Part shown: positions 1 to 64,000 of the stretch, in pieces
How positions within the stretch are numbered: position 1 is the first letter of the stretch
How the letters are laid out: each line of letters opens with the position of its first letter
NCBI RefSeq assembly: GCF_963921235.1
Contig: NC_086097.1
Span: forward strand, 60,266,001 to 60,330,000
Origin: Mobula hypostoma
Taxonomy: Eukaryota
Length of the DNA: 64,000 nucleotides
Reading direction: 5' to 3'
Notes under the pieces: generated by a model
Database searches by the model: none
Told to the model about the DNA's origin: nothing
The model's input: the letters and a program-made list of their open reading frames with translations, nothing else
Position numbers and translations under genes: made by a program

Positions 1-2009
1 CTAAAGCATTCTGCCCTGAAGAAGCCACACCACATGTGACTGCAGGAGGAGATCTAGCACTTGTACTACAGTTGAAGAATACCACATTAAAATCAATGCA
101 CCAACTCCTCCAAGGAGCACTAGACTGGCTCGTTAAAATTTCCATCCTCAGCATGGTTCTGAAGATTCTCTGTTACAGGTATCAAACCACCTGAATACCA
201 GAGGTGGGCAACATCAGATGAGCACACAGTTGTCTACCTAGAATCCTGAGATCACTCTGTGGGACTGAGCCTCCTGACTTCTCACACAACATCAAGAGCT
301 TATACACCCACCAGCTCTCAGACTCAGTCATCACCACAGCTCCCAAAACTGCTGGCCCAGAATATATATCCACCAGCTGGTATGTCACAGACAGGTGCCA
401 GCCATCAAAAGCACAAGCTTCTTTGCACTCAAATATTTTGTTCCAGTAAATGTGTTTTGGCCTGAACTGGAAGAGGATCAATATCCTTGAGGGAAGCTTT
501 GCTGGTGCTGCTCCAGAGGTTTTAAAGTAGAGTTGCAGGGGGATGGGAACCGGAGTACCAGGGCAGCTAGTGAGTGGTTGTGAAGGAAGTAAATGTTAAG
601 CCTACATACAAATTCAGGAATCGAAATGTTGAGTACAGTGGAACGAATGTTCTGTGTTGCATCTATTTCAATGCAAAGAGTATTGTGGGTAAAGTAGTTG
701 AGTTTAGGGCATGGATCAGCACGTGGAATCGTGACATTGTAGCCATTATTGAAACTTGGTTACTGGAGGAACAGGACTGACAGCTTAATATTCCAAGGTT
801 CAGTAGTTTTGTTTAGATGAGAGAGGGGGAGGTATTAAAGAGCATTACTCATCAGGGGAAATGTCAACGCAGTCCTCTGACAGTACAGACTGAAATATTC
901 ATCTACTGAGGCTATGTGGGTATAAGAGGCTATAAGAGAATGGGATGACCATGTTAATGTGATTATATTATGGACCACCCAATGGTCAGTGGGATTAAGA
1001 GTAGCAAATTTGTAGAGATAGCAAACTGTTGCAACAAAACTAAAGCTGTGATAGTAGGTGGCTTTAACTTCCACATATTGACTGAGACTCCCATACTGTG
1101 AAAGGACTGGGTAGAATAGTATTTGTCAAATGTGTTCAGTAAACTTCCCTTAATCAATAAAATAGAATTTCCAACTAGATTGTGTGCGATATTGGATCTT
1201 CTATTAGGGAACAAGACAAAGCAGGTGACAGAAGGTGTGTAGGGGAGCACTGTGGATCTAGTGATCATAATCCCACTAGTTTCAAGATAATTATGCAAGA
1301 ATAGGACTCGTCCTCGGGTTGAGATTCTAAATTGGAATATGGCTAATTTTGATGTCATCAGAAGGGAACTGGGTAGGTGTGGACTGGGTTTGTTTGTTTT
1401 CTGGCAAAGAGATGCTTGGTAAGTGGGAGGCCTTCAAAACGGAAATATTGAGAGTACAAAGTTTGCATGTTCTTGTTTGAATAAAAGGCACGGATAGCAG
1501 GTTAAAGGAACTATGGCTTTCAAAGGATCTGTTTAAGGAGATGCATGGTAGTCATAAATAGCAAATAAAGCTCTTGAGGAGAATAAGAAATGCAACAGAA
1601 CACTTAAGACGGAAATCAGATCATGAGGGTGCTCTGACAGACAAGGTGAAGGAGAATCCCAGTGGCTTCTACAGATGTATTAAAAGTAAAAATGCAACAA
1701 GGGACACAATTGGTCCACTTTGAGATTAGTGTGGTCATCTATGAAAGAAGCTGAAAGAGATGGAGGAGATCTGAAATGGATTTTTTGCAACTGCATTTAT
1801 TTGAGAGACAGACGGAGTTTACAGAACTGAGGCAAAACAGTAGTGTGGTCATGGGCCATATCTGGACTACAGGAAAGGTGATGTCTGCTGTCTTGAAGCA
1901 AATTAGGGTGCATAAGTACCCAAGGCCTAACAAGGTGACCCCTTGGACATCTTGGGAGGGTAGTAAGTATATTTGATATATTCCCACTGAGTATATTTAA
2001 ATTGTGTAT

Positions 2010-2173
2010 ATTTACAGTAAGGTTGATAGGTTCTTGATTAATAAGGGCATCAAAGGTTATGGGGAGAAGGCAGGAGAATAGGGTTAAGAAGGATTATAAA
2101 TCAGACATGATGGAATGGCAAAGCAGACTCAACTGTCCAAATGGTCTAATTCTGTTCCTACGTCCTATGGTCT
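2010..2173 (+). mobile_element. CR1 3'-terminal fragment
   Basis: gataggttcttgatt...ggggagaaggcaggaga...tcagacatgatggaatggc...cctatggtct matches the CR1 3' ends at 39030-39185 and 24700-24880. Confidence 0.8.
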
Positions 2174-2797
2174 TTTTTTTAGATTATGAAGACACGTAGT
2201 CCCCATTTATTGTCATTTAGTAATGCATGCATTAAGAAATGATACATTATTTCCTCCGGTGTGATATCACAAAACACAGGACAAACCAAGTCTGAAAAAA
2301 CTGACAAAACCACATAATTATACATATAGTTACAACAGTGCACAATACCATAACTTGATGAAGAAGTCTATGAGCACAGTAAAGTTCAAAGTTTCTCAAA
2401 TGTCCCACATCTCACGCAGACGGGAGAGTGAAGAAAAACTCTCCCTGCCATGCCGACCACAATCCGACTCTGAGTCATCCGAAAACTTCGAGCTCTGATA
2501 GCTCTCCGACACTGAGTACTGAGCGGCATCTCTGCCGAAAGATTCAACCTCCTTCTCGGTTGCCAAAAACAGGCAAGGCTGGGGATTTTGAGGCCTACCC
2601 TCCGAAAGATTCCCAACCACACAGTAACGATAGCCGCCGATGGGCGCTTCAGAAATTTCTCTAGATGTTCCTCTGTGATTTCACGTCCATTCTCCATCAA
2701 ATCAGAATTGTCCATGGCCCCTATTTAACAGATATAACATCATTTTTCACCGGAGAGCTGCGCACGCGCAGTGCGCTGCCATCTTCTCCTCCCGCCG
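2174..2797 (-). mobile_element. Non-autonomous retroposon with CpG-rich 5' end and poly(A) tail
   Basis: The minus strand starts GGCGGGAGGAGAAGATGGCAGCG and ends AATGACAATAAA...AATCTA(A)n (poly-T at 2173-2180). The 3' end resembles the Rex1-type tail at 59170-59206. Confidence 0.65.
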
Positions 2798-3269
2798 AAT
2801 AGTCTTATAGTACAAAAAGTGCAGGAGTCCTGACAGAAATATTTAAAACGTCCTTAGCTATGTGTGAGGTGCTGGAGGACTGGAGCATGGCTAACATTTT
2901 TCTGTTGTTCAAGGAAAGCTCTAAGAATAAGTTGGGAATTAATAGGCTGGCGAGCCTGGCGTCAATAGTGGGTAAATTATTGGAAGGTACTCTAAGGAAC
3001 AGAATATATAAGTATTTGAGTCGACAGGGCACAATTAGATGAGTTTCTCTGTGGTAAATCATATCTAACCAATCAGATCAGCCATGATCTTATTGACTAG
3101 AGAGCAATCAGCTTTGTGGAGAGAAATTCAATTAATGCTAAGACTTACTTAACAGAAGGGAGTTGAGTGAAGTCCACCTGCTTCCAATTCATTTGCTCAC
3201 AATGTTATCCCCTCTACAATGGAGGAACTAGATGCAGGCTGGTTAGCCTTTTTGTATAGTCCCATAGTG

Positions 3270-3445
3270 GATCCCCAGTTGTTACCCTGAACATCCTGCC
3301 TCATCTCACTCCCACACTGGTCTCTCTCTCTTTGGCCTCTTATTTTGTTCAGCAGAGTTCATCTAAGCTTGAGAAATGGCACTTCATCTTCCAGCTAGGC
3401 AAATTACAGCCTTCAGGGCTTAGCTTTGAATTCAATAATTTCATA
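3270..3445 (+). mobile_element. Old Penelope-like GIY-YIG C-terminal fragment
   Basis: cacttcatcttccagctaggcaaattacagccttcagggcttagctttgaattcaataattt resembles the HLIFRLGSLQPDGMNIDFSNF coding end at 54230-54300. Confidence 0.5.
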
Positions 3446-6194
3446 AAGCCAGCATTTGCTTTTTCTGTCAGATGATGAGCATTTCTAGCAAATTCCATTT
3501 TGGTTCACAGTTAAGGCCGGTTGTACATCAAAATAAATACCCCTTCGAAATATTAGACCAGCATGTCAATCGGATACGGAATTATCACTACTAGAAAGAC
3601 TGCCCATTCTATATTAATACCTTCAAACAAAGCAGTGGTGGATTCAGACAACATTTGATTTAATTATGTAAACCTTCTTGGGAAATCAACTAAACACTAT
3701 TAAATACAACATTCATTTATAAATCAAAGCACAGCAATTACAAGTCTCTCATCCTGCATTATTTTAATTAATCTTAGTACAATTGTCAGCTCAAACAGGA
3801 TAAAAACACCATCATGTTGTTTATCAATCTAATGAAAACTTGTGCTGGGTATCACATCCACCCAAAGCTAAAAGGTTCCATGATCAGGAGTTGACCTCAG
3901 ACTGGGCTAGTTTACTTACTCCATGATTTTAAATGGAGTAAAATCCCAATGTAATCTGGTAATTGTGGTGGTTTTTAGTAATGAGTTAGATATTCATCCA
4001 TGGTTGGTACCGCTGGATATCTAGACAGTGAATTATAAGGTTACACCTTACCTCAGAATTCCAAAGCATGGTACAACAAACTGACATTTTAGTTTGTACT
4101 GACTGGGGATAAGTGTACTGCCAAATTTGGCATAATTAAATGAGATCTACTCTTGTTTCTCTAAATTCTTGGGAATACTCTCCTCATGTGATAGTCCATG
4201 AAGGTGACCATGAATGACCTCGACAACAAGACTGCACTTGCCCTTAAGTAGATTCAGTATAACTGAAGCTTATGGGAATCATGAAGCAAGCTCTTTCCAG
4301 TATCATCTCCAGCACAAAGGGTGAAGGTTCAGTCTTTAGATGGCGAATCACCTCAGCTCTCATACTTGGAAAATTCTAAAACTATTCCCTCATTTCCATT
4401 GGTTTAAAATGCTGAAATATCAGTATTTAACTGCAGTTTGGGAAAAATACTTCATCACAGCATCTGAAATAGTTCAAAAAGCCAACTTAGCACCACCATT
4501 AGAACAACAATTAATAGACAATAAATGCTGTCCTTACTAGCAGGCCCCATCTCATGAATGAATATCAGGTGAATTTTTCATATGTCAATAACATTAAATA
4601 TCATGACACTATTCTTATGTCAACATAAGAGCTGAAAGTAGAAAAGCTACTCAACATACCTCCAGCAAGAATTAACTGATAACAATCAAAAACAGAAATA
4701 TGCAAGATTTCTCATTACTTACCCGAGGGCACGCTGGGGCTTCAAAATTGTACTTCAATGCAGCTCAGACCAAGATTAGCTCCCTCAGCATGATCTGAAA
4801 TATTTTTTATCCATATCATAAAAAGGCTTACTGTCCTTTCAAAACAGTTACCATCAGTTTTAATCTACTTCTTCCTGCTTCCTCTTCAAAAATACAACCT
4901 GGCACTATTTTCTTTCCATGTTATCAGCTTTTATGGAATCTGTTCATATCTCCCAAGTTCACGCCCATTAAGTTATTATTCCTTGCTTCAATATCTGCAA
5001 TCTGGCATCTGACCCTGTCACACTGACCAAAATTATAAACAGTATCCTCTGACTGTTGCAGACTGTCCTTCTTTAATCTCACTGCAGATATTATACAGTT
5101 AACTCATCTTCATTCCTGATAACTCTCATCCATCATCCAGCTTGGTTAAGCTCTGACAATTTTACCATGACAAGAGCATCTACAATAAAGGCTTAAGCAC
5201 AGCCTTTGTCCTGCTATTATTAACTTATCAAGGATGATGTTTGACCCTTCCTGCTTCTCCTTTTCAGCATGCCTCTTATCAAAGCTGGTGTTTCCTTTGG
5301 AATGAAAGAAACAGTTTTCAATACTGGGTCCTTGCAACATTATATCTGTACTCCTTGGATGAGATAGGAGAGGATTTCAACATCTCTTGAGGAATATTTT
5401 GAACTGTCTTTTGCCAGCAGTACCTGCCACCATTTTGCACAACTACAACGGCTAGACTATCACTATCTGGAACATACATTTTCAAGAGTGACGTGCCTTA
5501 TGATAATGTCTCCTTCTCTGTGGTGTCACCTGAGAACCATAGTTGACGAATACAAGCCCAGTATAGAGAGGTTGTACACTGCCAGATAATGAATATCACC
5601 ACACAGTTTGGTATCGTTAATGATTATGTGTTTTCCGGACACATGAAGAAGTAAATTCCCAGACTCACTCCCTCATTTGTGGATTTTCAGCATTTTCTGC
5701 TCCAGCTCAAGAGTGGGTTCTGAGTTCAACAGTGGTCTCCTGAACTTGGTAGCACTCATTTTGTGCAGTGCAGTGGGAGAGGTCAAATTTTGATGCATCG
5801 ATACAACAGAGGGTGCATATTTCCAGAGCTTCTATTGCTCTGTGTGCTGAAACAGTAAAAATCAGAGAGGAGCTGAAGGGAAAACAAATGATTAGAAGAT
5901 GAAACATGAAAGGAGTTACCTAAAGAATCCTGGTCATCTTTTTCCTGCAATATGGGAGCTATTGGTCTGAGCATAAAGTCACAAATGGACCAGTCCAAAT
6001 ATAAACGGCAAATTTCTATTTCTAATCTCTTTGTTTTTGTTTATAAACATACTCATTGTCAAGGTCTCTAGTTTTGGAATTTCAGATTTCTTTTAAATCA
6101 AAATCAAATGTTTAAATTTAGATCCCTATCTATGCCTAGAAGTTCAAGCAGCCACTAACTAAATCTTCCGCAATTCATCTATGTGCTAACATCA

Positions 6195-6497
6195 GTTGGT
6201 TCACATGGTAATAATGTTTTACAGTGATCTGAGTCCAATTTCTGCCACTGAGCTGTAAGGAGTTGTATATTCTCTCCATCAGTTTCGTCCAGGTATTCCA
6301 GTTTCCTCCCATATTCCAAAGCTGCAGAGGTTAGGGTTAGTAACTTGTGGGCATGCTATATTGGTGCTGTAAGTGTGGTGACATTTGTAGGTTGCTCCTT
6401 CTACTTCCTGGGACTGTGTTGGCTGTTGAAATAAACAACGCATTTCACTGTATGCTTCGATATTTCTATGCACATGTGACAAATAAAATTAATCTTA
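6195..6497 (+). mobile_element. Degenerate V-SINE-like element
   Basis: Central ccagtttcctcccatattccaaag...ggttagggttag motif typical of the V-SINE domain; ends with gtgacaaataaa. Confidence 0.55.
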
Positions 6498-6809
6498 TTA
6501 AAAAGTCTTTGTACTGAGTTCATAATAAAAACATAATATTGAACAAGTGCACAAGCTCTGTACAAAAAAAAAATCCAGTGAGTGGCTGTTCTGTGAGCAA
6601 AAACATCTTGTTAAATCTACTCGCTGGATTTTTTTTATCTTTGGCACCATTCTTTGTAAACTCCAGGGTCTGTTGTGTATAAAAATCCAAGGAGATCAGC
6701 AGTTTCTGAGATACTCAAATCACCCTGAGCAGCACCTAATTAATTTGGCTTTTTTCTTAAAGATGTGCCGGATGCGCTCCGGTGTGCTTTGGCTAGCACT
6801 GCACCACTG

Positions 6810-7735
6810 TAAACCATGCTGACTTTAGCCTATTTTTATCATGTGCCTCCAAGTATTCCAAAACCTCATCCTTAATAATGGACTCCAACATCTTTCTAAC
6901 CACTGATAATTTCATTTCTTTTGCTTCCCTCTCTTCTTAAAGGGTGGAGAAATATTTGCAATTTTTCAGTCCTCAGGAACCATTTCAGAACCTAGTGATT
7001 CTTGAAAGATTATTACTAATGCCTCTACAATCCCTTCAAATCTACATCTTTCAGAACCCTGGGATGTAGTGTTACCACCTTCAGGCCTTTCAGCCTTCCA
7101 AACATTTTCTCCTTAGTAACAACAACACTCATTTTTGCCACCTGACACTCTTGAAATTCTGGCATACTGCTAGTAACTTGATGCAAAATAATTATTTAGT
7201 TCATCCACCATTTCCTTGTCCCCCCCATTACTACCTCTGCAGCATCACTTTGCAGTGGTCTGATATCCACTTTTACTGTTATGCTGCCTTTGGCTTCCCC
7301 TGTCAGCCACAATTGCCACGTCCTCCCTTTAAAATACTGTACTTCTTCATCTTTGGCATACATCTTTCCTGTGTCTTCCAAAGTTTCCCAGAAACACCTG
7401 CCCTTGCTGTTCTCCTGTCATCCCTGCGAGTGTTCCCTTCCAGTCAACTTTGTCCAGCTCCTCTTGCATGCCTGTGTAATTCCCTTTATTCCATTGTAAT
7501 ACTGATACAAGCCCTTTTAGCTTTTTCTTCTCAAACTGTAGGGTGAATTCTATCATATTATGATCACTACCTACTAAGGGTTCCTTTATCATAAGCTCCT
7601 GAATCAAATCTGGGTCATTATATAACACCCAATCCAGAATTGCCATTCCCCTAGTGGGCCCAACCACAATCTACTCTTAAAAAGCCATCTCGTAGGCATT
7701 CTACAAATTCCCTCTATTGGGATCCAGCAATAAGA
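6810..7735 (-). mobile_element. CR1 LINE fragment (APE end to RT start, internally deleted)
   Basis: ORF 7347-7667 contains PTRGMAILDWVLYNDPDLI...LVGSDHNMIEF. Confidence 0.85.
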
Positions 7736-9049
7736 CAGTGTTGCGGATGCAATGAAATGGGAGGCACTGACTCAGACTTGTTTGGAATGAAAAGTCATGG
7801 TTTTTACACCCTTTTTCCAAAATATCCCTCCAATATATCATGAAGTAATTCAGCCCAACCATCCAGTTAGGAGACAAAAGGAGAGAGGTTAAAAATCATT
7901 TCTAGGGATTCTGTGTTTCTTTCTTGTATCTTTCACCCTCAGTGCAGTATTAGCCGGCCTATTTATGAATGTTGCTCAGTCTCTCACTCCAGGAAATCGG
8001 AAAAGGTAAAGATTACATTTGAATGACAGCAATCATGTCCAGTGTTTGTTCTAAAAATCTTCAAAGCAGCCATAGTACCTAGTAGGTTTAGTGTCTGAAG
8101 GTGCTTATGGTCGGTTATGATAATTTGTCAGATCATAGGAGATTTTGCTGCCGGTTTGCTAGGATTAGTTCTAGCACTTTATTGATTAAGAGATGGAACC
8201 ACAAAGTAAATGAAAAATAACTTACACTTATTGTCCTATCAGCAACACCCTCCCTCTGGCTGAATGTGTGCCTTTTCTCCCAACAAATAGCGGAATTGAT
8301 TCTTCTGAATGTGAATTTTTGCAAAGATCAGAATCAAAATGAAACCAGTATTTGGAGACATTCCTACTTAAACTTCCTTTCAATATAATGAGCATACGTT
8401 TCAAAAAAGTCAGGGGTGTACCACTGGAAATGAGTTTGAAAAATTGTATTAAATACAAATGCATACAAACCTCTTTCAATCTTGTTTATCAGAGGAATCT
8501 ATCATTTGAAGCATATGTATCATTAGGCATATAAATTATGGAGTATCACAGGAAATATATTCCACAAAAGCTTTCCAATCTTTAGTGCAATTAATGTCAA
8601 TGACTTTAAAATTTATGCAAATAAAGGGTATTTGGTAAAAAAATCAAGGAAATAGCTGAAAATACCATACATATCAGTCAGAGATTTGTGATATCAGTGC
8701 CTATGCATTATAGCATAATAGCTCTGAAGTTATGATTAGCTATTCACTGGTATTTTTCTGATTGCTCTCTCATACTGGAATCCTAACAGTATTTAACATG
8801 GGAATGGGAAAGTTCAGGGATTCTCCAACACTCACTATACAAAGCGAGCACATTCCCTTGATTTGATTTGATCTGCTTCACTAGTGCAGCATTACGATTA
8901 TACAGAGGCTATTTGACAGATCACCCTAATCTTTACCAGTTCTCTCCATTAAGACAGTAGCCAGTGTGTGCTGCTGTTGGAAGAGGGCCCCTATACTCTA
9001 GTAATCCCTTTCCCTCACTCTCTCTTTTGATGGTGAGTTTTGATGGTTC

Positions 9050-9164
9050 GCAGTTATTTTGTAAATAACACTATTCTTTGCATTTCTGGTCAGATGCATT
9101 TCATTGGCTTCGTATCTGTACTCGGCACAATGACAATAAAGTTGAATCTAATCTAATCTAATCT
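9050..9164 (+). mobile_element. 3' end of Rex1/Babar-type LINE with (AATCT)n tail
   Basis: Near-identical to 59085-59206: ...gtatctgtactcggcacaatgacaataaagttgaatctaatctaatct. Confidence 0.85.
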
Positions 9165-9169
9165 TACCT

Positions 9170-9600
9170 AAAAGCCTGTTGCTCCTCGAGTCCAGGGAGG
9201 CTGGGGCACGGAGAAGCAATGGGGAAGATTGTAACTTCAGAACAGTGATTTGCTGGTCTCCACTCTTGCTCCTGCAGGTGTGAGAGGGTCTGTTTGAGAT
9301 ACTGAAGTGCTGGTTAATAGACTATAGTTTTTGATGGATTCTAGTTAAAGGGCTCTTTGGAGGGTTTTACTATTGCTTAGATGGTGGGAGTAGGGGGATG
9401 AGTGTTTCTGCTGGTGCAACTAGGGGGAAGGGGAAGGTCGATGATTCTGCGGCTGCATCTGAGGGGGAGGGGTGCTCTGGAGCTCTGATGATTCTATCAT
9501 TCACTCTTTGGGGTTTCATGTTTCGGATGTCTCTGTGAAGAGTAAGAATTTCAAGTTTTATACTGTACATATTCTCTGATATTAAGTTGAACCACTTTTT
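9170..9600 (+). mobile_element. Non-autonomous retroposon fragment
   Basis: The 3' part (gaagagtaagaatttcaag...tatactgtacatattctctgatattaa) is the reverse complement of the family sequence at 59940-60010. Confidence 0.55.
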
Positions 9601-10194
9601 GAATTCTTCATTTAACTTACACCTTATAATTCTTGCCATGCCCACATTTAAAATCCTAGTTATGTGATTTGTTAGACACAGCCTCTAGCCTTGTTTAGAT
9701 GACCTTTATACCAATGAAATTGTTCTCTCCTTTCCAATACCTGTGTCCTGTGAATCAAGACCTGGTCTCCCTACACTGTTACATGAGCCATATGTTTAAA
9801 ACTTTGATTTGTTTAGCCCTATCCAATGTACCCACGGTACAGCTTAAAATATTTGCCAAGATCAAGCTCGGTTCTGGGCTGTGGTTTTGCGGGAAACCAG
9901 AGCACATCCATTCTCTGGTGCTCAGCAGATCATTTGCTTCCACGTGTGCCCACTGGAATGCAGAGGCTGAATATACAGTGAAGGTTGAGTACTGAAACAT
10001 CTGATCTCCTGTCCTGCAGCTGGACCCAGCACTGAGCTCAGTAACAGCTCCTGAAAGAATAGAAGGCTTGATGCACTTTGTATGTGGCCTCAGCATTACA
10101 CCAGCTGTGTACACCACCATACACCAACATATGCACAGCTGTCCATCCCACACCCTTGAATGAAGTTGCTGACCTTCATTCAAATACCAAATTC

Positions 10195-10587
10195 AGGCTA
10201 CATGGAAAATAGAGCACTAATGCCTGTTCTGGCCTTTCCCCCTACAAGGTTGTGCCATCCTTTTAACCTACACTCTGACCAACGTAATCCTTCCCCATAG
10301 CCCTTTTATTTTCATCCACATGCCTATCTAAAAGTCTCTAAAATATCCCTAATGTATCTGACTCTACCACAACCCCTGACAGCACATTATACACATCTAC
10401 CATATTCTGTGTAATAACCCTAACTTTGACATGCCCCAAAACTTTCCTCCACTCACCTAAAAATTATGCCTTTTTGCATTAGCAATTTCCATCCTGGGAA
10501 AACGTCTATGGCTGTTCAGCCTATCTATGCCTCTTACCATTTTGTACTCCTCCTTCAAGCCACTTCTCATCCTCCTTCATTCCAATG
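10195..10587 (-). mobile_element. CR1 3' part (left of the Gypsy insertion)
   Basis: Reverse complement of CR1 3' ORF/UTR; continues at 15709-15960 after the Gypsy element. Confidence 0.7.
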
Positions 10588-10592
10588 AGAAT

Positions 10593-10672
10593 TGTAATGA
10601 ACAGATCTATTTCTTTTAGAGCATTTCCTCCTTTTAACACTACTTATGATCTGTCGACTACACATGTGTATT

Positions 10673-10708
<36 letters not shown>

Positions 10709-10785
10709 CAATGTGAATACACCAGTTAAAATCATCATCCATATGCATGCTTCTATTTAGTTGATATGTAATGCAAGACACAACA
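10593..10785 (+). repeat. 5' LTR with expanded (CT)n microsatellite
   Basis: TG...CA ends; colinear with 15527-15703; (CT)n at ~10674-10704 is longer than in the 3' LTR. Confidence 0.9.
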
Positions 10786-12980
10786 AATTGGCAATAAGAA
10801 CAAATCTGAATGTCAGAGAATTTCACCAACTGCACCAACAGTTACAGGACGAAACAGCAAGAGGAAAGGGTTAAACAGTGCAGAGAAAGTCATCACAGAC
10901 ACTAACAAAGTGACGTGCGAGTAACAGTGCCCAGTACACAGTGAAAGATGCAACTAGCAAAGTTAAAGTGAAAATAACACGGTGATGGATTCAGTCAGGA
11001 AAGTTGATGAATTCAATAGCGCTAATGAAGGATGGGAGTTGTATATCAAGAGCATGGAACTGTATTGTAACATGAACAACATGCAGGAGCAAAAGAAAGA
11101 CCCTTGCTTCTTAACTTAACAGGTGCTAGGACATGCAGTCTCTTACATAATCTAGTAAACCCTGAAAAGCCAGCAAGTAAGATATTCAATGAAATTGTTA
11201 CAATTTTACAAAATCACTTGAGCCCTAAACTGCTGGTAAGAGCTGAGAGATTTAGTTTTCACAAAAAGGAACCAGTCAAAGGATGAAAGCATTTCTGAAT
11301 ACATTGCGGAACTCCAAAAATTTTCCCATTACTGTGACTTTAGAGATGGACATGCATAGTCAAAACATTCAAACAAGGCTACTGGCAGAAAGAGACCTAA
11401 ACTTTGAATGGGTATTGACCATTGCAATATCGTTAGAGACTGCAGCAAAGGATGCAACAGAACTACAGAAAAGGAGTTCAGAGTATGAAATGCACAAAAT
11501 GTCCCTGAATGGTTCAAAAAGCCAAAAATGTTACTGATATGGCAAATCTTCCCATGATGCAAATGCCTGTTGGTTCCACTAAAAAAAATTGAAGAAATTG
11601 TCACAGACAAGGTCATATAGAGAGATTGTGCAAAGCAGCCAAAAAGCTCAAATGATTTAAAAGTTTCAAACAGAAAACAAAACAAATGCATAAAATGACC
11701 AAATGTAAAACAGAATCAGAGAACAGAGAGTCTGACAAAGGTGAACTGTGATCACTTGAATTGCATAGTATTACTAAAGCAGATCACAAAATCATATGGA
11801 TCACAACAGATGAGTCCAGTGTGAAACTGAAAATAGACCTGGATACAGGGTCAGCTTTGACTATAATTTCAGAGGCTGACTACACCAGACTGTTACTACG
11901 CTACCAGTAGAAAAGACCTCAGTGATGCTAAAGACCTATACAGGCAAGAAAAGGGTCTCCCAAAGGCAAACTGAAAGTAAATATCAGACCAAACATAGCA
12001 GTTAAAGATTAATGTGTTGAAAAATGGAGTGACAGCGCTTTTCAGACATGAATGGTTGAGAAAAATCCAACTAGACTGGCACGTAATCAAAGCTTTCAAC
12101 GTGTCATCGAGAGGCAACTGCAGCCCAAACAGCAGCACTAACCAGAGACAGTCACAGCTGATTAATGCTAATGAGAAGGTGTTTAAGAAGGGGATTGGTA
12201 AACTCAAAGGCATGAAGGCCAGAATTAAATTGAATGAAGCAGCAACACCAAGATTCCATAAAGGGTGTCAAGAGACTTATTCGCTATGTCCTAAAGTGGA
12301 TGCTGAACTTCAGAACATGGAGGCATCTGGCATTCTCTCCAAGGATGAGTGGAACAATTGGGCCATGCCCATTGTCCTGATGGTCAAGAAAGTGAAGGCT
12401 GGAGCTGTTCGCAAATGTGGGGGACTTCAAATTGAGCATCAATCCTGTGCTGTGTACTGTGCAGTATCATCTGCTGAAAATAGAAGACATTTTAGTGTCT
12501 TTGGTGTCACAACTGCTCCAGAAATTTGGCAAAGAGCAATGGACCAGGTGCTCCAAGATATTCCAACAACATAATGTCACCTTGATGACATTATCATGAC
12601 TGGCATGAATGATGAAGAGTACCTCCCGAACCTTAGTAAAGTGCTTGCCAGGCTGAGTGACTATGGTCTGCATGCAAAGAGAGAAATGTGGGTTTTTCAA
12701 GAATAAAATCTCATTCTATGGACACGTGTGGCTTACTTAAGTCATAAGAGAAGATTGGAGCACCTGGAAAATGTGTCACAACTCAGGTCATCCTTTTGGC
12801 TTTGTAAACTGCTACCATTGGTTTCTCCCAAACATTGCTACAGTGCTGCGCCCATTGAATGCACTGCTGGAGACTGGAGCAAAGTAGGAATGGTCAGAAA
12901 TATATGAAAAACATTCAAGGAAACAGAGAGACTAACAACATCTGATGAACTGCTCATCCATTATGAGCCATCCCTGCCCA

Positions 12981-14443
12981 TAACAAGATCACAAGACAAA
13001 GAAGCAGAAGTAGGTCATTCGGTCCATCGAGTCTGCTCCACCACTCCACCGTGAGCTAAACTATTCTCCCATCTAGTTCCAATTTCTGGCTTTTTTTCCC
13101 ATATCCCTTGGTACCCTGACTAACTAGATACATATCAATCTCCTTCTTAAGCATCCTCAATGATCGGGCCCCCACAGCTGTACGTGACAACGAATTCTAT
13201 AGATCCACGACCCTCTGGCTAAAAAAAATTTCTCCTCATCTCTGTTTTAAATGGGTTCCCTCTAATTCTAAGACTGTAGCCTCTTGTCCTGGACTCACCC
13301 ACCAAGGGAAACAGCCTTTCCACATCTACTCTGTCCAACCCTTTCAACATTCAAAATGTTTCTATGAGATCCCCTCTCATTCTTCTATACTCTAATGAAC
13401 ACAGTCCAAGAGCCACCAAACGCACCTCATATGTTAGCCCCTACATTCCAGGAATCATCCTCGTAAATCTTCTCTGAACTCTCTCCAACTTAACTACATC
13501 TATTCTAAGATAGGGGGCCCAAAACTGCACACAGTATTCCAAATGAAGTCTCACCAGTGCATGGACACCTCCTTACTCTGATACACTATTTCTCTTGAAA
13601 TGAGTGCCAAGATATCATTCGCTTTCCTTACTGCCGATCGAACCTGGTGGTTAACCTTTAGGGTATCCTGCACGAGGACCCCCCAAGTCCCTTTGCACTT
13701 CCGATTTTTGAATTTTCTCCCCATCTAAATAATAATCTGCCCGATTATTTCTTCTTCCAAAATGTACAACCGTACATTTCTCAACATTTTATCTCATCTG
13801 CCATTTCTTTGCCCACTCTCCTAAACTGACCGAGTCTCTCTGCAACCTTTCCATTTCCTCAACACTTCCTGCTCCTCCACCTATCTTGGTGTCATCCACA
13901 AACCTAGCCACAAAACCATTTAATCCATATTCTAAATCATCGATATACATTATAAAAAGAAGCGGCCCCAACACCGACCCCTGTGGAACACCACTAGTAA
14001 CTGGCAACCAATCAGAATAGGATCCCTTTATTCCCACCCTTTGCTTTCTGCCTATCGGCCAATGCTCCACCCATTCCAATATCTTTCCTGTAATTCCATG
14101 GGCTCTCATCTTATTAAGCAGCCTCATATGCGGCACCTTATCGAAGACCTTTTGAAAATCCAAATAAACAACTTACACAGCCTCTCCCTTGTCAATCTTA
14201 TTTGAGATTATCTCAAAAAATTCCAATCGGTTTGTGAGACAGGATCTTCCCTTCATGAAACCATGCTGGCTTGGGCCTATCTTGTCATGCACCTCGAGGT
14301 ATTTCATAACCTCGTCCTTGAGGATCGACTCCAATAATTTTCCAACTACCGATGTCAGACTAATAGGTTCTGTAATTTTCTTTTTGCTGCCTCCCTCTTT
14401 TCTTAAACAGCGGAACTACATTTGCGACCTTCCAGTCCTCCTG
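12981..14443 (-). mobile_element. 5'-truncated CR1 LINE inserted in the Gypsy RNase H region
   Basis: ORF 13789-14163 contains DFQKVFDKVPH...GVPQGSVLGPLLF...FVDD; CR1 3' UTR at ~12985-13200. Gypsy sequence (EPSLP / LAC...YGIW) resumes on both sides. Confidence 0.92.
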
Positions 14444-15526
14444 ACTGGCATGTGGACTTATGGCATTTGGGCAGGGTTTTCACACACTGTGAAAAATGGA
14501 TCTAAACATCCAATTGCATTTGCTTCAAGATCACTGACAAGCGCAAAACACAACTACGTACAGATGGACTCCATGCTTCTGATTGCTGTGGATGTTCATT
14601 TGAAGTGGCCGGAGGTTATACCAATGAAGTTAGCTGCCTCAGCAAAGAATGTCTATGTACTGAGGACTATCTTCACCAGAACTGGCTTACCAGGACAAAT
14701 TGTGACTACCGACCAAAATACATGTCAGAAAAATTCCGACTGTTCATGAAGACAAATAGTATCAACCATTTCAAGTCAGTGCCTCACCACCCAGCAATGA
14801 ATGGGTTAGCTGAAAAGTTTATCCAAACATTCAAGAAATCTATTAAAGTTATGAAAAAGGAGGACATTTCTCTAGAACACAAGGTGGAAAAATTTCGTTT
14901 TTGTGTATTGGAACTCTGTTCATGCAATGACAAATGGAACACCTACAATGCTGTTCATGAGCAGGAATCTGAGATCTCGCTTACACCTCCTGAAAACAGA
15001 CCTGTGCAGAATAAACAGTTCAGCCAGTTTCCAAGTGAAGCAGCAAGGAGCTTCAATATTGGTCACAGTCTCCTAGTGCGTGACTACTGAGAAGACAAGC
15101 GGACATGCAGTAGGATAGCTACAAAAACTGAACCACTGATGTACACAGTGGATGTTGAAGATCATACATGGTGATGTCATGTGGACCAGATACTGGATAT
15201 TCAACTGACGAACGCACCTGAGTTGACTGCATCCAACAGGACAGACACATAACAGTCACTGGACTTACCTTTAAGTGATGATCATGTCACTCACAGCAAC
15301 ATGACACCAGCAACTGAGAACTTTGTTGTTGTCAAGACAGCGGCCAATCCTGATGCCACTCCACAGGTCTAGAGCCACTATCCTGAAAGAAGCAGAGCAC
15401 CACCCAAAAGACTGAGCCTTTAGGACTGTGAAGTTAGTTATGGACTGTTATTGTGATATCATGTTTATTTGAATATAGTTTGTGAAAGGGAAATTGAATG
15501 TTTTGTACATATATAGGGGGAGGAAG

Positions 15527-15703
15527 TGTAATATATGGCTCTATTTCTTTTCAAGCAATGACTCCCCTGAGCACTATGTATGATCTGTTGTCTATAAATG
15601 GGCATTGTTCTCTCTCTTTAGCTCCAATGTAAAATACAGCAGCTAAAGCCATGTCTCATGTGTGTGCTTTTATTTATTTGGTATGTGGTAGCAAGACACA
15701 ACA
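15527..15703 (+). repeat. 3' LTR
   Basis: Follows the polypurine tract, ends gcaagacacaaca like the 5' LTR, and is followed by the TSD. Confidence 0.9.
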
Positions 15704-15708
15704 AGAAT

Positions 15709-15960
15709 AGCCCTAGCTTGTTCTACCTATCTTCATAGACATGCTGTCTAATCAAGGCAGCATCCTGGTAAATCTCCTCTGCACCCACTTTAAAGTGTCT
15801 GCATTGTTCCTATGATGAGGCCACCAGAACTGAACACAATACTCCAAGTGTGGTCTAACCAGAGGTTTACAGAGCTGCAACATCATCTCATGCCTCTTGG
15901 ACTCAATCCCTTGACTAATGAAGGCCAACAATCTTTACATCTTCTTAAATGTGCTATCTG
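15709..15960 (-). mobile_element. CR1 fragment (right of the Gypsy insertion)
   Basis: ccagaactgaacacaatactccaagtgtggtctaacc is the reverse complement of [12 protein letters not shown]. Confidence 0.8.
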
Positions 15961-16589
15961 CTTTTCTTTTGCTTCCTTCCTCTTGTTTTATATGTATGGT
16001 TTTAATACTTCACAGTTTAGTCCATGAACAATCATTTCATTTTTAATTTAAAATAATTGGTATTTTCTTTCATTTAACAATAAATTAGATGCCCTAAGTA
16101 CCAGTATCTTTGACAACAGCAAGCTGTCAGACACCATCATGGTAGTCTGGAGGTTGGGGTTTCAGGCTGTCAGATGAGGACTGCTCCTCATCATGAAGAA
16201 CCAGATGGTGGAAGCCTCCAGGATGGCTCATGAGGAGATGTTCATGAAATCAATACGGGGCCAGAGTGCACGCATTGGATGGGTTTAAACATAACTCAGC
16301 CCATTTACAGTGGTCCAAGTGTTGCATTAAATCTATGACAGATGGTTTAATTTCCCATGTTACTTTTTGACAAAAGACTTCAAACCATTATATCTAATGA
16401 TATGCAAGTCAATTTACTATTTACGATCTTTTACGTAAAGGCCAATGAATTTGATTCAAAATTGCAATGGAAAACAAATACTTCTCTCAGCAGAGATCTA
16501 AAAGCAACCACCCAAGCATTAAAAGTGACCACTGGTTAAGTAATTGGTCTGCACTGAACAAATCCAAAATAATATTTCATTTCTATTTT

Positions 16590-19452
16590 ATTTTAATGCT
16601 AGGAGTATTATAAGAAAGGTAGATGAACCTAAAGCATGGATTGATACCTGGAAGTATAATGTAGTAGCTATTAGTGAAACATGGTTACAGGAGGAGTGTG
16701 TTTGGCAACTAAATATTCCTGGATTTAATTATTTCAGGTGTGATAGAATTGGAGGGACAAGAGGGGGAGGTGTAGCATTGCTTGTCAAAGAAAATCTTAC
16801 AGCGGTGCTCTGGCAGGACAGATTAGAGGGCTCTTCTAGGGAGGCTACTTGGGTGGAATTGAGGAATGGGAAAGGTGCAGTAAATCTTATGGGGGTGTAT
16901 TATAGACCACCAAGTGGGGAGCATGAATTGGAGGAGCAAATTTGTAATGAGATAACAAATATTTATAGTAAGCACAAGGTTGTGATTGTGGGAGATTTTA
17001 ATTTACCACACATAGACTGGGAAGCCCATACTGTAAAAGGGCTGGATGGTTTGGAGTTTGTAAAATGGGTGCAGGATAGTTTTTTGCAGCAATACATAGA
17101 GGTACCAACTAGAGAAGGGGCGGTGTTGGATCTCCTGTTAGGGAATGAGATAGGGCAGGTGACAGAGGTTTGTGTTGGGGAGCACTTTGGGTCCAATGAT
17201 CACAATGCTATTAGTTTCAATATAATTATGGAGAAGGATAGGTCTGGACCCAGGGTTGAAATTTTTGATTGGAGAAAGGCTAACCTTGAGGAGATGCGAA
17301 AAGATTTAGAAGGAGTGGATTGGGACAATTTGTTTTACGGGAAGAATGTAATAGAGAAATGGAGGTCATTTAAAGGTGAAATTCTGAGAGTACAGAATCT
17401 TTATGTTCTTGTTAGGTTGAAAGGAAAGGTTAAAATTTTGAGAGAGCTATGGTTTTCAAGGGATATTGGAAACTTGGTTCGGAAAAAGAGAGTTATCTAC
17501 AATAAATATAGGCAGCATGGAGTAAATAAGTTGCTCGAGGAATATAAAGAATGCAAAAATAATCTTAAGAAAGAAATTAGAAAAGCTAAAAGAAGATATG
17601 AGGGTGCTCTGGCAAGTAAGGTGAAAATAAATCCCAAGGGTTTCTACCGTTATAGAAATAGCAAAAGGATTCTGAGGGAAAAAAATTGGTCCCTTAGAGA
17701 ATCAGAGTGGACAGCTATGTGTGGAGCCAAAAGAGATGAGGGAGATTCTGAACAATTTCTTTTCTTCGGTATTCACTAAGGAGAAGGATATTGAATTGTA
17801 TAAGATAAGGGAAACAGGTAGGGATGTTATGGAAACTATAAGGATTAAAGAAGAGGAAGTACTGGAGCTTTTAAGGAATATAAAAGTGGATAAGTCTCCG
17901 GGTCCTGACAGGATATTCCCTAGGACCTTGAGGGAAGTTAGTGTGGAAATAGCAGGGGCTCTGACAGAAATATTTCAAATGTCATTAGATACGAGGATGG
18001 TGCTGGAGGATTGGCGTATTGCTCATGTGGTTCCATTGTTTAAAAAGGGTTCTAAGAGTAAACCTAGCAATTATCAGCCTGTGAGTTTGACATCAGTGGT
18101 GGGTAAATTGATGGATAGTATTCTTAGAGATGGTATATATAATTATCTGGATAGACAGGGTCTGATTAGAAACAGTCAACATGGATTTGTGCGTGGAAGG
18201 TCATGTTTGTCAAATCTTATTGAATTTTTTGAAGAGGATAGTAGGAAAGTTGACGAGGGTAAAGTGGTGGATGTTGTCTATATGGACTTCAGTAAGGCCT
18301 TTGACAAGGTTCCACACAGAAGGTTCAATCGTTAGGTATTAATATTGAAGTAGTAAAATGGATTCAGCAGTGGCTGGATGGAAGACGCCAGAGAGCAGTT
18401 GTTGATAGCTGTTTGTCAGATTGGAGGCCAGTGATTAGTGGTGTGCTTCAGGGATCTGCACTGGGTCCAATGATATTTGTCATATACATTAATGATCTGG
18501 ATGATGGGGTGGTAGATTGGATGAGTAAGTATGCAGATGATACTAAGATAGGTGGATTTGTGGATAATGAAGTAGGTTTTCAAAGCTTGCAGAGAGATTT
18601 AGGCCTGTTAGACGAGAGGGCTGAAAGATGGCAGATGGAGTTTAATGCTGATAAAAGTGAGGCGCTACATCTTGGTAGGATTAATCAAAATAGGACATAC
18701 ATGGTACATGGTAGGGCATTGAAGAATGCAGTAGAACAGAGGGATCTAGGAATAATGGTGCATAGTTCCCTGAAGTTGCAATCTCATGTGGATAGGGTGA
18801 TGAAGAAAGCTTTTGGTATGCTGGCCTTTATAAATCAGAGCATTGAGTATAGAAGTTGGGATGTAATGTTGAAATTGTACAAGGCATTGGTGAGGCCAAA
18901 TTTGAAGTACTGTGTACGGTTTTGGTCACCGAATTATAGGAAAGATGCCAACAAAATAGAGAGAGTACAGAGAAGGTTTACTAGAATGTTACCTAGATTT
19001 CATCACCTAAGATACAGAGAAAGGTTGAACAAATTGGGTCTTTATTCTTTGGAACGTAGAAGGTTGAGGGGGGACTTGATAGAGGTATTTAAAATTATGA
19101 GGGGGATAGATAGAGTTGACATGGATAGGCTTTTTCCATTGAGAGTGGGGGAGATTCAAACAAGAGGACATGAGTTGAGAGTTAAAGGGCAAAAGTTTAG
19201 GGGTAACATGAGGGGGAGCTTCTTTAATCAGAGAGTGGTAGCTGTGTGGAACAAGCTTCCAGCAGAAGTGGTTGAGGCAGGTTCGATGTTGTCGTTTAAA
19301 GTTAAATTGGACAGCTATATGTACAGGAAACGGATGGAGGGTTATGGCCTGAGTGCAGGTTGGTGGGACTAGGTGAGAGTAAGAGTTTGGCATGAACTAG
19401 AAGGGCCAAGATGGCCTGTTTCCATGCTGTAATTGTTATATGGCTATATGGT
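16590..19452 (+). mobile_element. CR1 LINE, nearly complete ORF2 (APE + RT) with frameshifts, plus 3' UTR
   Basis: ORFs 16544-17779 (YFNARSI, VAISETWL, YYRPP, GDFN, NDHN), 17721-18335 (KSPGPD, DFSKAFDKVPH) and 18413-19372 (QGSALGP, YADD, LERRRLRGDLI). Frameshifts near 17680 and 18320; ORF1 is absent. Confidence 0.97.
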
Positions 19453-19540
19453 GAATATTTAACTGAGATGTTTCAATATGGAAGTAAGTATCCTGAACAA
19501 ACAAGGCCAATGCTTTAGACATAGGCAGCACCTAGCTAGT

Positions 19541-19633
19541 GTAAACACGAAGAAATCTGCAGATGCTGGAATTTCAAGCAACGGCCTCTTCTACCGTCAA
19601 GATGAAGCCACACCCAGGTTGGAGGAACAACAC
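19541..19633. mobile_element. Tiny chimeric Penelope-like remnant
   Basis: The inverted terminal tail (aaacacgaagaaatctgcagatgctggaatttcaagcaac) is joined directly to GIY-YIG coding sequence (GLFYRQDEATPRLEEQH). Confidence 0.75.
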
Positions 19634-19850
19634 CATTTTAGAATGGATCTTGAATTACTCGTCAAGAAGGAAGAAATATCACTCATAAGTATTGCAATAT
19701 TCTGACACATGTGACTGAATCTTTTTACAAACAGCATGTAACTGAATCTTTTTACAAACAGCAGTGCTGAAATCCTTCAAGTATGTGTACAGCGACAGAT
19801 TGTTGGCCAGAAAGAGCTACAATCTACAAACCAGGGAATAGGAATGAGGT

Positions 19851-20668
19851 AGAATCACAAACACAATATAATCTACAGATGCTGGAAATCTAAGCAACAC
19901 ACACAAAATGCTGGAGGAGCTCAGCAGGTCAGGCAGCATCTACGGAAAAGAGTAAACAGTTGATATTTCAGGCCAAGATCCTCATCAGGACTTGAAAAAA
20001 AGATGGCAAATAAGAGTAAGAAGATGGCAGAAAGGAGTAAGTAGTACAAGGTGGTAGATGATAGGTGAAACTGGGTGAAGGGTAGGGATAAAGTAAATAG
20101 CTGGGAAGTTGATAGGTGAAAGAGATAAAGGGCTGGAGTTGGGGGGAATTTGAGGAGTGTATAGAAGGCCAAGGCCTCCTGTTACTGCCACGATGAGGCC
20201 ACACCCAGGTTAGAGAAGCAATGCCTTATATTCAGTCTCAGTAGCTTCCAACCTGATGGCATGAACATCAATTTCTCTAACTTCTGGTAATTGCCCTTCT
20301 CTTTCACCATTCCCTATTTCTGTTTCTCTCTCTCACATTATCTCCTTATCTGCCCATCAACTCCCTCTGTTGCTTCTCCTCCATCGCTTTCTTCCATGGT
20401 CTTCTATCCTCTCATTTCATATGACCCTCCTCCAATCCCTTACCTCTTTCACCAATCAACTTCCCAGCTCTTTACTTCATCATTCCCCTTGTCCTGGTTT
20501 CATCTATCACTTGCCACTTCTTCCTCCTTTCCCCCACCTCCTTACTCTGACTTTTCATCTTTTTTTCCAGTCCTGATGAAAGGTCCTGGCATGAAACATC
20601 GACAGTTTACACTTTTCCATAGATGCTGCCTGGCCTGCTGTGCTCCTCCAGCATTTTGTGTGTTTTGT
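19851..20668. mobile_element. Inverted-repeat Penelope-like element, older subfamily
   Basis: Minus arm ~19855-20170 and plus arm ~20170-20665. Flanked by aataggaatgaggt (19837-19850) and aacaggaatgaggt (20669-20682). Confidence 0.85.
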
Positions 20669-23639
20669 AACAGGAATGAGGTGAGGGCGGTGGAAGAAGC
20701 CCTAAAACAAGTCTTTATTCTTGCCATTTAGCAGCAGGAATGGAGGTGACCATTTTGTGAGACTGTCCTTGCAGCTGCCATTTTGTGAACTTTTTGGGGA
20801 ACTGGTTCTTTCTCTGAGATAACTTAATCAAAGCAATTGCACTCAGCTACAAGGAGTTTCCACTAATAATCTGCTAAACCTGAAACCATACTCAGATAAG
20901 AAGCAGTTTATTCTGTGAAATGGCAGAAGGAACAGCTGTGCCCAGTGTTTGGCTTATCTGGTTAGACAGGTTTGAAGCAGTCTGAATGGACACAAGAAAA
21001 TAAGTCACTTAAGGCACGAGGCTAAAAGAAAGAGCCATAAAGCTATACTGTTTGTAGCCTTGGGCTGCTTTAATGAGAAGCTAACACAAGTCAGTTAGAT
21101 AACCTTGAGCCAACAAAACTGAAAAAGCATACATTGATCTGATAAGGAAAAGATTAAAAATGGAGGATTTGGGAGCACAGGAAGTGACAACTCTCTAGAG
21201 ATTACATCAGGATCAAGAAGATTGCTTGGCCAGTGTGGACTCTTTTTACTGAGTATTAGCTTTTTCCTTCTTTACTGCTCACAGAAGATCAGGAAACCTA
21301 GTGGTGTATACACAGGTATTCAGTTGTGTAAATTCATGTGCTTGTGAACTGAGCTAATAAAGGTGCTTTTGACTAAATAGAGATTCTCTCTGTGCCTAAC
21401 TGATCATTATTATTAAGTTAATCCTTGTAACAAAATACTTTCTATTTTACTACATAGTAGCAATATAGTTCCATCAAACATTAATCAGCAATTTTGTTGC
21501 ATTTTATATTCATCATAATTATGATGACTTATGAATTACTAATTATTACTCAAGATGTTTTATTTCTTCACACAAAGATAAAGGCTAAACATTTTATTAG
21601 TTTGAATACTTAAGTAAAATAGCAAAGCGGAGGAAGTAAAGAGTAAGTAATTTTTATAAAATCTGGATATCGTTCAGGGGTATCAAAGAAGTGTTTAATG
21701 TCTCTACCAGAAATAGAAACCATTAAAATGGAGGCCTGCAATACATGCATTCTCTGTGAAACATTGTGAGCAAGGGATTGAACATACTCACAAACACAAG
21801 CTCTCAGCACAGTATCACTGTTTATTCCAAGAACCTCTTCAGGATAATCCTGCAAGCCTCTCTAGACAATTGCTGCAACCAAGGGAACAGTCAATCACAT
21901 GTCCCATATTTAACGAGATAATAGCCTTAAAGCCACAGTTAGCCTTTTAACAGGCCAAATATATTGCACTACTCTCCACTTAGAAGAAATAAACAGGACA
22001 CTCTTTACATTAATGCAAAACATTTAACTACATCATGGACATTCAGATTGTTGGATGTGATGGTATTGGGTCTATTGACCGTGCAGTTCTGAACTCAAAC
22101 CTTAAGCCCTAACCAAAATAGATAGCTATGGGTGCCCTTACAGATGGGAGACTATATAGAAACTACCTAATCTTCAAAAGCTGGTTCACTCCCCTGTTTA
22201 TCCTCCATAGCAAGTTTAGAATTCAATACCCACTATTTGAGCAGTGGGTCTCCCATCCCCTACAAAGGAGCAGGTACTTCCAGCTAACAACATAGTTTAA
22301 ACACAGTTCATTTATTTTCAGTGATACATATTTAAATTGAAACAGTCTTAAAACACATTTAAAAATCAGAAGATTTCTACCCTATGAAAATAACTTCCAA
22401 ATTACAAATCATTTCAAAAACAAAGGATTTCCAAAACACAGATGCAATTCCTATAAACGGAAAAGACGTACCATTGAGTCTCAGATGAATGCATCATCCA
22501 TTGCAGTAATCGAAGGCAGAGGAATAGGTTTTATTTCATGAGTATTTCTGTCATTTTTCTTGATGTTCCTGGCCAATCCTAAAGAACCTGAACTGCTCTC
22601 TAAATTGATATCATCTTTTTGCCACATGGGTGACTTCACAAACATGTGATATTCTTTCAGATACCTTTTAAGATAAACTGTCTTCTGGAGACAGAGTTCT
22701 CAGGTACCCACAATTAATGCTGTGAAGTTGACTCCATGAGTAAATCTTTTAAATATTAACAGGTCAGCTTTTGATATGCTAAACAATAACATCAATCTGA
22801 TCTGCAAGATTCCTTCCACTAAATAATTAAGCCAGTGTTGTCTATTTTAAAAACAAGCCAAATTAGATAGCCCATTGCCTTACACTGCATTTTTGGGCAC
22901 TTGGGACATGAGCTGCTGGGCCAGCAAGTCTCTGGCTCTGTAGACAATGTTTGTTTACAAAGTTGTCTCTTTTAACTCCAAGTGCTTGTCATTTACCTTA
23001 AGAACTGAAGACTGGCTTTTTGTTAACAAGGAATATTAGTTGTAAATTTAACTTGCTCAAAAAAACAACACTTTGACCTTTACAAACTCACAGCTGCTGT
23101 GTTTAGAAACCCGAGCTTGGCAAAAAAAAACAAGGCACCCTGGCCCAGGACAGTGAATATGTATCTCACAGATATCTCTGTGATGATGCTGATCTGTCTT
23201 TGATCTGCCCTGGATGTCAGATGGTTATTTTTGCGGGTATTAGCCCACAACAATAATAATCAGTTTGGTACAGAGAAATCTGATTTACTGACAAAAACCT
23301 TTATTGAATCAATTAACATGCATGTCAATTATACAGAATTAAATACCTATGTGCAGACCCAATAGGTTTTCATGACAATCCCTGAACATATAAAGAATAT
23401 AAAAGGTAAAACCTGGGAAAAGAAGTTTATACTTGATCTCAGTGTACTTTCCATGTTTTTGATATGGGGTCACCCACATCTGCATTGTTTGCTCTCTAGG
23501 TTTGTCACAGCCTGTGTGAAATCCCCAGTTCTTACCCTTTTCCATAATAGATCAATCTATTATGTTTTAATTTGGTTGGCTCAACCTCATCTGATTGAAC
23601 TGTGTCAGCTTATTGGATCTGGCCCAAGGCTACCAGAAA

Positions 23640-24975
23640 AGATTCAAGATTCAACGATTCAAAGATTCAAATTACATTTATTATCAAAGTACTGTATGTA
23701 TAAATTGTACAGCTTTGAGATTTGTCTGCTTACAGGCAGCCACAAAGCAAGAAATTCGAAAGAAGCCAACTAAAAAAAAATGAAGACCAACACCCAATGC
23801 ACAGCAAAAGAGGGAAAAACACAAATCATGCGAACAATAGAAATAGGCGATAGCACTCCGAACCAAGTTAAGTCCATAGACCTAAATTCCCAGAGCAACC
23901 GCAGTAGGCCGAAAGCCTCGAGCTTAAGTTCATCATATAGTGGGGCAAGCTGCCGTGAAGCTTGCAGACATGAAGCCTGTAGCAGTGGAAGCAGACTCAC
24001 GGCCTCAGTGCCATGGAGAGAGGAGTGTACTTTGCTGGAGAATGAGCAACAGCAGCCCGACCGTCACTTCCGGTCCTGGCACCCTGCCTTTCCAGCCTAC
24101 CTGGGCCAGCATTTAAATTATTCAAACACCAGGTTGTGCCCTTCCAGGCCCCAGTGCAGGGCCTAGACTTCATTGCCCAGCCCAAAGCCATTCTCAACCT
24201 CTCCAACAGGGCTCGGCACTCAGAGTAATCCAACTTCGCACCCAGTTTAGGCGGACGGGAATCAAAACTTCTCTGCCTCAACTCCTTTTTGAATCATTCA
24301 CTTCAACTCCATCTCCTTCTCTGAAACTGTATTGGACACATTGTGCCCTGACTTTGCAATGCATTAGGACAACTTATACCTCGAGTAACCTCCACCTCCA
24401 CTCACCTCTTCATTGTTTGCAGTGACAGTATACCACAATTTACCTCATAAGAAGTGTTATTTTGGAATTTAGAAGATTGAAGGGGGATCTAATTGAAACC
24501 TATAAAATTCTAAAGGGATTGGACAGACTAGATGCAGGGAGATTGTTCCCGATGTTGGGGAAGTACAGAATGAGGGGTCACAGTTTGAGGATAAAGGGGA
24601 AGCCTTTTAGGACCGAAATGAGGAAAAACTTCTTCACACAGAGAGTGGTGAATCTGTGGAATTCTCTGCCACAGGAAACAGTTGAGGCCAGTTCATTGGC
24701 TATATTTAAGAGCGAGTTAGATAAGGCCCTTGTGGCTAAAGGGATCAGGGGGTATGAAGAAAAGGTAGGTATAGGGTTCTGAGTTGGATGATCACCCATG
24801 ATCATACTGAATGGCGGTGCAGGCTCGAAGGGCCGAATGGCCTACTCCTGCACCTGTTTTCTATGTTTCTATGTTTCTATGTTATTAATTATGTCTTTAG
24901 TTGTATTTTGTATCTTCTGAATAATCAGTAAGCTGTCACACAACTCCTGTAGTATTAGTTTATGACTCTTCCCCC
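23640..24975 (-). mobile_element. Non-autonomous retroposon with LINE-like 3' end, interrupted by CR1
   Basis: (AAGATTC)n tail plus catttattatcaaagta at 23640-23700, shared with 55650-55720 and 46430-46500; GC-richer body. The right boundary is approximate. Confidence 0.5.
24462..24880 (+). mobile_element. CR1 3' fragment with (TTTCTATG)n tail
   Basis: EFRRLKGDLIETYKILKG...FFTQRVVNLWNSLP; possible TSD tgttatt at 24455-24461 and 24880-24886. Confidence 0.92.
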
Positions 24976-26154
24976 CAGAGTTGTGCGTGAGGCAACTTTC
25001 TTTGTTCTTTCTGACTCAGACTGGTTCAAACTAATCCAGTCATGACAGCTGAATACTGGGCCAAGGCCTCTACAGATCACAGGCGGTTCTTTCTAAAAGC
25101 TTGCCATTTTTACATATCTGAATAAACAGATTCTTATTTGAAAATGGTCTCAGGTTTAGCAGGTCATCAGCCAGAAACTTATTGTTCCCACGTTTAATCT
25201 CTCTGATTGAGCTATCTCTGAGTAAAAAGCTGTTCACCAAATGTTGACAAAATGGTAGCCACAAGGACACTCTCACAAAAGGGCAGCCTCATTTCTTTGA
25301 CCACATGGCAAGAACAAAAACATTTGCTTTGCAAGCTTCCACTGCCCTTGCCTCATTCCTGTTTTGCAGATTTTAGTTCTTTCTAGCCACTTTGGGGTCT
25401 CTTCTGCCATTTCCTCTGTAGTGAGCATATCATGGACCAGAATGACTGGATGTGAACCTGACTCTCCTCAGAAATCTGTGGTGTAGCTGTGGAGTAGGCA
25501 GCAGGAGCAGACTCTAAATTCTAGCTCTATCCATTATCGTGTCAGTAATATGCTGGAGAAAAAACGTGCACATCTTTCTTGCTCTACCCCTGAACTCATC
25601 ATACAGTCTGGGGCTTCGGTAAATTACTGAGCTGAGGGTCCGGTACATTTCTCATTCAGCCCCTCAGTTTAAGCAATAACTGATGCATGTAGCCTGGCCT
25701 CACTCATTCAAAGGAGGTCACTTGCAAACTAAAGGTAAGGTAGATCGTTGTTTGAGCTTAATTTTCATTATTTCAATTTTTATGTTGTAATTAATAAATA
25801 AATTCCATTAGTTATTAAATAAATAGATCATGTCTTTTAAAATATTAAATAAACATCAAATATCATCCAGTAAAGGCAAAGGAGATAGTGATGGTCCAAT
25901 AAGCAATTGAGCAAAAGTACTGAACTGGAAGTGTAAAATAAATATCTTCATCTTCCTTCACATCACCCATGGGAAATAGCAATTAATAAGCAAATTATAC
26001 ATAATAAATAATATTCTCTCTATCTATTGCAAATGGTGAAACTAAGAAATTAACTTTGTATCCTTCATTTTCTATATTTGCACATAAGAAATAAATCAAC
26101 CCTAACTGATTTCAGTTTGGATGATAACATATAAAATAGAATAATTTGAGACCA

Positions 26155-26364
26155 GGCAACACACATAAAAGTTGCTGGTGAACGCAGCAGGCCAGGCAGC
26201 ATCTCTAGGAAGAGGTACAGTCGACGTTTCAGGCCGAGACCCGTGACGAAGGGTCTCGGCCTGAAACGTCGACTTACCTCTTCCTAGAGATGCTGCCTGG
26301 CCTGCTGCGTTCACCAGCAACTTTTATGTGTGTTGCTTGAATTTCCAGCATCTGCAGAATTCCT
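26155..26364. mobile_element. 210-bp palindromic Penelope-derived mini-element
   Basis: Inverted arms 26156-26242 and 26251-26336 (one 1-nt indel), tail 26337-26364, perfect TSD ataatttgagacca at 26141-26154 and 26365-26378. Confidence 0.95.
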
Positions 26365-27554
26365 ATAATTTGAGACCATCTTTTTAAAAGGGATAAGTTG
26401 TTTTATCAACCCACAAAAATACTTAGGTTATTGCATTTACACAAATACAGGCTTTGATTAAAATATTGACTAAAATGAGAAAACAAGAAATAGGAGATTA
26501 AAAGCATGTTTCACAATTTTTACCTCAGTTTCACATTCAGAGCCTTCATCCAGTGATCAGAGATTTATTAGTCTCAGTCTCCAAGATGTTCAACATTTAC
26601 AAGTCCTCAAACAAGGAGTAGAAAATTCAAACTAGCCAGTATCGTCTTAGTAGAAAATTTTCACCTCACTTTCAATACAAAATGGTCAGCCCCCTCCATG
26701 TCCACCCACCCTTCGATGAAACTATGTCCCCATAGATCTGTCAGAATGGGCATAGAAGCCATTTATCCTGTTAAACAGGATTCAGATCCAGTTTAGTTTA
26801 TTCTAATTTTCACCAGGGTGCAATGAAATTCCATGATCTCATGAAACTCACAGAATAAATAGTCTACATGTTAATAACAAATACAATAAACAGAGTGATG
26901 TGCGAAACATCCAAATGATGCAAGGACAGTAGTACAATGTGAAGAAGAGAAAAAAAGAAATACAAAAATGACAATAAATTATAACAGAAAAATAGAATGA
27001 AGAGTGTCAGCACCCACCAGGAAAGGGGATGTGAAACAGATTAGTTCAGAATTTTGACACATTGGGAAAGAAACTGTTCTTGCGTCTGACCGTCTGGGCT
27101 TCCAACTATCTGCATCTTCTCCTAAAGTTAGAATGGAGAGAAGGGAATGTCCATCGTGGCAGACACTCTTGACAATACTGTTACCTTTATGATAAATGCA
27201 CTGTGTATGCTTTCAAGGGATGTGTGTTTCGGGGAAATTACCGCAAGTTCTTCCAAATTCCAGAAAATGTAGTTTTATCTACCTCGATAAATTAAGCGTT
27301 TCATCCCAGGAATCAAATTTGTGAACCACTGTTACATCTTCTTTCAGGATAATTTATTTTTTTTCAGGTAAGGCGACCATTTATTCGTATTGAAGAATAC
27401 TATCAACATTCTTAAAATATGAAAACTTATAGAAGGTGAATCAACTCTTCTCGGGCTTCCAGTCGAGTACAGATATCAATTTTAACTACTATTGATTCCT
27501 CTGGGTAACCCAAACGGATACACCTCCTGTACGCCCTGATGCAGGTTTGCACTG

Positions 27555-28135
27555 TATTGTGGGGTGGATGAAATGACCGGAGAGACAGAGTTACTGGTAG
27601 ATACAAAGTAGCTTTTTTATTCAACCAAACAAGGTAGACCAGGCATCATATGGACAGAGACGCTTTCGGTAGAAAGGTCTGCTAGCCCAATGTGGGCTCG
27701 ATATTTCTTTGCTAAACACAAAGGACAATTTCAATTTACAGAGTATAGACAATGCATAGACAATGCTTTCTTTTGCAGCTACATATAAAACATCACACTT
27801 TCTGACTTCATCCCTTCCTCCTGACGCCAGCATGTCTGGGTTGGTATTCACAGACTTGTGGAATGCAAGTTAAATCTGCAATAAATTTATTTGGTATTTT
27901 ACATGCTAACATAGAGGACAATTCATATTTATAAAGTATAGATAACGTTGAATTTGAAATTACCTGTAAACTTCACACTTCCATCCACAGTGTCTGGGCT
28001 AGTATTCCTGTATTCACAGCTTTTAGGAAATGTATTGTTGTGAACTCAATCCACAGTACTTTTGTCAAACAGAAGACTGGTGGTCAAAGTCATTTAAGTG
28101 TAAATGAATCATCTACCCAAAAACTCACTCTAACA
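27555..28135 (-). mobile_element. Solo LTR with 5-bp TSD
   Basis: TSD cactg at 27550-27554 and 28136-28140. Ends are tattg (degenerate tgttg) and taaca. AATAAA on the minus strand at ~27616-27621; internal imperfect ~190-bp tandem repeat. Confidence 0.7.
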
Positions 28136-28256
28136 CACTGTGTCTTGTCTGGCTGATATAGTATACGCAGCTCACCATTCACAGGACTAACCAATCAGGA
28201 GGGGCGGATGGCAGGGATATAAATACCACCAGACCAGACATGCCCAGGCATCATCC

Positions 28257-28292
28257 CTGATGAAGATGGCAGACTTTGTCATCAAAACATTG
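28257..28292 (+). ncRNA. Hammerhead ribozyme-like motif (degenerate, long stem II)
   Basis: CTGATGA-A-gatggcaga-c-tttgtcatc-AAAAC-att. The GAAA box and GUC site appear mutated. Confidence 0.6.
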
Positions 28293-29046
28293 GTTAAGAT
28301 CAATACCTGTACCCAGATGGAAACCTGAGAAGAGTTTATTCGTCATATACATCAGGAAAGAACTAGATCCTTTTGTTATAAACATATATTTTTACAAAAA
28401 AAGCAGGAAAATGTCATTCTGCGACTCAATCCTATTCTAAGATTCATTAAGATTGTGGCTGATTTGATCTTGGTCTCAAATCCACTAGAATGTCTGTACT
28501 CCAAACTCCTCAACTATATTTTGTCTTGTACTTGAACAAATTCATTGGCTCTATCTACACCAACACGGAATAGAGAATTTCAAAGATACACAATCCTTTG
28601 AGAGAAAAAAAATCCTCCAAATCTCCATTTTAAATGAGCAAAACTAATTTTGAAACTGTCTCCTAAGGAGAAACATCTAGTCATAATCTACCTGCCAAAG
28701 CACTTAGAATTACCACTTATTCCTCTAAGCTCCACTGAGAATAGATCCAACCCACTCAAGATAATTTTTTTTTCATTCCAGCAATCAACTCAGTGAACAT
28801 TGCCTGAATTTTCCCCATTATTTTCCTGCCCTTTATGGGTGTGGAATGGCATTTATTGTTCATACTCCTTCCAATGGAAGCCAGTTGATTAACCTTCCTG
28901 ATTGCTTGCTTATCTGTACGCCAACTTTCTGGTTTTCACATATGAGGAAACCCACACTGCTGTATGCTGCAGGATTCTGTAATCTGTCTCCCCACACCCC
29001 CCCCCCACCTTAATATGTAAATGTTTTTTGTGACTCTTTTTATTAT

Positions 29047-31371
29047 AGAGACATAGAAACATAGAAAATAGATGCAGGAGTAGGCCATTTGGCCCTTCGA
29101 GCCGGCACCGCCATTTATTATGATCATGGCTGATCATCCAACTCAGAACCCCACCCCAGCCTTCCCTCCATACCCCCTGACCCCCGTAGCCACAAGGGCC
29201 ATATCTAACTCCCTCTTAAATATAGCCAATGAACTGGCCTCAACTGTTTGCTGTGGCAGAGAATTCCACAGATTCACCACTCTCTGTGTGAAGAAGTTTT
29301 TCCTAATCTCGGTCCTAAATGGCTTCCCCTCTATCCTCAAACTGTGGCCCCTCGTTCTGGACTTCCCCAACATCAGGAACAATCTTCCTGCATCTAGCCT
29401 GTCCAATCCCTTTAGGATTTTATACGTTTCAATCAGATCCCCCTCAATCTTCTAAATTCCAACGAGTACAAGCCCAGTTCATCCAGTCTTTCTTCATATG
29501 AAAGTCCTGCCATCCCAGGAATCAATCTGGTGAACCTTCTTTGTACTCCCTCTATGGCAAAGATGTCTTTCCTCAGATTAGGGGACCAAAACTGCACACA
29601 ATACTCCAGGTGTGGTCTCACCAAGGCCTTGTACAACTGCAGTAGTAGCTCCCTGCTCCTGTACTCGAATCCTCTCGCTATAAATGCCAGCATACCATTC
29701 GCCTTTTTCACCGCCTGCTGTACCTGCACGTCCACTTTCAATGACTGGTGTATAATGACACCCAGGTCTCGTTGCACCTCCCCTTTTCCTAATCGGCCAC
29801 CATTCAGATAATAATTTGTTTTCCTATTTTTGCCACCAAAGTGGATAACTTCACATTTATCCACATTAAATTGCATCTGCCATGAATTTGCCCACTCACC
29901 CAACCTATCCAAGTCACCCTGCATCTCTTAGCATCCTCCTCACAGCTAACACTGCCACCCAGCTTCGTGTCATCCGCAAACTTGGAGATGCTGCATTCAA
30001 TTCCCTCATCCAAGTCATTAATATATATTGTAAACAACTGGGGTCGCACTACTGAGCCTTGCAGTATCCCACTAATCACCGCCTGCCATTCTGAAAAGGT
30101 CCTGTTTATTCCCACTCTTTGCTTCCTGTCTGCTAACCAATTCTCCACCCACACCAATACCTTACCCCCAATACCGTGTGCTTTAAGTTTGCACACTAAT
30201 CTCCTGTGTGGGACCTTGTCAAAAGCCTTTTGAAAATCCAAATATACCACATCCACTGGTTCTCCCCTATCCACTCTACTAGTTACATCCTCAAAAAATT
30301 CTATGAGATTCGTCAGACATGATTTTCCTTTCACAAATCCATGCTGACTTTGTCCGATCATTTCACCGCTTTCCAAATGTGCTGTTATCACATCCTTGAT
30401 AACTGACTCCAGCAGTTTCCCCACCACCGACGTTAGGCTAACCGGTCTATAATTCCCCGGTTTCTCTGTCCCTCCTTTTTTAAAAAGTGGGGTTACATTA
30501 GCCACCCTCCAATCCTCAGGAACTAGTCCAGAATCTAACGAGTTTTGAAAAATTATCACTAATGCATCCACTATTTCTTCGGCTACTTCCTTAAGCACTC
30601 TAGGATGCAGACCATCTGGCCCTGGGGATTTATCTGCCTTCAATCCCTTCAATTTACCTAACACCACTTCCCTACTAACATGTATTTTGCTCAGTTCCTC
30701 CATCTCACTGGACCCTCTGTCCCCTACTATTTCTGGAAGATTATTTATGTCCTCCTTAGTGAAGACAGAACCAAAGTAATTATTCAATTGGTCTGCCATG
30801 TCCTTGCTCCCCATAATCAATTCACCTGTTTCTGTCTGCAGGGGACCTACATTTGTCTTTACCAGTCTTTTCCTTTCTACATATCTATAAAAGCTTTTAC
30901 AGTCTGTTTTTATGTTCCCTGCCAGTTTTCTCTCATAATCTTTTTTCCCCTTCCTAATTAAGCCCTTTGTCCTCCTCTGCTGAACTCTGAATTTCTCCCA
31001 GTCCTCAGGTGAGCCACTTTCTCTGGCTAATTTGTATGCTTCTTCTTTGGAATTGATACTATCCCTAATTTCTCTTGTCAGCCACGGGTGCACTACCTTC
31101 CTTGATTTATTCTTTTGCCAAACTGGGATGAACAATTGTTGTAGTTCATCCATGCAACCTTTAAATGCTTACCATTGCATACCCACCGTCAATCCTTTAA
31201 GTGTCATTTGCCAGTCTATCTTAGCTAATTCACGTCTCATACCTTCAAAGCTACCCCTCTTTAAGTTCAGAACCTTTGTTTCTGAATTAACTATGTCACT
31301 CTCCATCTTAATGAAGAATTCCACCATATTATGGTCACTCTTACCCAAGGGGCCTCTCACGACAAGATCGC
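29047..31371 (-). mobile_element. Young 5'-truncated CR1 LINE (APE end, RT, 3' UTR)
   Basis: ORFs 31169-31360 (GKSDHN), 29804-31153 (KSPGPDG, DFQKAFDKVPH, FADD), 29433-29924 and 29143-29406. (ATAGAAAC)n tail; possible TSD tattat at 29041-29046 and 31372-31377. Confidence 0.96.
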
Positions 31372-32024
31372 TATTATGTATGAGTGCTTACTCTGATTAT
31401 ACTGCTATACTTCCAAGGATTTTCTAATATAGTTCCTCATATTGCATGGATCCTGCTTATAATATTAATGAATGACATGGAACAGAAGGTTTGCACTGCC
31501 AAATAATTGAATTTGCTGCAGGCAGGAGCAAGCAAAATGTCAGTTGATGAGGGAAACTTGGACCAATTATATTGATAAACTGAGATAAAGCAGTTGAATT
31601 TTAATACAAATATTATCACAGAGTAGCTGATTTACAACTAGATAACAGTTAGAAAGTAAGTGTTTTACTTAAACAGGCAAGACTTCCTCACTGCCATTCT
31701 GAAAATGACAGAAAATCTGATTAAAGTTAATAATTTAGCTGATTAACATAAAAAGCTAGCAGTAAACTTCCAAGTCTGGAACGTGATCAAATATCTGAAA
31801 GATAAAATAAAATCTAGCAGGACATGAATTGTGTGGGATTGATTTCAAGTGCTGGTTATGAAGTGAAACATATTTAGTTCAAGGCCTATTGACACCTTTA
31901 GAAGGAATGTGAATCCATACCTGTGATTATGGTGCTAATTATAAAGTGTCTCTGGGGTTCTGGAAATAGGTGTTTTGAAAAGAGAACCAGAAAGGATGAA
32001 GTTAGATACTGAGGATCCATTCAT

Positions 32025-33140
32025 AAACAAGAGATAATCTGCAGATGCTGGAGATCCAAGCAACGCACACAAAATGCTGGAGGGACTCAGCAGACTGAGC
32101 AGTATCTATGGAAAACAGAACAGTCACCATTTCAGGGCTTCATCAGTACTGGAAAAAATATGAGGAGTCAGAGGAAGAAGGGTAATAGATGAAACCGGGA
32201 GGGGTGAAGTAAAGAGCTGGGAAGTTGATTGGTGAAAGAGAGCCAGGACTGGAGAAGGGGGAGTCTGATAAGAGAGGACAGAAGGCCATGGAAGAAAGAA
32301 AAGGGGGAAGAGCATTTGAGGGAGGTGATACGCAGGTAAGGAGATAGGTGAGAAAGGGAAATGGGAATGTTGAAGTGGTGGGGGGCATTACCAGAAGTTT
32401 AAGAAATCACTGTTCATGTTAACAGGTTGGAGGCTACCCAGGCGGAATATAAGGTTTTGCTCCTCCAACCAGAGTGGAGCCTCATCATGACAGCAGAGGA
32501 GGCCATGGACTGACATGTAGGGATGGGAATGTTAAGTGGAATTAAACTGGGTGGCTACTGGGAGATCCCACTTTTTCTGGCAAATGGGATGTAGGTGCTT
32601 GGATTGGAAGCGGTCTCCCAATCTGCTTTGGGTCTCACCGATATATAGGAGTCCACACCGAGAGCACTAGATACAGTAGGTGACCCCAACAGACTCACAG
32701 GTGAAATGTTGCCTCTCCTGGAAAGACTGTTTGGGGACCAGAATGGTAGTGAGGGAGGATGTAGGTTCAGGAGTAGCACTTGTTCTGTTTGCAAGGATAT
32801 GTGCCAGGAGGGAGATCGGTGGGGAGGGATGAATGGACCAGAGCGTTGCATATGGAGCAATCCCTGTGGAAAGCAGAAATTGGTGGGGGGAGGGTGAAGG
32901 GAAAGATGAGCTTAATGGCGTGATCCCATTGGAGATGGTGGAAGTTATGGAGAATTATGTGCTGGATGCAGAGGCTTTTGAGGTGGTAGGTGATGACAAT
33001 GGGAACCCTATCCCCAGGGTGGAGTGGCAGGATGGTGTGAGGACAGACAAGCAGGAAATTGAAGTGATGTGGTTGAGGTCAGCGTTAATGGTGGAGGAAG
33101 GGAAGCCCGTTTCATTGAAGAAGGAGGTTCCTCTTGTTGA
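32025..33140 (-). mobile_element. Penelope-like element 3' part (RT thumb, GIY-YIG, terminal repeat), diverged
   Basis: SFFNETGFPSSTIN in ORF 32955-33143; colinear with the minus arm at 50044-51230; degenerate hammerhead at 32121-32151. Confidence 0.88.
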
Positions 33141-33189
33141 CACCTAGGACCCCACCTCTCACATGTCTATAAACTATAAATTACAATAA

Positions 33190-34060
33190 GAAATATATAT
33201 GATTAAATAAAGAGTGCAAAAAGAGTTCATCGTCCTTCCATAAATTTGATGGTGCTAGGGAAGAAGCTGTTCCTAAGATGTTAAGGGTGAGTCTTTAGAC
33301 TCCTGTCCTTCCCCCTTGATGGTCGAAATAAGAAGAAGGCATGTCCTGGGTGATGGGAGTCCAATGGATGCCACATTTTGAAGCTGTCCTTGATGCTGTG
33401 GAGGCTAGAGCCCACGATGGATTTGGCTGAGTTTACAACTATCTGCAGCTTTTTCCAACCCTGTGCAAAGGTCTCTCCATACCAGGCGTAATGCAACCAG
33501 TTAAAATACTCTCCACTGTACATCTGTAGAAACTTGTGAGCGTCTTTGGTGACATATCAAGTCTCCTCAAACTCCTGATGAAATAGAAGAGCTGTCATGC
33601 TGTCTTTGGAATTGCATCAATATGTTGGGCCCAAGATAGATCTTCAGAGATGTTGATCCCCAGGGGCTTAAAACTGCTCACCTATTCCACTGTTGATCCC
33701 TCATTGAGACCAGTCTGTGTTCCCTCAGCTTCCCCTTCCTGAAGTCCACAATCAATCCCTTGATCTTATGGATACTGAGTGCAAGATTGTTGTTTTGACA
33801 CCACTTAAACAGCTGATCTATCTCACTCCTGTACACCTCCTCGTTACCATCTGAAATTCTGCTAACAATAGTTGTGTCATTGGCAAATTTATAGATGACA
33901 TTTGAGCTGTGCCTATCCTCATAGACATAGTGCAGAGTATAGCAGTGGGCTAAGCATGCAAACTTGAGGTATGTCAATGTTGATTGTCAACAAGGAGAAG
34001 ACGTTAGTTCCAGTCTATACTGACCATGGTCTCCCAAAAAAGAAGTCAAGGATCCATTTG
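33190..34060 (-). mobile_element. Rex1/Babar-type LINE fragment
   Basis: IYKFANDTTIVSRISDGNEEVYRSEIDQLFKWCQNNNLAL...IVDFRK; homologous to 58300-59000. Confidence 0.85.
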
Positions 34061-34714
34061 CATTGATCCATGGTATTTCCAGAGCAACTTTTTTTTTCTT
34101 TTGCTGAGATATTATATTTATCATTACATATTTTCAGAAACAGTAAAACAGAGAACACAGTTGTTTAGAAATGGGATCCATTAGCACCCAATACTTATGT
34201 GCAGATAGTGGTTTTGATTGATTTTTGCCAAGTTAAATTAAGCCCAAAGTCATTTCTGGGTCAAATCACCATTTAGGAAATTAGTTCAGGCATTTAATCA
34301 CATGTACTATCTTAAGGTGGCTAATGTTGGCCCAGCATCAGTCATGCACCTAAAGATAACATAGATCACACATTGCATATTCCGTCCACAGTTGGCAGAA
34401 ATTGGAGCATTTGGAGAGAACATTTTACTGATTACTCACAAAAACAAAATAACAGCTCTTTCTTCAGGGATTGGAATTGGAATGGTGTTTATAGTGTCTG
34501 CACTTTGATATTAATGGCCTGCACACAGCATCTGCCAGTCTCCATTTCCAGTACTCAGCATTATTGGAAGCGATTTGGTGGTGGACCTAAGCCATCAGTT
34601 GTCACTGAATACAGATTTCAAAAATAGCACCATAAAATTCTACAAACACTGAGCCAGTCAGGCAGTGACTATGGGAAGAGAAGTAGAGGCACAAAAGCCT
34701 CATATCTTCTGCTC

Positions 34715-35281
34715 CATAACATCTGTACACACCAGCTATGTGGTGAAAATGCACAGCAGCACCTCTTTCACCTCAGATGGTTGAGGAAGTTTGGTATGGG
34801 CCCCCAAATTCTAAGAACTTTCTACAGGGACACAACTGAGAGCATCCTGACTGGCTGCATCACTGCCTGGTATGGAAACTTTATCTCCCTTAATCACAGG
34901 ACTCCAGAAAGTGGTGTGGACAGCCCAGCGCAACTGTAGTTGTGAACTTCCCATGATTCAGGACATTTACAAGGACAAGTGTTTAAAAAGGGCCTGTAGA
35001 ATCACTGGGGACCCAAGTTACCCCAACCACAATCTATTCCAGCTGCTACCATCCGGGAAATGGTACTGCAGCATAAAAATCAGGACCAATAGGCTCCGGG
35101 ACAGCTTCTTCCACCAGGTCATCATACTGATGAACTCACACTGATTTGACTGTTCTATTTATTATAAACTATTATAAATTACTGTGATTGCACATTGCAC
35201 ATTTAGGTGAAGATGTAACGTAAAGAATTTTACTCCTCATGTATGTGAAGGATGTAAGAAATAAGGTCAATTCAATTCAAT
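34715..35281 (+). mobile_element. Rex1/Babar-type LINE 3' fragment with (CAATT)n tail
   Basis: LQKVVWTAQR...DPSYPNHNLFQLLPSGK...RLRDSFF. Confidence 0.85.
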
Positions 35282-36494
35282 CAGCTACCCCTTCTCCCAA
35301 TTCCTACCCTGCTCCAGCCAAGCTGTTGCTAAACTTCTATCATTTTCATTTTTGCCCCCATTGAGTGGTACACAAACAATCTCCCAGCCTGCCACTCGCT
35401 CTCACACCTATTATATTCAACTCATTTAAAGATCCAAACCCCTTTTTCTATTCCACACTTACAATCATGCCATTCTATATTAACCTTCCTCAGTCAATGC
35501 CTCAAACATGATATTCTCATCCTGATGCTTATGCTCTATTCTAGCCTCATGCTTACATAGTCTAACCTCTCCTTATCCATTTAAACCCAATCTCTTGAAA
35601 CCCAATAACATTTCCAGTTTTCCAACGTCCTTCCCTACTTCTGAAGGCTAATCTTTATCTGCTTAGATACAGCAATTCAGAATTTGCTCCCAAGACACCT
35701 TCCCTTCCCTCCCCACATATTTAAACGCTATCTTAAAAATTCATCTGTTTGACTAAGTTTGGGTCACCCATATTATTATTTCCTTGTATGTTTCCATATC
35801 AATTAGTTCCATGATTGCACAGCTGTAGAATATATATGTCATGGTATAGTAAAATTGCTATGTTAATGCAAATTGTTTTAGGAAATGTGTTTTTCATTAT
35901 ATCAAAACAATCATCAGTCTCTTCTTGTCTGATATTTAGAAAAACACTGAAGTGTTCACCACATATCACTGTTTCTGCAAAGTGATTTGTAAGGCTTAGA
36001 AAAAGCTTTCCAAAGTCTGCAGCAAAGATAATCTCAAATCCATTAATTAAATCAGAATCTTATTTCGGGTATATATTTACAGAAGAATAATGAGGGAATG
36101 TTGGCTGACAGTTAGCTTTTCTCTGTAGTTATTCTTTAAGTTCAATGCAGAAGCCACTTCTCATAAACAACACTTACTTCCTGTGGATTGGATTACAGTT
36201 AATCAAGGATACCTTACCTTAAACAGACAATAACTACCTTCCCTGAGACCTCCTCGACATTTACTAGACTACTAGACACATTCTGTAAAGTGCTGTAGGA
36301 CTATTAAAACAAGAACTACATACCCTTGAAAGGTTCTTTCCCAGGCAGTTCATCTGGTCAACCACTCCAGTTAGACCCCTTCATAAATCCCTACCTATTA
36401 TCTCCGTCATTGCACTGTACTATAACCACTTTAAACCACTTTTTATAATGCTATTTATATCGTAAATATATGCTGATATTTATGCATATTTCAT

Positions 36495-39190
36495 TCAATA
36501 CAATGGAGTAAAGGAAATTATAGAGGCTTGAGAGATGAGTTGACCAGAATTAATTAGAAAACAACACTGGCAGGGATGATGGCAAAGCAACAATGACTGG
36601 AATTTCTGAGAGCAATTTGGAAGGCACAGGATATATACATCCAAAAGAGCAAGAAGTATTGTAAAGGCAGGGTGACACAACCATGGCTAACAGGAGAAGT
36701 CAAAGCCAACAGAAAAGCCAAAGAGAGGGCATATAATAGAGCAAAAATTAATGGGATGTTAGATGATTGGGAAACTTTTATGTGCCAACAGAGGCAACTA
36801 AAAAAGTCATTAAGAAGGTAAAGATGGAATACGAAAGTGAGCTAGCCAATAATATTAAAGGGGATACCAAAAGTTTCTTCATATATATAGAATGTAAGAG
36901 AGGCAAGACTGGATATCGGACCACTGGAAAACGATGCTAGAGAGGTAGTAATTGGGGACAAGTAAATGTTGAATGAACTGAATAAGTATTTTGCATCTGT
37001 CTTCACTGTGGAAGACAATAGCAGTATGGTGAAAGTTCCAAGTGTCAAGAGCCATAAAGTGTGTGGATGTTACTATTACTAGAGTGGTCTCCCCAGTAGA
37101 TAAGTTATCCGGACCAGATGGAATACACCCCAGTGTTCTGAAAGAGGTAACTGATGAACTTGTCTTGGCATTAGTAATGATCTTTCAAGAATCATGAGAT
37201 TGTGGAATTGTTCCAGAAGACTGAAAAATTGCAAAAATCACTCCACTCTTCAAGAAGGGAGAGAGGCAGAAGAAAGGAAATTATAGGCAAGTTAGTCTGA
37301 TCTCAGTGGCTGGGAAGATGTTGGAGTTGATTATAAAGGATGTGGTTTTGGTGTATTTGGAGGCTCATGATAAAATGGCTTCCTCAAGGAAAAACCTTGC
37401 CTGATTAATCTGTTGGAATTCTTTGAAGAAACAACAAGCAGGATAAACAAAGGAGAATCGGTTGACGTCACGCACTTGGATTTTCGGAAGACTGTTGACA
37501 AGCAGCCACACATGACACTGTTTAACAAGCTATGAGCCCATGATAGTACAGGAAAGATTCTAGCATGGATTACTGTGTGGCTGATTGGCAGGTTGCAAAG
37601 AGTTGGAATAATAGGAGTCTTTTCTGGTTGGCTGCCAGTGACTAGTGGTGTTCCAGAGGAGTCTGTGTTGAGATTGATTCTTTTTACATGATATGTTAAT
37701 GCTTTGAATGATGGAATTGATAACTTTGTTGCAAAGGTTGCAGACAATACGAAGATAGGTGGAGGGTCTGGCAGTTTTGAGAAAGTAGAAAGGTTACAAA
37801 AGGATTTAGACAGATTAGAGGAATGGACAGATGGAATACAATGTTGGGAAGTATACAAGTGGTGATTGATATGTTCATGGCCTAAGGTAGAAGAAGTCAA
37901 TTTTAGAAAACCTAGCACATTTATTTTTCAACATAGTCCCTTCCTATATTTACACACTTAGTCCAGCGGTTGTGGAGCATACAGATCTTGGACCTCCAGA
38001 AAGTGTCCACAGATGGGTAATTGATAAGTTCGTGGCCCAAGGTAGAAGGAGATGAGTTATATAGCTCTCGTTACATCCACAAACTTATCAATCACCCCTG
38101 ATGAGTTATTCGCTGATGAGTTATTAACTTCAAACTGTCTGCATAATCACTGAAAGAGCTGAACTGCATGTGCATGTATCGAGAGCCGTATAATTCATCT
38201 CCTTCTACCTTTGGCCAGAAACTTACCAATCGTCCCTGAAGTGGGCACTTTCTGGAGGTCCAAGATCTGTATGCTCCACGACCGCTGGACTAAGTGTGTA
38301 AATGTAGGAAGGGACTATGTTAAAAAATAAATGTGCTAGGTTTTCTAAAATTGACTCCTTCTACCTTAGGCCACAAACTTATCAATCACCCCTTGTATTA
38401 TCATCCATTTTGGTAGAAGAAATGAAAAGGTTGACTATTTTCTAATTGGAGAGAAAACACAAAATCTGAGGTGCAAAGGGACTTGGGAGACCTTGTGCAG
38501 GATTCCCTAAAGGTTAAGTCTGTGGTGAGGAAGCAAATGCGATGTTAGCATTTATTTCAAGAATTAGATTATAAAAGCAAGGATGTACTGTAATGTTGAA
38601 ACTTTATAAAGCACTGGTGAAGCCTCAGTTGGAGTATTGTGTGCAGGTTTGGGCCCCTTATCTTACAAAGGATGTTCCGAAACTGGAGAGGTTTCAAAGG
38701 AGGTTCATGAAAATGATTCCAGGATTAAATGGCTTGTCATATGAAGAGTATTTGATGGCTCTGGGCCTGTATTCAGTGGAATTTAGAAAAATGAGGGGTG
38801 ACCTCATTGAAACCTATTAAATGGTGAAAGGCCTTGGCTGAGTGGGTGTTAAAGAGGATGTTTTCTATGATAGGAGTGCATAAGACCAGAGGACACAGCC
38901 TCAAAATAGAGGGGCATTCTTTTATAATGGAGATAAGGAGGAATTTGTTTAACCAGAGAGTGGTGAATCTGTAGAATTCATTGCCATAGGCAGCTGTAGA
39001 AGTCAAGTATTTATTCGTATTTAAAGCAGAGGTTGATAGATTCTTGATTGGTCAGGGCATGAAGGGATGTAGGGAGAAGGCAGGAGATTAGGGCTGAGAG
39101 GAAAAATGAATCAGCCATGATGTAATACTGTGGCTGACTTAATGGGCCAAATAGCCTAATCCTGCTCATATACGCTATGGTCTTATTATG
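36495..39190 (+). mobile_element. Degenerate CR1 LINE interrupted by a MITE
   Basis: RT remnants at 37100-37850 and LKLYKALVKPQLEYCVQVW...RGDLIETY (38593-38820); CR1 3' UTR to ~39190. Confidence 0.9.
37856..38395. mobile_element. Tc1/mariner-like MITE (long palindrome, TA target)
   Basis: TA|caagtggtgattgata... and ...tatcaatcaccccttg|TA; arms of about 200 bp are reverse complements; no ORF; the CR1 sequence is continuous across the site. Confidence 0.88.
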
Positions 39191-39974
39191 GACTTTAAAC
39201 CCTAACTTTATTTTTTTTTAATTATTTATTCTTCAGGATTGTTGAATGTTATTTTTAGTTGCATATTGTGCCAACATATCACAGTAAATTCCTAATACAT
39301 ATAAATGTATATATATGGTGAATAAAGCTGATCCTTCATAAGATCATTTTCGGCCCATTTGGTCTGCTTCACCATTTCATCATGGCTGTTTTATTACGTG
39401 TCTCAAACTCACTCTCCTGCCTTCACCCAGTAACCTTAGGCTCCCTTAATAATTATGAAAATTTCAATCTCTGCTTTCAATATACACATGGCCTCCACAG
39501 CTATCTGTGGCAATTAATTCCTGAGATTCACCACCCTCTGGCTAAAGAAATTCCTCCTTATCCCTGTTCTAAGGGGACATCCATTAGACACCATATGTTT
39601 GTATGACACATTCTTCAGCAAGAAAAAGAGAAGAATATTGATGCTGTAATCAGTCTACATCATGCAAATAACATGGTTAAGTACGTGGAAGGTTAATCAA
39701 TTTTCAATTATGTTCTATATCTGTTGATTGGCTAAAGAGTCCCTATTTTTTTTCCTGTTCTGATGCTTGACCTAATGCGTAACCACTGGAAGTTCCCTAA
39801 CACAGGGCCATTTCAATGCTGTCCTTAACTCAATATGATGTATGAACTATTGTTCTCCACTCATAACCAGATCCTGGCCAACGAACACTTTCACACTGAA
39901 CATAAGAACAAGAAATGTAGAACCAGGACTAAGCCATTTAATCTGCAAGCTTTCTAGATGGACGTTATCTAGAT

Positions 39975-41145
39975 GAACAGATGGATTTTATTTACCTGGA
40001 TTTCCAGAAGCCGTTTGATAAAGTACTGCATAAAAGACATCAATTAGATAAAGATGCATAGAGTTGGGGGTGATGTATTAGCATGGATAGATGATTAGTT
40101 AACTAATAACAGAGAGTTGGGAAACATTGGTGTTACTCTGATTGGCAATCAGTAGTGAGTGGTGTGCAGGAGAGGTCGGTGCTGGACCTGCAACTGTTCA
40201 CAATATACATTAACGATCTGGAAGAGGGGACTGAGTTTAGTTTATTTAAGTTTCCTGATGATAATAAATTGAGTGGAAAAGCAAATTGTGCAGAAGATAA
40301 GGAGTGTCTGCAGAGAGATGCAGATAGGTTAAGTGAGTGGGAAAGAGTCTGGCAGGTGGAGTACAATGTTGGTAAATGTGAGGTCATCCACTTTGGAAGG
40401 AAAAATGGAAAAGCAGATTATTAGTTAAATGATAAAAAATTGCAACATGTTGCTGTGTAGAGGGACTTGGGAGTATTTGTGCATAAATCACAAAAGGTTG
40501 GTTTGCAGATGCAGCAGGCTATCAAGAAGGCAAATGGAATGTTGGCCTTCATTGCTAGAGGGATCGAATTAAGAGCAGGGAGGTTATGCTTCAACTGTGC
40601 AAGGTGCTGGTGAGGCTGCACCTGGAGTACTGCATGCAGTTCTGGTATCCTTACTTTGGAGGAGATTCATCAGGTTGATTCCAGAGATGAGAGGGTTAGA
40701 CTATAAGAAGAGATTGAGTCGCCTGGGTCTGTACTCATTGGAATACAGAAGAATGAGAGGAGATCTTACAGTAACATATAAAATAATGAACAGGATAGAT
40801 AAGATAGAGGCAGAAAAGTAGTTTCTACTGGTAGGTGAGACTAGAACTAGGGGACATAAGATTTGGGGGAGTAGATTTTGGATGCAGATGAGGAGGAACG
40901 GTGTTTTTTCAGAGAGTGGTGAATCTGTGGAATTCTCTGTCCAATGAAGCAGTGGAGGCTACTGTAGTAAATATATTTAAAACAAGATTGGATAATTTTT
41001 TGCATAGTAGGGGAGTTAAGGATTATGAGGAAAAGTTAGTTGGGTGGTGATGAGTCCATGGTCAGATCAGCTATGATCTTATTGAATGGCGGAGCTGGCT
41101 TCATGGGCCAGCTGGCGTACTCCTGCTCTTATTCCTTATGTTCTG
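39975..41145 (+). mobile_element. CR1 LINE 3' half, degenerate
   Basis: LFTIYINDLEEGTE...KFPDD...YNVGKCEVIHFGRKN and LGLYSLEYRRMRGDL; CR1 3' UTR. Confidence 0.9.
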
Positions 41146-41924
41146 GTGTAACTTATTCATGCTATTTTTTTGCCCTAAGTACATATCCTTTGATTCCTTA
41201 AGTCTGTAGAAGGAAGCATGTCAATACACAGTTATTTTTTCCCCTTTAAACCAATTTAATTGATATCTCTTGTCATTGCTGGATGGAATCTGCGAACATT
41301 TGTCTTAGTACCTCTTTGGAAGACTTGAGATATTATTGCACTCTGCCACTCCAAATATCTAAATGTTAAGCCAATCCTACAAAAGTTATTTATGATCTGC
41401 TCAGAGTTCATTGTTGCAGATCATTGCACCCATCATCACAACTGACAGGAAGCAATTGTTGTCCAAGCAGGTAAAATAGAATGGCAGTTATCCTACTCTA
41501 TTCAACAATTTTGAAATGTCTCTCTTGGACACACATAGCTGGTGCTATCTGTCACTACACTGTTTATGAAGCTCATTATGTGGGATCCATACCCAGTTGC
41601 ACTCACTTGCTGACTCTTTACTCCAGCACTTCTCCATCGAAGAGACTGAAGATCCGATTGACTGATGTTGATAAGTTATACTGGTAAAGTAGCAGCATTT
41701 CCAAATAAACCATTTCCTAAATTGATCCTCAAAAGGACTAAGGAGATGTTAAGAAACTATTTGAGAAAAAAATCTCAGATATATTGTGTTTCCCTCCTTT
41801 TTACATTTCCTAAATAAAATCTGCCACAGTGAAGTCCTTTTCTATTTTCAATGAGGATTTGCAAAGGTCAATTCAAAAATGCCAAACAAATGAATGTTTA
41901 TTTATGCATCTGAATTATTAACCT

Positions 41925-42192
41925 TCCTGGTCAGGCAGCATCTTTGGAAAAGAATAAACAGTCGATGTTTTGGGCTGAGACCCTTAGTCAGGACCAGAAA
42001 GCAAGGGGCCTAAAACCAGAATAAGAAGATGAACAGAGGGGAAAGTGTAAAGCCAGCAAGTGATAGGTGAAAACAGGTAAGAGGGAAAGTGGGTACTGGA
42101 TGGCAAATGGGGGATTAAGTTGTTGCTTGACCTGCTGAGTTCCTCCAGCATTTTGCTCTGGATTTCCAGCATCTGCAGAATCTCCTGTGTTT
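41925..42192. mobile_element. Short inverted Penelope-like terminal-repeat remnant
   Basis: Minus arm with degenerate hammerhead (41959-41995) joined to the plus-strand terminus ...ccagcatctgcagaatctcctgtgtt. Confidence 0.75.
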
Positions 42193-43554
42193 ATGTTAAT
42201 TTTGTTTCAGGATATCTGACCTTCTCAAAACAATGTTTACTGTCTTGTTTCAGATTTTCAAGATTATCAATATTTTGGCCTTTAACAAGTGTACGATGTT
42301 CACAACCATTATCGTTGTGTTTGATTGAGCTATCCATAAGAGTAATTTTAATCAATAAACATTGATCAAATAAATTTAAGCAAATTAGTTTATAAATACC
42401 AAAAAGAATTAAATCCCATCAGTGTTCTGATGTTTCACAGCTTTGCCAAGCCAGTAAAAGAAAGGAATAATTGTAAATTATTTAATTGGTAATTAGATTC
42501 AAATAGTCAACTGAATAATAACAAAAATAGCATTATGAAGACAAAGAATGGCTAGATCATATAGGACACAGTGAATCTATGATATATTTTACCCATACCT
42601 CACCATAGAGAAGGAAAGACATTCAACATAGTTAAAAGTATAACAGGATATATGCCTGCTGTGAAATACGAAAACGTGCAGTCAAAAGTGATTATAATGC
42701 ACAGCAGGGGAAAAGGAAAAGTGTTAAGCAGAGAGACACTCTGAATGGGGAGCTGATGGGACAAAATTAGGGTGGTCAAGAAGAAGCAAGAAGGAGAAAA
42801 CACAGATGATGCATAGATACAGAGCTGCTTGCCATTTGGCCCAAGCTGGTATCTTAATGTACTTGCCTCGATGATGCATCGGCTTTGTTTGAGGAATTTT
42901 TCATTTACTTGTTAATGTCTAAAACATTTTGACTAAGTTTACACAACAAATTATTTTAGACTTTAACAAGATGTACATATATATTTACCATGAAAAATTG
43001 TCTCATGTTTATTAACTCTGACAGATGGTAGCCATTAAACTTGTCAACAAATATTTCAGCTTCCTGTGGATCTTATTTTTGTTTTGATATCCAGCACATT
43101 TGTGATAGGACAAGGTACATGTTTCAGTGACATATGACCCCTCCTCAGAATGAAGGAAATAAAGAAATATGACAACCGCATCAATTGTGCATTTTGTTAA
43201 GTTTGTCTTACAAAAAAGCAAGTCCTGTTGGGTCATAAAGCAGGCTTTGGGAAAAATATATCATTAAAAGAAATACATATACCAGACTCCATTGATGAAA
43301 CTTTCAACTGATGTGCCTCTGAGATGTGCTCCATCTTCCTGAAGCATAGCTTCCCTTTACCGTAGTCTTCATAGCCCTTGACCGTCTTATCCCTATTCCA
43401 TTTCTTTGCTCTCACCCCTTCTTGTGAAAGGAGCATGGACAGAGTTCCCCAGGTGTTCAACTACCACACCATTAGTCAACACATTTAATGCACCACTCCC
43501 ACCTAATCCAATATGATGCCATCACCAGTTGCAAAGAAATATAATCACATCAAC

Positions 43555-44132
43555 AAATACACCCAAAAACTTCTATAGTTGTACCATGGAAAGCATTCTG
43601 ACAGGCTGCATCACTGGTACGGAACGGCTACTGCACAGGACCAACAGAAGCTGCAGAAGGTTGTAAATCTAGTCAGTTCCATCTTGGGCACTAGTCTACA
43701 AAGTACCCAGAGCATCTTTAGGGAGCGGTGTCTCAGAAAGGCAATGTCCATTATTACGTACCTCCAGCACCCAGGGCATGCCCTTTTCTCACTGTTACCA
43801 TCAGGTAGGAGGTACAGGAGCCTGAAGGCACACACTCAATGATTCAGGAACAGCTTCATCCCCCTGCTATCCGATTCCTAAATGGACATTGAAGCTTTGG
43901 GCACTACCTCACTTTTTTTAATGTACAGTATTTCTGTTTTCACACATTTTTAAAAATCTATTCAATATATGTAATTGATTTACTTGTTTATTATAATGTT
44001 TTATTTCATTTATTATTATTATTTTTCTTCTCTCTCTGCTAGATTATGTATTGCATTGAACTGCTGCTGCTAAGTTAACAAATTTCACGTCACATGCCGG
44101 TGATAATAAACCTGATTCGGATTCTGATTCTG
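43555..44132 (+). mobile_element. Rex1/Babar-type LINE 3' fragment with (GATTCT)n tail
   Basis: KLQKVVNLVSSILG...HPGHALFSLLPSGRRYRSL. Confidence 0.85.
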
Positions 44133-44209
44133 AAAAAGTTTCAGTCGCTTGGCTTTCAAGATGAGGCAGCAAATTGTAATCCACATCAGCTCCGTGGAGG
44201 AAGCCAGAC

Positions 44210-44940
44210 AAAGGTAGAGAGTGGTCTGTGACTAGTGGTGCTCTGCTGGGACTGGTGCTGGCTCTATTTTTGCTTGTCGTTATATCAACAATCTGGATGA
44301 TAATATGGTAAACTATCAGCAAATTTTCAGATGACACCAAGACTGAGGGTATGGTGGGTAACAAGGAAGGTTATCAAAGCTGGTAACCAAAGGGATGTTA
44401 TGTTGAAATTGTGTAAGACATCGCTGAGGCCTAATCTGGAATAAAGTGCAAATTTCTGGTCACTTACCTGCAGGAAAGATATCAATAAGACTGAAAGTGT
44501 GCAGAGAAAAGGTCGTCAGGAGTTGAGGACCTGAGTTATAGGGAAAGGTTGGATATGTCAGAAATTTATTCCTTAGAGCATGAAGATTGAGAGGAGATTT
44601 GATAAAGCGATACAAAGTTATGAATGGTATAGATGAGGAAAATGCAAACAGGTTTTTTCCACTAAGGTTGTGAGGGACTAGAACTAGAGATCATAGGTTA
44701 AGGGTGAGAGGTGAAATGGTTTAAGGGAACATGAGGAGGAACTTCTTCACTCAGATAGTGCTAGCATAAGTGATGGATGCAGGTATGATTTCCATATTTA
44801 AGAGAAATTTGGAAAGGTAAATGAATGGGTGGATTATGGAGGTCTATGCCCTGGGTGCAGGTCGATAGGACCAGTCAGATTAATAGGTTAGCACAGGCCA
44901 AAGGGCCTGTTTCTGTGCTGTTGTGTTCTAAAACTCTATA
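44210..44940 (+). mobile_element. Degenerate, internally deleted CR1 3' fragment
   Basis: gtgactagtggtg..., ttttcagatgacaccaag (FSDDTK), and a 3' end like 19330-19430. Confidence 0.8.
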
Positions 44941-45575
44941 GTTGATCTTGTCTAAAACTGGTACAAACTCAATGGGCCAAATAGCCTCATACTATGCTGT
45001 TATCTTTTCTGTGATTCTGTATTTCTGGTTCAAAAAATCAACATGAGATACATTAACCTAATATTATACCAAACCTTCAACTATAGATTTCTTTTTGTGA
45101 TTGTCTGAGTTGGAAGTCTATTTTAACGACAAATTTAGAGTAATCACCATTATGAAACCTGAATTAAAAATTATACATTCAATGAAAGTTGTCATCTATA
45201 AAATTCTGAATTGGATTTTTATTGTTGTCCCATTATATTTACATTACCATTTCATTATTTTCACAGCTCATTGACTAGCTTAGCATTTAATTAGTTTTAT
45301 TCAGCAGTACTGCAGAGTGGTCAATGATGCATCCATTTACTCTTATATTCAAACCTTACCATTCTAAATCATAAATGGAGATAAATTCACAACTGTTTCA
45401 AGTGTGGGACAGATTCTTTATCTATACTTTGATATCTTTACCCTTTCAGTGTTCAATGGATTAAGTAATTTTCATACGCAAACACGAGGAAATCTACAGA
45501 TGCTGGAATTTCAAGCAACACATAAAAATTGCTGGTGAACGCAGCAGGCCAGGCAGCATCTATAGGAAGAGGTAC

Positions 45576-45611
45576 AGTCGACGTTTCGGGCCGAGACCCT
45601 TCGTCGGGACT
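45576..45611 (-). ncRNA. Minimal type-I hammerhead ribozyme motif (core variant CCGACGA)
   Basis: Reverse complement reads agtc-CCGACGA-a-ggg-tctcgg-ccc-GAAAC-GTC-gact. Confidence 0.75.
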
Positions 45612-46165
45612 AACTGAAAGAAGAGATAGCAAAAGATTTGAAAGGGGGTGGGAGAGGGGTAGATCTGAAATGATAGGAGAAGGCAGGAGGGGGAGGGATG
45701 GAACTAAGAGCTGGAAAGTTGATTAGCAAAAGGGATACGAGAGGATCATGGGACGGGAGGCCTAGGGAGAAAGAAAGAGGGAGGGGGAAGCCCAGAGGAT
45801 AGGCAAGGAGTATAGTGAGAGGGACAGAGGGAGAGAAAGGTAAGAGAAAAAAAAAGCAATAATAAATAAATAATAATAATTATTATTATTTGTATTATTT
45901 TATTTATTATTATTATTTTTTCTCTCTCCTTTTTCTCCCTCTGTCCCTCTCACTATATTCCTTGCCCATCCTCTGGGCATCCCCACTCCCCCTTTCTTTC
46001 TCCCTAGGCCTCCCGTCCCATGATCCTCTCATATCCCTTTTGCCAATCAACTTTCCAGCCCTTAGCTCCCTCCCCCTCCTGTCTTCTCCTATCATTTCGG
46101 ATCTCCCCCTCTCCCTCCCACTCCCACTCCCACTTTCAAATCTCTTACTATCTCTTCTTTCAGTT

Positions 46166-46201
46166 AGTCCTGACGAAGGGTCTCGGCCCGAAAGGTCGAC
46201 T
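46166..46201 (+). ncRNA. Minimal type-I hammerhead ribozyme motif (GAAAG variant)
   Basis: agtc-CTGACGA-a-ggg-tctcgg-ccc-GAAAG-GTC-gact. Confidence 0.78.
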
Positions 46202-46419
46202 GTACCTCTTCCTATAGATGCTGCCTGGCCTGCTGCGTTCACCAGCAATTTTTATGTGTGTTGCAAACAATTTTCATCTGGGCTTTTTTTGTGAGATCAA
46301 CAATCAACACTAACCCCCACCCAGAGGATGAGAATTCCATTGGGAAAGGAAATCATTCAAATTAATGAAAATGTCTCAACAATTTCACCAGTCAACTCTT
46401 AAGACAGTAGATGTTCTCT

Positions 46420-46870
46420 CTTCAAAGTACAAAGTAAATTTCTTATTGAAGTACATATACTGTATGTCACCATAAAAAAACCCTGAGATTCATTTTCTTG
46501 CAGACAGTTGTTCACAGTATATACAAGAAATACAATAGAATCAATGAAAGACTGCATCCAACAAGATGGACAATCAACCAATGTGCAAATACAAAAAGAA
46601 TAAACAAACAAACAAACAAACAAATAAATAAATAAGCGAGCAAGCAAGCAAGCAAGCAAGCAAGCAGGCAATATATATTGAGAACATGAGATGAAGAATC
46701 CTTGAAAGTGAGTCCATAGGTTGGGAATATTTCAGTGATGGGATGAGTGAAATTATTGTCTGGTTCAAGAGTCTGTGGTTGAGAGGTAACAACTATTCCT
46801 GAACTAGGTGATATAGCACCTGAGTCTCCTATACCTTCTTCCTGATGGCAACAGTAAGAAGAGAGCATGG
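46420..46870 (-). mobile_element. Rex1/Babar-type 3' fragment containing a compound (AAAC)n(AAAT)n(AAGC)n microsatellite
   Basis: ataccttcttcctgatggcaacagtaagaagagagcatgg is the reverse complement of a HALFLLLPSGRRY-like sequence; microsatellite at 46600-46665. Confidence 0.75.
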
Positions 46871-47055
46871 CTTGGAAGTCTCTGAATTCTTTCGTTGTAC
46901 TCTTGAGCAAGAAATAAGCACATTGTTTTCAATAACTTAATAGTGTAATATTGAGGCAAACAGCAGGAATTCTATAGATGCTGGAAATTCAAGCAACACA
47001 CATTAAAGTTGTTGGTGAACGCAGCAGGCCAGGCTGCATCTCTAGGAAGAGGTAC

Positions 47056-47091
47056 AGTCGACGTTTCAGGCCGGGATTCTTCGTCAGGACT
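47056..47091 (-). ncRNA. Minimal type-I hammerhead ribozyme motif (stem II mutated)
   Basis: Reverse complement reads agtc-CTGACGA-a-gaa-tcccgg-cct-GAAAC-GTC-gact. Confidence 0.72.
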
Positions 47092-48558
47092 AACTGAAGG
47101 AAGAGTTAGTAAGAGGTTTGAAAGTGGGAGGGGGAGGGGGAGATCCGAAATGATAGGAGAAGAGGAGGGGGAGATCCAAAATGATAGGAGAAGACAGGAG
47201 GGGGAGGGATGGAGCCAAGAGCTGGACAGGTGATTGGCAAAGGGGATATGAGAGGATCATGGGACAGGAGGTCTGGGGAGAAAGACAAGGGGGGGGGAAC
47301 CCAGAGGATGGGCAAGGGGTATAGTGAGAGGGACATAGGGAGAAAAAGGAGAGAGAGAGAGAGAGAAGGAATGTGTGTATAAAAATAAATAATGGATGGG
47401 TATGAGGGGGAGGTGGGGCATTAGCGGAAGTTAGAGAAGTTGATGTTCATGCCACCAGGTTGGAGGCCCGGAGAATAATATGTTGGACCCGGAGGCTGGT
47501 GGGGTGGTAGGTGAGGACCAGGGGAACCCTATTCCTAGTGGGATGGCGGGAGGATGGAGTGAGAGCAGATGTACATGAAATGGGGGATGCGTTTCAGAGC
47601 AGAGTTGATAGTTGAGGAAGGGAAGCCCCTTTCTTTAAAGAAGGAAGACATCTCCCTCGTCGTGGAATGAAAAGCCTCATCCTGAGAGCAGATGTGGCAG
47701 AGACAGTCCTGGAACTTCTGCCACCTCCAACGGGATCTCACCACTAAACACATCTTTCCCTCCCCCCCACCCGCTTTCCGCAGGGATCGCGCCCTACGCA
47801 ACTCCCTTGTCCATTCGTCCCCCCTATCCCTCCCCACTGATCTCCCTCCTGGCACTTATCCTTGTAAGCGGAACAAGTGCTACACATGCCCTTACACTTC
47901 CTCCCTTACCACCATTCAGGGCCCCAGACAGTCCTTCCAGGTGAGGCGACACTTCACCTGTGAGTCGGCTGGGGTGATATACTGCATACGGTGCTCCCGA
48001 TGTGGCCTTCTATATATTAGCGAGATCCAACGCAGACTGGGAGACCGCTTTGCTGAACACCTACGCTCTGTCCGCCAGAGAAAGCAGGATCTCCCAGTGG
48101 CCACATATTTTAATTCCACATCCCATTCCCATTCTGACATGTCTATCCACGGCCTCCTCTACTGTAAAGATGAAGCCACACCCAGGTTGGAGGAACAACA
48201 CCTTATATTTCGTCTGGGTAGCCTCCAACCTGATGGCATGAACATCGACTTCTCTAACTTCCGCTAATGCCCCACCTCCCCCTTGTACCCCATCCGTTAT
48301 TTATATGCACACATTCTTTCTCTCACTCTCCTTTTTCTCCCTCTGTCCCTCTGAATATACCCCTTGCCCATCCTCTGGGTTCCCCCGCCACCTTGTCTTT
48401 CTTTCTGGACCTCCTGTCCCATGATCCTCTTATATCCTGTTTGCCAATCACCTGTCCAGCTCTTGGCTCTATCCCTCCGCCTCCTGTCTTCTCCTATCAT
48501 TTTGGATCTCCCCCTCCCCCTCCCACTTTCAAATCCCTTACTCACTCTTCCTTCAGTT

Positions 48559-48594
48559 AGTCCTGATGAAGGGTCTCGGCACGAAACGTCGACT
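48559..48594 (+). ncRNA. Minimal type-I hammerhead ribozyme motif (intact core)
   Basis: agtc-CTGATGA-a-ggg-tctcgg-cac-GAAAC-GTC-gact; one stem II mismatch. Confidence 0.82.
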
Positions 48595-49229
48595 GTACCT
48601 CTTCCTAGAGATGCTGCCTGGCCTGCTGTGTTCACCAGCAACTTTGATGTGTGTTGAGTGTAATATTGAGACTGATCATTTTTCAAGCCAAAATATTGGA
48701 GTGGCCATAATCCCTACAATTTTTGCACCCCAAATCCATCTGCACAAACTCACTGCATACCAAAATAAAGCATCACACTTTAATTTGTTCCTGTCCTTGG
48801 CCAGAAAAGTTGATTGGCATTGCATTAACAATTATCATATCATTAAATGGATCCTTAGGCAGTTAAATTCTAGCCCTAACATTCTATGCCAAGTTTAATG
48901 GACAATTAATATGCAAATCTAACCACTTCTTTAAAATAATGGGACAGATAAATGTGAAGGAAATGGTGAGCAGTTTAAATAGATCAGAATGATCTCAAGG
49001 CTCATGACTCATGGTGGATTCTTTAGTCACTAAAGCTTACTAACTAATTTGTGCATTGGCAACAACTGCATTATGATTATCCAGCAAGATCTCAACCTGG
49101 ATTTGTATTTCTTTTGAGATCTAGGATTAGTTGCATTAAAATTTAGTAACAGTGCTTTGAAAGTTTTCTGACATAACAGAAGTTGGCACTCTGGAAGCTT
49201 CACTTATGTTGGGGTTTTTACTTTCACAG

Positions 49230-49366
49230 AAGTAGAAGTTTGTTCAAACAAGATAAAGCTGACAACTGAGGAAGAGAAGCTTGCTATCAGCATTGCAGTC
49301 TCCTTAAAGCACCCTTTCATCCTTCCAATCAATGCATATTCAAAACCCAGTAGTCCACTTGTACAG
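49230..49366 (+). CDS. Candidate internal coding exon of an unidentified host gene
   Basis: Acceptor tttttactttcacAG and donor CAG|GTatat; 137 nt. Only one frame is open: (x)VEVCSNKIKLTTEEEKLAISIAVSLKHPFILPINAYSKPSSPLVQ. Lies in apparently non-repetitive sequence; product not recognised. Confidence 0.45.
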
Positions 49367-50144
49367 GTATATTTTGCTGAATGAAACTGAAAATAAATAT
49401 AGCCAAGTGTGAAGATAGCAGACAGTCTTTCATTTTGCCACATTCTTCAGAGGCCTTTCAGAAATGTGGTTTTAAAAAGCTGAAGCCTCAGGAAGCATAA
49501 CAATGGAGTATATATCTCTGTACACTCCCAAAGTCTATAAGCCTCAGAAATATCCCAGCTTCAATGATTCTGGTTTCCTGAGTAACCGTGATATTAATTG
49601 CTTTACCATCGACAGATGTGACTTCACCTTCTAAACGTCTAATCTCTTGAACTTGCTCCCAAATCCTCTCAAACTTTTTTCTTCTCCTATCAAGATGTTC
49701 TTCAAAAACTAATTATTTTACTAAGCATTCAATCAGCTATCCTACCATTTCAAAATTTGACAAATAAACTATTGTTTTATCAATATAGCATTTATTTAAC
49801 TTATTTTCCTTCTGTAATTGATAAAACATATGAACAAAAGCAAGTAGCAGGAGAATGTTTCTAAGTCTCTTAAGCTTGATCTACCATTCAAAAAGATCAA
49901 ATAATTATTTCAACACTACATTCATGCTCTATTCTCTTTCTCCTGGAATCCCTTCCAAATCAGATCCGAGTGCCATAAATTATCTGAGTCTGAAGAACCT
50001 TCTGAGATTGAGAATTCTAAAAACTCATCACTCTCTTAAGGAACGCAAACACGAGGAATTCTGCAGATGCTGGAATTTCAAGCAACACACATCAACGTTG
50101 CTGGTGAACGCAGCAGGCCAGGCAGCATCTCTAGCAAGAGGTAC

Positions 50145-50180
50145 AGTCGAAGTTTCGGGCCGAAACCCTTCGTCAGGACT
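50145..50180 (-). ncRNA. Minimal type-I hammerhead ribozyme motif (UUC variant)
   Basis: Reverse complement reads agtc-CTGACGA-a-ggg-tttcgg-ccc-GAAAC-TTC-gact. Confidence 0.75.
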
Positions 50181-51299
50181 AACTGAAGGAAGAGCTAGTA
50201 AGAAATTTGAAAGTGGGAGGGGGAGGGGGAGATCGAAAATGATAGGAGAAGACAGGAGGCGGAGGGATAGAGCCAAGAGCTGGACAGGCGATTGGCAAAA
50301 GGGATATGAGAGGATCATGGGACAGGAGGCCCAGGGAGAAGGAAAAGGGGGAGGGGGGGGAAACCCAGAGGATGGGCAAGGGGTATAGTCAGAGGGATAG
50401 AGGGAGAAAAAGGAGAGAGAGAGAAAGAATGTGTGTATATAAATAAATAACGAATGTGGTACGAGGGGGAGGTGGGACATTAGCGGAAGTTAGAGAAGTC
50501 AATATTCATGCCATCAGGTTGGAGGCTACCCAAACGGAATATTAGGTGTTGTTCCACCAACCTGAGTGTGGCTTCATCTTTACAGTAGAGGAGGCCGTGG
50601 ATAGACATGTCAGAATGGGAATGGGATGTGGAATTAAAATGTGTGGCCACTGGGAGATCCTTTTTTCTCTGGCGGACAGAGGGTAGGTGTTCAGCAAAAT
50701 GATCTTCTAGTCTGCGTCAGGTCTCGCCAATATATAGAAGGCCACATCGGGAGCACCGGACGCAGTATATCACCCCAGCCGACTCACAGGTGAAATGTCG
50801 CCTCACCTGGAAGGACTGTCTGGGGACCTGAATGGTGGTAAGGGAGGAAATGTAAAGGCATGTGTAGCACTTGTTCCGCTTACAAGGATAAGTGCCAGGA
50901 GGGAGATCAGTGGGGAGGGATGGGGGGGACGAATGGACAAGGGAGTCGCGTAGGGAGCAATCCCTGCAGAAAGCGGGGTGGCGGGAAGGAAAGATGTGCT
51001 TAGAGGTGGGATCCCGTTGGAGGTGGCGGAAATTACGGAGAATAATATGTTGGACCTGGAGGCTAGTGGGGTGGTAGGTGAGGTCCAGGGGAACCCTATT
51101 CCTAGTGGGGTGGCGGGAGGATGGAGTGAGAGCAGATGTGCGTGAAATGGGGGAGATGCGTTTGAGAGCAGAGTTGATGGTGGAGGAAGGGAAGCCCCTT
51201 TCTTTAAAAAAGGAGGACATCTCCCTGGTCCTGGAATGAAAAGCCTCATCCTGAGAGCAGATGCAGCAGAGTTCCTGGAATGAAACGCCTCATCCTGAG

Positions 51300-54200
51300 T
51301 TCAGTGAAAGAATCTCTCACTGCTCCCCCATCTGTAATTTCTTCGGCTCTTCAACCTTTCGACCACATTTTGACTCAGACTCGCTATCACAGCCATATAT
51401 CCTTTCTTGGAACGTGCCTCCATCGCCAAGTTACTCCAGTTGGCTTTAGGATTCGTTTTCAAGCCTCTCAATCTGGACCTTCTGAGGATCCCAGGTACTC
51501 ATATTTTATTGACTTTGCCTCTCGTCGCTTCTCCCGTCAAGCTCTGAAGGCGACCCTGTCCGCCATGAGGAGATATTTGGTGTCCTTATAGCAGACTCTT
51601 CCACACCTTTGGGACACTTTCTTCGCCGTCTGTAATGGTCCTACCCGTTATTTCATCCTCCGTCGGATTCACGCCTGCAATCGCCGTTTTTTTGACTTTG
51701 TCATGTTAGGCAAAGATCCCAAGATCTTACATCTGCAGACCTCAGAGCCTGCTGGCCCTGACGCTAGCAGGCATGAACTTCAGATTGCGGCCCCTGCCAT
51801 TGATCTCGCCGGCTCCAACACTTCAGGACATGTTCAAAACCCGGACTCCAGCAACGACCATGGACACCTTCAAAGCGATTGCGCAACCACCAACTGAGAC
51901 TCCAGCCTTGAACTCCAGGCCGGGTCTTTATGTGTTGCTATTGTGACTCCCGTCTTCCCTTCCCCAATTACCACTCTGCAACCCTGTCTCCTTCAGATCC
52001 CACCATCAGCTTCTGGGCCCTCAGAGGCTCCACCTTCCTCTCACCCCAACCCTCCCCTCTCCACTGATGCACTCAGCCTCCCCCCTCTCGCCTCTGAACC
52101 CAGCTGTCATCCGTGCCGGGTCTTTACCATCCCCTCCGACCTTCAACTCTCTGAGGCAGAGCGCTCTATCCTCAGTAAGGGCCTCACCTTTGTCCCCCTT
52201 CGCCCACACCTCAGCGAGTTCTGCGTTCGCCAGGATGCGGAACTCTTCTTCCGCCGTCTTCGTCTCCGAGCCTACTTCTTCAGCAAGGACTCTTCCACCC
52301 CCACCGATGATCCCTTCTCCCGTCTTCAACCCTCCTCCTCTTCATGGATACCCCGCTCTGGTCTTCTGCCTGTCTGGATCTCTTTATTGCTAATTGCCGA
52401 CGGGACATCAACCGTCTCGACTTCACCGCACCTTGTTCCCATTCCAACCTTACTCCTTCCGAACGCTCTGCTCTCCACTCCCTCCGCACTAATCCTAACC
52501 TTACTATTAAACCCGCCGATAAGGGGGGTGCTGTTGTAGTCTGGCGTACTGACCTCTACCTTGCCGAGGCACGGTGACAACTCGCGGATACCTCCTCTTA
52601 TTTACCCCTCGATCGTGACCCCACTAAGGAGCGCCAGACCATTGTCTCCCACACCATCACCGACTTTATCCACTCAGGGGATCTCCCATCCACTGCTACC
52701 AACCTTATAGTTCCCACACCTCGCAACTCCCGTTTCTACCTCCTACCCAAGATCTACAAACCTGCCTGTCCTGGCAGACCTATTGTCTCAGCTTGCTCCT
52801 GCCCCACCGAACTCGTTTCTGCATACCTCGACACGGTTTTATCCCCCCTTGTTCAATCCCTTCCTACCTATGTTCGGGACACTTCTCACGTTCTTAAACT
52901 TTTCGATGATTTTAAGTTCCCTGGACCCACTGCTTTATTTTCACCATGGATGTCCAGTCCCTATATATTTCCATCCCCCATCAGGAAGGTCTCAAAGCTC
53001 TTCGCTTCTTTTTGGATTCCAGACCTAATCAGTTCCCCTCTACCACCACTCTGCTCTGTCTAGCGGAATTAGTCCTTACTCTTAATATTCTCATTTGGCT
53101 CCTCCCACTTCCTCCAAACTAAAGGTGTAGCTATGGGCACCCATATGGGTCCTAGCTATGCCTGCCTTTTTGTTGGCTTTGTGGAACGATCTATATTCCA
53201 AACCTATTCTGGTATCTGTCCCCCACTTTTCCTTCGCTACATCGATGACTGCATTGGCGCTGCTTCCTGCACATATGCTGAGCTCGTTGACTTCATTAAC
53301 TTTGGCTCCAACTTTCACCCTGCCCTCAAGTTTACCTGGTCCATTTCTGACACCTCCCTCCCCTTTCTAGATCTTTCTGTCTCTATCTCTGGAGACAGCT
53401 TATCTACTGATGTCTACTATAAGCCTACTGACTGTCACAGCTATCTGGACTATTCCTCTTCTCACCCTGTCTCTTGCAAAAATGCCACCCCCTTCTCGCA
53501 ATTCCTCCATCTCCGCCGCATCTGCTCTCAGGATGAGGCTTTTCATTCCAGGACCAGGGAGATGTCTTCCTTTTTTAAAGAAAGGGGCTTCCCTTCCTCC
53601 ACTATCAACTCTGCTGTTAAACGCATCTCTCCCATTTCACGTACATCTGCTCTCACTTCATCCTCCCGCCGCCCCACTAGGAATAGGGTTCCCCTGGTCC
53701 TCACCTACCACCCCACTAGCCTCCGGCTCCAACATATTATTCTCCGTAACTTCCGCCACCTCCAACAGGATCCACCACTAAGCACATCTTTCCCTCCCCC
53801 CACCCTGCTTTCCACAGGGATTGCTCCCTATGGGACTCCCTTGTCCATTCGTCCCCCCCCATCCCTCCCACTGATCTCCCTCCTGGCACTTATCCTTGTA
53901 AGCGGAACAAGTGCTACACATGCCCTTACACTTCCTCCCTTACCACCATTCAGGGCCCCAGACAGTCCTTCCAGGTGAGGCGACACTTCACCTGTGAGTT
54001 GGCTAGGGTGATATACTGTGTCCGGTGCTCCCAATGTGACCTTCTATATATTGGCGAAACCCGATGCAGACTGGGAGATCGTTTTGCTGAACATCTACGC
54101 TCTGTCAGCCAGAGAAAGCAGGATCTCCCAGTGGCAACACATTTTAATTCCACATCCCATTCCCATTCTGATATGTCTGTCCACAGCCTCCTCTACTGTA

Positions 54201-54301
54201 AAGACGAAGCCACACTCAGGTTGGAGGAACAACACCTAATATTCCGTTTGGGTAGCCTCCAACCTGATGGCATGAATATTGACTTCTCTAACTTCTGCTA
54301 A
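51300..54301 (+). pseudogene. Penelope-like polyprotein (N-terminal domain, RT, Cys linker, GIY-YIG endonuclease), disrupted
   Basis: Motifs in order: HISFLGTC...PVG, LSEAERSILSKGLTFVP, IKPADKGGAVVVW, MGTHMGPSYA, RYIDD, LPFLD, YYKPT, CKRNKCYTC, VIYCVRCSQCDLLYIGET...RFAEH. Several stops and frameshifts. Confidence 0.95.
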
Positions 54302-54593
54302 TGCCCCACCTCCCCCTCGTACCCCATCCGTTATTTATTTATATACACACATTCTTTCTCTCTCTCTCCTTTTTCTCCACCTGTCCCTCTGACTATACCC
54401 CTTGCCCATCCCTTTCCCCCCTCCCCCTTTTCCTTCTCCCTGGGCCTCCTATCCCATGATCCTCTCATATCCCTTTTGCCAATCACCTGTCCAGCTCTTG
54501 GCTCCATCCCGCCTCCTCCTGTCTTCTCCTATCATTTTGGATCTCCCCCTCCCCCTCCCACTTCCAAATCTCTTACTAGCTCTTCCTTCAGTT

Positions 54594-54629
54594 AGTCCTG
54601 TCAAAGGGTCTCGGCCCGAAATGTCGACT
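54594..54629 (+). ncRNA. Degenerate hammerhead ribozyme motif
   Basis: agtc-CTGTCAA-a-ggg-tctcgg-ccc-GAAAT-GTC-gact; core mutated. Confidence 0.6.
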
Positions 54630-55649
54630 GTACCTCTTCCTAGATGGCCTGCTGCGTTCACCAGCAACTTTAATGTGTGTTACTCTCTTATGGAAGAAAT
54701 TTCTCCTGATTTTAGTCCTAAAAGACCTAACCATTATTTTAAGACTGTGACTCTTGGTTATAGGCTACATATTCAGAGATGAACAACATTCTCCCAATAT
54801 CAATGTTAACAAACCCTGAAGGATTTTTTGAGTGTTTCAATGAGGTCAACTCTCATTCTTCTAAATCTCAGCAAATGACTAGCCCAATCAATCTCTCTTC
54901 ATATTACAGACTTGCTATCTTACAACCCCAGGAACAGACTGGTAAATCTTTGTTGTGTATCCCCTAAAGCACGTAGATCTGTTTTTAGGTAAAGAGACGG
55001 CAGTATGGTATCACTGTGGCCTTATATATATTTTTGTGAGACAAATGTACGCACTTTAGTGTTCAAATCTCCGTGCAATGTAAGCCAACATAAACATTTG
55101 CCAACATAACTACTGCTGCAGTTGTTTGTTTTCTTTCATTGACAAAGATAACCAGGTCCCTCTGTACATTAGCAATTCCCAATTACTCACCACTTAAAAA
55201 AAAATCCATCTATTCACCCTTTGTCATCTGCTCAATTTGCAGGTTGGTTGTTGGATTACTATTGCTAACTCAGATAAATCACTGGTTTATAATGCATTAG
55301 GTTGCACTGTGCAAAAAGTATTATTCTGCGGTTAAGGTTTTGTTGTCTTTAAAGAGGTTTAACCTGCGCTAATTGATGAGATCATTCAATATTTAACTCT
55401 GGCAACAAGACAAATGTTGGCTAAGTAGAAGTTAGTTCACAAATATTTCTCTAGGTTAGTTCACACAATATGCTTAACAAATCTTCTCATAACCTCTAAC
55501 ATCACTGTTTCCAGTATATACTCCACACCACTCTTCAATATCCGTAATGCCAGGATGTTTAGTTTCACTTCAACAATATTCATCCAACTAGCTAAAAATG
55601 AAAAGCAAACTGAGCGTTAGCATGCTCATAACTGTAACAACATAAATAC

Positions 55650-56610
55650 AAAGATTCAAAGGTTCATTTATCATAAAAGTATGTATGCAGTGTACAACTA
55701 TGAGATTCATCTTCTCCAGATAGCCATGAAACAAAAATAACGTGGAAATTCAACAAAAAAACATCAAACCACCCATGAGAACTATAAGAACTAAAATCCC
55801 AACTCAGATCAGACCAAATTTAAATCTCACAACAGCAACAAGAGCAATAGCCCTCCCCACCCCACCGCTGCAGAGAAACAAATCACGTAAATTGCGAGAA
55901 CCTCAGACTCCAAACCTTCCCCACACAAAAAACCATACAAATCATGCAAGATTAAATTGCTCAGATGACAACAAGAGCATCAACTTTCTCCCCTGCAGAA
56001 AAAAAACTTACAGTATGCGCCAAAGTTAAATCCTTCAGAAAGAGCATGAGAAAACATAGATTATAACAGATATAAAACAAAAGAGTCCAGTCCAGCCCAT
56101 TAATCGCAGAACTACAGTGAGATCCATCCTTTGACAGCTACGAGGGAGATCATTGAAACACAGAGGCAGAGCAGTGAGGGAGATAGGCTGTCACACACAG
56201 ACACCTTATTGGGCTACATCAAGCAATAGGCGGCCAAATAGACACCTGATCTGGCAACAGCCAGAGGCAGGTAGTTGGCGCTGAACATTTACTCACCTTC
56301 TTCATTCGCCTCAGTGTCTCAATCTTCCTCGACATTTTAATCAGCGATTAATGGATGACTTAATCAGCAAAATGGAGTCAATCATGGGCTCACAGTCCAT
56401 CCCTAATCTTCGCTTCGAGGCTATTCGTGTCCTGGAATGTTGTTGGAGACAGCAGAACACTCTTCAGACTGTAAATCACAGGCTCTTACAGTTCCTGAAG
56501 CACATGCAAGATAAAAAAAATGATGTGCAAGAAGTGAAATAAACAGTGTTGTGGACTATCTGAAAGATGTTGCCCAAGGAATTGTTGATCACTGCATCAT
56601 CTTGACTTGT
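55650..56610 (-). mobile_element. Non-autonomous retroposon with LINE-like 3' end
   Basis: 3' end aagattcaaaggttcatttatc...atgagattcatcttctcc resembles 23640-23730; the opposite end catcatcttg reads AAGATGA on the minus strand. Confidence 0.5.
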
Positions 56611-57007
56611 GTAATGTAATTGTAGTTTCTACTTCTACTACATGTGCTCAATGTTCATAGGAGACTAAAATTTTAATGTCTTTTATTTCAATGGTGCCTC
56701 TCCATTGGATGTAAAAATAATTTGTTTGTAAATTTATCAGGAGTAGTTTCAGTGCAAGCAGATTGACTCACAATCCAATTCAATCTTTTTCTTTAAACTA
56801 AATAAATTGGATTGATCTATCAATGATCATTATTTTGCAATTACAATAAATTATGCTTTGTCTTTTAAAGAGTCTTACCATAGGTTTAACATGTTTGTTC
56901 TATTGCTGGTGTGAGTACATATTAGGCTTTTTCTTTTTGGTTGAATCATGGTTGGCAATCGCACACAAAATTAATTATGTACTGCCCACAGCAGCACTGG
57001 CAGATAG

Positions 57008-59206
57008 CCTCAGTCCGACCATCTTTCATTGTTTCTGCAAGTATAGCCTGGTCATTAAATGTGTGAAACCCACAATGAAGACTACTAAGATCTGGCTGGA
57101 GGGTGCTGATTCTGCTTTTCAGCACCAGTTCCAGCACACAGACTGGAGTACGTTTGCTGCCTATGCCACCACAGACTCTCAGATTAACATTTACTTATAT
57201 ACCAACTCTGTCCTTGAACACATCAACAAGTGTGTAGATAGAGTGACATCACAAAAACAAATAAAAGTTTTCACCAATCAGAAACAGAGACGTTTGCCTC
57301 CTGCTCAAAGCCAGAGATTCAGCCTTCAGGTCTGGAGACCGGGAGGCTTACAGCTCACCCAGGGCCAACCTGAGGCGGGGAAACTCTCAGGCTAAACACA
57401 CATACAAACAGAGAATCGAGAAGCATTTCAACTCCTCGGACCCCCGGCGCATGTGGCATAGCATACAGGTCATTACCGACTTCAAACCTCCTAGTACTGT
57501 GCCCCCTTCCAGCTCTGCTTCCCTCCCTGATGAGCTCAATGACTTCTACGTTCTCTTTGACCGAGAGAACAAGGAGGTCACCCTCAAAGCAGATCTCCCA
57601 CCTGGTGAACTGCCTCTCTCATTTTCCACCTCCAATATTTGACCCACCCTGAGCAGGGTGAATGTACGGAAGGCAGCTGGTCCGGATGGAATACCTGGCC
57701 ATGTGCTCAGAGTCTGTGCAGGGCAGTTGGCTGGGGTCTTCACGGACATTTTTGATCTGTCCCTGGCCCAGGCAGTTGTCCCCACAAGCTTCAAGATTGC
57801 CACCATCGTGCCAGTGCTGAAGCATTCCACTGCCACGGGCCTGGATGACTTCCGCCCAGTTGCACTCACCCCCATCATTGCAAAGTGCTTTGAGAGACTG
57901 GTTCTATCACATCTGAAATCCTGTCTGCCCACTACCCTGGACCCCCATCAATTTGCCTATTGCACCAACAGGTCAACAGAGGACGCCATCTCCACAGCAC
58001 TTCACTCTGCCCTGACCCACCTGGACAGCCCCAACTCTTACATCAGAATGCTGTTCATTGACTTTAGTTCAGCATTCAATACCGTGATCTCCTCCAAGCT
58101 GATGGCCAAACTTCGCCAGCTTGGTGTCAGCTTAGCCCTCTGCAATTGGACCTTGGACTTTCTGCCTAACAGACCCCAATCAGTTGAGTTAGACAACTTC
58201 TCCTCCTCCACTCTCACCCTGAACACCGGCGTGCCTCAAGGCTGTGTGCTGAGCCCTCTTCTGTACTCCCTTTTCACCTATGACTGCGTTCCTGTACATA
58301 GTTCTAACTCCATAATCAAGTTCGCAGATGACACCACAGTTGTTGGCCTGATCAGAGGGGATGATGAAACAGCCTACAGGGATGAGGTCCAGCACCTGGC
58401 CGCGTGGTGTGCCGACAATAACCTGGCCCTTAACAGCCAGAAGACCAAGGAGATCATTATGGACTTCAGGAATGCTAGGAGCCACACTCACGTCCCCATC
58501 TACATCAACGGAGCTGTAATGAAGCAGGTAACAAGCTTCAAATTTCTTGGTGTCCACATTTCCGAGGATCTCACCTGGTCCCTGAACTCCTCCATCCTGA
58601 TCAAAAAGGCGCAACAGCGTCTTTATTTCCTGAGGAGCATCAAGAAAGCTCACCTCTGTCTCAAGGTACTGATGTACTTTTACCACTGTACAATTGAGAG
58701 CACACTCACCAACTACATCTCAGTGTGGTATGGCAATTGTCCCGTATCGGACCGCAAAGCACTCCAGAGTGTGGTAAAAACTGCCCAGCGGATTATCGGC
58801 ACCCAGTTGCCCACCATTGAGAACATCTACCATAAATGCTGCCTGGGCAGGGTGAAAAGCATTATCAAGGATGCATCTCACCCTAACCATGGACTTTTTA
58901 CTCTCCTCCCATCCAGTAGGCACTACAGGAGCCTCTGCTCCCATACCAGCAGGCACAGGAAGAGGTTCCTCCCTGAGGCTGTGACCCTGCTGAACCTCAC
59001 ATCACAGCGCTAAGCAGTATTGCACCCATATTGTACTGTCTCAGTACTTTTATATTTGTGTGCTGTAGCACTTACTTTTTATTCACAGATATTTTGTAAA
59101 TAACACTATTTTTTGAATTTCTGGTTAGATGCTAACTACATTTCATTGGCTTTGTATCTGTACTCGGCACAATGACAATAAAGTTGAATCTAATCTAATC
59201 TAATCT
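57008..59206 (+). mobile_element. 5'-truncated Rex1/Babar-type LINE with (AATCT)n tail
   Basis: Begins at the APE-end motif SDHLSLFL (~57016); long RT ORF; 3' UTR ends aataaagttgaatctaatctaatctaatct. Confidence 0.93.
57658..59013 (+). CDS. Reverse transcriptase ORF (451 aa open) of the Rex1/Babar-type LINE; upstream part disrupted
   Basis: [67 protein letters not shown]. Confidence 0.88.
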
Positions 59207-59934
59207 ATTATTCATATATATCAAAGAAACAAAAAGAAAGATAAGGCACAGAGACTTTAATCCTTTATGTCAGCCAATTTCCTGTGTAGTTCTTAAATTG
59301 GCATGTCTGATTTTATTCTTTAGATGCTTTTTGTGGGAAAATGGATAACTATGTCCTCAGGTCAATTAAAAACAGATTATCTTTTTCTCTTGTGCAGCAC
59401 TTGTTTTCTTCTTACCTCAAAAAGCTATTTCAACACAAGAAAAAAGATGAAAGAAAATAATGCTTTTCTTCTTTTTGTATTTTAAAAGCTCATGAAGTTG
59501 TAATTTGCTGCTATATTATACCGGTAAGACCATAAGTATGATGGATTAGAATTGTTAATGAAGGCAGATGATGGGTTGTAGTACACTCAGTTAATAAAAG
59601 CTTATTAATGTAAGGTTTATTATGTACACTTTTAATACCTGGTCTCCTTATTCATTGTTGAATGATTGTATCTTTATAATATTCTGAGCCATACAGGTAT
59701 ATGTTATAATTGTATCATCAGAAAGGTCTGGATTTTTTTTTTAGTTTTTTTGATCCAATTGGAGAATGTTTTATTGGATACTGGACAGGTTTACCATTTT
59801 GTAACCACCATCCTCACTTCAATTCACCCTGTCTTTTGTGATCCTCACTGAGCTTCAGTCCTTGTTGTAATTGCCCTAAAATAAGAAGTACTCGTGTGAA
59901 GTTTCAAGGCCTCAGACAAAAGAACATGCAGTAT

Positions 59935-60770
59935 GTTCAATAGTTCCATTTAATATCGGAGAATGTATACAATATACAACCTGCAATTTTTGTTCTTCAC
60001 AGGCATTCATGAAAACAGAACGGTACCTCAGAGAATGAGTGACAGTAGAACCCCAATCTCCCCCACACCCCCCTCCCACACACAAGCAGCAGCAAAGCAA
60101 TGACCTTCCCCACCTTACCTCAGCAAAAAGCATCTGCACCCTCTACCCTCCAAGCAAGCAATAGCAAAGTCCAAAAGAAAAACTATTATCTGCAGTACAA
60201 GAAAACCTACGGTAACTGTTTAACCAACAATTCCACATACCACAGGCTCTCTCTCTCCCTAATAAAGGAGCAGAGAGCTGTCACACAGTGAGAGGGGAGA
60301 CTAACAGGAAAAATAAAGCATTTGCTGTGATTATGATGTTAATGTCTACTGTGTCACTTCCCCCCCTCAAGTTCTCCGACTCCAGAATCAGCAACAAACC
60401 CTCCCCCACTAGAGTCACAGAGACACCGAGAGAGATAGATATCCAGGTACAGAGGCCTCCAACAGCTGATCTGCTGTTCATAATATACTATTTTCTCCTG
60501 CAAGACTTCAGTTAGTGACACTGGCATAGAACTGGCTCATCCCCAGGGCTGGACCTTGATGCATACTTGTCTTCTAGGCTGCATTTTTGGGATGCGGGAG
60601 TCCTGGGAGTGGAATCATCGCCATAAAGCACCGAAGTTTGAGTGCAGCTGTAGGTCAGGGATTTCAACAGAACCCCATCCACCTTGAAAAGGAGAAAAAA
60701 GAGACATTAAAGGTAGAAATTAATCTGGTTCCACAGATGAGCTTGAAGAAACCGTTCTCTAGTGCCATAG
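59935..60770 (-). mobile_element. Non-autonomous retroposon, same family as 9170-9600
   Basis: Shared 3' end (gttccatttaatatcggagaatgtatacaatatacaacctg...ttcttcacag) and C-rich tract; right boundary approximate. Confidence 0.55.
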
Positions 60771-60936
60771 TAGCTCTGCTCTCAATAGCTTCTTTGATAA
60801 ATTACAATTAATCAGTAATGTCAATAAATAATATCTGCACCATTCAAAATTTAATAATTCATACTTTTAGCAATTTAAATTTTATTTCCCTCAGTTATCT
60901 AGTTTTATCATTGATTAGTATATTCTACTGCATATC

Positions 60937-61250
60937 CCATGTGGGCACATGGCCAAGTGGTTAAGGCATTGGACTAGTGACCTGAAGGTTGTGAGTTTGA
61001 GCCCCAGCCGAGGCAATGTGTTGTGTCCTTGAGCAAGGCACTTAAACACACATTGCTCTGCGATGACACTGGTGCCAAGCTGTATGGGTCCTAATGCCCT
61101 TCCCTTGGACAACGCTGGTGTCGTGGAGAGGGGAGACTTGCAGCATGGGCAACTGCTGGTCTTCCATACAACCTTGCCCAGGCCTGCACCCTCGAGAGTG
61201 AAGACTTTCCAGGCGCAGATCCATGGTCTAGCAAGACTAACGGATGTCTT
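60937..61250 (+). mobile_element. tRNA-derived SINE with CORE-like central motif
   Basis: A box tggccaagtgg (60950-60960), B-box-like gtttgagcc (~60995), central gtgtccttgagcaaggcactt. TSD tattctactgcatatc (60921-60936) and tattttactgcatatc (61251-61266). Confidence 0.88.
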
Positions 61251-62364
61251 TATTTTACTGCATATCAAATGCAGTTGGTGAATGGTCGATGCAAACTATC
61301 TACATTTTGGCAAAAGCATCCTTAGAGCAAACTATAAAGTATATCACTAATGTTGAGGGCTATTAGACCGTAAGACTGTAAGATCTAAGGGCAGAATTAA
61401 GCCATTTGTCCCATCGAGTCTGCTCCGCCATTTCATCATGGCTGATCCACTTCCCTCTCAGCAGCAATCTTCTGCCTTCTCCCTGTCCCCCTTCATGCAA
61501 AATGCATAAGTATCTGGTGACAGCTTTTCAGTTATTTATTGGTTAGAAAATGAAATATTTATATGTGCAAAAGCCCATGTTTTGTCACTAATCTAATTCA
61601 AATTAATCTCCAAACAAGCAAGGAATTGCTCATTGACATGTATCAGTTTGTGCACATTAATCTCAAATTTGTCTTAATCAGCGAAAGCTGTGGAGGTCTA
61701 ACCTTTTGACTTGCCCTTTGCAAGCATTTGCTGAGATGTTAACTGCGTTAAGGGAAAAGGCATTTTTAAGTCACTCTTAATGAATTATATAGGAAGTTAA
61801 GCCTGAAATTTGAATTGCATAGGGGATTAAATCACTTTAGTGATCTTTTCGAGCTGAAATTATACCAATTGCTATAATGAACCATTCATGATAATGTGTC
61901 TGAAATTTTCCCATCATCAGACATGCATCAAATGACCTTCTTAATTCTGCAATCTCTTTCCACTCATGCCAAAGCATTTTGGAGCTCAAAGCTCGACATT
62001 AAAACTAAGGGACAGAACACAATTTGAAATATGTTACCATTTAAAGGGGCAATCTTTTGAAAGTTCAGGGCAAACTGTTTAAACACTTTCCAAAGCGTGA
62101 AGTGTTCTTAAAATAACAATATGAGTTTTCTCTAACACTATGCTGCTGAGAAACTCATTCAGTAGATACCCAAGTAGTTACACTGCTGGGAGTACTCAAT
62201 TACTGGAAATATCATTAGTGTGGGCGAAGTACCTTGAGTCGGGGGAAAGGTATTCCCTTCAGTGGACAACCATCTGCCTTGAAAGACATCACATCCTCTC
62301 TGGAATTCCCAATGAGTAATGTATTCACAGACTCAGGCTTTGCAACTTTTTCATCATGGAGCCA

Positions 62365-62750
62365 CAGAGTCATAGAGCAATACAGCATGGAAACAGGCCA
62401 TTCGACCCAACTGGTCCATGCTGACCGCAGCATGCTCCCTGCTAGTATCAATTTCCTATGTTGGCTTATACACCATATAAGCCACTCCCCTGCATGTACC
62501 TATCCAAAAGCCTCTGAAATGTTACAGTTGTACCCTCCTCAATCACTTTCCTCAGGCAGCTCATTCCAGGAACTCATGTCCCTCTGTGCAAAGAAGTTAC
62601 ACCTCAGGTCTCTTTTACATCTCACCCCTCTTATCTTCCACCTGTGCACTTTAATTTTGAACTCCCAACCTCGGGGGAAAAGGCTATCCGTACCCCTCAT
62701 GATTTTAAAAATTTCTGTGAGATTATCCCTCAGTCTCTTGTGCTCTAGGA
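62365..62750 (-). mobile_element. CR1 3' fragment
   Basis: LEHKRLRDNLTEIFKIMRG...FFAQRDMSSWNELP plus 3' UTR. Confidence 0.8.
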
Positions 62751-62789
62751 GATCCAGCAAGGCCAAATGCTTCCTATTAAACAAATTTC

Positions 62790-63380
62790 ATAGTAAATTC
62801 ATCATCAAAGTACTGTGCATTATCTTACCGTATACTATTTTGTGGTTCATTTTCTTGCAAGCATTTACAGGGAAAATATTAATACAATTGAATTTTTAAA
62901 AACCTATGCATAAGCAAAGACTGACAAATGGAAAATATGTGAAAGGAGACAAACTGTGCAAATAAAAACATTACTGCGAAGACGAATTGTAAAGAGTCCT
63001 TGAAAGTGAATCTGTAAGTCTTCTAATTAGTTTTGAGTAGGGAATGAAATTACCCATGCTGGTTCAGGAGCCTGATGGCTGAAAGCTAACAAACTGTTCC
63101 TAAATCTGCCGGTGTGGAACTTAAAGCTTCTGTATCTCTTGCCAGATAGTGGGAGAATGAAGTGGGCATGACCTGGATGGGCGGGATGGCGTCTTTGATG
63201 ATAGTTGCTGCTTTCTTGTGGCAGTGCACCAATGTAAAAGAAGTCCATGGTGGGGAGGGTTTGTCTGTGATGGAATGGGTTAATTCCACCATCTTCCGTA
63301 GCCTTTTCCATTCCTGGGCATTGGTATTTACATACTAGACCGTGATGCAACCAGATAGGATACTCTCCACTGTGCACCCA
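62790..63380 (-). mobile_element. Rex1/Babar-type 3' fragment
   Basis: HPAHPGHAHFILPLSGKRYRS in ORF 63027-63377. Confidence 0.78.
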
Positions 63381-63469
63381 TAGACGTCTGTCTACATAAG
63401 CCCTCTAGTCGAGGCAGATTCCTTTTAGATCTCTTCCGCACCCTCTCCTGCCTGTCTATGTCTTTCATA

Positions 63470-64000
63470 TAACAAGGTGACTATAATTGTACACAATACA
63501 CCAATGTAGCCTCTCCAACGACTTGCATAAATGCAACAAAATGTCCCTGCCCCTTATCTTAATGCATTGGCTGATTTGAAGGCCAGCATGCTAAACTCCT
63601 TCTTTTCCATCCTGTCTACATGTGAGGTCACTTTCAGGAAAGTATGCACTTGTACTCGCATATCCCTCTGTTCCACAACAATCATCAGTACCCTACTATT
63701 CACAGTATGAGTTCTACCCTTGATTGACTGTCCAAAATGCATCACCTCACACTTATCAAAGGTGAAATTAATTTGTTATTCCTCTGCCCATGTCCCTAAC
63801 TGGTCAAGATTTCTTTGTAATTCATTGTAATCTGCTTTATTTTCAACAAGACCCCTTAGTTTAGTAACATCAGTAAACTTGCTAATTGTGCCAAGTATAT
63901 TAATATCCAAATAATTTACATAAATAATGAATATCAGAGGTCTCACACTGATTACTAGAGCACCCCACTGGTCACAGGCCTCCAGTCAGAGAATAGACCT
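63470..64000 (-). mobile_element. Degenerate CR1 RT fragment running off the window
   Basis: MHFGQSIKGRTHTVNSRVL...VEQRDMRVQVH...FSMLAF. Confidence 0.8.

What the first reader, a model, noticed from the sequence alone, without database searches (positions are those of the whole stretch)
19958..54629. About a dozen minimal hammerhead-ribozyme motifs carried on both strands by Penelope-like repeats
Seen: the motif agtc-CTGA(C/T)GA-a-ggg-N6-ccc-GAAAC-GTC-gact recurs at ~19958(-), 20569(+), 26243(+), 32121(-), 41959(-), 45576(-), 46166(+), 47056(-), 48559(+), 50145(-) and 54594(+). It has the hammerhead core boxes, stem I and stem II, while stem III is reduced to the loopless palindrome ACGT. Established: Penelope-like elements carry such minimal type-I hammerheads, thought to cleave as dimers. 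Inference: because these elements are inverted repeats, each one places a ribozyme on each strand, and neighbouring copies could supply same-sense dimer partners within one long transcript. Ordinary annotation would miss this layer.
Basis: partly seen in the sequence, partly recalled or inferred. Interest (0 to 1): 0.75.

Follow-up and report, generated by a model that had tools for sequence, protein, structure and literature searches.

The report
Decayed Penelope hammerheads in mirror-image insertions

Summary
All 11 listed sites are real, plus a twelfth half-motif. They are minimal type-I hammerheads in the end repeat (pLTR) of a Neptune-type Penelope-like retrotransposon in a likely cartilaginous fish. 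They belong to seven insertions, five of them with 10-15 bp target duplications. Hammerheads in this position, opposite-strand pairs and the one-sided tail are all published.

None of 12 motifs passes a strict descriptor (one with U4C allowed). On either strand the antisense arm is transcribed first, and predicted stem pairing falls to 0.00 in 6 of 6 read-through folds. Across the family, CpG decay hits essential bases as hard as the loop, so inserted copies show no sign of selection; no covariation was found.

Residual interest lies in the insertion record: both arms share private variants (15 of 15 columns), the tail is one-sided (6 of 6), and junctions appear to gather at the first base of stem I, inside an initiator-like heptamer. 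This suggests uncut RNA starting at the ribozyme as one template. The scan noted this family and these features before, in this genome and others. Cleavage was not tested.

The parts
19543..19634 (.). Insertion A: tail-only arm (-) joined to a 54-bp endonuclease-region scrap (+); no hammerhead, no target duplication found
19856..20667 (.). Insertion B (older subfamily): head-to-head, tailed arm on -, short-ended arm on +; 14-bp target duplication with 1 mismatch
19958..19992 (-). Hammerhead motif, damaged (G1.1>A breaks stem I, stem II mismatched, 1 nt missing)
20569..20604 (+). Hammerhead motif, damaged (G16.2>A, stem II broken)
26156..26366 (.). Insertion C: near-perfect ~210-bp palindrome whose turn lies inside the hammerhead; 15-bp target duplication with 1 mismatch; tail on the + arm only, about 10 nt short
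26219..26242 (-).
26244..26274 (+). Half motif starting at U4, preceded by a single G at 26243; no stem I 5' strand
32021..33127 (-). Insertion D (older subfamily): single tailed arm with 3' part of the ORF; no second arm or target duplication found
32123..32150 (-). Hammerhead motif, damaged (7 nt of stem II deleted)
41929..42195 (.). Insertion E (older subfamily): motif-bearing arm on -, 78-bp tailed arm on + that does not reach the motif; no target duplication found
41960..41995 (-). Hammerhead motif, damaged (G8>T, G12>A, G16.2>A)
45478..46264 (.). Insertion F: head-to-head pLTR pair, arms 88% alike over 761 bp; tailed arm on -; 10-bp target duplication with 1 mismatch
45576..45611 (-). 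Best-preserved motif: only change is U4>C
46166..46201 (+). Motif with C15.2>G (stem III no longer self-complementary); 46166 is the first base of stem I and the +1 of the initiator-like heptamer; predicted cut between 46197 and 46198
46956..48657 (.). Insertion G: tailed arm on - (46956-47467), internal inverted ORF scrap (47469-47714), main arm on + (47713-48656); 14-bp exact target duplication
47056..47091 (-). Motif with stem II broken (4 changes)
48559..48594 (+).
50045..54685 (.). Insertion H: tailed inverted arm on - (50045-51280) and near-full-length element on + (51290-54685), 5'-truncated and without an upstream pLTR; 14-bp target duplication with 1 mismatch
50045..50081 (-). 37-nt tail between the short end (67 nt after the predicted cut) and the long end (104 nt after it)
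50145..50180 (-). Motif with G16.2>T (stem III no longer self-complementary)
51292..54301 (+). Broken PLE ORF: DKG motif (52515), RT core (53124, 53238), CX4CxxC linker (53897), GIY-YIG endonuclease with CCHH (54017-54140); frameshifts and stops
54594..54629 (+). Motif with core destroyed (A6>T, G8>A, C15.2>T)

Best explanation
The motifs are passively decaying copies of the minimal hammerhead in the end repeat of a Neptune-type Penelope-like retrotransposon, found on both strands because single insertions are built head to head, and they are predicted to be inactive where they now lie. Shown: position in the pLTR behind an RT plus GIY-YIG ORF, target duplications round whole palindromes, shared private variants between arms, a one-sided tail, damage to every copy, CpG decay blind to function. 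Inferred: both cut ends of the target prime reverse transcription on RNA from one source element, one at each of two start sites 37 nt apart, and the two cDNAs join at their truncated ends. The ribozyme likely works, if at all, only in the source element's own pLTR-ORF-pLTR RNA, as a slow protein-assisted dimer of its two same-sense copies; the inserted copies were made from uncut RNA.
For: PLE identity: the RT fragment has 129 relatives at E<=0.001, best named hits Chiloscyllium punctatum at 65%; a natural RT plus GIY-YIG protein aligns over residues 35-929 to 51292-54280. One event per palindrome: target duplications of 10-15 bp in 5 of 8 insertions. One source for both arms: 15 of 15 two-against-four columns among six long arms group arms of the same insertion, where 3 of 15 possible pairs are same-insertion. 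Tail on exactly one arm in 6 of 6 two-armed insertions (A and D left out, having no second pLTR arm). Damage: 0 of 12 strict. Sequestration: stems I and II at probability 0.00 and 82-97% of motif bases paired >60 nt away in 6 of 6 folds of B, F, G; H arm duplexes -298 and -320 kcal/mol against -27 to -36 for single arms. Neutral decay: in two DNA runs the loop CpG changes in 7-10% and 9-11% of depth, core and stem CpGs in 8-13% and 12-17%, non-CpG motif positions in 0.5-1.6% and 0.4-3.2%. Literature: low in vitro activity of dimers; protein-assisted cleavage, dispensable for insertion in vitro, no RNA-seq ends at the cut site, two adjacent RT start sites, both strands extended; inverted 5'-truncated copy and one-sided tail.
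Against: Folding results are equilibrium predictions; a transcript starting inside a pLTR would escape its own antisense arm. 45576(-) differs only by U4C, a change reported to lower but not abolish function, and could in principle pair with 47056(-) 1.5 kb away. Genome-wide, roughly 46-58% of young copies escape disabling CpG hits on an independence estimate, so this window's damage does not speak for all copies. Shared variants between arms could also come from gene conversion between arms. Contig-depth shares are rough, and one search listed no rows for 46166-46177, so the CUGA box and stem I 5' strand were not measured. Three of 8 insertions show no target duplication.
Confidence: 0.85

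Rival explanations
1. One reading: clustered copies form an active layer of same-sense hammerhead dimers that cut one long host or read-through transcript.
For: Same-sense motifs lie 1.5-6 kb apart between 45.5 and 54.6 kb. Dimer action of minimal hammerheads is published. One ordered pair (45576- as enzyme half with U4C, 47056- as substrate half) keeps all four stem III pairs.
Against: 0 of 12 strict motifs; 0 of 12 ordered same-strand pairs fully intact; sense motifs buried in dsRNA. For the majority motif, two monomer rods (-13.5 each) and a mispaired dimer (-35.3) are predicted to beat the double hammerhead (-16.3 kcal/mol). No protection of essential CpGs. No host transcript over the window was shown.
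Confidence: 0.05
2. The motif no longer functions as a ribozyme even in source elements and is kept as promoter or protein-binding sequence.
For: No significant covariation among 10 arms (score 0.107 against 0.092 shuffled, 122 of 500 shuffles as high). An initiator-like heptamer overlaps stem I in 7 of 10 arms. A common source variant changes the conserved C11.1 to U (45% and 36% of DNA depth). Naiad PLEs thrive without hammerheads.
Against: Two subfamilies that differ on both sides of the motif keep the same motif. High-frequency source variants lie just outside it (46203, 46204, 46215) while the only one inside the measured part keeps pairing as G-U or shifts to A-U. The motif fits the published consensus at every feature. 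The Anolis counterpart cuts when protein is added.
Confidence: 0.2
3. The mirror arm is made by self-priming or fold-back of one cDNA, or homogenised later by gene conversion, and not by priming from both target ends.
For: Self-priming on an antisense template was proposed for such junctions. Shared variants fit any one-source model.
Against: In H the tail-less arm holds about 2.1 kb absent from the tailed arm, and the tailed arm holds 37 nt absent from the other, so neither arm can be a copy of the other; B and G show the same pattern. Arms are now 7.5-8.1% apart, so conversion is not keeping them alike.
Confidence: 0.15

Closest known systems
Minimal hammerheads (min-HHR) in pLTRs of metazoan PLEs (Cervera and De la Pena 2014, PMC4209133; main text parts 1-2 of 4 and supplement file 2 parts 1-2 of 3 read)
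   Same: Type I, CUGANGA plus one extra base, G10.1-C11.1, short stem I, loopless palindromic stem III, U-rich upstream, mostly single motifs in truncated copies, opposite-strand pairs 100-700 bp apart. The Acropora digitifera Neptune motif in Fig. S3 has the same core and a similar short stem II.
   Different: No cartilaginous fish is in Table S1 or the Fig. S3 rows I read (0 hits for Callorhinchus, shark, Leucoraja in file 2; file 1 not searchable). Here a major source variant has U11.1, and five CpGs in 36 nt account for most of the variability measured.
EN+ PLE insertion architecture, Neptune/Nematis type (Craig et al. 2021, PMC8557442, passages; Arkhipova et al. 2013, PMC3846280, passages)
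   Same: C-terminal GIY-YIG, CX2-5CxxC linker, CCHH, DKG; 5' truncation; adjacent inverted truncated copy; 30-40 bp tail often at one end only; target duplications of 8-10 bp reported in Adineta.
   Different: Target duplications here are 10-15 bp; no upstream direct pLTR in any copy in this window; no microsatellite targeting seen.
Poseidon from Anolis carolinensis, PAc (Frangieh et al. 2024, PMC11167929; parts 1-2 of 4 read)
   Same: Hammerhead followed about 100 nt later by two ends that define the tail.
   Different: Different clade (no linker finger reported for Penelope/Poseidon). In PAc the ORF starts at stem II; the ORF start of this family was not found in the window.
Non-LTR retrozymes (Li et al. 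2026, bioRxiv 10.64898/2026.07.22.740005; part 1 of 5 and passages read)
   Same: pLTR-derived, type-I hammerheads, reported in one chondrichthyan species.
   Different: Retrozymes are head-to-tail tandem arrays with same-sense ribozymes. These are head-to-head, and no such tandem array was found.

Membership tests
PLE minimal hammerhead | Core boxes CUGANGA and GAAA, NUH cut site, extra base after A9 | tested here: met
   Met by the family majority; both boxes kept in 6 of 12 copies
PLE minimal hammerhead | Stems I and II, palindromic 15.2-16.2 without loop III | tested here: met
   86.5% of 96 cells paired against 13-43% when slid; no single copy keeps all features strictly
PLE minimal hammerhead | Lies in the pLTR, sense to the ORF | tested here: met
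   About 290 nt behind the ORF stop in H, same strand
PLE minimal hammerhead | Covariation in stems | tested here: inconclusive
   No excess over shuffles in 10 arms; copies of one source cannot show it; C11.1>U is compatible on one side only
PLE minimal hammerhead | Self-cleavage as a dimer | not testable with these tools
   No raw RNA reads were offered; needs a bench assay
EN+ PLE | RT with DKG motif followed by C-terminal GIY-YIG with CCHH | tested here: met
   (GIY-YIG E=0.0018, below the curated cut-off)
EN+ PLE | Inverted 5'-truncated copy and 30-40 bp tail | tested here: met
   37-nt tail, one-sided in 6 of 6
Neptune clade | CX2-5CxxC linker between RT and EN (shared with Nematis) | tested here: met
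   CX4CxxC at 53897; definition
Neptune clade | RT phylogeny groups with named Neptune and not Nematis elements | not tested
   No named reference sequences were held; one search reports Neptune and Poseidon as the vertebrate clades among 35 species
Non-LTR retrozyme | Head-to-tail tandem units, each with a complete hammerhead | tested here: not met
   No such array among 9 tandem-repeat rows or in the self-comparison

The most novel reading that the evidence does not exclude
The element's RNA starts at the first base of hammerhead stem I, whose 5' strand doubles as the transcription initiator. A double-hammerhead cut would then remove the cap at one end and the reverse-transcription start sites at the other, so the ribozyme would be an off-switch or circle-maker and not a maturation step. 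Genomic copies would record uncut, capped RNA, primed from both target ends with one enzyme at each of the two tail sites, which makes the tail strictly one-sided.
Probability: 0.4. Interest if true: 0.5.

Novelty: new member of a known kind. Interest (0 to 1): 0.2.

Why it matters
As a ribozyme finding it adds a cartilaginous-fish family to a known list and shows why such motifs should not be counted as active: methylation-type decay and the mirror arm are predicted to silence them. The insertions are more useful as a record of how Penelope-like elements integrate, which is still open. One source for both arms, a one-sided tail and junctions at the ribozyme's front edge give testable predictions for the existing in vitro system. 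The long arm-to-arm hairpins would be dsRNA sources if a host transcript crosses them.

Tried and rejected
No genome is held for this window, so nothing was counted on an assembly. A fuzzy-match script timed out and was replaced by an ungapped scan, which misses the two gapped copies; these were read by eye and by alignment. Rfam found no hammerhead. A 20-base pattern found 32 metagenome and 1 viral locus; 0 of 33 extend beyond 32 bp of match, so none is this element. No RNA holder on record was listed. Runs X14 and X15 are only guessed to be RNA and are contigs: they carry the whole motif in one piece and fewer CpG hits (2-9%), but cannot show strand, ends or level, so I draw nothing on cleavage or expression from them. 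Raw-read runs X21 and X22 matched only the AG-rich tract. One search used a structure string off by one column; one search is the valid count. In one search the 32121(-) position was 4 nt off; corrected, it still fails the heptamer. Signs of copies starting at the cut site are thin: one contig deleting exactly stem I to C17 and an opposite-strand joint 46166/46198 in 2 and 3 contigs, which an inversion between the stem I strands also explains. A splice acceptor at the AG of stem I (as in D. virilis) was considered: a pyrimidine tract and a branch-point-like word lie upstream, but no spliced read could be tested. No host exon was sought systematically; earlier notes near the window gave nothing. 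Lunse et al. 2017 is not held; I saw only its title in a reference list, so it may list shark motifs. Searches for a shark PLE hammerhead paper found none beyond those cited. No tRNA genes.
Full report
Observation. A pattern made of the two hammerhead boxes with up to one mismatch matches 7 times against 0.02 expected. Reading out the 11 named sites and aligning them shows a copy at each, on the strand given, and a twelfth half-copy at 26219-26242 on the minus strand. The family majority has stem I of 4 bp, CUGANGA, one extra A, stem II of 4 bp with a 4-nt loop, GAAA, and the loopless ACGU stem III followed by C17. This fits the published consensus for PLE minimal hammerheads. Rfam's hammerhead models do not detect it.

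The carrier. The motifs lie about 290 nt behind the stop of a broken ORF. Its RT fragment has 129 relatives at E<=0.001, the best named ones from Chiloscyllium punctatum at 65% identity, so the host is likely a cartilaginous fish (inference). A natural RT plus GIY-YIG protein aligns over nearly its whole length to 51292-54280 in several frames. DKG, the RT core, a CX4CxxC linker and CCHH are present. The linker marks Neptune or Nematis (PMC8557442, passages); I did not build a tree. The family is very abundant: 62,146 and 115,365 contigs of two DNA runs lie on a 451-bp pLTR stretch.

Anatomy. Self-comparison resolves eight insertions covering 9,619 bp, seven with a motif. Five are flanked by target duplications of 10-15 bp, so each of those palindromes is one event. 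Arms end at one of two places, 67 or 104 nt after the predicted cut, which defines a 37-nt tail. In 6 of 6 two-armed insertions exactly one arm has the tail; chance under independent even choice is 0.016; A and D were left out. Among the six long young arms, 15 of 15 two-against-four columns group arms of one insertion (12 for F, 2 for G, 1 for H), while the arms have since drifted 7.5-8.1% apart. The inverted truncated copy and the one-sided tail are described features of EN+ PLEs, and opposite-strand hammerhead pairs 100-700 bp apart were noted in 2014. In H neither arm can be a copy of the other, so both were likely templated by RNA from one source. This fits the Anolis protein, which nicks and extends both strands and starts at two adjacent sites that define the tail.

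The dimer idea. Same-sense motifs do lie 1.5-6 kb apart in the 45-55 kb cluster. Three results go against their acting as pairs. First, of 12 ordered same-strand pairs among the six full-length young copies, none joins a strict enzyme half to a full stem III; one does with U4C, a change reported to cut activity considerably but not fully (PMC3088659, passage). Second, in a tail-out palindrome the antisense arm is transcribed before the sense arm on either strand. Partition-function folds of B, F and G on both strands give stems I and II probability 0.00 with 82-97% of motif bases paired far away, and H behaves alike. Third, even the majority motif is predicted to prefer a rod in which the CUGA box pairs with the stem III bases; two such monomers (-27 kcal/mol) beat the double hammerhead (-16.3). 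These energies ignore tertiary contacts and protein help. No copy in the window has the native pLTR-ORF-pLTR pair that the published dimer model rests on.

Selection. In two DNA runs the dispensable loop CpG changes in 7-11% of depth and the core and stem CpGs in 8-17%; non-CpG motif positions change in 0.4-3.2%. Essential bases are thus not protected after insertion. One change stands out, C11.1 to U at 45% and 36%, far above CpG decay; it is likely a source variant and keeps pairing. Other frequent source variants sit just outside the motif (46203, 46204, 46215), and the two subfamilies in the window differ on both sides of the motif but not in it. This suggests the motif is conserved in transposing lineages only. 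The shares are depth-weighted contig counts, and positions 46166-46177 were not listed. Covariation among 10 arms does not exceed shuffles; one of the two double changes is a CpG decayed on both strands.

The front edge. Loose ends before 46166-46168 are among the best-supported rows in all 4 runs (339, 151, 143 contigs in X1; 310, 181, 127 in X5; 24 rows shown, 404 not). Five of 12 shown short-junction rows land on 46166 or 46167, three with a single G; two rows at the equivalent base agree, one probably the same locus. The cut site is not among the loose-end rows shown. Palindrome C turns inside the motif with one extra G. The older subfamily diverges at the same base, which explains part of the loose ends but not the short junctions. 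Earlier notes of this scan read this edge as the capped RNA start, and I took that reading from them. My own check: a YYANWYY heptamer (initiator consensus, recalled) has its A on the first base of stem I in 7 of 10 arms, against 1.25% per position in the window; the arms are related, so this is one or two observations, not seven. If right, cutting would remove the cap or the priming sites, which agrees with the report that uncut RNA is the main substrate and that no RNA-seq ends map to the cut. A splice acceptor at the same place, as in D. virilis, is not excluded.

Verdict. A real feature and a new member of a known kind. The scan has recorded this family and its insertion signature many times, in this genome and others; these notes are leads, not support. 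Papers seen: PMC4209133 (main text parts 1-2 of 4, supplement file 2 parts 1-2 of 3; file 1 unreadable), PMC11167929 (parts 1-2 of 4), bioRxiv 2026.07.22.740005 (part 1 of 5 and passages; supplements closed), and passages of PMC8557442, PMC3846280, PMC6765202, PMC6155905, PMC2377424, PMC3088659. Lunse et al. 2017 was not available and may already list shark motifs.

Noticed in passing
window 37853-38398: A 546-bp inverted-repeat element (arms 83% alike) that appears to be flanked by TA and has no ORF of 120 aa; looks like a Tc1/mariner-type MITE (label recalled), unrelated to the PLE.
   Followed up: partly
window 19543-19634 and 20174: Insertion A has an arm that spans only the tail, from the long end to the short end; its other arm starts at almost the same endonuclease-region base as the plus arm of insertion B.
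   Followed up: partly
window 46956-48657: Insertion G has three pieces: an internal ORF scrap (47469-47714, minus) sits between the arms, implying a template jump; the left arm has a 31-bp tandem duplication (47133-47206).
   Followed up: partly
window 47092-47112 (-) and equivalents: A branch-point-like word and pyrimidine tract end in AG within or just before stem I; sense arms could act as cryptic splice acceptors.
   Followed up: no
window 45478-45579 (-) and equivalents: RNA between the cut site and the long end folds into a stem of about 12 bp closing two hairpins in 3 of 4 arms folded; the short end lies in its inner hairpin. A candidate RT-binding structure.
   Followed up: partly
window 46189 equivalent, family-wide: C11.1>U in 36-45% of DNA depth; the extra A after A9 could then pair with U11.1 and give an insertion-free core.
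   Followed up: partly
window 16544-19372(+), 29058-31168(-), 13131-14440(-), 36910-41142: Several decayed LINE copies with AP endonuclease and RT domains (CR1-like by recall); 24462-24880 and 29045-29462 are 91% alike and inverted.
   Followed up: no
window 57265-59013(+): A different LINE RT (456-aa open stretch, RVT_1 plus the ALKBH8_N-like tail domain).
   Followed up: no
window 11999-15090(+): Broken LTR-retroelement relic with a weak integrase-core hit, interrupted by a LINE fragment.
   Followed up: no

What the first reader, a model, noticed from the sequence alone, without database searches (positions are those of the whole stretch)
26141..26378. 210-bp near-perfect hairpin mini-element built from two head-to-head hammerhead halves, with a perfect 14-bp TSD
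Seen: 87/86-nt inverted arms differing by a single indel, an 8-nt loop (gtgacgaa) falling inside the hammerhead core, a 28-nt one-sided tail, and TSD ataatttgagacca on both sides. It looks like a MITE but is made entirely of the Penelope terminal repeat, and it has lost the 5' stem I strand of the ribozyme on both strands. Inference: this is either the minimal product of Penelope integration (inversion within the ribozyme) or a separately amplifying non-autonomous family. If transcribed it would form an ~87-bp dsRNA hairpin.
Basis: partly seen in the sequence, partly recalled or inferred. Interest (0 to 1): 0.7.

Follow-up and report, generated by a model that had tools for sequence, protein, structure and literature searches.

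The report
Two-armed Penelope retrotransposon insertion stub
This 210-base DNA hairpin is a real insertion made of two head-to-head end-pieces of a very common Penelope-type jumping gene, likely built in place when both cut ends of the chromosome copied the element's RNA, so it is mostly ordinary, though the place where such arms tend to stop may mark where that RNA begins.

Summary
In detail: 87/86-nt arms, 8-nt loop, 28-nt tail, perfect 14-bp TSD. A contig from a related organism holds the empty site (224 bp skipped, one 14-mer), and a second organism shares the tail-side junction, so it is a real, not brand-new, insertion. It is the shortest of five inserts in this window with one plan: TSD, reversed 3' arm, forward 3' arm, tail on one arm only. 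The longest carries RT, Zn-finger linker and GIY-YIG (Neptune-type Penelope). That plan is published, including opposite-strand hammerhead pairs. Both hammerheads are broken, and both arms run past the predicted cut site. Best reading: a dead-end product built at insertion, likely by priming from both target ends; in two sister inserts the tail-less arm is the longer, which simple fold-back cannot give. Sister junctions are diverse but cluster just before the ribozyme core, and a one-base variant of this junction appears to recur, so a hotspot is likely and an amplified family is not excluded; no genome was held to count copies. This scan already reported this class many times, in this genome and in shark genomes.

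The parts
26141..26154 (+). left copy of 14-bp target site duplication
   Evidence: single copy at the empty site in run X13
26155..26155 (.). single G where the element has A; follows a 2-nt match (CA) between target end and element
26156..26242 (-). tail-less arm: pLTR positions about +9 to +96 (hammerhead C3 = +1), ending at the inner 3' end shared by sister copies
   Evidence: loose ends at the same place in many contigs
26218..26242 (-). hammerhead remnant: stem II, GAAA, palindromic ACGU, cut triplet, stem I 3' strand; no CUGANGA box, no stem I 5' strand
   Evidence: sequence, alignment to sister copies
26243..26250 (+). 8-nt loop: one G not explained by either arm plus the 7 extra 5' bases (+2 to +8) of the longer arm; a 3-bp microhomology (CCT/AGG) is available at this join
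26244..26274 (+). hammerhead remnant: core from U4, stem II, GAAA 26263-26266, predicted cut after C26270, stem I 3' strand 26271-26274; C3 and stem I 5' strand absent
26251..26336 (+). tail-bearing arm, paired part; lacks one G present in all 9 other arms aligned
26337..26364 (+). one-sided tail, 28 nt, ending at +123, about 8-11 nt short of the usual outer end (+130 to +134)
26365..26378 (+). right copy of 14-bp target site duplication
45476..46264 (.). sister insert A: same plan, arms about 380 (tail) and 350 nt, AT-rich palindromic centre, TSD 9 bp exact (13 bp with 2 mismatches)
46956..48656 (.). sister insert B: same plan, 14-bp TSD; tail arm has an internal deletion of about 510 nt next to the spacer
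50043..54681 (.). sister insert C: tail arm about 1.2 kb, tail-less arm about 3.4 kb with broken RT, CX4CX2C linker and GIY-YIG; 13-14-bp TSD with 1 mismatch
19855..20668 (.). sister insert D (older subfamily): tail arm about 320 nt, tail-less arm about 500 nt, 14-bp TSD with 1 mismatch

Best explanation
The hairpin is a TSD-flanked insertion of two head-to-head 3' end-pieces of a Neptune-type Penelope-like retrotransposon, likely assembled on the spot as a dead-end product when both cut target ends primed reverse transcription of the element's RNA. Shown: anatomy, empty site, origin of every part, same plan in four longer neighbours, both ribozymes incomplete, both arms running past the predicted cut site. 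From the literature (PAc in vitro, PMC11167929): the protein nicks and extends both target strands and starts at two nearby internal sites whose spacing is the tail; uncut RNA is the main template. Inferred: staggered nicks 14 nt apart; one 3' end primed at the outer site (+123 here), the other at the inner site (+96); both cDNAs stopped early (+2, +9), close to where many sister arms stop, which may be the RNA 5' end just before the ribozyme core; the two cDNA ends were then joined and filled in. Whether one RNA or two served as template is not resolved. The product has no promoter region, no complete ribozyme and, if transcribed, would bury its start sites in an 86-bp stem, so it is predicted not to move again.
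For: Each arm is antisense on the strand whose 3' end sits at the TSD, the orientation that priming from each end gives. 5 of 5 two-armed inserts in the window have the tail on exactly one arm, the other arm ending at about +93 to +97, and a TSD of 13-14 bp (9 exact in A). In 2 of the 5 (C: 3.4 vs 1.2 kb; D: about 500 vs 320 nt) the tail-less arm holds sequence absent from the tail arm, so it was not copied from it. Contigs of four runs show the two 3' ends as major loose-end places (50045-47 and 50081-83; 26337-8). Junctions differ among sisters; 9 of the 14 displayed strand-change or from>to rows have one end within +6 to -10 of C3 (nominal p 2e-5, range chosen after seeing the data), and 6 of 12 displayed 'letters between' rows place a forward arm start within 7 nt upstream of +2 although up to 40 could be shown. 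Arm divergence (1-2 differences) fits an insertion older than the split of organisms A and B (flank 1-2.5% apart; Poisson P 0.63-0.94), so no selection on the hairpin is needed.
Against: This locus itself also fits cDNA fold-back: its tail-less arm is a subset of the tail arm and a 3-bp stem can form at the join. The G-less form of this junction is listed in 28 contigs of X1 and 16 of X5 with summed depth 3,477 and 1,218 against 5-7 for the flank (not a copy number), which a family would also give. Three other Penelope loci in the window (32021-33125, 41929-42192, 19541-19634) show no inverted arm pair. Arms within an insert are only modestly more alike than arms between inserts (92.6-94.5% vs 86.2-92.5%), so a shared template molecule is not shown. 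The strong loose end at 50180 is confounded by an older subfamily that diverges there and was not counted. Only the best-supported rows of the joint tables were visible. The in vitro work is on a Poseidon element, not a Neptune.
Confidence: 0.6

Rival explanations
1. Same origin at insertion, but one arm was copied from the other: the tail-primed cDNA stopped just past C3, folded back by a 3-bp stem (CCT/AGG, 5-nt loop) and copied itself, and the endonuclease resolved the product at the inner site.
For: Tail-less arm is contained in the tail arm here, in B (allowing for its deletion) and roughly in A, whose centre is an AT palindrome. The G-less junction that this predicts appears to recur. 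Arkhipova et al. 2013 (PMC3846280, Discussion) read junction palindromes as self-priming; Craig et al. 2021 (PMC8557442, passage) ascribe the tail to EN-mediated resolution.
Against: Fails for C and D. In PAc the inner end is a start site on RNA, used from both target strands (PMC11167929). The observed junction has an extra G that weakens the stem.
Confidence: 0.22
2. An amplified non-autonomous, MITE-like family: one founder hairpin is transcribed and reinserted as a unit by the Penelope protein.
For: A one-base variant of the junction is listed in 28, 16, 0 and 2 contigs of the four runs. The unit keeps both start sites.
Against: Hundreds of different joints, none of those shown above 6 contigs in a run; depth at the loop is about 1% or less of depth on the arms (25-41 thousand vs 3-14 million in X1); lengths grade from 0.2 to 4.6 kb within one window; 1 match to the 30-nt junction in the window at up to 3 mismatches; no promoter region and start sites predicted to be base-paired.
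Confidence: 0.12
3. A longer two-armed insertion that later lost its centre by inverted-repeat instability.
For: Insert B has an internal deletion beside its spacer.
Against: That deletion is one-sided and widens the spacer; it does not explain why arm ends cluster at the ribozyme core.
Confidence: 0.05
4. Assembly artefact.
For: No listed contig spans the loop of this locus.
Against: Empty site differs by exactly 210 + 14 bp in organism D; right junction in two organisms; 96-97% of sampled words held by four runs of the possible source sample.
Confidence: 0.01

Closest known systems
Insertion unit of EN+ Penelope-like elements (Adineta Pen2a, PMC3846280; Fig. 2 legend of PMC8557442; D. virilis form C, PMC2377424)
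   Same: Inverted 5'-truncated copy head-to-head with the main copy, 30-40-nt tail on one side only, TSD.
   Different: Both arms cut down to under 125 nt; no ORF, no direct pLTR pair; TSD 14 bp against 8-10 bp in Adineta; tail 28 nt.
Dual minimal hammerheads on opposite strands 100-700 bp apart in Schistosoma mansoni (PMC4209133)
   Same: Short opposite-strand pairs of PLE minimal hammerheads, read there as truncated PLEs.
   Different: Here the join falls inside the core, so neither ribozyme is complete.
PAc (Poseidon, Anolis carolinensis) in vitro reaction (PMC11167929)
   Same: Two 3' ends about 35 nt apart, both target strands used, template not cut at the ribozyme, AT-rich target.
   Different: Neptune-type source here; PAc work did not reconstitute the joined two-armed product.
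Non-LTR retrozymes (bioRxiv 10.64898/2026.07.22.740005)
   Same: Non-coding, derived from a PLE pLTR, type I hammerhead sequence.
   Different: Retrozymes are head-to-tail tandems with complete ribozymes; this is head-to-head with broken ones.
MITEs (own knowledge)
   Same: Short, non-coding, long inverted repeat, TSD.
   Different: Ends are unequal (one-sided tail), sequence is retroelement 3' end, long TSD, no transposase partner; resemblance is of shape only.
L1 twin priming (own knowledge, recalled)
   Same: Both target ends prime reverse transcription; inversion with TSD.
   Different: In L1 the two cDNAs cover different parts of the RNA; here they cover the same part, giving a palindrome.

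Membership tests
EN+ Penelope-like element insertion | Sequence derives from the pLTR of an element with RT and C-terminal GIY-YIG in one ORF | tested here: met
   92-93% to pLTR of insert C; C matches RT+GIY-YIG proteins over residues 201-929 of P0024, E 3e-157. Pfam gave no hit on the five single-frame pieces scanned.
EN+ Penelope-like element insertion | Adjacent inverted 5'-truncated copy, head-to-head | tested here: met
EN+ Penelope-like element insertion | 30-40-nt tail on one end only | tested here: met
   28 nt here, about 36-40 nt in A-D; two end peaks in contigs
EN+ Penelope-like element insertion | Target site duplication | tested here: met
   14 bp; empty site with one copy
Neptune/Nematis type | CX2-5CxxC linker between RT and EN (PMC8557442) | tested here: met
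   CKRNKCYTC upstream of the GIY-YIG in inserts B and C
Neptune/Nematis type | RT phylogeny placing it in Neptune rather than Nematis | not tested
   no named reference set was fetched
Minimal type I hammerhead (PMC4209133) | Core boxes, 4-5-bp helix I, helix II, palindromic 15.2-16.2, in the parent pLTR | tested here: met
   7 motif matches in the window, 5 with 5 of 5 stem I pairs (the pattern allowed U4>C). Rfam has no match at gathering score and no hammerhead at E<=10.
Minimal type I hammerhead (PMC4209133) | Complete motif in the finding itself | tested here: not met
   no motif match at 26141-26378 on either strand; C3 and stem I 5' strand missing on +, whole first box on -
Non-LTR retrozyme | Head-to-tail tandem units each with a complete hammerhead | tested here: not met
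   no tandem array here; head-to-head
Amplified non-autonomous family / MITE-like | Many copies with one shared centre and shared ends at different target sites | tested here: inconclusive
   no genome held; 1 copy in window; diverse joints but a recurring G-less variant
MITE | Equal terminal inverted repeats at both element ends, matching a DNA transposon | tested here: not met
   28-nt one-sided tail; ends are Penelope 3' ends

The most novel reading that the evidence does not exclude
Stubs like this are a genomic record of a 'strong-stop'-like step in Penelope transposition: the protein primes from both target ends at start sites near the 5' end of an uncut, capped RNA, runs off the RNA end a few bases before the hammerhead core, and the two short cDNAs are joined at a preferred microhomology. 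Thousands of stub junctions would then map the transcription start, the template count and the joining step of a transposition cycle whose later steps are unvalidated.
Probability: 0.35. Interest if true: 0.5.

Novelty: new member of a known kind. Interest (0 to 1): 0.22.

Why it matters
This single locus is most likely inert. Its value is as a clean, dated example (filled in two organisms, empty in a third) of the smallest Penelope insertion unit. How these elements make inverted ends and a one-sided tail is still open (PMC8557442 and PMC11167929 both say later steps await tests), and the class of stubs allows counting tests between two-ended priming and fold-back. It is also usable as a presence/absence phylogenetic marker.

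Tried and rejected
Whole-genome junction count: no genome held. Rfam: 0 matches at gathering score in 64 kb; at E<=10 only 6 miRNA-hairpin rows and 1 snoRNA row, all far below gathering score, rejected as shape matches. Pattern scans of viral contigs (2 loci) and metagenome contigs (119 loci, scan stopped at 40 of 64 parts): 0 of 121 loci had a pLTR match of 30 nt or more. Sequencing runs: no RNA holder listed for the locus; this says nothing on expression. pLTR-like contigs were laid from two runs guessed to be RNA (7,668 and 5,933), which may hold DNA and are not locus-specific. Host gene: 150 of 153 non-repeat frames of 55 aa or more were scanned, 1 hit (a LINE-associated Pfam model at 34628-34936), so no exon was found, but short exons would be missed. 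Depth profiles from contigs were not used as copy number or as a truncation step (tool warning). The loose-end peak at 50180 (155 contigs X5, 131 X13) was set aside because its letters resemble the upstream sequence of the older subfamily. Breakage at the ribozyme cut site rejected: both arms include sequence 5' of it. Arm homogenisation or selection not needed. Single-monomer folding does not give the hammerhead fold significantly (z -0.46 and 0.85), as expected for a dimer-type motif. Look-up of earlier findings by sequence and near this place gave nothing. Literature searches: (0 papers with Penelope + inverted repeat + twin priming + GIY-YIG); none listed a paper on elasmobranch Penelope stubs, but subscription papers, Repbase and Dfam were not searchable.

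Full report
Observation. The sequence at 26141-26378 is as described: identical 14-mers at both ends, arms of 87 and 86 nt differing by one indel, an 8-nt loop and a 28-nt tail. The duplication is far beyond chance and is a true TSD: a contig of run X13 (organism D) reads straight from 26140 to 26365, skipping 224 bp, that is 210 bp plus one 14-mer. Run X5 (organism B) holds the tail, TSD and right flank with 7 differences in 284, so the insertion predates the split of A and B and is absent from D, whose flank differs by 25 letters in about 460. The loop and left junction of this locus are not spanned by any of the 31 pieces displayed, so the centre rests on the assembly.

What it is made of. 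All but two single bases align at 92-93% to the 3' pseudo-LTR of Penelope-like copies elsewhere in the window. Insert C (50043-54681) carries a broken ORF matching RT plus GIY-YIG proteins over 730 residues (best named hits are bamboo shark proteins at 65%), with a CX4CX2C linker, the mark of Neptune/Nematis elements (PMC8557442, passages). The pLTR carries a minimal type I hammerhead with a 5-bp stem I and palindromic ACGU in place of helix III, the dimer-type motif of PMC4209133 (parts 1-2 of 4 read). With C3 as +1, the tail arm spans +2 to +123 and the other arm +9 to about +96. Neither strand has a complete motif. The predicted cut lies after +28, so both arms extend 5' of it: the template was not cut here, in line with PAc, where uncut RNA is the main substrate (PMC11167929, parts 1-2 of 4 read; supplements not read).

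It is one of a series. Five inserts in the window (this one, A 0.8 kb, B 1.7 kb, C 4.6 kb, D 0.8 kb) share one plan: TSD of 13-14 bp (A: 9 exact), head-to-head 3' arms, tail on exactly one arm, the other arm ending at about +93 to +97. Three further Penelope loci show no arm pair. Contigs from four runs laid on a single pLTR show the same two 3' ends as leading loose-end places. This plan is in print: Adineta Pen2a with inverted pLTR, 31-bp tail and 9-bp TSD (PMC3846280, passages and Discussion), the general scheme in PMC8557442, D. virilis form C (PMC2377424, passages), and opposite-strand minimal hammerhead pairs 100-700 bp apart in Schistosoma (PMC4209133).

Mechanism. Each arm is antisense on the strand whose 3' end abuts a TSD copy, which is what priming from both cut ends yields. 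PAc nicks and extends both strands and starts at two internal sites that bound the tail (PMC11167929). Fold-back from the tail-primed cDNA requires the tail-less arm to be a subset of the tail arm. That holds here, in B and roughly in A, but fails in C and D, so two RNA-templated arms is the more general account. At this locus fold-back remains possible, because a 3-bp CCT/AGG stem can form at the join; the same microhomology could equally join two cDNA ends. Within-insert arm identity exceeds between-insert identity only modestly, so one versus two RNA molecules is open. The single G in the loop may be untemplated, a later insertion, or a C3-to-G change; a copied cap would need a start at +2, which I think unlikely.

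One-off, hotspot or family. No genome was held, and collection scans gave no usable copies (0 of 121 loci). Contigs laid on the locus gave 353 joint rows, 15 shown, none above 6 contigs in a run: junctions are diverse. They are not uniform: 9 of 14 displayed strand-change or from>to rows have one end between +6 and -10 (nominal p 2e-5, post hoc range, kind of the nine 5c rows not stated), and forward arms start 1-7 nt upstream of +2 in 6 of 12 displayed rows. Two rows ending at -3 are followed by a C on the + strand that neither subfamily templates, which would fit a copied cap, but two rows are only a lead. The junction without the central G is listed in 28, 16, 0 and 2 contigs with high summed depth, so it probably recurs. 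A microhomology hotspot explains this; a family cannot be excluded with these tools. The idea that the cluster marks the RNA start, and the cap idea, came from earlier notes of this scan; I tested the clustering only. Initiator-like TCAGTT at -7 and CCAGTC at -3 in the older subfamily are my reading from a recalled consensus. In D. virilis the promoter and start lie in the pLTR (PMC2377424, passages).

Function. The arms differ as much as neutral drift since the A/B split predicts. The RNA would be a long hairpin, but transcription of the locus is untested and no host exon was found.

Verdict. A real, small member of a known class; low interest as a locus, moderate as part of a class that could test the PLE integration model. 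The retrozyme preprint (10.64898/2026.07.22.740005; part 1 of 5 and passages, supplements closed) covers tandem derivatives, not this form. Unread supplements of PMC11167929 (genomic end maps) may already show such stubs in Anolis.

Noticed in passing
window 46956-48656: Insert B: the tail arm lacks about 510 nt exactly next to the unpaired spacer, as if the inner part of one arm of a long inverted repeat was deleted.
   Followed up: partly
window 45850-45925: Insert A's inversion falls in an AT-rich palindrome with (TTA)n expansion on the forward arm.
   Followed up: no
window 19541-19634: Odd 95-bp Penelope fragment: about 42 nt of reversed tail joined to about 53 nt of the endonuclease-coding region, no ribozyme part.
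   Followed up: no
window 19855-20668, 32021-33125, 41929-42192: An older Penelope subfamily (about 75% to the young one) keeps the hammerhead boxes and AGTC/ACTG stem I while diverging just upstream.
   Followed up: partly
window 26337-26364: The tail here ends at +123, about 8-11 nt short of the usual outer end; 1 of 5 two-armed inserts.
   Followed up: no
window 29045-31168, 16544-19372, 57643-59013: LINE remnants with RT and/or AP-endonuclease Pfam hits; 29804-31168 and 57643-59013 have open frames of about 455 aa. 24462-24880 is a 91% inverted copy of 29045-29462.
   Followed up: no
window 11999-15090: Broken frames that look like an LTR-retroelement pol (RT/integrase-like words, my reading); no Pfam hit for the two frames scanned.
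   Followed up: no
runs X19 and X14: Strand-change joints of sister stubs occur in two runs guessed to be RNA, so some hairpin loci may be transcribed; DNA in those runs is not excluded.
   Followed up: no
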